From Octopus vulgaris (Eukaryota): a DNA stretch of 64,000 nt. Numbering within the stretch: position 1 is the first letter of the stretch; each line of letters starts with the position of its first letter. The notes under the pieces were generated by a model. The model did no database searches and was not told the origin of the DNA. It was given only the letters and a program-made list of their open reading frames with translations. The DNA lies in NCBI GenBank assembly GCA_951406725.2, contig OX597831.1, positions 17,980,001 through 18,044,000 of the forward strand, given 5' to 3'. Positions 1-64,000 of this stretch are shown piece after piece. The position numbers were made by a program, and so were the translations under genes.

Positions 1-1174
1 CACCAATACATCCCAAAGCTTCACTAACCGGCATATATTTTTTTCTGTATCTTACTTTATCTTTATGTTCACATTTTTATTACTTTACCCCTTTATACTT
101 TATTTTTATCTTTTATTCTTATTATTCGTTTTTATATTTTCGCTTCTTTATCTTTTTTCATTTATTATTCCATATTTTTTCACGTCTACACTGTCACAGT
201 ATAACTCTGGAAATTTCGACTAAACATACGACACCCTTTGTATATTTATATAATTATATACTTTTTATATTTTTTCATATTTTTTTTTTTTTTACTCTTT
301 TATTACATTTTGCACCTACTACTTTCCCTCTTTGTGATCCCAAACTCATTAAAGATTCACCCCCCTCCAACTCCTTCCCTTTTTATCTCAACATCCAACC
401 TCCTCATTCTATATCGAGTGAAAAACGGTATACACGCTTTGTTTTTGTTTTGGTGTCTCGCTCTGCTGTATACAACTATGAAGATTCGCATCCCCAACGA
501 AACTCGTCTTTTTCCCAAACTTATAATGTAATACATGTCCTTGGTGTGGTAATTGTGCGTGGCTGAAGAAGGCTATTGACATACATATTACATCAATTAT
601 GCATTGATATAAACTGTCCAATAAAGCCAGAAATATATGTACCACTAAATCCTTTGCATAATGTTTTTCTTTTGATAAATATACCCCATCACCTACACCA
701 CTAACTTGCATATACAGGTGCTTACAGTTATCAAGTATTCACCCTGAATTTTTTGTACCCAACTTACATATATAGATAGATAGGTAAGAAGGCAGGTACA
801 TAGGGATATAGATATGTACACAGATAGATTCATATGTAGATATATATAGAGATGGATTGATAGACCTATAGATGCATAGATAGAGAAAGATAGGCAGATA
901 TATATGTAAATGTGTATATAGAGGTTTGACCAAAGTCACTTGATACAAAATCGAAAACATTTCATTCCAAGATCCAAAGCAACAAAAAAAAATAAATTAT
1001 TAGTGTTCGCTAATAAATCGAGAAATTTTGAAAACAAAACCCAGATCATTTAATTATTAAGTATTTCTAATTGGAATGAATAAATACAATTGAATTTAAA
1101 GTATTTATGAAATTTAGTTTTGTTGCCGGGGGAATTATGGCCCACCCAATATATATATATATATATATATATTT

Positions 1175-2312
1175 ACAGTGTGCGATAGATGTTTGAAGGA
1201 AAATCTATGTTAATAAATAAACAGATACATAACAGATAATAATTTTATTTATCAAACACTATTATGAGAATAAAAATAATCCTTCGTTTCTATAATATTA
1301 TTCAATAAAGCCACCTTTAGCTTCAACAACTGCTTCTATACGAGATGTAAATCATCCAGATGTTCGAATCATGTGGTCCTCGTTCATTTTGGACGTTGCA
1401 GGTTTCAAAGAATTTTGGGTGTAATGGGCATGTTCATTGACGTGTCTCTCAACAACGCTCCACATATAAAGACCCAATGAATTAAGATCTGGGGATGTAG
1501 GAGTTATTATTAGGGGTTATGTGATCATGAAAATTTTCCGCCATCCATTCAGGTGTTACTAGACCCTGTGTGATAGTGCAGATCCTTACTGAAACACATA
1601 TAGCCTTTCATTGCATACACTGTCTATCCAGGACTTAGCAAGCATTTCGAGGACCTTAAAGTAGGCAACAGAGTTAAGTGTATGGCCTTGTGAATAGATG
1701 TAAGGAAGCATCACATATCCTTCATTGCTGTCAACTCTAAATCCATGAGAGTTGCTGAACGTTTTGTAGACGTAAGAATCTCAGGAGGGTCTGCACGTTA
1801 CCATCTGTTATTTCTTCTGTTAAATGTTTTTATGTTAGTTGGAGTTTTTCTCGTTTACGAAAAACCAAATTAAATATGCTGCATTTTTCAGTTTGTTTAA
1901 CAGCAATTTGAAGCTGATGGATTGATTTTCTCATGTCGTTTTAGACAAATTGACATTTCCTCATCATATAAGGTTTAGATCTGATGTCTTCGTGGAAAAC
2001 CTTTCGGACTGTTCCTTCTGAGACATGGAGATCTTTGGCAACTGACCTCATGGATATTCTGGGACTGTAATGAATAGTCTGTTGAATTTGCTGGAAAAAG
2101 TTGAGGGGGTATTCCAATGATTTCAGCGCATTTAGAATGCGATTTATGCTTACACCTCGGGTATACGTTTCAATCTTCAATATCAAACTCCCTACACGAC
2201 TTTCAAAAATGGAGAAATTGCTGAGGGTCTGCCATTATGATTTTCTGGATCCAAGTTTATACAGATTGAGCAATGACCTAAAAAATATATGGCCTCAAAT
2301 TACTTATGCGCC
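1175..2312 (-). mobile_element. Degenerate Tc1/mariner-superfamily transposon (maT/DD37D-like)
   Basis: HTH-like SMRSVAKDLHVSEGTVRKV and SPDLN-type catalytic-domain remnants; TA-tract flanks; many stops. Confidence 0.75.
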
Positions 2313-2371
<59 letters not shown>

Positions 2372-2668
2372 TAGATAGATAGATAGATAGAAAGATAGAT
2401 AGATAGAAAGATAGATAGATAGATAGATAGATACATACATACATATAGGTAGATATATGGGTATATGCATGTATACATAGGCAAGCAGATAGATAAATAT
2501 ATAGATAGATAGTTAGATAGATAGACAGACAGACAGACAGAGACATAGATATATCGGTAGACTGAGTTATTGATATCTCGATCGGTATATGTCTGTATGT
2601 GTCCGTGAATGTTTGTTTTAATAATTACGTATCGTAGAACTAATATTCGTCTTACTCTTCTCTCATAC

Positions 2669-2798
2669 ACTGTATACGCGTCATCTTCCCTCATCGTCGT
2701 AACCGACGGAGTGCTTCCACATACGCGTCATCTAGCTCAACATGTTTTCCTGGCTAAATTCCAGCACTCATCCCAACGTGATATCTTTGGTGAGGCAT
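2669..2798 (-). pseudogene. Cys-rich protein copy 1, exon A with two in-frame TGA: ASPKISRWDECWNLARKTC*AR*RVCGSTPSVTTMREDDAYT
   Basis: Acceptor tttcactttgtag, WDEC-x7-C motif, gtatga donor still in phase 2 (130 nt). TGA at 2739-2737 and 2730-2728. Confidence 0.7.
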
Positions 2799-4010
2799 CT
2801 ACAAAGTGAAAGTAAATACATGTTTTTTATATCGAATAGTTGATCGAGACATTTTAGAAATCCACTACGATAAAACTTTTGGATATATGGCATTACTTGA
2901 TTTTAACACATTTCAGGGAAGAGCAAGCCTTAAGATTTGAAGTAGTGTTACGAATTCTCATAAATGAGTGGTAACATACTCTTTCGTGTCCGTTCATATT
3001 TACGTTTAATTTTAAAATATTTACTTAAACAAACTATAACGATTATAAGTGGCAATTAATGTTGAGAGAAGTTTTAGGATTACCATAAATTACAAATTAT
3101 TATAAAGTACTTAATTAGAGACTATGATGGAAATATTATAGAATATAGATGGAAAGCAAAGTATAAATAGTTATTAAATTACATTATATAAATTGTAAGT
3201 TGTACACTATTACATACGTCGGTGTCTGACATCAGAAGCAATGATACACGAAATTTGTTAGAATATGATCAGTTATAAGAAGAACACTATTAAGATACAC
3301 TAAGGGGCCCTAAGATAATTCATGCATTTTATCATTTTAAATGAATAACGAATATATCGTGTGATTATAAATATGGACCATGTACGTATGACTCAATAAC
3401 TTGAGGTATTCTCGAAGCTATTTAATAAATATTGGACCGGTCTAATTTCAATTGATTTGCGCAACTCTAAAAATATTATTTTCTACTCTAGACCCAAAAT
3501 ATTGGAGAGGGGGGGCCAATCGATTAGGTCAACCCCAGTACGCAACTGGTATTTAATTTATCGATCCTGAAGCGAAGAAATGCAAAGTCGACGTCGGTGG
3601 AATTTGAACTCAGACCGTAATACACAGACGAAATACAACTAAACATTTCGTCCGGCGTTCTACCGTTTCTGCCACTTCGCTGTCTTACTAATCAAAAATA
3701 TTCTCATATCGGTTTATGATAACGTTACATTAGGAAGGCTTTTTTATTAGGATTATTGGTTTTCCTTTGCTTCTCCCAATTCAGCTCATAACATTTACCG
3801 CGAAATAAGGGATTCCAACAAATTTCGGTATTGTAATATTATTCATACACATAACATGTCACTGATTATTGCATTTACTGCTTTCGATTTGCTGAGATGC
3901 ACAGTTTTTCATTTGTAGAAGCAAGGATAAATATATTTTAGTTGCATACGGAGCGGTAATTAAACTACAGTAAATCGAAAATAAAAGTATATACCGATGT
4001 ATCAAGATGG
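2799..4010. repeat. Paralogous intron block upstream of exon A (also ~17703-18590, ~39539-39640 + ~43775-44500, ~54144-55290)
   Basis: Shared landmarks in order across the four copies: ggaagac...attttgaa (degenerate in this copy), aattctcataa(a/c)t, ttagttattaaattac (degenerate in copy 3), aagataattc, ctgatt(a/g)ttgcat. Confidence 0.85.
3482..3688 (-). mobile_element. tRNA-derived SINE (octopus-type)
   Basis: Reverse complement has the ggcagaa...gagttcaaattcc B-box head and ctggggt.gac core shared with 14058-14640, 38150-38358 and 45190-45310. Confidence 0.8.
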
Positions 4011-4413
4011 ATCTCTCTCTCTCCCTCTCTCTCTCTCTCTCTTTCTTAATATATACATACATATATATATATAATAATAAGAGTAAATAATTTCTATAAA
4101 GGCTTTAAAAAAAAACCCAATTATTTACTGGTAGAATTCGGTATGTAAATATAGCCGATTACCGGCAGGAACTTCTGTAAAGTTCAGTATATATATTGTA
4201 TATAAGAAAAAGGGACAGGCAAAACAGGTTGCTTGACCGCATACCGAAAAAATAGAAATAGCAGTCAAGAATGCTTATTTCTATCAAAGTTGGACTCCGG
4301 GCATGACATACCCTGTAATTCACATATGCAAAACAGAAGGAATAGATAACGAATACGAAGTCTGGCGGTTATCTGTGAACATCATGTTTCTGGATTTGCC
4401 TGTCCCTTTTTCT

Positions 4414-4456
<43 letters not shown>

Positions 4457-4599
4457 CATTTTATTTGGTTAATTTGCTTATATTTGTTTAATTTATACTG
4501 CATACCTAAATAAAGACATATTATATACATACTACTGCTTACAATAATTTTGTGTATGTCCATTATTTTGGGTTTACAATATTGAAAAAATATGTCACC

Positions 4600-5270
4600 A
4601 AAGAAAAGACGTAATCTTTGAAAAAACAAATAAAATTCACGGAGTATTGTAGATAATCGAAGGCGAGAATCTCAAGAGAGAAAGGAGATGAGACCTTTTG
4701 AAGACCAGCAAATAGATGCTACAGCAGGTGGATTGGAGACCCAAGATCAAAAGACACATGCCGCAACACATCGTAAGGAGTTTCAAGACTGCAGTGAGAG
4801 TAGACTTTCTCAAGATTCAGCAAGACATGATGCAGCACGTTAGACGGAATATCGTGAGAGAAGTTAGATGAGACTTTCCGAAGTTCACCAAAGGACAAGT
4901 GACGTTCCAAACATCAACAAACCCATAGTGCAGTATTTAATGTACTTAGACAGTTGTGCAATAGAAAAGCTCACAGAAACACACTACGTACAAATTCGTT
5001 ATTCTCAACTCCTACCGCTGCTTTCACATATGATCCATCCGATTCCTATAAAAAAGGATAATGTTGTCGAAATGACGGCGTTTGGTGCATCTAAGGAGAG
5101 AGATGAATATGGATTTACGCCGACGTTCATAGTTGAAGTGCAAGTCTATCACCTATTTATTTCCTTGTTAGCCACGAATGAACAACCACAGTTACTGCAA
5201 ATTTAACGTATGATTGATGTAGGACAAGAAACCCGAGGGAGAAGTCAAATCTTCAGTGGAGCCGTACATG
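4600..5270 (+). mobile_element. Helitron Rep/helicase fragment (related copy ~50600-51640)
   Basis: MTAFGASK...GFTPTFIVEVQVYH...PQLLQI resembles the Helitron FQMTSFGA...GFMPTFKVQGQVYH segment; DNA is similar to 50600-51640. Confidence 0.7.
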
Positions 5271-5274
5271 TTGA

Positions 5275-6928
5275 CTAGCCTACAGGCATCGACATTCGCA
5301 GCTATTGACATTTATAGCTATTGACTTTAAATAGTAACATCGAGAGAGACCATCGGTGACCCATAAGTCTCCGAAATATCATCTTACTTCGAGAATATTT
5401 CTGCATCCATATAGGTCAATGAAGACTTCAAAATCACCGAGGTTCTGTGTGTATGTGTGTGTGTACGTGCGCGAATACGTGCGTGGGTGTGTGAGTTTGT
5501 GTGTGCGTGTGTCTGCGAGTTTGTGTCGGAAAACCTGGTGTCTCTGATAGCAATCACATCGAAAAGTAGCGACCAGAGTGCTTTGAACAACCCTTTCTGG
5601 ATTGAAGGTCCCAGAGGCCACGTGTATTTCTACAATGCAGTCTAGGTGCTGAAAGTTAAGGTGGAGAAAAGAAAACCGGAAACCAACACGGAGTCTGGAA
5701 GATAGTTTCATTCAGTCTCCATGGAATTACGTTAATATTTGTGGATTGTTAGGAGCATAATTTTATACTCGGAATAATCACACCATTGGAGGTATTGTAT
5801 TTCACTTTCATTTATTTAAACAGTTCCAAACTTAGAAAGGGATGACGTGAAGACATTTGCTACTATAACCTTTCGTTTTCACCTATCAATATCAGGATAA
5901 TGTCTTGTCCACCTTAACAGCAAATCAGTTCGTAGAGTGTGTTTTTATTTATTGACCCAATTGTCTTTTGATAATCGTCTGCTGAGTATGTATTCCTTTG
6001 CCTGAGATTAGTGTTGCTCGAAGTCTTGGAGTTGTGGATTGTTTCTGTGTATTACATAGTGTGGTGTAGTTAAGGCCATCATAAATGTGGTGCTCCATAA
6101 ATATTATGTATTGTTATAATTTTTTCTTTTTGTTATTTGCTTGGCTGTCCAACACACACTTGCGAAATATTTCCAGGTCAGAAGCAGCATAAGCGCGAGT
6201 GGATGATGCTAGGTTTGCGTGTCTGTCTAGAGTGTGTCTGAAAATGATAGGACAGTTGCAGTGCAACAGGAAGTAGTTAATTTTCATATATTTTCCTGCT
6301 TGACATATTTGTTTTCTTTTAACGAATAAGTGTGGTCGTGAAAGCTGCTGCTGCTGTTGAGAGTGTCGTTGTGTTGTCATTGGAATTTCTGTTGCTATTG
6401 TTGTTTCAGTTTCCTCCCGTTCCAGCACTCAGTTTCTACTTTGCTTCACTTTCCTTTAATGCTTTTGGGGCTACGGAAGTCAGATGCCATGGGGGCCCTC
6501 TTTCCTACAGCTATTTGTTGAGCACATCAGGATGAAACGACGTGGGTCCCTTTCCATTTAATCCGAAAGTAATATAGCGTAAAATCTCTAACATGGACTG
6601 TGGCCAAAAGCAATAGCCCTGATGTCTCTATTCGAGGAGTGTATCAATTCCTTCCAAATAGAAACTAAAGTCTAAGTTTAGCTTCAAGTCAATCTAAGTG
6701 CATCAAGTGTCTCAATTTTAAATGTTGGGTGGCGATTATATCCCTGTCATTGATGGGAGCTATGAAGTACTTCGGAAAACCTCCACGTTCTGGTGACATG
6801 TTCTAGATCTGATTATATATGTTTTAGCGCTCCCATCACCAAGGCCTCACTTGCTGCTGCTCGGGGCGCGGTTTTACGCGACACAACCAAAAGTCACCAA
6901 CCTCGGTGTAGTTATAACAAAAACTAGG
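5275..6928 (-). mobile_element. Old L1/Tx1-like LINE remnant (ORF1 and start of endonuclease), interrupted by CR1; continues 11719-11930
   Basis: NTRGL...DVIAIRDTRF endonuclease-like start; colinear with 31890-33350. Confidence 0.55.
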
Positions 6929-9900
6929 TTTAGTTAGTTAGTTAATTTTTTGGCTCAAAAAGCAAAAAGCAAGGCCATGTAGGGGGGCATGGTGTTATGT
7001 ACAGGATAGTGTTCATGTAAAGAGTTCAGGCCACTTGTGGTCAAGGGAGACTTTGAACCGAGCGGTCGACGGCATCTTCAATATCTCGTCCGGCGGCTTA
7101 TTCCACGGATCCGCAACCCGGACGGAGAAATACCCTCTCCTTCGATTGAGATGAAATCGTCGCAGATAGAGCTTTTCGGAGTGACCCCGCAGCCGACGCT
7201 CTGGAGCAGGAGTGAAGAACAGCTCTTTGGAGAGGTTACAGTTTCCGCTTATGATGTTGTGAGCAAGAATTAGCTCGCCACGGAGTCGTCGTTTTTCTAA
7301 AGGATAAAGGTCGAGCGTCTTCAGACTTTCTTCATAAGACAAATGCTTGAGACCAAGAACCATGCGGGTAGCAAGCTTCTGGACTCTTTCGAGATGCTGT
7401 ATGTCTTTGAGGAGATAAGGAGAAGAGGCTTTAATTCCGTAGTCCAAAATTGGTCTCACCAGCGTGACATAGAGCGGTAGGAATATGGCTGCTGGGAGCA
7501 TTCCGAATGACCGTCGAATCTAGAACAGAACTCCGCGTGCTTTGTTGGCAGCATTGACGCACTGGGTCTAAGGTGAAAAAAAAGAATCCACCAAGATACC
7601 CAGGTTCTTTACCTGGTCGGTCCTCTCCAGCAGCAGATGACCCGGCTCGAAATAAAGTTGAGTTGCAGGAGAAGAGCCGACAGGCAGATGACAGCGATTT
7701 GACACGTTCAGACACGGGTCCCATTCGTTAGGCTATCTCCAAATTTGGTGAAGGCATCGACGAAGATCCTCTATATCACCGCGAGGAGCGACTAGTGTGA
7801 CATCATCGGCAAATAGAATGTTGTGTTGCGTGAGGTCGTCGGGCAAGTCATTTATGAAAACCAAGACAATAAGGGCCCAAGCACTGAACCTTGAGGCACA
7901 CCACTGCTCGCACTGGAGACGTCGGACAGCGAACCATTAACTTGGACTTGGAAGGAGCAATCTGAGAGGAAGGCACCAACCCATCGTACAATATCCGGAT
8001 GGAAACTATGTGCTTGAAGCTTGACAAGCAATAGGCGGTGGTTTACCGAGTCAAAAGCTTTGGCAAATTCCAATAAAACGATGTCAACAGCATCACCAAC
8101 ATCGAGGATGCGCGTCACCAATTCTTCCATTACCAGTAAGTCGGTCAAGCATGATCTCTTCGGCATGAAGCCGAGTTGGGAATCAGAGATAGAGGCTGTG
8201 TTTTGGAGGTGGAGCATCATACCTTTCTTAAGGATGGTTTCGAACATCTTGCTGATTATTGAAGTAAGGGAAACCGGTCGGTAGTAAAGCGGGTCTTCGC
8301 GGCTACCTTTCTTGAAAATTGGGCAGATTATCGCTGTTCTCTAGTCCGCAGGTATAACACCCGTCGCCAATGACATATTGAATAGACGTGTTAAAGGCTC
8401 GCAGATGACCGGCGCGAACGCTTTGATAACCCGTGGGTGTATGCCGTCAGGGCCGTGACCCTTGTTGACATCGAGGCCTTGAATAACGCGTTCTACTTCG
8501 TCACGCGTGATGACCGATCGAAGCATTGGAGGTACCAATCTATCAAATGGAGGGTGTTCACGACCATCATCTTGTTTGAACATAATTGAAAAAGCCTCGG
8601 CAAATAAATGACTCTTTTGATAAATGTCCTCAATCGATATGCCTGTTGAGTCTACCAACGTTGCAATTTAGTTATTTAAGCGGGAATTGTGTTGGACATG
8701 TGCAAAGAAAGTTTTTGGATTGCTACTGGCGTTTGCCGCGATTTTGTATTCATATTTGAAGCGTTCTTCCTTTTCAATTTTCACGGCTCGGTCTCGTTGA
8801 GTTTTGTACACCTCAAAAGCTGCAGACGAATCTAGATTTTTGAATACAGCCCAAGCAATATCTCTGAGTCGAAGTTCTCGTTTTACCTTCTTCGTCACCC
8901 AGGGCTTGTGTTTCTCCTTCTTAGGAAGCCCAACGGGAACTGTTTGGTCAGTCAACCAGATTACATATGCTTTGAGGGACTGCCATAGTTCGTCAGCTGA
9001 GGGCAACGTCATCAGGGATTGCCAGTCCAGAAGCGCGGAAGCCTTGGTTAGAATTTCAAGATTGATTGCAGAGAAGACTCTACGTGGCAGCGAAGTAGTC
9101 GTGGGCGTAGAAAAAGTTGCGTGCATGACGAACTTCAGGACCGCATGATCACTCTTGGTAAGAGGGGCGCACTCAAATTAGCCTGACACTGATCTTGGAT
9201 AGCGGGAGAATACCAGATCCAGCATAGTTGACTGCTGCCCAGACCGATGCTTTGTCGGATATTCAACGTGTTGCGATAGAAAACAATCTTCAGCCACGTC
9301 AAGAAGGGCCTAGCCGAACCGGGAAGATGATGTACAAATTGATGCGGGCCAATCGATCGTGGGAGCGTTGAAGTCTCCTAATATCAAACAGTCATGAGAA
9401 GCTGAAACGAATCTTATCGCTTCGAGTAAATGAGCATTGTCCTGGGGGTCGGCAAGAGGTGGCCTGTAGACAGCTAACACGGGCAGGCAAAACTCGGATA
9501 GGCTCAGCTTGCAATAGACAGCATCGAATTTTGTTGTAGGTTGAGCATTAGTGGGTAGAATACCGCTGGACGGTTTGAGATCAGATTTAACATACACAGC
9601 AACACCTCCACCTCGCCTTTTTTCTCTGTCACATCTGAAGAGGGCGTATCCCTGTAGGTGGATTTCTGAGTCCTTTACTGCTGGAGTTAGCCAAGTCTCG
9701 GTGATAGCTATCACATCTGGGGAATCACGCATGGCCAGTGTAACTAATTCGCTGAACTTTGGAAACAAGGAGCACGATTTGGTATAGACGATGCTGAGCT
9801 GTGAAGTTTGAGGAGCGGGAATTAGGGAACAAGCAGAATAAGGGATATCAGAGATAGCATCGTTGTCGAGAGTATCTACTTTACTTCGATTCGCCCTCGA

Positions 9901-11718
9901 TTCACTTTCCCTGTCAGCACTACAGCATGCGACCAGAAGCAGGACTTGATTATTTGTCCATCTTGGATGCATAAATCCTTCTCTCCCATCTGTTTTCTAA
10001 TCTTCAGTTCGGATATTAGGTTTCTCCGGCGAATTCTCTCTCTCAGTGAGTATTCCTCGCGAAAACCCATATTAGGGTCCTCCCAGGCATGCTTCTGAGC
10101 TCTGATCAGAAAGGTTGAAGCCTCCTGATCGGAAGAAAAGATTACTCGTACTGGGCGTGGTCTAGTGTCTGAGGTTGAGTTCGCTTGGAATCTTCCTAGC
10201 GACCTTATGGATACTGTCATTTTCGTTGACAGAGAACAATTCTCCAACTAAAGCGGAAACAAAATTTGTCTTCTTTTAGGAAGTTTATGCCTGTATCACA
10301 GGTGGATTCAGCTTTACCATAAATGATTGCTGATCTTGAGTGGGCAAAATGATCTTTCTATTCTCTACTATGAGCAGCGGCATTCGATTCTTCGTCGGAT
10401 AATTTCGAAAGGTTGGTTTCATAGCCATCAGACTTATGTAGGCCTTGGGGGTCGATCGGAATGGGTTTAGTGGTCATAACTTTCCCGCCTGGTTTGGGAC
10501 TGCACTGCCTCTTCCTCGGTTTGGAGGAGCGCCACTCCCCAGATGAACTCACATCAAGATCGTTCAGAATGGGTTGAGCAATGACATTAATTGGAAGGAC
10601 AAATGAGGGAGAATCCAAACAGATTTTATCGTGAGCAGATTTCGTAGCTAAATCTGACCCACTGAAGTTTTGACAACGTTCTTGTTTTTTTTGGAGAACA
10701 ACGGTCTTCAGGTGGGTTTGAGTCTACGCTCCTCAATTCAGGTTGGGGAACCTCCGGGACCGAAAAGGCAGATGAGGAAGAATCCGCACAGAAACGATCA
10801 TGTGCGGAAACGTCTTTCGTTAATTTAATTTAATTTGTTCTCTTCGATATTGATCCCTTCAGTAAACTTCTTTTTAAGTAATTTATACGCTGGAGGGAGG
10901 GCTGAAAGTTTGTTTTTACTGTAAATTGTTTATTCAGTAAATGAGTAACAACAGACTTTAGGTGCTCTACCTCTTGTTTGAGCAACAGCAACTGCTCGTT
11001 GAGATGACTGTTGGTAGGACCATCATCCTGATGAGAAGTCCTGATTTCCGGGCCCCCATGTGAAAACCTGATATCACCGATCACCTCACCAACTGAATTC
11101 TCCTAAAAAGGGTCAGCAGAGCGAGCCCTTTTCGCAGATCTCAGTTTCGATTTGTAGGTAGCTGACATGATAGATGGCTGAAAAAAACAATCTTCTATGG
11201 GCTCTAGGACAAATCTGAGTTTAAAGCAGGAACAAAAACAGCTGCAATCCTTGTTGGTGCAGGCAAGAGCAGACAAAATCTGAGAGAGTTTGGGCTGAAC
11301 CGAATCACAATCCAAGACTGAAAGCAGACGGTGAAACGAGTCGGGAACCCTTCCTAGTTGTCTGAAGCAGCTTTAGGATAAGGAATAGTAGGTCCAACTT
11401 TAGAATATTGATATGCATGTAAAATGTTCCACACGGTTAAATATCATTTGATGTGCCATTTAGTACTTCAATATTTACGTCTGCGTATGTTTGTATATGT
11501 GTAAATAATGTGTTTATGTGCGAGAAGGCACATGTTTTTGTCTTTCGTTAATTTAATTTAATTTGTTCTCACGTTTTTCCCTTTAAACTTCTTTTTAAGT
11601 AATTTATACGCTGGAGGGAGGGCTGAAAGTTTGTTTTTACTGTAAATTCTCTTTTCTCCCAACAAAGAAAAAAGAAAGGGATTTTGCATTGGTGCCACCG
11701 GTATAATTCAGACACAAG
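6929..11718 (-). mobile_element. Near full-length CR1/L2-clade LINE with disrupted ORF1 and ORF2
   Basis: APE motifs DVIAITETWL, VYRPP, GDFN; RT motifs FAKAFDSVNH, GVPQGSVLGPLL, FADD; C-terminal LEKRRLRG; (CTAA)n 3' tail. Several stops and frameshifts. Empty site at ~33230. Confidence 0.95.
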
Positions 11719-11977
11719 TTTGCGTGGCAACTGTCCTCCCCGTCACATACATAATCTTGTTCGTCTTTGTCAACTTTCTTCTTTGCTGTTTAGAGACAGC
11801 CTGACGTAACTGGTCGATCTCGCCGCCAGCCCTATGAATTCTTCTGTAACCTACCTCTCCTACTTTCAACATCGTTAATTTTGTGGCAGCTGCTATTCTT
11901 GATGCTGATATCGTTAGTGTATATATAACCATTTGTGTGTGTGTGTGCGTAACTGTGTGTATGTATCTTTGTGTGCA

Positions 11978-12013
<36 letters not shown>

Positions 12014-12029
12014 AGTGTACTTCCGAATT

Positions 12030-12400
12030 ACTTTGATTAAATAATCATAAAATTGTCTGAAATGTTTGATTTCGCGTATTCAGTTTTTTTCAGGTGGCGG
12101 AATCATCATTCCACGAGATATACAAAGTAACCCTTGTCCTGCCTGATAGTTGTTGTCATGAATATATCTGAAAATATTTGATTCATTTAACAAACGACGT
12201 CAAAATATTACTCAGGTTTTAATGTGTAATTTACTTCCGGTATAAATGACAAATAATTATGAAATATATTTAGTGAGATTCCGATATGACAACAGAAAAT
12301 ATGTGACGAATTTTTATACATTCAATATCAAAAATAATCCGGCTAAGGTTTTCAAAAATGATCTCTACCTAAACACATTCAGAGACGTTTATTTCAATAC
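12030..12400. repeat. Conserved 3'-flank block duplicated at ~33445-33792
   Basis: Shared tacttccggtataa.tgacaaata and gtgagattccgatat.acaacagaaaat.tgtgacgaa; both begin on the minus strand with AATAAA. Confidence 0.85.
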
Positions 12401-12409
12401 ATCGCGTAA

Positions 12410-12603
12410 CGGAAGAAGGCCTTTGGGTTTGATGTAATGTTTTTTATAACCCGGGCTTCTTTGTCTGCTTTCTCATTCACATATGATTGTTGCAGCCTTT
12501 TTTCGATCTCTATCAGTGTTGTTTTTAGGCGGGACGTTTCGCTACTTTTGGGATGTTGGTTGAGGCGATTTGCAACCTTCGTCCGTCGACTCATGAGGAT
12601 CTT

Positions 12604-12605
<2 letters not shown>
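12410..12605 (-). mobile_element. LINE ORF2 fragment
   Basis: IKNITSNPKAFFRYA motif typical of the region between endonuclease and RT in CR1-like ORF2. Confidence 0.65.
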
Positions 12606-12668
<63 letters not shown>

Positions 12669-12939
12669 CATATGCGTATATATTACAGTCGAAGATATTT
12701 CCTCAAAGTGCCTAACAGCTGGAGGTAAACCGGAATCATATTGTGGGGATGTATCTCTATAATCTATAATCTGTACTGTAATCCAATATATGAATGCTAA
12801 AAATGAAATTCAGACCAATTCTACGTCTATCGAGTGGAAAAATTGTGTGCAACAAATATTTTGTGATTTCAGCAACAACCTTGCTGTTAAAACTCCATAA
12901 TGGTGTTTGGGGCCATTTTGAAAACTTTTTAGCAATACC

Positions 12940-12963
12940 TTAAAAGCATCCGTGTTTCGTACG
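12940..12963 (-). CDS. Candidate terminal exon of copy 2 (RTKHGCF*)
   Basis: ttgcag acceptor 154 nt downstream of exon B. It would bring the cysteine count to an even six; otherwise weakly supported. Confidence 0.25.
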   Translation of the reverse strand, partial: RTKHGCF

Positions 12964-13117
12964 CTGCAATTGAACCGTATAGTTTTTAATATATATTAGT
13001 ATTTTTTTTTTCACAGACGATAGATATTTTATGATCTCCTGCCAAACGTATGTTTTTTCCTTGGTTAAAACATGCTTTAACTTTAGGCACAATCGAAGAA
13101 GTATACAAGAAAATTAC

Positions 13118-13202
13118 GAAGCACAGGCGATTCCTTATGAAGGCGAAATGGCCTGAAGTTTCGATAGAAGGAGGGAAACATTTCAGAAATTCTTCGTAAC
13201 CA
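13118..13202 (-). CDS. Cys-rich protein copy 2, exon B: GYEEFLKCFPPSIETSGHFAFIRNRLCF
   Basis: Acceptor atattttcag, donor TTC|gtaatt, 85 nt, phase 2 to 0. Aligns without gaps to copy 3 exon B (8/28 identical), and the flanking introns are homologous. Confidence 0.75.
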
Positions 13203-15170
13203 CTGAAAATATTATGCTGATCTTTAAATTTCATTTACAATATGTTCATTTAATATCTTACAATAATTAAATAATATAAACTAATAGAAATTACTAATTA
13301 CTAATTTCCATACGGTACCTGCGGCACTAATCAGACATGTTCGTTGATGATTGTTAGAATTCTCAAATACGGGTTCTACATCGTGCAAGTGTTTTCATTT
13401 GCGTAATGCGTACAAATAGCAGGGACTAAAACTTAATCGAAAAGTGTAATAGCTCCTATCAGCGTTTGCTATATAGGGAGAGAAAATGACGATTATATCT
13501 AATACATGCGTTATTTATATATAACGACAATCTGTTTTGCAATCATTTTCCACCCCGGTAAATGTAGCACGTATTATCGTTTGCAAACACGCATATATGG
13601 TATTATATTAAAACTTCTACTGTGTGCGTGTATTTGTATTGTGTGCGTGTGTGTGTATAATATTATTAAACGTTAGATATATATATAGAGAGGAAATTAT
13701 GCGGATGATTAAATTAGGTACATCGAGTATATCCGATATATTAATAAACCAATTAAAACATATGTATACAAGCAAAATAACAGGAATAAAGAGAGGGAAA
13801 CTTTCAGATGATAATCTTCATGTTATGTATAAATATATCGAAAATTTTATCAATAGTTCCAACCGACAGAGAGTACAGATTTCACAGCAAATTAAAGGTA
13901 TGGAAGAAAGGTGTGATCATCCAAACAGCTGTTTCTCGGGTGTCGGCAATCCCTGATAATGAGCCGGGTATTTCATGATAATATGCGGCCGTATAGGTGA
14001 GACGTATCTCCGTCATCAGGGTAGAGAAGATTATAATGAAGAGATGTTCAACGAATCATTCTTACTCTAGGAAAAAGGCCCGAAATTTTGGGGAAGCGAC
14101 CAGTCAATTACATCAAACCCAGAACGCAACTGGTACTCAATTTACCGCGCAAAGTTGACATCGGCGGAATTTGAAAACAGAACGCAAAGACGACGAAACA
14201 CTGTTAAGCATTTCGTCCGGCATCCTAACGTTTCTTATTTCATTTTTGTCCACAGGGGGTTAAACATACCGAGGACAAAAAAAGGATAGACAAAGTGATT
14301 ACGTCGATTACATCGAACCCAGTGCGTAAAAGGTACTTAATTTATCGACCACGCAAGGGGTAAAGGTAAAGTCGACCTCGTCGGAATTTGTACTCAGAAC
14401 GTAACGGTAGAAGACATACCTATTTCATTACTACCCACAGAGAGGCCAAACAAGGACAGACAAACGAATTATTTCGATTATATCGACCCAAGTGCGTAAC
14501 TGGTACTTAACTAATCAAACCCGAATGGATGAAAGGCAAAGTCGACCTTGACGGAATTTGAACTCAGAACGTAAAGGCAAACGAAATAAGACTAAGCATT
14601 TCGCCCGGCGTGCTAACGATTCTGCCAGCTCACCGCTTGCAGAGAAGTTCAAAGAATGAATTGTTCATTGTTAGCCCTATGCGAACTGCACAATTAATGA
14701 AGTAATCACAATAGTGATGATGAAATGTATCGCTTAACATTGGATGAGACGGACCGCCGTCATCGGCAATGATTTCAGATCTTAATGTAGAGAAGTTCGA
14801 ATAATAACTGTTCATTGTTAGCTTCATGTATAGTGCGCAATTGTCGTGGTAATCACAATAGTTGTGAGGAATTTTACCGACGTTGCTGTAGTTGTATATT
14901 AAGTTTTATATTCAAAGAGTTCTTACTCATTCTGTTAGCATTAATATTATTACTAGCAAAAGATGCATTATTGGTGTCACTCCGAATTTCATACACCGGA
15001 TCGACCTCTACAATAAACCATAGACCTAGACTGGCCTTTTTTACCTGTATGATGAACCATACAGTAGTAGTTCAAACATTATTGAATCACTTTCAAATTT
15101 TCGTTTACCTTACTCTATGTCCATTAAATATCTAAATGCATTTGATACCGTGAGATGCAGAAAGATATAT
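13203..15170. repeat. Paralogous exon A-B intron, duplicated at ~36882-38730
   Basis: Shared strings cgaaaagtgtaatagctccta and cattctgttagcattaatattatt(a/g)ctagcaaaagatgcattattggtgtcact, plus a SINE at the same position. Confidence 0.85.
14058..14640 (-). mobile_element. Trimeric tRNA-derived SINE
   Basis: Three tandem copies of the ggtact.aa...aaagt.gac...cggaatttg...cagaacg unit. Confidence 0.8.
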
Positions 15171-15249
15171 TTCATATCCAAACTATGTTCCCAACTTATC
15201 CTATGATATATACATTGCGTAAGTGAAGAGGTATTCTATTTGGTATACA

Positions 15250-16221
15250 TAAAAAGAGATAGAGATAGATCGACTGATAGCTATATGGATACTAGATATA
15301 TAGGTTGATAGATAGATAGATAGATAGATAAATAGATAGAAAGATAGGTAGATATGTAGTTAGGTAGGTAGGTAGGTAGGTAGGTAGGTACATATGTTGG
15401 TGGATAGGTACATGATTGATATGTAGATGGGTAGATAAATAGATTGATATATACATCGGTATGTAGATATATAAATAGAGAATTAGAAAAAATAGATATA
15501 TAAATAGAAAAATATAGATTGATAGATACTTAGGAAGATATGCCCATAGATAAATATATAGATGGATAGAAAGAGGGAGAATGCATAGATAGATATACAG
15601 ATAGCTAGCTAGGTAGATTGATATATTGGCAGGTAGGTAGGTAGTTGGATAGAAAGGTATGTATGTATATATGTGTGCATGTATGTATGTATATATGTAT
15701 GTATGTATGTAGGTATGTAGGAAGGTAGGTAGGTAGGTAGCGAGGGAGGGAGGTAAGTATGTAGGTAGGTAGGTAGGTGGATGGATATATAGCCAAATAT
15801 GTAGAGAAATTAACAAACAGATATGTAAATAGACATATTGATATATAGAGAAGTTCATACAAAAATATATCGATATTCGATTATGTGGATATGTAGATAC
15901 AGGGATAGACAAATAGAGGGATAGACGTTTAAATGGAGAATTATATACAGGAATAGATCGACAGATAGCTAGAAAAAGAGAAAGATTCGTAGATAAATAT
16001 ATAGATATGTAGATACATAAATAGATAGACAAATAGATACGTTGGTAGATAGGTAGGAATATATGTAGAAATAAATGTAGACTAATAGATAGAGTTAGTT
16101 AAATAGATACATAGATAGATAGATACATAAATATATAGATATAGATGGATAGATAGATAGACAGAAATATAGAGAGCGAGGTAGATAGATAGATAAAGTG
16201 ATATATAGAGAGATAGCTAGG
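15250..16221. repeat. Degenerate GATA/GGTA microsatellite tract
   Basis: Directly visible; similar tracts lie downstream of exon A in every copy (2314-2545, 38730-39370, 53736-53990). Confidence 0.9.
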
Positions 16222-16223
16222 TA

Positions 16224-17492
16224 TCAGATCACCCTATGATTTCTGTCCGATTTTACCTTTTTTTTAAAAATTGAATGACATTTAATAGTATTTTAGAATG
16301 TCTAATGGAATTAAAATTATTTTTATCTATTTGTGTACATTTACACTAATTAAATATTACTTTACAGAATAATGAAATTAAAATTTCTTTGATTAAAACT
16401 CTTTCTAACATGGAAGTATCCAAAGCGCATTTGTGGAATATAATGCTTTATGAGTAAAAAAAAGAGAAACTCTGCAGCCGAAGCGACGCGAAACATACAC
16501 TCAGTTTATGGGAAAGAATGCTTGAATGAAAGAACTTGCAGCAGGTGGTTTGCAAAATTCTGAAGTGGAGATTTCAGCTTTGAAGGTAAAAATCGAAAAG
16601 GACGTCCAGCGGAGTTTGCTGATAACCTCCTTGAGGAATTACTTGATGAAAATCCTGCATTATCAGTTGAAGAATTGGCAATAAGGTTTAGTTGAAGCTG
16701 TCATCGTCTTCAACAAATTGGAAAGATTCCAAAACTTGGAAAATGGGTACCTCATAAATTGTTCGAAAGCAACCGCAAATCTGCTCTTGCCTCCATTCTT
16801 GAGAACTCATTTCACCCTTTTTGGGTAGACTTGTGACTGGTGACGGGAAACGGATCTTCTATCTAATTGTTAAACGTCGTAAACAGTGGCTTGGTAAAAG
16901 GGGAAAAGTTCAACCGAAATCGAGAAGAGAGCTTCATGTGAAAAAGGTTCTTCTCTCTATCTGGGGGGATTGCAAAGGGGTAATTCACTTTGAATTGTTA
17001 CCACCTAATGCAACAATGAATGTTCAAGTCTACTGCCAGCAATTAGAGCGTTTGAACCAAACTTTGAAATAAAAAAACCCGCTGTTGTGAATAAAAAAGA
17101 AGTGATGTTTCCTCGGGTCAATGCGAGACACCACACTGCAAAGATTACTGCGAAGAGCTTGGTAGCGAAGAAATTCCTCATTCACCTAATTATCCCGATC
17201 TACTCCTTCAAACTACCATCAGTTTCGTAGTATACAGAATCATTTGAGGGACATAAATTTCGCAAGCCAGGAGGAGATCGAAACTGACATTTCTTCGCCT
17301 CGGTTTCAAAGTCCTTCGCTTTGATACCAAAAGAGATTTACATTGATGGGATTAAAAAAGCTTGTAAATAGATGGAAGGAAGGCATAGATAATCAAGGAA
17401 AGTACACTGATGATTAAATTCCAATTAAATATGACATATGAACACTTGTTTTCTTTATTCAAAATTCGAACAGAACTTATGGGATGACCTGA
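16224..17492 (+). mobile_element. Full-length degenerate mariner transposon in the copy 2 intron
   Basis: Imperfect TIRs tcagatcaccctatgatttctgtccga / tcgaacagaacttatgggatgacctga with TA flanks; WVPHKL, LVTGDGKRI, KVLLSIWGD and YSPDL-like motifs. Confidence 0.9.
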
Positions 17493-17599
17493 TAGATAGA
17501 GGGATTGATCGACAATAGTTATTGATTTTTTTATCAGTATATGTATGATTTTGTAAAAATATTGTACAATAACTATCATAGAAATAATATATTTCATGC

Positions 17600-17702
17600 C
17601 CACAGTCTTTTCTCTTGAATACATACTCGTAAAATTGAGAAGGGCATGTTTCTCTACCCATATGTTTGCACTCATCCCAAGTGATGTAGGCGGTTGCGGC
17701 AT
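17600..17702 (-). CDS. Cys-rich protein copy 2, exon A: AATAYITWDECKHMGRETCPSQFYEYVFKRKDC(G)
   Basis: Acceptor tttcattttgtag, 103 nt open frame. Donor is GG|gcatga (GC where paralogs have gtatga). 16/33 residues identical to copy 4. Confidence 0.75.
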
Positions 17703-19159
17703 CTACAAAATGAAAGTAAGTATATTTCTTTTTTATATCGTATACTACTACATCGAATTTTATTAGCAAGGCATTACGAAATACATGTTTGATCTTGTCA
17801 TTATTTGCTTTCAACAAATTTGAGGGAAAAGGAAGACACAGGATTTTGAACAATGATATAAATTCTCATAAATGAGTGGTAAGATATTGTCATGCCCGCT
17901 CACCGCTACGTTTATTTAATATTATTTAATAAACGAACTATAATATATATACATATGTATCATAATTAATGTTGACAACATTTTAAGATTACCATAAAGT
18001 AGAAAGTATTATTAAGTCCTTAACTAGATATCACAATGCAAATATTATTATAAGTGATAAAATCAAATTTTAGTTATTAAATTACGTAATATAAATTGTT
18101 CGCTATAGAAAATAACAAACGCCTGTATCTGACTTTAGGAGCGATATTTAAGAGGATATGATGAACGATATATGAATAAATATAATCAGTCACAAGAAGA
18201 AACTATTAAGATACGCTACGATACCTAAAGATAATTCAAGAATTTTATTATTTAAAATGGATAAAGACAATATAGTGCGGCGATTATACATACTGATCAC
18301 CTACTTACTTATGACTACCAAAAATCTTGAGTTATATATTATTTATTTAATAATCTATTGTACCTGTATAATTTTAATTCGTTCGCGATTCAACTCATAA
18401 CATTTTGTTGCAAAATAACTGGTGTCGGTCTTTTGTTAAAATTCATACCCGCAATTTGACGCTGATTATTGCATTTTTAAGGGATATACGTTTTTTTTTT
18501 ATTTCTAAATGTGAAGACAAAAGTATTTTAGCTGCAAATGATATGTAATTAAGCTACAAAAGTAGGAACGTAGACTCAGGTATCAAAATCTCTCTCTCTA
18601 TATATATATATATGTATATATATGACTAAAGCCACCTAACGAAACGATTGGTCAAAACGTTGATGACGTCACGCTACGCTGGACTGACCACCTGACAGGT
18701 ATTATAAAACCCGAACAATCCACAAAACTCACCAGAATAACCCAGCGAATAACCACCATGGGTCATCACAATTGCTCAAGGTAAAAATGAATTCCTCGCT
18801 CTTTCGGGAACATCAATCCTCTGTATTGACTGCTTTCCACCACTTTGATCTGTTTTTTGTATTGAATACGTATCGCCACCGCGGGCCACTGCATCGAAAA
18901 CTTTGAACATATAGCATGAATGAACTTACTTCGAAACTATATCTGAACTTTAAGATGTCTGACTCCGTTGAGTATTGTAAATGAATTTCTTGTGTTTGAC
19001 GGCATGAGCTGTCTTTTTTTATATATAACTTTTTTTGATAAGGTTCATTTCAGGAACTGAAACATGTTATAAAGTATATATAAAAATTAAAAATTGTATA
19101 ATATAGCAGCATTTTCGAACTTCATTTTTTACAAATATATATATATATATATATATATA

Positions 19160-19323
19160 CCGGAGTAACACATAAATGTGAAACAAGGTGGAAAAAAGAG
19201 TACAGAAATACCAGTGGTAGGGTAATATGCTTTATTTAAAGCAGCAGAAAATTCAACAAAACCTGTAACTCTGGGAAACTCAGTGTAACAGGTTTCGTTG
19301 AATTTTCTGCTTCTTTAAATAAA

Positions 19324-19330
<7 letters not shown>
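19160..19330. repeat. Palindromic insert in a TA tract
   Basis: tttatttaaagcagcagaaaattcaacaaaacctgt is inverted as acaggtttcgttgaattttctgcttctttaaataaa. Confidence 0.8.
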
Positions 19331-19380
<50 letters not shown>

Positions 19381-20254
19381 TGTCTGTCTATGTACATATT
19401 TATATATAGCGAGAGAGAGAGAGAGAGAGAGAGAGAAAATGCAAGAACAAGAGATTTTTCTCATCGAATCGCCTGCGTGTTGACGTGCACCTGCTTACAA
19501 GCTTGTAAATTTAATATGTGATACCCTTGGCCAGAAGGGTAGCTTACTGTGTACCCGTTGCTTGGATATACATCGCTGCAAGTGTTCCACTGGCAATGAA
19601 ATAATCATAGCCTGGATATATCGCACTACATTCCTTAACTTATCATATATGTGTGTATGTATGTATGTATATGTATTTTTCATCTGTGTGTATGTGAGTG
19701 TGTGTATGTGTTGATAATTTGAGAAAGTTATATCCTCATTAGAGATTGTATAATGTAATGTATTCCACTGGTTAATCCGTAAGATATAATGCAATATTCA
19801 TTGGTATTTTTTCAGGATTATAAATATCATCAATATTAGGGGAAGCAAGAGAAACGAAGCGGGAATGAATGGATTTGAATAATAATTTTTTTTACATATT
19901 AGAAAAGTATGACATTCAAAAAAATCCACAAGGTTACAAATAACTTAAAAGCTCGTAAAAAAAATTGAAATGCAAAAATACCTTCATATAAGTTTCAATC
20001 ATATCATCTAGTTGTTGGGAATTTCGATTCATTTACTTTAATGCTATGAAAAACAAATACATTTCAAATGCATGATGAGGAATTGTTTGGCGTTGATATA
20101 GAGCTCATAGAAGTTAGTTGATCAGTTTTTCTTTAGAGCTAAGTACAGACTGTTAATGGATAAAAAGTGTAATTCAAATGTTGACAGTGTATTTGTTTGA
20201 TAGGTTTCAAATATTAAAAATATTAAAATAAATAAAATAAATGCACACTTTTTA

Positions 20255-20508
20255 AAGCCTAGCGAGGCCCATGGACCCGGTTTCCCGGTTTCCCTGGTGT
20301 ATGTTTTCCCTAGTATGGACGGGACGCCAGTCCATCGCAGCGTTACTCGCGTTTGCCAGCTGACTGGACTGGAGCAACGTGAAATGAAGAACACAACGCG
20401 TCGCCCGGTCAACTCAAGAACACAACGCGTCGCCCGGTCCTGGAAAGGAAACCAGAATCTTACGATCATGGCTCTGACATCCTAACAACTAAGCCACGCG
20501 CCTCCACA
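20255..20508 (-). mobile_element. SINE (V-domain-like) with internal 24-bp duplication
   Basis: Reverse complement has tRNA-like head ggaggcgcgtggcttagttgttagg and ctgcgatggactggcgtccc core; aagaacacaacgcgtcgcccggtc occurs twice. Confidence 0.65.
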
Positions 20509-22619
20509 TTTGTAAATATAGTTTAAACTATTTATACTCTTATAATTTGAAAACGGATTAATAAGATAAATAGATCAATAAAGTAGCCATAAAAACTCAA
20601 AAATAAGGTACGGACAAAAAAAAATTTAAATGACGGTAAAAACATTAAAACATTAAAAATATAAACAAAATGAAAATAAATAGAAAAAAACTCTAAAAAG
20701 TATAAAATTAATTAAAAAGTAATATAAAATAGAATAAATAAATAAAACAAAATCAGATGAATTATCCCCCAAAATAAAAGAATTCCTAGGCAGTATTGTT
20801 ACTGGTTTAGTGAGAGATCCATATACGAGGGGTTCACTGTGTAGGATGGAGGAAATAATTTCAAGAAGAGACGTTATAATGTGTATCCCTTAAAGATTAC
20901 AATTGAACCGTTATTGATTAGAGTTTGTATATGCATATGGAAAGGCTAATTTTAGATTAAAGCAATTGGGTGCTGGGACTATAAACCTTAAGTATACAGT
21001 GAGTCATATGTGTTTTATTGAGCACATTGATGCAAAGAAAAATAAATACACACACTCATACATACACTTATACAAGCTTGCATATAAGGGTATACATGGA
21101 TATACATAAATATGTGCATATAGACACATACTTATGTATACATAATCCCCCATATTTTTAGGTCTGAACACACATCGAGGGTTATATTTGTACAACAAAT
21201 TTAGTTTCAGATGAATATGGCACTTAAGTTGATGCACCAGAATTTAGTACGGTATTATCCATAAAATTTCAAAGTAAAGCGATTAGAATAAAAAACAAAA
21301 CAGAAAGGATATGCAGAGGTAATGCAGTGCGGCCTTTTCACGCAACTCTGTTTAAATCAAAAATCTCATAAGAATCAAGATTTATTTGAAGCAATAACAT
21401 GGGATTTGCTAAAGGAAAACTGAAATCAAGATATTAGCTGACAATTTAGTCGGCTGGCCTCTAGCAGACCATTGATAACGAAACGGAGGAAATCTTATCA
21501 TGTAGTACTATAGTGAAATATTTTAAGCAATACTAACTAATCAGATGGTATTACTGATGGTGTCAGTGTATATACTGGTATTTAATGAAGGAGTACTTAG
21601 TTAAAGCAATATGCTATGAATTAATTTAACTATAATCTAAGCAGTTTATTTTAAGTAGTGAATTTACCAGTTTTGTTATATATAAGCAAAGTATGAATTC
21701 ATAGAGGTACAAATATTAGATTTCTTGTATAAATAAATAGATAAAGTCTATTAAAAAACAATTAGGAAATAAGATAATCAGGTAGGGCAGAAGAGCATAG
21801 GAAAGGAATAAAATAGCTTAATCACTAAAAACATGATAAAGTATAGGTAGCTTATTAACCACAATAGATAAGAATAGAAAATGAATAATAATTCAAAATA
21901 TACTAAACTAAAAATTATATATTTACTTATATAGCTGGAGTCAATAAAGAGTAATACCTAATATTAGTTAAGGGAATATTTATGTTATGGGACATTCTAT
22001 GTTTACACTAATTTTTTAAAACTAAGGGTTATATTATATGTTTCAGAAGTTATTATTGTAACCCTTACATGATATTTTTAATTTCTTAAGGGTATTTAAT
22101 TAGAAGGGTTACTTATATATAGACCTTTATAAATACTAAGATCAGGAGGGAGGAAAACGTTAATAAAGGGATAAATCAAGTAACTTCTAAAGATCAATTC
22201 AAACAATATTGCCATATTCTATAAAGTTTAAATTTACGGTAGTCAAGAAGATTATTAAGAATGATATTATAACAAAAGGGTAATACTTCTATGAATACAT
22301 TTGAGAATATATCAAATTTTAACACGATACAGACAGAAAGGAAATTACATATAAATCGTTTAATATTTAATCTTATTATTTATCTAAACATTACCATATT
22401 AGAAGTTAACAAAAAGTAGGGAGGAAAAATCTCAATAAAGAATATGGTGACATATTTTCTATTTTTGTAATTATGAGTTACGGTATTGTTTCCGTTGCTT
22501 TATTTTTAAATTCATTTGTACTATTAAGATACTTTATAAATATAGTCATCATTTCAGAACATCCAAATACATTATTAATTACGTCCATTCATTCTCCACC
22601 TTCTTATTCTTGTTTTCCC

Positions 22620-22650
<31 letters not shown>

Positions 22651-23044
22651 AATATATAATAGAAATATTAAAATTACTAAGTCTCTATAAAAGAGATTAC
22701 GGCAGCGTTTACTGGAAAATAATTGTTATCGCCATATTAATATGGCATTCTTATAGATATAAGAATAATCGCTGCCATGGTCAGCTCCATGAGGCCACCG
22801 CCATCAAGATAGCTATTGATACACGATCTGTATCCTTTATAACCTTCGAACAAGACTAGAGACTTAGTAATTTTATTATTTCTATTATTGAAAACAAGTG
22901 GATTTAACTTGAAAAAAAAAAAAAATTAATGAACTATTGAGTTTGGTTTAATGGCCTACCAATGTATACTATGAGTTTCTTTGCCCTAGGAGTCGGGAAG
23001 ACACTCGGCAAGAAATGGAAGCAAATTTGAAAGAAGAAAAAAAG

Positions 23045-23100
23045 TAATAATAATGATAATAATGATAATAAAAATAATAACAATAATAATTATAATAATA

Positions 23101-23164
<64 letters not shown>

Positions 23165-23183
23165 TAATAATATTAATAATAAC

Positions 23184-23215
<32 letters not shown>

Positions 23216-23217
23216 TG

Positions 23218-23296
<79 letters not shown>
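23045..23296 (+). repeat. (TAA)n microsatellite
   Basis: Directly visible; explains the poly-I and poly-L ORFs. Confidence 0.98.
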
Positions 23297-23298
<2 letters not shown>

Positions 23299-26200
23299 GA
23301 GAACACCGGGGACGGAAGAGAACACCGGGGACGTTTAAGATGTTAGAAGGAAAATTCAGAGCTCCGAAATCTATCCACAAAAATCGAAATCAAGGACATC
23401 CTATGGAGCCAAAGTTTTACTAACAAAGAATTGGACTGTAACCGAGTAAGTAATACTAATTGAAATTTATTACTATTTTCGAAACGAAATGATGTATTTT
23501 GACTCGATATCATCTCCGCCTCTAGCGCAACACATGTAAACATGCGTGGAACATCACGATCATCTCCGACCCCAAACACCATGTACAAAGGAACTACGAA
23601 GAAATTAAATGCCACCGATACTATTCAACCCAAGAATAATAATCGAGCGGTACGTACATTAAACTTACAACAAAAAATGTACGAAAAACTACACGTGCGA
23701 AATAATGTGACAACAGAAATAAACGGACCGGTACCCTACGAAAATGACGACCGTCAAAATAATGGGCCGGACGTTGTACCTCATGTCCCGCAAATAAAAC
23801 CCAAAAGACGTAAATGGACACGTGAGGAATACATTTCTATCTTACACGCATACTTCACAGCAGTACTCTACCCAAAAAATGAAAATACAACAACACATAC
23901 ATATAAAATATGGCAGGAAAATAATAGAGATATAGACTTGGATACAGCAATGAACCTTAATAAATTACCTAACGTACGAAGATACATTCTCAACACAAAA
24001 AAATATCAGAAATAGAAATAGAACACCTGAAAGAAAACATACACCAGGAAAATGTAGATAGAAGCCACACAACAATGCCCAATAATATAAACACTGAAAC
24101 TGTAAAACACGAAGACAAACGCAACATTCCCAACAAACACGATGTAAACAACGAAGGGGAGCCTAATGATTATGATAATATAAAAAATAAAATAATCAAA
24201 GAACTGAAAACCACAGAGCTCAAAATGGACCACCGACCATACCTCCCAAGAATCAAAATAAACAAAATAACAACACCTATAAACAGCATAAACCTAGCCG
24301 TCACTGAACTGATTGCCACTGAATAAAAAAAAAGTGATATCACTGAGCTAAATAACCTAATATACGCAGCAGCCACTGCAGCCACAAAATAAGCTGGATA
24401 CTCACCCAAACCCGCCCAAACAGGTGTACCATCACCCAAACGAACCCTGTGGATAAATAACATCCAAAGCAAAATAAAAAAAATTAGAAAAGACCTGTCG
24501 ATTCTTAATGAAATCAGCAAAAAAAAAAAACGCTACTGAGCAACAAAAAGAGAACAAAAATACTCCGCAAATATAACATCACAGAGAAAGATTTGCCTGA
24601 AATAAAAGAAAAGCTGAAGCAAGATATCCTTGACAAAGCACAAAGGATCCGCCGGTACAAGAAACGCCAACGCTTCTTTGAAGAAAACAAAAAGTTCAAC
24701 TCCAACCCCAAAAAGTTCTACCAAGAACTGGGAAAAAATAAAATAGAAGTCACTGCAGCACCAACGGCAGAAGAATTGGAAGAATTCTGGGGAGAAATAT
24801 GGTCGGCGAACGAACAACCAAAAAAAAGGCATCTGAACAACTTTGGACCCCTATAACAACTGAAGAGGTCACCCAGGCACTGCAAAGACTAAGCAACTGG
24901 AAGGCACCTGGGCATGACAAGATCCCCAACTTCTGGTTGAAATATCTAACAGGAATGCACAAAAAGCTGGCTGAAAACTTTAACAACGTACTAGCAGAGA
25001 CAGAGACAATGCCTGAATGGCTCAGGAAGGGGAAAACCATCTTAATTCCTAAATCAAATGAAAGAGAAAAACCAGAAAACTACAGACCAATTACCTGCCT
25101 CACTACTATGTTCAAGGCATTTACTGCAGTGATATCACAAAGGCTGAACAAGCACCTGGACGAAGAAAAACTGTTCCCAGAAGAGCAGAATGGATGCCGC
25201 AAAAGCTCATATGGCTGTAAAGATCAAATAATAATTAATAAAGCCATAACTGAAGACAGCCACAGAAAGAAGAAAGGCCTCAGCATTGCCTGGATTGACT
25301 ACAAAAAGGCGTTTGATAGCATCCCCCACACATGGATCCTCGAAACACTAGCCATTAACAAATTAGCACCAAAAATCATAAAATTCATACGACACTCTAT
25401 GAATAAATGGCAAACAGTCCTACAACTCCAAACAAAAGAGGGACTCATGAAAACCAAAGACATCCCCATTAGAAGAGGAATATTCCAGGGAGACACGCTC
25501 TCTCCACTCCTTTTCTGCTTGGCACTGTCACTTCTATCTGATATGCTAAATAGAACTGGATGCGGATATAAATGTTACGGCAAAACGATCAGCCACCTTT
25601 TATATATGGATGACCTAAAACTATACGCTGCAAATGACAAACAGCTGGAAACACTATTAAAGACAGTTCATGGTTTTACCAAAGAAATAGATATGGAATT
25701 TGGATTAGAAAAATGCGCCAAAGTAACCATGAAAAGAGGAAAACTAGTTAAGAGTAACAACATCACACTAGATAAAACCAATGAAATAGAAGTATTAGAC
25801 CAAAGCCAAACTAACAAATACTTAGGAATCCATGAACTAGATAAGACACAACACACACAAATGAAATAGAAAATAAAAAAAGAATATTATAGACGAGTTA
25901 GATCAATACCAAACACAGAGCTCAATGCTAAAAGCAAGATAATAGGTATCAACACTTTAGCTGTCCCAGTTATAAGTTACAGCTACAATATCCTTAACTG
26001 GACACGAAATGAACTGACCAAAATAGATAGGAAAACAAGAAAAATAATGACAGGATCTAGGATGCATCACCCAAAATCTGACGTAGAAAGACTATATATA
26101 CAACGTATAGAAGGTGGTAGAGGCCTTATACAGCTGGAAAACTACTATAAAATAACCACCATAGGACTGCAAAAATATCTACTTCAGAAGGAAGGAAAAC

Positions 26201-27262
26201 TGATCCAGAGAGCTGCAAAACACGAGCAAAACAAAAAACTGTTCTCAGTAATTAAGGAAGCTGACAAATACAAACAAGAAATCATACTACCTAATAAACA
26301 TGAAGAAGAAGAAGATGATGAAAAAACAACAAAAGCCATAAAACAAATGAAATCCAAACTAAAAATAGAACATCAACGAACCATGATAAATCGATGGCAA
26401 GAAAAGCCCCTTCATGGTAAATACTGGACTAAACTAAACGCAAAAGAAATAGATAAAGAAAAAACCCCGGCATTGGTTGAGAAGCTCAGGACTCAAAGCA
26501 GAGACAGAGGGATTTTTAATTGCAGCACAAGACCAAAGCCTCCCCACCAGAAATTACCAAAAACATGTAATGAAAAGAAATATTACAAGTAACTGCAGAA
26601 TATGTGGAGATGGACAAGAAACAATAAATCATATTATCTCTAGCTGCCCAGTCTTGGCTAAGAAGGAATATATTCACAGACATGACAGAGTTGGAACCTA
26701 CATACATTGGAAGCTATGCCAACATTATGGAATAACAACAGAAAAATGATGGTATAGGCACACACCAGAAAAGGTCACAGAAAACGAGAAAGCAACCATA
26801 CTCTGGGATATGCCGATACACACAGATAGAGAAATTAAGGCCAACAGACCAGATATAGTTGTCAGAGATCATGAAGAAAAAAATGCTTTCTAATTGATGT
26901 ATCAATACCGGCAGATGACAACGTGTCTCTAAAAGAAATGGAGAAGCTCTCAAAATACAAAGACCTGGAAATAGAGGTAACTAGAATGTGGAATCTGAAA
27001 ACAGAAACAATTCCTATCATAGTAGGTGCATTAGGCATGATAAAAAAATATTCAGACAAATACATAACAAAAACACCAGGACTTACAAACACATATGACA
27101 TACAGAAAATTGCACTACTAGGCACTGCACACATCCTACGCAGAACACTTTCCATACAATAACCATCATAGCATCACAACAAATCACAGCACATACCCAA
27201 GACACACAGAGCTGCGCTCGGTAGTGAAGTGAAAGCACGCTATAAAAATAAAACTACTGAAC
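23297..27262 (+). mobile_element. Near full-length R4/Dong-clade LINE (RT plus restriction-like endonuclease), disrupted
   Basis: RKWTREEY N-terminus; RT motifs WIDYKKAFDS, GIFQGDTLSP, YMDD; CRIC...H...C zinc finger, RHD, RPDI and KLSKY; flanked by (TAA)n. Confidence 0.95.
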
Positions 27263-27303
27263 AATAATAATAATAATAATAATAATGATAATAATAATAA
27301 TAA

Positions 27304-30075
27304 CCCAAAAAATGTTTACAGGAAGATAGGAAAAATACCAGTTACTTTAAAATCTGTACCATCAACAGAAGAAGTGCAGTGATTTGGGAATAAAATTTGG
27401 GCAGAAGAAAAAACACACAGCGAAAAGGCCCCCTGGATTGATAGAATATATAAAGAACTGTACTCCTTAGAAGAGCAAAAGTGGGAGGGTGTCAAGTTAG
27501 AAGATATATGATCTGCTCTCAGGCGGTCAAGCAAATGGATGTCTCCAGGAAAGGACAACATTCCTAACTTCTGTCTGAATGCCTTCCCAGAGAGACATGA
27601 ACTGCTAACAGAACTTTACAATGATGTTTTGCAGCACCCTAGTAGGATGCCTCCTTGGCTACTTAATGGGTTAACAATTCCTGCTTCCAAAAAGTGAAGA
27701 AACAAATGAACCAAAACACTATAGTCCCATAACCTGCTTAACAACTATGTATAAAACGCTAACATCTGTCCTGACGGAATATACTTATAGTTTTTTAACA
27801 GACAGAAGCATATTCCCTAATGAACAGAAAGGATGTAAACGTGGATCCTACGGTTGTAAAGGTCAGCTACCCATCAATAAGATGATCTTAGATAATTGTT
27901 ACAAACGACACAAAAACTTATCAATAGCCTGGATAGACTATAAAAAGGCTTTTGACAGCCTACCACATTGCTGGATTAAGAAATGCCTGGAAATGTATAA
28001 GATAGCACCTACTCTGCGAAACCTTTTGACTGTAAGTATGAGATCATGGAGAATCACATTAACTTTGAACAGTGACAATGAATCTCTAAATGCTGGTGAT
28101 GTAAATATGTCATGTGGCATTTTCAAGGGTGACTCACTATCACCACTCCTCTTCTGTTTAGCCTTAATACGTCTCAATGACGCGGGTCCGGGTATAAAAT
28201 GTTTGATAAAAATATAAATCATTTCATTCACATGGATGATTTAAAGCTTTTTTGCAAAAAATGACCAACAACTCAAGGGCTTACTAGCGATAGTCAAACA
28301 ATTCAGTGACGACATCAGAATGCAATTTGGCCTCGATAAATGTGCAAAAGCTACCTTTATCAAAGGGAAAATGACAGAAACATCTAACGTTAACTTTGAC
28401 CAGCAGAATGTCATAAAATAATTAAACCCAGCGGAAAGCTACAAGTACCTAGGAGTAATTGAAGGGGACGGAATAAGGCATTCAGTGACGAACGAAAGGA
28501 TCAGGAGAGAATGTTATCGCAGAGTAAGAGCAATACATGAACACCACCCTGTACTTAACTCCATGTCCCCCTACATGGCCTTGCTATTTGCTTTTGAGCC
28601 AAATTAACTAACTAACTAACATACTCAAGACAGAGCTAAATGCGAGAAACATGATCGAAGCGATCAATGCTTCAGCCATACCAGTCGTGACTTACAGTTT
28701 CAATATCGTTAATTGGTCAATTACTGAAACATGTCAGCTCGACAGAAAAATAAGGAAACTGTTGACAATGCATAGAATGCACCACCCTAAGGCAGATACA
28801 GAACGACTTTATCTGCCAAGAAAAGAGGGAGGCCGTGGACTTTTACAACTGGCAATAACAATGAAGATTGCTACAATTGGCCTAGACACCTACCTGAAAA
28901 ACTCTGAGCAGTGCATGTTAAAATCTTGTCTCAAAACATGAAGACAAAAAAGCATCATACGCATTAGCAAAACAAGCAAAGAGAAATCTAAGTGAATTCT
29001 GAATACAGCAAATTTCGGAATTAGAGATAGACATACAAGAAACAAGTCCAGAAAAAGCTACGCGCTAAAACTGCGGCCTTAGATATTCTGAATGATAAAT
29101 GGCAAGAAAACCCTCTGTATGGCAAATACCCAATGAGAGCGAATAATGCAGATATTGACTAAACCCTTGACCCACCAATGGCTAATGGCCTCTGGCTTAA
29201 AATCTGAAACCATGGGGTTTATCATAGCAGCTGAAGATCAATGCCTGCCAACAAGAAACTACCAGACCAACATATTAATGAACGGCAGTAGACCAACATG
29301 TCGTGTATGTCAAAAACAAAATGAAACCATTAATCATATTGTCTCCAAGTGCAGTCATCTTGCGCCTACAGAATATCTCAACAGACACGATAGAGCTGCA
29401 CAGTTTTTTCACTCGGTAATTTGCAAAAACCTTGATTTGCCCCTTGAAAAAAAAATGGTGGGAACACAAATCACCTACAGTGCTTGAAAAATGACCACAT
29501 CTCAATCTTCCGGAACCTCACCATTCAAACTGACAGAAAGATAGATGCAAATAGGCCAGATATCATATTGAAAGACTTCAGACAAAAAACATGCCTCCTC
29601 ATTGATATGATTGTCCCAATCGATATAAACGTATCTGTCAAGACCTAACAAAACCGAGCAAATATAAATATCTTGAAATAGAAATCAGCAAAATGTGGAA
29701 TCTGAAGTTTAAAACAATACCTGTTGTTATAGGTGCCCTGGGAATGATAGCGAAAGGGGCTGATTGCTAACTAATTCAGATACCAGGAAATCCCAAAATG
29801 GCAGAAATTCATAAGATAGTGCTCATGGGAACTGCTCATATCCTACGGAAAGTACTTTCAGTGTAAACTCAAGGTTTAAAATGTAAAACTTTCATTTTAT
29901 TTTTTATTTTATTTTATATATTATTTTTTTTTATTAGACATTCACTAGTACAACACCAAAAAAATATATGGCACACTAGGCATAACAATAACTGTGAACT
30001 TCCAGCCTGTTGATTCTTGGGGTGTCTGGGTGAGACTTGGAGCCAACTTGTACAATTATAAAGCAAAATTCAAAC

Positions 30076-30077
<2 letters not shown>
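27304..30077 (+). mobile_element. Second, 5'-truncated and more degenerate R4/Dong-clade LINE
   Basis: WIDYKKAFDS, HMDD, CRVC...H...C-RHD and RPDI motifs; sequence distinct from the first copy; bounded by TAA tracts. Confidence 0.93.
28537..28620 (+). mobile_element. 84-bp 3' tail of the CR1 family nested in the Dong element
   Basis: Matches the 3' end of 6929-7017 and 59611-59705, with (CTAA)n tail and atac target duplication. Confidence 0.9.
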
Positions 30078-30124
<47 letters not shown>

Positions 30125-30169
30125 TAATAATAATAAGTAATAATAATAATGATAATAATAATAATAATA

Positions 30170-30264
<95 letters not shown>

Positions 30265-30274
30265 TAAAAATAAA

Positions 30275-30339
<65 letters not shown>

Positions 30340-30393
30340 GAAGAAGAAGAAGATGAAGAAGAAGAAAGACAACAACAACAATAACAATAATAA
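30078..30393 (+). repeat. (TAA)n/(GAA)n/(CAA)n microsatellite
   Basis: Directly visible. Confidence 0.98.
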
Positions 30394-31199
30394 CATCGAA
30401 AATACATTAGGAGTGTAAACCCACGTTCAAATTTTCACCGCGACTCCTTATGACGGCTGGAGGTTATATAACAAGATTAAGACAAATATCTGTGAAATGT
30501 AAATAATGTATATGAGATCTGGCTGGAAAACAAAATTGGGTAGTAGGAGTAAATACAAGCCCTCTTTTACTTGTGTAGAGATATTATTATGGCGATTGTC
30601 GTTCCTTAATACTTTCAGTTCGTTTGTTTCGAATCTTTCACCTTTGAGTTAATTTAAATATATTCGCTTTGATGGTGTTACTAGTTTTAAAGTGCAGGTG
30701 TAGGCGAAATTGAAGATTATACTTAGGTTTCGCTCATGCCGATTACTATTCATCCTGCTTGAGCGTTTTAAACAAGGTTGATCACGAGCCGAAACCAATG
30801 TGATATCCGTTTAGCAGTTGATGATGGGGATACATATACGTTAGGCATGTTTTCTCGATCCTATATCTTCTCCACCATTACTCCTCTATATCACACCATG
30901 ATGAAACACTCACTAACCGCATGGGTGAAAGGGGCTGTGAGAACCTGTCTGCACTGAAGAAACCATGATGAAAGGCGTAATATGCGCTTGATCCACATCT
31001 GAGTCTCGCTGAAAGGGACGTATTCTGGTCTGGCATGAAGTGAAGTAGGGAACGACAGACAGGTGGGAGTAGTCGACGGTTGTGATACAGACATTCACCG
31101 ATCATCTATTCAGGAATAGGATTTCAGATTAATCATGTCTGTGTAACACTCTGATGGTCATCCCTTTTCTGTTGTTCCTCGCTTGAATATCTCAACCAA

Positions 31200-33350
31200 A
31201 CTAAATCATGAGTAATATAAATGGTTAGTCTATCCAAGGCCTAGCATCGCTCCTGTCATTGTTTCGTTTTCTATCATTCGTGTCGATCACCATGGACTGT
31301 ATGGCACCTAGCATTATTATTATGATGCTTACGGCATACGAAAACACAGACCTCTCATCGTTCTTCTCTTGGAATGCTTGTCGATATCTCTGGCTGCTGC
31401 AGTGGTAGCTCTTCATTCATTACCAACCAAACAGATGTTAGCATTCATATTTAGTAGAGAGACCGCATGATACTGAGAGTTTCGGTCAGGTGGCCATTAA
31501 ATCTGACCAATTAGCGAATATGACGGCACAATCAACCAATTAAACCGAGGTTTTTAGAATTCTGAACCAACTCTACTACCACAATTGATTCATTAGTTTA
31601 CAGAATCTTTCTGGATATTCACATTACTCTTTGCCCATAGTTATAGTGGCGCATTTGGGAAATTATGTCGGTACATGACAGCTAATTGGTAAACATATGA
31701 GTGATTTTTCAAGGGAATTTATAACCTCTTGAAGCTGGTTTAAAATGATGGAGAAGTTGAGCCAGTAAGCAGTAAGGTTTCCTAATCGACTGGTAAAAAT
31801 AAAGTAGCGCGAGATACTCAGGAAGGATACCAATCACCTGGGGAATTCCAGCTGTCTCACCTCAGGTGGACTTACATGGTATGTAAACTTCAGGCATCGA
31901 CATTCGCTCGTATTGACATTTAGTTTTATTAAATTTAATTCCACGTCTAGAAAGACCATCAGTGTTTTATGAGAGTCCGAAACGACATCGCACTTCGAAC
32001 GTGATTATGCATCCATATATGTATATAGAGACTTTAAAATAAACACATATATGTGTCCGTGTGTGTGTGTATGCGTGTATGAATAAGTGTTTGTGTGTGT
32101 TTGTGCCTGTGTGTGTCTGAAATCCTAGTGTCTCTGTTAGCAATCAGTTCCAAATGTAGCGACCAGAAGCCACTGAGCAACCCTCATTGGATTCAAGCTC
32201 GCACAAGGCCATTATTTGATAAATGCATTATAGTTGCTGAAAGATAAAGAGGAGAAAAGTAAACCAGATGCCAAAACGGAGTGTCGGAGAGAGTTTCATT
32301 CGGCATCCATTGAATTACGGTACACATTGAGGACAGCATTTATGAGCTTACAGTTTATGCTCAGACCAATTACACAATTGGATGTACGGTATTCCAGTCT
32401 CATTTATTTGAAAACTTCAAAACCTAGAAAGGGCTGACCTCAAGAAACCTTCCAATAAATTTGTCCCCCCTTTTTCCTCTAAGGATATCAGAATATATTT
32501 TTGTCCCCTTTAACAGCAAGCAATTTCGTGATAGTGTGTTTTTATTTATTGAAGCTATTTTATTTTGATAGTAGTCTGCTGTGTTTGTTTTCTTTTGGCT
32601 GAGGTTAGTGTAGTCGGAAGTGGAGGAGTTGCGAATTTTCCTGTTTTTCATATTGTACGGTGTGCTGTAGTTGAGGCTGTCATAATTGTGTTGCTCCAAA
32701 AAACTGTTAAAAGTTTTGCCCTGTTATTTTTGTTTTGTTTTGACAAGTGTGTGTGTCGTGCATGCTGCTGCTGTTTGCTCGGTAGTTGGGGTTGGAATTG
32801 GCCTTTGCCTTGCTGCTCTTTTCTCAGCTTCCTCTACTTGCTACTTTCCATTTCTACTTTGCATCACTTTCCGTTGAGATCTTTTCGGGATACGGCCTAT
32901 TTCCTCCAACATTTTGATGAGAATACAAACTGTTCCAAGTTTACTAAAAGATACGTTTCTACACTCATTTACATTATTTACATTCGACGGATATTTGTCC
33001 TCATCTTGTTTGTTGTTATCACAACGTTTCGGCTGATGTACCCTCCAGCCTGTTGTAAACCGTAGCTATTTGAGTAATTGAGAAAATCTCCACGTTCTGG
33101 TGACATGTCTTACATCTACCCATATGTCTTCTAGAGCTAGATCCAGCTAGGCCTCAGTTGCTGCTAGGGGTGCGGTTTTTACCGACATGCCCAAAATAGC
33201 CATCGTCTTCCTAGTTATAACAAAAATCTAGGATTGCGTGGCAACTTGCATTGTCCTCACCGTTGCATAAATAAATTTCTCCTACCACTAATATTGCCGT
33301 TATTTAAACCTTTGTGGCCACTGTAGTTTTCCCTGATGACAATGTTTGTG
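31200..33350 (-). mobile_element. Old L1/Tx1-like LINE remnant, paralog of 5275-6928
   Basis: Shared caggcatcgacattcgc, gtagcgaccaga and ctccacgttctggtgacatgt; endonuclease-like remnants continue leftward. Confidence 0.55.
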
Positions 33351-34039
33351 TACGTGCCCATTTATGTGTGTCCGTGTACGTAGGTGTGTGTGTATGATAC
33401 TGTGTATATATGTATGTGTAGATGCGTGAGTGTGTGTGTACAACAGAATTATTTGATTACATCATCTTAAAATTGTCCTACATTATTAAGTTGAAGTATT
33501 CAGTTTGCAGGTGGTGGAATTATAAACCTATTCCTGTATGATACGTTGTGTTAAAAATCTAACGGGGAATATTTGAGTTCTTTAACAAAAGTCATGAAAA
33601 TGATACTCAGATATTAATGTGTATTATACTTCCGGTATAATTGACAAATACTTATGAAACATATTTCGTGAGATTCCGATATCACAACAGAAAATGTGTG
33701 ACGAAGTTTTACACATTAAATATAAAAAATAATTCAGCTTAGATTTTCAAACTTATCTTTACCTAAACTCATTTGGATACCTTTATTTCAATATGTATAA
33801 AGTGTTGTTTCAGCAACTAGTAAATGCTATGGCAAAGAATAATTAATACATTCTGTCTTTGAAATGAAACTCAAACGTTAATATGTGTTAATCCGTACAT
33901 TTTGCTAAATATTCAGATATCAAACAATTTTAATGCAAATATGAAAGTATAATTTATTGAAGACATATTTCAGATATTTAGAATATCAAAAGAAATACAA
34001 CACTAAAACAGGGAATCTTCATTACGGTATTTATTTTAT

Positions 34040-34102
34040 TTAGTAGTTCTTAAGTAAAATCACCAGAAGTGCAGTACGGATTTTCGATATCGGGGATACC
34101 AT
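34040..34102 (-). CDS. Candidate terminal exon of copy 3 (phase 0: MVSPISKIRTALLVILLKNY*)
   Basis: Strong acceptor (long pyrimidine tract ending cattttacag) with AATAAA at and just after the stop. Reading frame and linkage to exon B are unproven, and no clear homolog is seen in copy 2. Confidence 0.35.
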   Translation of the reverse strand: MVSPISKIRTALLVILLKNY

Positions 34103-35206
34103 CTGTAAAATGAATAGGGAAAAGGTTATGTAGAAATGGGGGGAAAGTATTGTGGTAAGTGTTATGCAAATATTTCCTTAAAATATATTTACATTTATGA
34201 AATGCTTCGGAGCTTGCCTAACAAAACTATGCATTATTTGCCGAAGAAACAAGTGGGTAAATGAGAGAATGATGTAGCATCTGGCCAGTTAAAAGAGTTT
34301 TAGCTTGATAGAAGGCAGAGAATGCCGTACCGTAAATCAGTGCGAATTGGGTCCAATCTGTACATCCCTGATGATACCTACGTGTTATATATTGAAACAC
34401 ATCTACCGCTGGGCTACCCACTGTAAGCTTTTAATCATTGTTATAAATATTGAATCACATGAAATTACGTACCTTAGCGTGGTTTCTGGGATTTTTCTTC
34501 GTTCTGAAAGAAAATACGAATAGGACGAATGTGAAATTATTACCAATAACATTTTATTTACCTAGAGCAGATTTGTTTGGGGTTATCATAATCTCATTTG
34601 CGTTAGAAGAAATTAATAGGCTTAATGTAACGCACTTCCTGAATTAGATTTGTTTCATCCAATGGTGTGAGAATACATAAAAACTAAAAATAAATTTAGG
34701 GTTTATACATAAACGACATTGTTAGGCTTTTTGTAAACTCTACATCATGAAATTCTGCAAGATACAACAATAAGAAACATCTTTCAGAATTTTCTTTAAG
34801 ATATCAGAACTGAATATATTTTTGCGATATTAAGTTTATTCAAATCTGAAGCTGTAACATCTGAGCGAAGAAATTTGCTTTGCTGTGCTTTTGTATCTTC
34901 TATTTTGTTTCAGTCTTTAGACTCAGTCTATGACATGTCACCACATCAAGAAACGTTAGTCGAATTTATTTTGCATTTTATGCTTGGAATTTAATCAAAC
35001 ATTGCATCTTGCTGTACACCAAGTTTACGGGCCCTGAAACAAGGACACATGTCAACCGGTAATGGGGACAAAAACACATTCACACATATGTGTGTATACA
35101 TATTTATATACACACACTCGCACACACACACACACATATGTATATATGAACATATTCACAAACACACACACTATCACAAACACACACACACACACACACG
35201 TATATA

Positions 35207-36600
35207 TCGTGTTGTAAAATAATGCAATCTTCTAATTAGGGTTAAAAATACGCATACATTTAGACATGCTAGATGTAAATAGACACCTTTAATTTTCAAA
35301 ATTTCGGACCTAAGCGTCTTAATATATTTTCAACGGTGTACAATTTACAATGTGACAATTCGGTTTTCGTTCCAGGCGCCATTATATTAATCATTAGCGA
35401 AGAATTACCATGTTACGCACAAACATTCAGCAGAACTGTCAGGTTTTCAAGGAGTTCGTATTGTTCGTCATTTTGAGACTGGTCTTAGCCATTAAAAAAT
35501 TGCCGAAAATCTTCAAAATGCTCTTTCGAATGTTAATAGTGTTATAGTGCAAATCAAAAGCCAAAGAGAAGAATCAACTTATTTTCGTCCCGGTCAAATC
35601 TAGGCACTCGGAATGGATGATTCAGTGTTTGAAGACAATTGTGGCAAATGAACCCCTTTCGAAGGCTTCTGACAGTACGAAAGAGCCTAGAAGTTACTCC
35701 GAGAGCGTGTGTTACATATCTGCATAAGCTTAAGTATTATGGACGAATATCTAGAAGAAAACCTCCCCTTCAAACAATTAATATCAAGAAAGAAATGAAA
35801 TGGGCTAAGGATATGTCAGAGAAATCCAGTTAATTTTGGGTTAGACTGATTTTCTCAGATGATTCCAGATTTGAATTACTTTCAGACAGTGGACGTGTTT
35901 GGGTCTGGATGTTTTCCAATCAAGAATTCGATTTTAAACGACTCCAACTAACTGTGAAACATGACGGTAGCTCTGTAATGGTATGTGGAGCTATCACCAG
36001 CAATGGTCGTTCTGAGATGGTCGGATGTGTTGGAACTATTAACACTGAAAAACACATCGAAATATTAAGCAACGACTACTTCCGATTTATTCAAACGATT
36101 GCACAAAGGAAAATGAATTTTTATTAATGAAAGATTCGGCTCCACGAAGCAGAGCGGAAAGGAATCATCAATGGGTGACTGAAAATAGGTTCGGAAAGCT
36201 TCCTTGGCCGAGCCAATCTCCTGACATGAACCCAATTGAAAATCTCTGGAGCATACTAGATGGAGCTATACGAAAACACAAAGGAATCCTAAATCTAAAG
36301 ATGAATTGTTTCGATTGCTGCGTGAAAAGTGGATAGAAATTCCACACGAGACAAGCCCAAAGATCATCAGTTCAATGGCCAAAAGAGTTTCTGAATTAAA
36401 AACTGCAAAAAGTATGTCAACTAAATACTAAAGTATGTCGTCCTATCTATCGACTACATTGCAATTGTTCGCTTTGCGTACAAAAGTAAAGATTCTGAAA
36501 ATTAAGGATGTCGATTTGCTTCCTGCATATATACGTTTAAATATTTGTTGTGCAAGATTTTATTGGCTAAACTGGCAAAATGACCATTCCGAAATATAAC
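35207..36600 (+). mobile_element. Degenerate Tc1 transposon
   Basis: SRRKPPL, IFSDDSRF, TVKHDGSSVMVCG and WPSQSPDMNPIENLW motifs. Confidence 0.9.
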
Positions 36601-36793
36601 AATATATATATATATATATATGTATATATATGTATATATGAATTTATGTATACATATACATTTTTGTTGGAGAGAGTTCTCTACAGTGCCATGTATAAGG
36701 TGAGCTGATAGACGAATGTTTCATTTTGTTTAAGACCAGTTTCAAATTTATGCATAATCGAAGAAATATTTGGAGGAAGAATAAGATGCTTAC

Positions 36794-36881
36794 CTGGTAG
36801 CAACCGCTATGCTTCTTGAAAGCGTCATGGCATTGCCAGCTGATATCTCTAGTTAAACATGCCAACAAGTCTTTGAAACCA
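36794..36881 (-). CDS. Cys-rich protein copy 3, exon B: GFKDLLACLTRDISWQCHDAFKKHSGCYQ
   Basis: Acceptor aattttcag, donor CAG|gtaagc, 88 nt. Its phase-2 start fits exon A; homologous to 13118-13202. Confidence 0.85.
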
Positions 36882-37376
36882 CTGAAAATTTAAAGCGAAG
36901 CTTTCAAATTTCATTTACGATATGATCACTTAAGACGATTCAATAATTTATCTATAAAATCTAATGAGAACGTAAGCATTCACATCAACACTAATCTCCA
37001 TACGTCTCAAGCGGAACTAATGTTACATAGTCGTAGCTATGATCAAACATCTGAAATATGTGAATATCCTATATCGCACAAGTGAATTAATTTACCTACT
37101 GTGTACAAACAGTAAAGATAAATGCTAAAGCGAAAAGTGTAATAGCTCCTAAAAGAGTTTGATATATAAGGCAAGTAAATGTCAATTATATCTAATACGT
37201 GTGTTATTAATTTATAACGACCATCAGTTTCGGAATCATTTCCTACACATTATTACTTGCAGACAAGCATATATGGTTTATATTATATTATATTATAAAA
37301 TGTTATCATATGTCTGTGTGTGTGTGTAAATGTGCATGTGTGTGCGCACCTATACGTGTGTTATATCATTATGTGT

Positions 37377-37410
<34 letters not shown>

Positions 37411-37413
<3 letters not shown>

Positions 37414-37693
37414 GAAATAAAGAAGAAGCTGACAAAATAATTTAAGTAATTTAAGTAATTTAATTAGGTGAAGTTCTTTTTACCGGTTGCGCATTTGTTA
37501 TGCTTATCAAAAGTTTTATTTTTTAAGAGAGATACAGTTCCCTTCTGATAAATTTTTTTCCTCTTTCCTCAGAAAGGAAATCTATCTCTCTTGATAAGCA
37601 TAATAAATGCGCAACCGGTAAAAAGAACTTTCACCTAATTAAATTACTTAAATTACTTAGATTATTTCGTCAGCATTTTCTTTATTTCCTTTG
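37411..37693. repeat. Long inverted-repeat insert in a TA tract (Penelope-like-derived?)
   Basis: Arms of about 100 bp (aaaggaaataaagaa...gcttatcaa versus ttgataagc...ttctttatttccttt); absent at the homologous site of copy 2. Confidence 0.85.
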
Positions 37694-37730
37694 TTTATAT
37701 ATCACAACTCGTGTTCCACTTCTCATTTTT

Positions 37731-37801
<71 letters not shown>

Positions 37802-38149
37802 ACAGGAAATTAAGCGAATAATGAAATTAGGAACATCAAGTATATGCTATTCATTAAATACATCAACTAAAATATATGTATATATCTATATATACAACCA
37901 GAGAAAAAGCAAGAGTTGAAACTTTGAGATGATGAAAATGTTACCTGTAAATATAGAGATATTTTATTAAGTATTCCAAAGTACAGAGACTAGAAATAAC
38001 AGCGGAAATTTAAGGAATTTAAGAAAGATGTAACAAGCCAAACCTCTGGTTCTTGGTTGTTGGGAATGCACATTAAGGAGACATGTAATTCCTCTAAATA
38101 TGGTGCCGTATGAATGCAATTAACATTGCATTGAGTAGAAAAGAAACTT

Positions 38150-38358
38150 TTCTACTCAAGGCGGAAGACCTGAAAATTTTGGGAAGGGGCCATTCGATTA
38201 GCTCGACCCCAGTTCAAAACTGCCACTTATCCTAACGGGCCCGAATAGATGAAAGGCAAAGTCTACCTTGGGGAAACTAGAATTCAGAACGTAGCGACGG
38301 GCGAAATACTACTAAGACATTCGCCGACGTGCTCACTATTCTGCCAGCTTGCCTCCTG
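38150..38358 (-). mobile_element. tRNA-derived SINE, positional homolog of 14058-14640
   Basis: Same core (gatgaaaggcaaagtc...cagaacgta) between the same intron landmarks. Confidence 0.75.
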
Positions 38359-39172
38359 CGTAGAATTTCAAACAATGAATGATTGCTGTTATCTCAGGGC
38401 TTAGCGCGCGATTTTCAAGCTAATCACAGTATTTGTGAGGAGGTTTATCGACGTTGTTGTATTTGGATATTTTGATATTCAAAGCGATCTTATTCATTCT
38501 GTTAGCATTAATATTATTGCTAGCAAAAGATGCATTATTGGTGTCACTACGCATTTCATACAGCAGATCGACCTATACAATATACCATAGACTGGCCTTT
38601 TTTTTACCCGTATGATGAAACATACATAAGTAGTTCAAACATTATTGAATCACCTTAAAATTCCCATTTCGCATATTCTCTGTCCTTTAAATATCTAAAT
38701 GCATTTGATACAGAGAAATGCAGAAAGATAAGTATGTAAGTATGCATGTAAATGTGTACGTATATATGTAGGTATGTAGGTAGTTAGGTTGGTAGGTAGT
38801 TAGAAAAGCAGGTAGTTAGGTAGGTCAGTAGGTAATTAAATAATTTATGTATATATAAATATACAGATAGATATATATACATATATAAATATACAAACAG
38901 TTTGCAAGATTAGACAGACAAATAGGCAGATTGATAGATAAGTCTATCTATAAGTCTATAGATAGACTTATAAGATTATAAGTATATTGATATATAGGTT
39001 GATAGAAATATTGATCGAGAGGCGGCAAAGTAGAAAGATAGATAGATACAGACAGAGATTGAAAGATCGATGGACGTTTAATGGGTGTAGGTAGTTACAG
39101 TAATAGATATAAAGACAGAGACAGATAGGTTGATAAATATATAAATATGTTGATAGATTGATAGTGATGTAC

Positions 39173-39216
<44 letters not shown>

Positions 39217-39432
39217 ATATATGTGTATACACACACACGCATAAATTTATATATATATATATATATAGAAAGGGAGAGAGAGAGATTGATGAATAAATAG
39301 ATAAATAGATAAATAGTTGGATAGGGTATAGATATGTAGTGTAATAGAGAGATTGTTTAGATAGATTTACCGTTATATTTATCATTTTGTAATAAGTTTG
39401 TGTATGTATCTTAGAAATAATAAATATCATAC

Positions 39433-39538
39433 GCGCAACCTCTTGAGTGGGAGCCTACGGTATATCTTAATTGCTCAGGACATGCATATCTCGCAAAACG
39501 ATTGCATATTCCCCAAAAACTACATTCGGATGCTGCGT
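39433..39538 (-). CDS. Cys-rich protein copy 3, exon A: (H)AASECSFWGICNRFARYACPEQLRYTVGSHSRGC(A)
   Basis: Acceptor ttttcactttctag, donor GC|gtatga, 106 nt, phase 1 to phase 2, open frame. Same W-x2-C-x7-C...C pattern and splice flanks as three other copies. Confidence 0.85.
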
Positions 39539-39699
39539 CTAGAAAGTGAAAAAGAAATATTTCTTTTTATAGCGTATAGGCCAACATCAAAACTTTTTAG
39601 AAACCTATTAGGAAATAAAATTTACAAAATGTCATTACTTGTGAAAGGAGTGGTTGTTGGTAAGTACCTTGCTAACTTTCGTCTGAGTCAGACGTGGTT

Positions 39700-42600
39700 T
39701 TTGGAGCTGCTTCAGATGTCACGTGTTAACGTGAAATATTGAATTTTGAGACTCGACTAAAGCTAGGAATTTTGTATTTTTGCGGGCGAAGTGAAGTTTT
39801 ATTGCTTGCATTAATGTTTTTTAGCATTTAATATTTTTCAGCAGATAATAAAACTCCACTTTGCTCCAGATATCATTTCTCTGCCTGTTGTCGAGTGTAA
39901 AGAGAATTATATTTTTAAAGCGGCGTAGTCCGTCTGCAAAAAAAAGTTTGTTTTTGAAATTGTCTTTGTGTTATCCACGGGAATTACCAAGGAGTACCAA
40001 GGATTATTTTACCAAGGGGTTTTACCAACTGTGCATTTGGCCTGGAATACAACTTTTTGTCCGAAATAATTGAAAAAACAAAAAAAGAAAAAAATAATAA
40101 TTCCTTTGCCTGGATTTGAACTCATTTTCTCCGTCTATCATTTATATTTAAAAAAAACAGAACTTTTTGTTGAACTGCTATTTCTAATTTTATTTCTTCC
40201 CTTCTGTTGCATTTTTTATTCTCCTTTCTGTGTCTTACTATATTTTTCACATTTTGAACTGTTTTTTCTTACGTTATGGCAAAGAGATTCACTGTGTGGG
40301 AATTGACACCTCCCAAAAAATATTTGAACGAACTCGAGGAAAGGACCGTGGTGCTGAGGACATATTCGAAGTCTCTCGACACCATAATGGTTTTTCCGAA
40401 AGACACTATTATTAACGAGCTGGCAGACTATATGCCAGCCGTTAAACACATTCAACGGGGAGCCAAATACGCAACGATTTGGTTGCTGTTTGACTCCCCC
40501 AAAGCAGCTTGCGATTTCGCAAGCAAGCCCATTGAGGGCGAAGAGATTTTGTTTCTCCCAAGCTACAAGGGAGAAAAATTATTAAGATTATGGGTCTGCG
40601 GCCTGCCACCCGGCTTTGAGCCCGAGTGGGTGGAAGATTCTATCCGACGGGGTCTGAGTGGTGGTAGCGCCAAGATCCTGAACGTGAGAGTGCAGCCATC
40701 GGCCGATTGGGAAGGGTCAAAGGCTACTTTGACTCTGTGGACTCAGTCAGCCAAGAGTCTGGTTTTGCCGGACTTCTTGAAGATGGCCGGGTCCAAGTAT
40801 CCGGTGATGCTTGAGGGACGCTGCTTCAGATGTCACGTGTTAACGTGAATTGTTGAACATTTTACGTCAACGGGTGGAACGTTCGAATATTGCCGGAAGC
40901 CTGGTGAAGCTTATTGCCTGCCGTTAATACTTTTTAGCATTAACAACGTTCTTTAGTGTTAATAATTTTTGCGCGTAATAAGCTTCACCTTGCTTCGAAT
41001 ATATTTTTTCTACCTGTTGGCGTATTTAAAGGTCTCACTTTTTAGAGAGAAATTGTGTTTTTTTTGAGGAAGGCGTAGCCCCTCCTCAGAAATATTTTTG
41101 ACTCATTGGAGTACCAATTTTCACACTTGGATTACCACATGTGGAATATTGAACTGTTTGGCAACAGCAGGTAGGTTTTTTTTTTGAATATTGATAGAGG
41201 CTCAGCGAGGTTTATTGCCTGCCATTAATACTTTTTGGCGTCAACGTTAATTAGCGTTAATAATTTTTTGCAGGTAATGGACTTCGCTTTGCCTCGGATA
41301 TATTTTTCTGCCTGTTGAACTTCTTCCTCTAGCTATCCTTCATTTGAACTCCGAACTGTTTTTATTGTAACTCTCGTTTCCATTTTGTTTTTTCTTCACT
41401 CTTTCTATTACTTTTGTGTTTTTCCTATTCGAACTTTATTTACATTTTTTGTTAAAAATGGCAAAGGAACTGATTGTTTGGGAGCTAGAAGATCCCAAAA
41501 AATATGTCAAACAGCTCGAGGATAAGACCGTGGTACTGAGGACTTATTCAAGGTCGCTCAACGCTATCATGGTTTTTCCGAAGGCGAAAATTATTGAAGA
41601 GCTGGCAGACCACATGCCAGCCGTAAAATATATCCAACGGGGAGCCAAATACGCAACGGTTTGGTTGCTGTTTGACTCCCCAAAAGATGCTTGCGAGTTT
41701 GCAAGCAGGCCCATTGAGGGCAAATAAATCTTGTTTCTCCCTAGTTACAAGGGAGAAAAATTGACAAGACTGTGGGTCTGCGGCCTGCCACCCGACATTG
41801 AACCCGAGTGGATAGAACACTCTATCCGCTTGGGTCTGGGTGACAGGGACGCAAAAATCCTAAATGTCAATGTACAGCCTGCGGCTGATTGGGAGGGGTC
41901 TAAGGCAACCTTAACCTTATGGACCCAGTCAGCCATAAGTCTGGTTTTACCGGACTTTTTGAGAATGGCCGGGTCCAAGTATCCGGTGATGATTGAGGGA
42001 GCCCCCCCCCCCCAAGTGTCACCTGTGTTTGGAGACCGGCCACATCAAGAAGAGCTGCCCCAGGGACCAGAGTAGGATCCTGGAGCGGCTGATATTGGAG
42101 CCTCTCCCTGCCTCCTCAATGGAGGGATAGAGGCAAAGTGAGGAGGGGGAAAAATCCTCCTCCAAAAGAAAGAGAAAGGTGGGGAGCAATGGCGACCCAC
42201 CAAAGGACCTGAAAGCTCCGGGAGAGGAGAACCCGGTGCGTACAGCTCCGGAAAAAAAAGAGAAACGGAGCCCCGCCGGCAGATTGCTACACGCAGACGG
42301 CGGTTCCCGAGTATCCCGGGTCCTCTCAGGCGGGTGTGCCGCCTGAGGAACAATTCGTGGTAGATTTTGTGCTCCTCATTTACAAAGGAAAAAAAGGTGG
42401 AAAGCACCGTAAGAAAAGTGAGAAAGAGAGGACATTGGGAGGTAATCCGGTCCTGTGTGGAAAACCCCGAGTGGCCTTCGCAGTTAGCTGCGGGGGTCGT
42501 GGGAAGGGGTGATCTACACAGGATCGTGGGTTCCTGCCCGGCGGACTCCTTCCAGACTATACCACTGGACACCGGCCTGACCAATGAGTATTGCCTCAAT

Positions 42601-42830
42601 GAGGCAAGAGCAATGGTCGGCCGGGTCACATAGGCGCTGTAACATCTTTGTAACATGTGGAAGAGGAGGCTTATTGCCTCCTCTAAAATTTGTAAAAATT
42701 TGTAAAAATTGTAATTCAATGTTAAGTTAAGCATTTTGCAACAGGTTGAAGGGGAGGTTTATTGCCTCCTCTAAAATTTGTAATTTGTAATCATTGAATT
42801 AAATGTAATTATTGAACATTGTTTTAGAGA
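39700..42830 (+). mobile_element. Tandem ORF1-only (gag-like, L1/Tx1-type) element, two units
   Basis: Two similar ORFs starting at 40276 and 41458; CHLCLETGHIKKSC CCHC knuckle after a frameshift at ~42002; unit start gcttcagatgtcacgtgttaacgtgaa occurs twice; no endonuclease or RT seen. Confidence 0.65.
40276..40848 (+). CDS. ORF1-like protein, 190 aa, truncated at the junction with the second unit
   Basis: Open frame, highly similar to 41458-42075 (LWVCGLPP, RRM-like); its last codons come from the next unit's leader. Confidence 0.55.
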   Translation: MAKRFTVWELTPPKKYLNELEERTVVLRTYSKSLDTIMVFPKDTIINELADYMPAVKHIQRGAKYATIWLLFDSPKAACDFASKPIEGEEILFLPSYKGEKLLRLWVCGLPPGFEPEWVEDSIRRGLSGGSAKILNVRVQPSADWEGSKATLTLWTQSAKSLVLPDFLKMAGSKYPVMLEGRCFRCHVLT

Positions 42831-42955
42831 AGCAAGAGTCGGCGGGCGCTTTTTGACTTCTCCCATCACCATCTTCATCCACCATCATCCATTAATGTCT
42901 TTGTCCAGCCCGTAGCTACTCTGTGTGCTGCCCTAGTGGCAAATTATTGAAATAA

Positions 42956-43333
42956 AGTAGCTTGCTAACCAACCACATGGTTCCGGGTTCAGTCCCACTG
43001 CGTGGCATCTTGGGCAAGTGTCTTCTGCTATAGCCTTGGGCCGACCAATGCCTTGTGAGTGGATTTGGTAGACGGAAACTGAAAGAAGCCTGTCGTATAT
43101 ATGTATATATATATATGTATGTGTGTGTGCTTCTGTGTTTGTCCCCCTAGCATTGCTTGACAACCGATGCTGGTGTGTTTACGTCCCCGTCACTTAGCGG
43201 TCCGGCAAAAAAGACCGATAGAATAAGTACTGGGCTTACAAAGAATAAGTCCCGGGGTCGATTTGCTCGACTAAACGCGGTGCTCCAGCATGGCCGCAGT
43301 CAAATGACTGAAACAAGAAAAAGAGTAAAAGAG
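42956..43333 (+). mobile_element. Octopus-type SINE
   Basis: ggttccgggttcagtccc B-box, central TA/TG tract and caaatgactgaaacaag tail; same family as 54225-54626 and 56742-57184. Confidence 0.9.
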
Positions 43334-43380
43334 TATTTCTAAATCTCAAAACGAGAGATATTCAGCAACAGTACTTTGGT

Positions 43381-43766
43381 GAAAAGATCATTTGCCGACA
43401 TAACATGGCTTTCCTGGTTTAGGAGGAATGTTGCTGCAATTTAGCTCCAGGAGACATCGTCTCCAGCTGGCTACGCCACACGATCAGTGCCGTTATGTTT
43501 TCGAACAAGGGAATCTAGCATCCCCCCTCAACTGAAAACTATATCTGTGTATCGCGATCCTTGGTTTATTTCCCTTCATCAGCAAAGAATAATTGTTCGG
43601 TCGAATATTGTTACGAACTGGGTGGGTGTGCTAGATTCACTTGTTCGAAAATATAATGACAAGGATCGAGTTTTATAGAAATCTGGAGAAGATGTCTCCT
43701 GGGGCTAAATTACATCAACATTCTTACTAACCTAGGACTGCCGTGTTATGTTGGAAATGATCTTTA
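43381..43766. mobile_element. MITE-like element with imperfect terminal inverted repeats of about 85 bp
   Basis: aaagatcatttgccgacataac...ccaggagacatcgtctccag versus ctggagaagatgtctcctgg...gttatgttggaaatgatcttt. Confidence 0.75.
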
Positions 43767-44534
43767 CTTCCTGTCGTTACTAAAGGAAAAGGAAGACATA
43801 AGATTTTGAATAGTGTTATAAATTCTCATAACTGACTGATAATACACTTTCAAGCCCGTTCACATCTACGTTTAATTCTAGATATATTTAATAAACTCAC
43901 TCTAATTATTATATATGTTAATTAATGTTCATAGAAATAACGTTAATTATAAAGTATTATAAAGGCAGTAGTTATATATCACGATGCAAATATTATAAAC
44001 GATAAAAGCAAATTAAACTTACTTATTACGTTATATAAATTGTTCACTATACAAAATAACAAACGCCTGTTTCTCACTTTAATAGCACTGATAAAGGGTA
44101 ATTGAACAAATATAATCAGTCGCAAGAATAAATATACTAAGAAATGCTACGATATCTAAAGATAATTCCAGAGGTTTCTTTTAATGAATAAGGACAATAT
44201 CGTGCTGCGATTCTACATAGTGATCTCGTAATTACTTATGACTCCCAATAATCTTGAGTTTTATATTATTAATTTTTTTATTTATATTTATATGGTTGTA
44301 TATTATTTATTTTGAATTCGTTTGCGACTCAAATGATAACTTTTCGTTGCAAAATGACAGCAAATTTCGGTATTTTGTTCACATTTATACACTAAAAGTT
44401 ACGCTGATTATTGCATGTTTGAGGGATACATATTATTTATGGAATGGCAAAGTTATTTTACCAGCATAAGATTGGTGAATCTAAAACAATATTGTACATC
44501 AGTACTCGCTCTATCTCTCTTTCTCTATCTCTCA

Positions 44535-44608
<74 letters not shown>

Positions 44609-44665
44609 TAAATTCTAGTGTCTATTTGTTTGTGTGTTTGCGTGTGTACACACACACACGTACAA

Positions 44666-44756
<91 letters not shown>

Positions 44757-46135
44757 TATCATTAACCAAGGACGTGGTTGAATATAGTCCAAGATTTCAT
44801 CAATTGCAGCTGGTTCCAAGCGTCACTACTTATTCAATTCTCAGTAAAATTGCAAAGTGTGAAAAGTTTTAAAGAGGACACCTCCTTAGCTACGTTAGAA
44901 TTTGGCATAAATAGTTTGAGATTTGGTTCAGTAGAAAAAATCTATATGAAAATATGTGAGTCTTCAAGGTGGGCAGGAATGTAGGTTTTCATTTTCACTT
45001 AACAAAATGTTTAAATTTTAAATAAATGTCTACTTTCCATAGGCTTAAATGATAGAAAAATAGTGGAGGAATTGAGAATCGTTAGACGCATTTACCAAAA
45101 CTTAGTAGAGATAATGTTATGAGGTGAAATGTTATGAAATGTAAAACGCCCCACGCAATAATTGTAATTATAAACACGAATGTCTTTAATGTAGGGTGGC
45201 GGAAATGCTGGCAGAAATTTTACGGCACCGGGCGAAATTCTTAACGGATTTTTACCCATCTTTACGTTCTGAGTTCAATTTCCGCGAAGGTCATCTTTAT
45301 ATTTCGTATATTTTGTTGTTTAAATGAAATATTTGATGTAATTATTTTCAAAATTCTGTTGAAATAGGGTAAATTTAACTTTTATTATTAATTATGTTTC
45401 ACATTTAATTAACTTGCATTCTGCTTTTTTTTGCTTTTCCTTTTTAGTTGATTTCCTTTTGTTTTATTTAATTATTTAATCAGTCTTATTCATAAATACT
45501 TGAGCAATATGTATCTAACCTAATTGGGGTAGGAATACAATCACTTTTCGCTGGGTCTGTGATTATATTCCAAATTTATTTTTGAAATTTAAAGAATAAT
45601 TGAAGGGGATTTTTCATAAATTAAATTTATATTAATGGGATGTAGGTAATTTTAAATTGTGTATATCAGATATACTAAATAAATAACGTATCCTTAAAAA
45701 CTCAAAAGTAAGCTGCAGATAAAAAATAGAGTAAAAATACTAAAATATAAAAAATATAAAACAAAATATAAATAGGTATAATTTTTTTATAAAGTATTAA
45801 AACAAATAAAAAGATAATACAAAACTTTTAAAAATGTGAGATGAAATGTTCTGAATATGAAATAACACCATTGGATTCTTAATATTAGTTTAGCGGGAGA
45901 TACATATGAGACACGGTCTGGGTTTACGATGGATGGAAAATGTTAAAAATAACCGTTATGTGTAACTGATAAAGCTTACATTCCAATCGTCATTGATTGC
46001 AGTATGCATATTTCAAGCGTGGTGATATCTCTTAGATAACATACATTCTAATATGTATATATATATATATATATATTAATGAATGTATTGCATAGTAGTT
46101 ATTAGAGCTCCTGTTAAGGAAATAATATTACTCAC

Positions 46136-46172
46136 GGGATATGAGAAGTGCAATAAAAATGAGTATCTTCAT
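46136..46172 (-). CDS. Cys-rich secreted protein family, copy 3: signal-peptide exon (MKILIFIALLIS + 1 nt)
   Basis: Minus strand reads ttttacag|GAAACGGCATT ATG AAG ATA CTC ATT TTT ATT GCA CTT CTC ATA TCC C|gtgagt. Hydrophobic N-terminus; the phase-1 donor matches the phase-1 acceptor of exon A (C|AC=His). It follows intron sequence homologous to the other copies. Confidence 0.8.
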
Positions 46173-46857
46173 AATGCCGTTTCCTGTAAAATGCTTGTTC
46201 TGATGGTGTATGGTTCACTTCTTTTTTAGGATCTTCAATTCCCTTCCTCGTTACTTCATTTATATTTTGCAATTTAATGTAACAGATGGTTTAGTCAGAG
46301 TGTAACTTCATCGTCTTTGTGATTAACGTTCTATATTTGACGCTTGTATAATATATCTGAGAATTTATTAATTTCAGTATTGATTTGCTTTCTATGTGGC
46401 CGTCATGTTAAGGCTAATTTAATGGAGCTGTGCTAGTATGGAACCTACATCATATATTCCTCTTAAATGTATAGCGAACATGATATTCCAGTGTTTGAAA
46501 CTTTCAATCTGCATAAGTCTTTCGTTAATTATATTCAGTGAGAATATTATATATTGAATTAATATTGAGTGCTCAATTGTATCAAAGTATTGATGCTATT
46601 AAAGTATTTATATAATTAATACGAGCGAGTATATATACATATATATTTGTTAATAATATATTAATATAAGTAGTATTAAGAAATCAATATCAAAACACAT
46701 CAGAAAGATATACATGTGTGAAAAAAATGATTGTTGTATTAAAGATATATTAATAAATGTAAATATGTATAAAAATATATGTAAATATGTATAAGTAAGA
46801 TTATATAACGTATATTACAGTTTACAAGTTTTGAATTAATTATTTAAAGCACCTTAC

Positions 46858-46915
46858 GATCGTTTAACATTAGAATTGTCCCTATAATGAACTCCTATAG
46901 TGATAAGCATTTATA
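46858..46915 (-). promoter_or_regulatory. Candidate core promoter and short non-coding first exon of copy 3
   Basis: TATAAA at 46915-46910, Inr-like TCATT with its A 27 nt downstream (46888), then a gtaagg donor after 46858. The signal exon has an acceptor, so an upstream exon is required. Confidence 0.4.
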
Positions 46916-47379
46916 GACAACGCTTCTGCTCTTCAGAGATATAAAATTAGAATTGTGTATAACATATCGAATGATAGATTTTGTTTTTTTTTATAATTTG
47001 AAGTAAATGTATAAAATATTATTTGTTTGAAGGATAAATTAACAATTAAAAATTACTGCATTTGATGAGATTCTTTAAATCCATATATACTTCCTTGGTT
47101 ATTCTTCTGCAATAATCCATAATATTCATATTTAAAATCCGTCATATTATCGTTCCAAGTATAGTTCATATAGTTAGTTGAGAAATGTGAAATTTGTATA
47201 TACTTTTGTTTGATCCTCTTGAAATTCGTATGTCTTCTTGGTAATTCCTCTGTAGCAATCCATAATGCCTTTGTATAAATTTCATTATATTATCCGGTAA
47301 TCTAAATATAATGCATATTACAAAATCAAAATATATTTAAAATATAATTTGGTTCTCTCATATATTTCGTCATGCACCA

Positions 47380-48270
47380 ATCTCTCAATTTAACAACCAT
47401 ACCTTGTACCACATACTCAGAAGTTACTGACAGCCTTTGGCAAAGAGAGACAACATCCTAGTCGAAACAAAAATCCAGAAGAACACCCAAACTTTCAGAA
47501 TGGGACCGTCGAACACAAGAGAAATCATAGAAATCTAGAAACCACTACTTATAAACAAACGTTGCAAAGCGTTTTTTAGTGGTGTGAAATCCTACAGATT
47601 TGGTCCCTAGAGAAGAGAAAGAATGTTATTTTCTCTCACGAGGCATCCTTTAGTATACTTCCAAAGACCGGCAAATTAAACGTCTTAAAGGAACCAGAAG
47701 AAGCTTTTGACGCAGACTGCCTCCTTTCAACTGTTATAAATGCAGGAGGAAACATGATGATATTGTTGGGTGGGCGCTATATATTGCAAATTCGCCGGCT
47801 CAGTGGTTTCGCGTCATGGCAGAATTAATAATTACGACTATTTAAGCATTTTATCTTATTAATATCATCCTATGTTTGCGAAAATGTTCCTGGAGAGAAA
47901 CGAAATAATTCAGGGTGATAATGCACCATTTCACACAGCTAATGTTGTTACTGAATGGCACGAGGGACATTCTAGTGAAGGTAAACCACTTATTCGGTGT
48001 CTTCAGGTTTTAGACCTCAATAATATTGAACTTCTAGGGTGCATTTTAGATACACAAATAATGAGTCGATGTAATCCACCGTTATCAATAGAAGAATTAG
48101 AGAATATTTTAGCTGAAGGATACATAATAATTCCTTAGTAAACCCTTAAAACTCCGTACGAGTCCACACAATTTAAGGTGTAATTACTGCCAAAGTTGGC
48201 ACTACCTCATCTTCAAATAACTTTGTTTGAAGTTATGAGGTGTTTCCATTATTTTTGTCAAAGCCTGTAT
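47380..48270 (+). mobile_element. Degenerate Tc1 transposon
   Basis: IQGDNAPFHTA and DLNNIE motifs; ends ...cctgta next to a TA tract. Confidence 0.8.
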
Positions 48271-48911
48271 ATATATATATGCATATATATGTGTGCGAAT
48301 ATATATATATATATATATATATATACATTTGTGAGTGTGGATGAGTATATATATACATAAATAAATATCTGTGTATGTATATGCATATATATATTCATCT
48401 ATCTATCCCTCTTTATATGTATATATATGTCTGTGTGTGTATGTGTGTGAGAGAGACAGACAGAGAGAGTGCATATACAACCATACATACATACACTCAT
48501 GTGTATATAGGTAGTTAGGTATGTATGTTCCTGTGTGTGTACGTACATTTTTATATGAAACAGGAAAATATTTCTTTAAATATATGAGTCTATATAAGAA
48601 AAATCATTTTGTTGCAAATTATTTTGCAGGCTAAATTATTGAGATTGAATAGAGAACGACTTAATAACGTACAAACACATATGTTACGCTGTATTTGTTT
48701 ATTTAAGATAGAACAATATTCGAAGAGCATTTAAATTTGTCTCCATCGAATTTATTGCCCAGCACCCCGATGGAGTTCTCACAATTTATTTTCCTTGTCA
48801 CTTTAGATAAAGATTTAGTCATATTCTTTTAATTTTCATTGTTCATTATTTTCTGTTTCTACATAATTTAGTTAAATTATTTAACTAAATTATGTAGAAA
48901 CAGAAAATAAT

Positions 48912-49235
48912 GAACAAGGCAGTCGCCGGCAACCGTGGAGAATGGCGACGTACAGTAAAACAGGGAGTACAAAGGAGTGACAGAGAGAGAGAGGAGAAAT
49001 GGAATGAAAGGAAGAAACGTAAACAAGAGACCATGGCACTACAACCAACCAGGAACAGTCTTCGCTACATTTGCAGTACCTGCCAGAGGGAGTGTTTGTC
49101 CAGGATAGGACTACACAGCCACAGCAGGAAATGTATCAGGAAATAAAATATAACAGCCGGACAAGACCTAGAAAAAAAAAATGCTCAACTCCATTGTCTC
49201 CCGAGACAGAAAGGATGCCAATACAATTCAATAAT
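48912..49235 (+). mobile_element. 3' fragment of an RTE-clade LINE
   Basis: NRGEWRR...YICSTCQRECLSRIGLHSHSRKC, the typical RTE C-terminal zinc finger, followed by a short 3' UTR. Confidence 0.8.
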
Positions 49236-49314
49236 TTAGTAAATCAAAGTATCATCCATAACTTTATATTTCTATGACATTTAGCTATGTATGTACCTAT
49301 GCGTCTATATATAT

Positions 49315-50014
49315 AGGTCGTCTGCTGCTGGAGAGGACCGACCAGGTAAAGGACCTTTGTATCTTAATGGAGTTTTCCTTTTCGCCTTCGGCCCAATGCG
49401 TCTAAGTTAACAACAAATCACGCGGAGTTCTGTTCTTGATTCGACGGTCATTCGGAATTCTTACAGCAGCCTATTCCTACCGCTCTATGCCACGCTGGTG
49501 AGACCCATATTGGAGTACGGGATTTAAGCCTCTTCTCCGTATCTCTTCAAAGACATACAGCATCTTGAAAGAGTCCAGAAGCTGGGTACCTGCATGGTTC
49601 TTGGTCTCAAGCATTTGTCTTATGAAGAAAGGCTAAAGACGCTCGACCTTCATTCTCTAGAAAAACGACGACGCCGTGGTGATCTCATTCTTGCTCACAA
49701 CATCATAAGCGGAAAGTGTAACCTCTCGAAAGAGCTGTTCTTCACTCCTGCTCCAGAGCGTCGGCTGCGGGGTCACTCCGAAATGCTCTATCTGCGACGA
49801 ATTCATTTCAACCGAAGGAGAGGGTCTTTCTCCGTCCGTGTTGCGGATCCGCGGAATAAGCTGCCGAACGAGATAGCGAAGATGACGACGATCGCTCGTT
49901 TCAAAGTCTCCGTTGACCACCAGTGGCCTGAACTCTTTACATGTACACCACACTGTACATGACTCGATGTCCCCCTACATGGCCTTGCATTTTGCTTTTT
50001 AAGCCAAACTAACT
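49315..50014 (+). mobile_element. 5'-truncated copy of the CR1 family
   Basis: Closely matches 6929-7640 in reverse complement; LEKRRRRGDLILAH; CTAA tail. Confidence 0.93.
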
Positions 50015-50599
50015 AGCATATACGTATACTAGATATATACGAATAGTAGTGAAAAATCCCTACTTTTAGTGAATCATCAAAGCGGTCGCTAGATGTTCAA
50101 CGTTCCGAGTTCCTTCACAATGCTTAAAGCATACAAAGGACCGATGCAATACGTGTATTATCTTACAAAGTTATATCCTATGAAAACAAAATTATTAACT
50201 GATATTCATACTACTTCATTTCACACAAAGCCTAGAGAATTTTACACACCGACTCTCGTATCAATAAATTGTTTCCACTCTTGAAATTCTTTTACTTAGC
50301 ATTTGAATTGAACGTAATTATACCGAGGGCATGCATAGCTTCATAGCACAGTTTACTCAGACCTAACCTTCTTGGAACTATAAATTTCCAAATTATCCGT
50401 TTGATTTCACAGATACATTGAACTCCCAGCGTACTTTAGTAACTGCAAAACACCAACGCGATTTAGTAAAATATATTTTTGGTAGTTGAGTGTTATGCGG
50501 TCTCCTAAATTCCCCATTGGCTTTGCACTTATAAAGACCTTAGTATAACCATTTCAATCTGATGTGTCACCTTATAAAGCGAAGAGATTTATAGGTGTC

Positions 50600-51640
50600 C
50601 GTCCAATGGAAAAATGTATGTCACCAAAGCAAAGACGTAATATGTCAAGAAAGAAGTATAAATCAAGGAGAATTGTAGAAAACCGAGGGCGAGAGTCTCA
50701 AAAGAGAAAGGTGGTGAGACTTACTAAAGATCACCAAGCTCATACTGCAGCACGTGAAATAGAGTCCGAAGATGGCGGTGAGATGATGTTTTCCGAAGAT
50801 CAGAAAAGGCATCCAGCACCACATCAAATGGGATCTCAAGACAGATGAGAGATGAGAGTTGCTCAAGATCAGCTGGACATGCTACAGCACGTCAGATGGA
50901 GGACCATTAGGGAAGGGAGATGAGTCTTTACCAAGGTTAACAAATGCATTGGTCAGCACATAAGATGGTCTCAAGAGAGATGCAAGGTGACATTTTCAGA
51001 AGGTCACCAAAAGAAATGACACTTTCCCAAGATCAGCAAAGGGGAAATGACTTCCCAATGATCAGCAAACGCATGCTGCAGCACTTCACGCTGAATTATT
51101 GAACAATATGTTTTTTTTTTCTGATTGGTCAGTGGTCCATTAGGATACCTTACATAAAGTGACCACGTACAAATTCGTTCTTCACAACTCCTACGGCTGC
51201 TTTCAAATGTGATCCAACCATTCCTGTGAAAAGATACTTTTGTCGATAGTCGCGTGCTAAATTGAAATTAACATCTCAGCATAGCTTATAAACTTTCAAA
51301 TTAAATTAATGGCACGCGCTACTCAAACGGTAATGTAACATTAGCACTACAAGCAAGACCTTCTGAAACTCTTATAGATTCTCTGGAAGGCCTTTCCATT
51401 CAATCAAAGGATTTTCTAAACAGTATCACAGAAGTCAACGCCACATTTCAGATGTCATCGCTTGGTGCATCTAAAGATATATTGGAACATGGATTAACAT
51501 ACTCGTTGAAAGATAAATGGCAGCTCTATGAATACGTTGCAAGCACAGCTACTTCAAATTTACTTTCTGAGTGATGGAGGACAACGAAGGTGAAGGAGAT
51601 GTCAAAACATCAGACGTTGTGCATACATATTGATAAAAAC
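50600..51640 (+). mobile_element. Helitron fragment
   Basis: SNGNV..L and FLNSI...NATFQMSSLGASK remnants; homologous to 4600-5270. Confidence 0.65.
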
Positions 51641-51794
51641 GGTAAGATAACAAGAGAAACAATGAGACCTCGATTTTATGTAAATAGAGGATTTTATGTG
51701 TAAAAGTAATATGTGACAATTATTCGGTAGCTATGATAAAACTCCGAGTTTCGGATGCCGATGTGGAAATCGAACAATTGTCATATATTACTTT

Positions 51795-51848
<54 letters not shown>

Positions 51849-52319
51849 GTAGAAAAATACAAACTGGGACAAGAACGCAAAACATTTAGAAGACGATACA
51901 AAAAACACGGACTGGACATTCGAAGCCTTCAATCTTCAGTCAGGAACCGGATCAACCTAGCAATGTCGGCTTATTAATCTTGAGTACTAAGCTGCGAGCA
52001 TTAGATTTCATGGAAAAAGGATCGAATGTATACGAAATTGGGACAGAAACACGGACGATGCCACACGAATATCAAATACAAAAAACTATAATAGTAAAAA
52101 GAGGACAAAAACAGCGGGTGTCTTTCGACTAATAGACGGTACCACTTAGTTTAGCTGGCGTATTTGGAAAAACAGGAGGAGAAGTAGGGAGTGAGTGTGA
52201 GAGAGAGAAAGAGACTGATCAAATAGAGTGCAAAGTGTGAAATCCAGAGAAATGTAGGAGAGAGCGACAGTCTTATAGATTCGTATCAAATTTAAAGGAA
52301 TATGTACTTACATAAGGCC

Positions 52320-64000: not shown

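What the first reader, a model, noticed from the sequence alone, without database searches (positions are those of the whole stretch)
13118..39538. Exons appear to diverge faster than neighbouring intron blocks
Exon B of copies 2 and 3 shares 8/28 residues and exon A of copies 2 and 4 shares 16/33, with Cys, Trp and splice sites kept. Some intron stretches between copies 2 and 3 are nearly identical by eye. Hypervariable inter-cysteine loops in conserved introns are established for conotoxin and snake-toxin families; positive selection here is an inference.
Basis: partly seen in the sequence, partly recalled or inferred. Interest (0 to 1): 0.75.

Follow-up and report, generated by a model that had tools for sequence, protein, structure and literature searches.

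The report
Megabase array of hypervariable octopus proteins
These are four copies of an unnamed octopus gene family with about 40 open copies in a row over at least 1.4 million bases; the exons of its six-cysteine domain change faster than the introns around them, and the proteins are predicted to be lipid-anchored at the cell surface, where they likely recognise a fast-changing partner rather than act as toxins.

Summary
For copies 2 and 3 the exons differ at 45% of bases against 24% in 2,286 aligned non-coding columns (p=3e-9). A simulation of alignment bias and a shared repeat do not explain this. Corrections: those introns are about 76% identical, not near-identical; copy 2 has lost a cysteine, has a GC donor and lacks signal and tail exons; the excess lies mainly on the branch of copy 3, the one copy with all exons. 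The copies belong to an array of at least 1.43 Mb with 48 exon-A hits, 40 with open domain exons. The genes encode signal peptide, predicted three-helix six-cysteine domain, spacer and a short hydrophobic end, so likely GPI-anchored proteins, not toxins. Site models over 36 paralogs support positive selection (p=0.003 in the strictest test); the copy 2/3 pair alone does not (dN/dS 1.0-1.3). In a five-gene clade, exons differ by 24-41% (one young pair 4%), introns by 2-17%, lowest near the anchor exon, which suggests gene conversion as well. No family, fold or paper matched. Earlier scan notes do not cover this array. Function and expression are untested.

The parts
46136..46172 (-). Copy 3 signal-peptide coding exon (12 codons + 1 nt, GT donor)
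   Evidence: matches the start of O. bimaculoides P0002/P0005
39433..39538 (-). Copy 3 exon A (Cys1-3; phase 1 to 2), canonical splice sites; fastest branch
36794..36881 (-). Copy 3 exon B (Cys4-6; phase 2 to 0)
34473..34503 (-). Copy 3 candidate spacer exon, 31 nt; read in phase 0 it reaches a stop just before the last intron, so the product would lack the anchor if this exon is included
   Evidence: splicing not shown
34040..34102 (-). Copy 3 last coding exon, 20-residue hydrophobic end (predicted GPI signal), 13 of 20 identical to P0002
33432..33793 (-). Non-coding block 3' of copy 3, homologous to 12011-12399 (80% identical)
17600..17702 (-). Copy 2 exon A, open frame, GC donor; no signal exon found upstream
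13118..13202 (-). Copy 2 exon B, fifth Cys replaced by Gly; spacer and tail exons not found downstream (likely pseudogene)
12011..12399 (-). Copy 2 3' non-coding block
54041..54143 (-). Copy 4 exon A, 21 of 33 identical to O. bimaculoides P0002; its signal exon lies about 5 kb beyond the window's right end; exon B and tail not found, an assembly gap follows
53330..53429 (.). Assembly gap (100 N), the only one in 1.46 Mb
2700..2798 (-). Copy 1 exon A, stop after the second Cys; exon B not found (likely pseudogene; 3' end of the exon approximate)
14473..14640 (.). Dispersed repeat at the same intron position in copies 2 and 3 (38193-38360); neutral marker, 24.6% diverged
14873..14995 (.). Best-conserved intron stretch of copies 2/3 (8 mismatches in 100 columns)

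Best explanation
The window holds four members (copy 3 with all exons, copies 1 and 2 likely dead, copy 4 cut by an assembly gap) of a tandem array of about 40 octopus genes that are predicted to encode small GPI-anchored three-helix, six-cysteine surface proteins, whose domain exons were likely driven apart by positive selection for binding a fast-changing outside partner, most likely microbial. Shown: array, exon layout, exon-over-intron divergence, a site class with dN/dS above 1. Inferred: GPI anchoring (hydrophobic end with no cytoplasmic tail), three disulfides, gene conversion or unequal exchange homogenising the signal and anchor ends while selection keeps the domain exons distinct, and a binding face on helix 1. 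The partner is a guess: host defence about 40%, gamete recognition 20%, neuronal or self-recognition code 20%, shed or secreted effector 10%, other 10%.
For: Array: 48 exon A, 44 exon B, 60 signal and 49 tail hits in 1.46 Mb, 0 in the reversed control; 40 of 48 with open A+B, 33 of these with signal and tail in order; 36 of 40 with six Cys. Ends: 58 of 60 signal hits hydrophobic; 41 of 49 tail hits have a phase-0 acceptor, median 19 residues, 34 of 41 with a strongly hydrophobic core. O. bimaculoides P0002/P0005: signal 13 of 16, domain 23 of 59, tail 19 of 20. Copies 2/3: nonsynonymous rate 2.6-2.9 times the intron rate, CI 2-4; true intron distance about 0.3 by simulation; shared repeat 0.246. 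Branch rates against introns: copy 3 4.0-4.6 (LRT 22-27), copy 2 0-0.8, copy 4 1.7-2.2. Site tests: 14 genes M1a/M2a LRT 20-28, M8a/M8 11-17; 36 genes, 37 indel-safe codons, double hits allowed, LRT 11.8, p=0.003; five-gene clade dN/dS 1.82 (p=0.034), 31% of sites at 5.3 (p=1e-4), 0 of 60 null replicates reach that LRT. 14 of 17 close pairs have exon > intron at p<0.05. Gradient in that clade, leaving aside the youngest pair: B-tail intron 3-6%, signal-A intron 6-11%, A-B intron 7-17%, exons 24-41%, with a sharp drop right after exon B. Model: three helices, pLDDT about 90; top sites at Cys1-1, +2, +6 fit one helix face (inference).
Against: With dS free, copies 2/3 give dN/dS 1.0-1.3, p>0.5, and differences fall evenly on the three codon positions (26, 27, 28 of 61). 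On 14 genes the test lost significance with indel-safe columns plus double hits (p=0.11) and for exon B alone (p=0.21). A four-gene clade was not significant (p=0.16). 1 of 14 pairwise tests passed. 3 of 17 pairs show no exon excess, 10 of the 17 come from one clade, and one significant pair includes a frameshifted exon end. Recombination can inflate site tests and was not modelled. No GPI predictor was available. Copy 3's spacer exon would remove its anchor if included. Nothing here bears directly on tissue or partner.
Confidence: 0.6

Rival explanations
1. Relaxed constraint plus gene conversion: outside the cysteines and core the domain evolves nearly neutrally, and introns look conserved only because recent exchange homogenised them.
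For: M0 dN/dS 0.76-0.81 over 14 genes and a large class at 1; exon dS about twice the intron distance; clear patchwork of intron divergence in the five-gene clade.
Against: A class above 1 improves the fit in most tests. Copies 2/3 show fairly even non-coding divergence (18-32% in 8 blocks, repeat 25%), so no homogenised island there. A peak of divergence at an exon amid conversion is itself read as selection (PMC3924837, passages). The excess is on the intact copy, not the dead one.
Confidence: 0.2
2. Venom or other secreted toxin family evolving as conotoxins do.
For: Conserved signal, fixed cysteine frame, hypervariable mature part, tandem duplication; copy 3 may be soluble.
Against: 41 of 49 tail hits encode a short terminal exon, mostly hydrophobic, and it is the best-conserved part between P0002 and P0005; no propeptide in P0002 or P0005; helical fold; no Pfam or PDB match to any toxin.
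Confidence: 0.08
3. Gamete-recognition or neuronal identity proteins (Bouncer/lysin-like role, or neuritin/GFRalpha-like role) rather than defence; same anatomy, different partner.
For: Whole-protein Atlas likeness to neuritin, 0.84; weak GFRAL and GFRalpha3 structural rows, Z 3.1-3.3, rmsd 3.6, 60-63 aligned; tandem, positively selected fertilisation paralogs are known in abalone (PMC9022041, passages).
Against: The Atlas hit vanishes with the domain alone; Z values are within noise; about 40 diverging paralogs with frequent gene death is more typical of defence families (general knowledge).
Confidence: 0.3
4. Raised local mutation rate in the exons (hypermutation, or composition effects), with no selection for change.
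For: Even spread over codon positions and dS above intron K for copies 2/3; exons 44% GC against 33-36% in introns.
Against: Close pairs show almost only replacements: 10 of 11 changes in one pair, 3 of 3 in another; 0 of 12 four-fold sites differ where 21-26% of first and second positions do. CpG is not enriched in the exons.
Confidence: 0.07

Closest known systems
O. bimaculoides LOC128249941 / LOC128249942 and O. vulgaris CAI9735849.1 (uncharacterised records)
   Same: Same family; CAI9735849.1 is an automatic model that fuses exons of three array members letter for letter; LOC128249942 is closest to copy 4 (21 of 33)
   Different: No name, function or note of an array; only three clusters were found in the protein collections
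Conotoxin superfamilies (PMC3862624, passages read)
   Same: Conserved introns and signal, hypervariable cysteine-framed mature region
   Different: Conotoxins are secreted pre-pro-peptides; these are predicted helical, with a hydrophobic C-terminal anchor exon and no propeptide
Mussel MgCRP-I (PMC4558851, abstract and outline read)
   Same: Lineage-restricted mollusc six-Cys family, duplication and positive selection, function unknown
   Different: Short secreted pre-pro-peptides with another cysteine frame; no anchor
Neuritin/CPG15 (PF15056) and GFRalpha-type domains
   Same: Signal + helical disulfide domain + GPI end (architecture recalled); Atlas 0.84 for the whole protein
   Different: No Pfam match, no Atlas hit for the domain alone, structural Z at most 3.3; neuritin is a conserved low-copy gene (recalled)
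Abalone lysin/sp18 (PMC9022041, passages read)
   Same: Mollusc tandem paralogs under recurrent positive selection
   Different: Four ancestral soluble acrosomal paralogs; no sequence or fold match found
Red/green opsin divergence peak under gene conversion (PMC3924837, passages read)
   Same: Exon divergence peak with homogenised flanking introns, as in the five-gene clade
   Different: Two genes and a few sites there; a whole two-exon domain across many paralogs here

Membership tests
Conotoxin-like secreted toxin | Signal peptide and fixed cysteine frame with hypervariable mature region | tested here: met
Conotoxin-like secreted toxin | Soluble pre-pro-peptide with no membrane anchor | tested here: not met
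   41 of 49 tail hits give a short terminal exon, 34 of 41 strongly hydrophobic; copy 3 may be an exception
Conotoxin-like secreted toxin | Venom-gland expression and toxicity | not testable with these tools
   no usable RNA data
Neuritin (PF15056) | Match to the NRN1 profile | tested here: not met
   no hit at E<=10 for P0001, P0002, P0004 or at E<=5 for 24 alignment members
Neuritin (PF15056) | Signal + six-Cys domain + GPI-type end | tested here: inconclusive
   layout fits; Atlas 0.84 whole protein, none for the domain alone
GFRalpha/Gas1 domain | All-helical disulfide-rich fold superimposing on GFRalpha D2/D3 | tested here: inconclusive
   6q2j_D Z 3.3, rmsd 3.6, 63 aligned; 6q2s_D Z 3.1, rmsd 3.6, 60 aligned; tied with unrelated rows
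GPI-anchored protein | N-terminal signal and C-terminal hydrophobic stretch without cytoplasmic tail | tested here: met
   58 of 60 signal hits; 40 of 41 tails at most 25 residues
GPI-anchored protein | Omega site used; release by PI-PLC | not testable with these tools
   no predictor or experiment available
Positively selected multigene family | Site class with dN/dS above 1 | tested here: met
   not significant in 3 sub-tests; recombination not modelled

The most novel reading that the evidence does not exclude
Octopuses carry a hidden, megabase-scale repertoire of about 40 or more tiny GPI-anchored three-helix binders, a variable-receptor system in which conversion keeps signal and anchor constant while selection diversifies a two-exon binding cassette, with some members (copy 3) switching to a soluble form. 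It would be an undescribed recognition system, immune or cell-identity, on a scaffold with no solved relative.
Probability: 0.3. Interest if true: 0.85.

Novelty: new variant of a known kind. Interest (0 to 1): 0.62.

Why it matters
Exons outrunning introns in cysteine-framed families is known. What appears new is the carrier: a family of about 40 open genes over at least 1.43 Mb that automatic annotation nearly missed (one fused model found for this species), with a surface-anchor layout and no known fold. Cephalopods have few described variable recognition molecules, and the proteins are about 60 residues, so expression maps, PI-PLC release and ligand screens are directly feasible. The five-gene clade is also a clean case for separating selection from gene conversion.

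Tried and rejected
No RNA holder was listed for copy 3 and the one RNA-like run laid on exon B gave no contig; neither is evidence on expression. The DNA run of organism B differed at 2 of 88 exon bases (one codon, Arg to Glu) and 7 of 543 intron bases, 4 of them shared with the run of organism A; organism C laid nothing: too little to test orthologues. Pfam, PDB sequences, Foldseek and VIA-align (best Z 4.0) found nothing clear; this does not show a new fold. A PF15056 search of the genome found none of 8 candidates. Protein searches of the genome found no convincing copy off this contig (insensitive). Of 22 pairs, those with shared transposons (g1-c3, g1-c4, c4-r4, c3-c4, probably the long-range pairs) or a chimeric gene (r1-r16) were dropped, and pairs with intron p near 0.3 were dropped because the method saturates there. 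The block at 12011-12399/33432-33793, first read as a coding exon, lies 3' of the tail exon. The 56%-site omega of 55 in clade 3 is not meaningful as a number: it was a 23% class at the upper range of a saturated fit. No exon donor closer to copy 3 than copy 2 was seen among 14 genes. Paper searches found no account of the family: octopus + neuritin, 0 papers; four accessions, 0; searches listed nothing on it (listings only). PMC9068888 (passages) mentions unnamed squid arrays in its Supplementary Table 4, which was not held and may bear on novelty. PMC7656900 (passages) does not mention such a family.
Full report
What is there. The window is AT-rich animal DNA on contig C18 of a 2.8-Gb genome. 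A protein record labelled Octopus vulgaris matches exons of this locus letter for letter. On the minus strand lie four copies of a small gene. With the help of two O. bimaculoides records the layout is: signal exon, exon A (three Cys), exon B (three Cys), short spacer exon, last exon with about 19 hydrophobic residues and a stop. Copy 3 has all of these. Copy 2 has no signal or tail exon, a GC donor and Gly for the fifth Cys. Copy 1 has a stop in exon A. Copy 4 has signal and exon A and then meets an assembly gap.

The observation. The two identity counts are exact. For copies 2 and 3, 82 of 183 codon-aligned exon bases differ against 546 of 2,286 non-coding columns (Fisher p=3e-9). These introns are about 76% identical, not near-identical; one 100-column stretch has 8 mismatches. 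Controls: simulated introns put through the same local alignment give the observed p of 0.24 and about half coverage at a true distance near 0.3, and under 10% coverage at 0.6; a repeat shared at the same intron position differs by 0.246. So the exons really diverged about 2.5 times faster. For copies 2 and 4 the excess is not significant. On a three-way tree with synonymous rate tied to 621 intron columns, exon A runs at 4.0-4.6 times neutral on the branch of copy 3, 1.7-2.2 on copy 4 and 0-0.8 on copy 2: the fast branch is the complete gene.

Limit of that pair. When dS is free, copies 2/3 give dN/dS 1.0-1.3 and dS about twice the intron distance; differences are even across codon positions. 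With about 40 synonymous sites the pair cannot separate selection from an older exon genealogy or a higher exon rate.

The array. Iterated nucleotide HMMs over 1.464 Mb found 48 exon A, 44 exon B, 60 signal and 49 tail hits from about 668 kb left to 763 kb right of the window start, still open on the right, with 0 hits in the reversed control. 40 of the 48 have open A and B exons, 33 of those with signal and tail in order; 36 of the 40 keep six Cys. 58 of 60 signal hits have a hydrophobic core; 41 of 49 tail hits have a phase-0 acceptor, 34 of these 41 a strongly hydrophobic core, 40 of 41 at most 25 residues. Between the two O. bimaculoides proteins, signal is 13 of 16, domain 23 of 59 and tail 19 of 20 identical. 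A signal plus a short terminal hydrophobic stretch is the usual mark of GPI anchoring (general knowledge; no predictor was run).

Selection across the family. My own MG94xHKY site models gave, on 14 genes, M1a/M2a LRT 20-24 and M8a/M8 11-17 (11 genes in the reduced set), and 28 with free branch lengths. On those 14 the test fell to p=0.11 with indel-safe columns plus double hits, and to p=0.21 for exon B alone. On 36 genes and 37 indel-safe codons with double hits and an extra constrained class it held at p=0.003, about 26% of sites at 1.7. A young five-gene clade gave overall dN/dS 1.82 (p=0.034) and 31% of sites at 5.3 (p=1e-4); a four-gene clade was not significant. 0 of 60 null simulations reached the five-gene LRT and 1 passed the 5% line (scaled rather than free branch lengths). 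With repeats masked, 14 of 17 close pairs had exon above intron divergence at p<0.05; the pairs are not independent, 10 being from one clade. Recombination was not modelled and can inflate such tests.

Gene conversion. In the five-gene clade, apart from the youngest pair, the intron before the tail differs by 3-6%, the intron after the signal by 6-11%, the A-B intron by 7-17% and the exons by 24-41%, with exon dS of 0.18-0.36 by counting. Mismatch falls from 28-39% in exon B to 0-4% within 100 bases after it. This is the divergence peak expected when exchange homogenises paralogs and selection protects a region (PMC3924837, passages). This step is inferred; tree conflict was not tested formally.

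Structure. AlphaFold2 on P0002 with exon rows gives three helices (22-42, 48-56, 63-72), pLDDT about 90. The best-supported fast sites include Cys1-1, +2 and +6, a spacing that fits one face of helix 1, while hydrophobic positions beside the cysteines are constrained. No fold, Pfam or PDB sequence match stood out. The Atlas placed the whole protein near unnamed mollusc clusters (0.93, 0.92) and neuritin (0.84), but the domain alone gave no usable hit, so neuritin and GFRalpha are leads only.

How it most likely works. A constant signal and anchor display a small disulfide-locked helical domain on the cell surface; duplication supplies copies, selection changes the exposed face, exchange keeps the ends alike, and many copies die. 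That pattern fits binding to a partner that keeps changing. I put host defence first (about 40%), on analogy alone; gamete recognition and a neuronal or self code follow; a venom role is least likely because of the anchor. Copy 3's 31-nt spacer exon would end the frame just before the last intron, so this fastest copy may be soluble, or may skip the exon (untested).

Comparison and novelty. The evolutionary pattern is that of conotoxins (PMC3862624, passages), mussel MgCRP-I (PMC4558851, abstract) and abalone lysin (PMC9022041, passages). The family itself appears undescribed in the searches made; a supplementary table of PMC9068888 on unnamed squid arrays could not be seen. Earlier scan notes hold nothing near this place or for this sequence but describe other fast-evolving octopus surface families (unchecked). 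Verdict: real, partly as described, larger than described; new variant of a known kind; interest 0.62.

Noticed in passing
window 6931-10800 (-), 23300-30000 (+), 39650-42700 (+), 49316-50008, 57900-60440: Decayed retroelement-like insertions between and within the copies (types recalled, not tested); the one at 23.3-30 kb sits where copy 2's signal exon would be expected.
   Followed up: no
window 16380-17490 and 35300-36480: Decayed mariner/Tc1-like transposon remains in introns of copies 2 and 3 (recalled from the reading).
   Followed up: no
window 18700-18790: TATA-like word and a strong splice-donor-like site inside copy 2's upstream intron, with no homologue in the 264 kb searched; unexplained.
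   Followed up: partly
window 19714-20138 and 55659-56088: Conserved intron block that matches the alternative first exon of O. bimaculoides isoform X1 (P0004), so some 'intron' blocks may be exonic.
   Followed up: partly
G000:C18 about 18,117,600 and 18,125,000; 17,404,000-17,493,000: Orphan signal exons: two identical copies of copy 4's signal exon and a run of seven signal exons with no domain exon found after them.
   Followed up: no
G000:C18 about 17,638,400, 17,716,400 and 17,813,500: Three tail exons with identical translation, two of them orphans.
   Followed up: no
G000:C18:18,076,000-18,095,000 against 18,136,000-18,170,000: Recent segmental duplicate (about 98% identical); the left copy joins one gene's signal exon to another's domain exons; its 3 exon differences are all replacements.
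   Followed up: partly
G000:C18 about 18,247,600 and 18,275,900: Two paralogs that lost or shifted cysteines together and whose exons are less diverged than their introns: a possibly constrained sub-type.
   Followed up: no
window 63057-63282: 21-nt tandem repeat, 10.8 copies at 98%.
   Followed up: no
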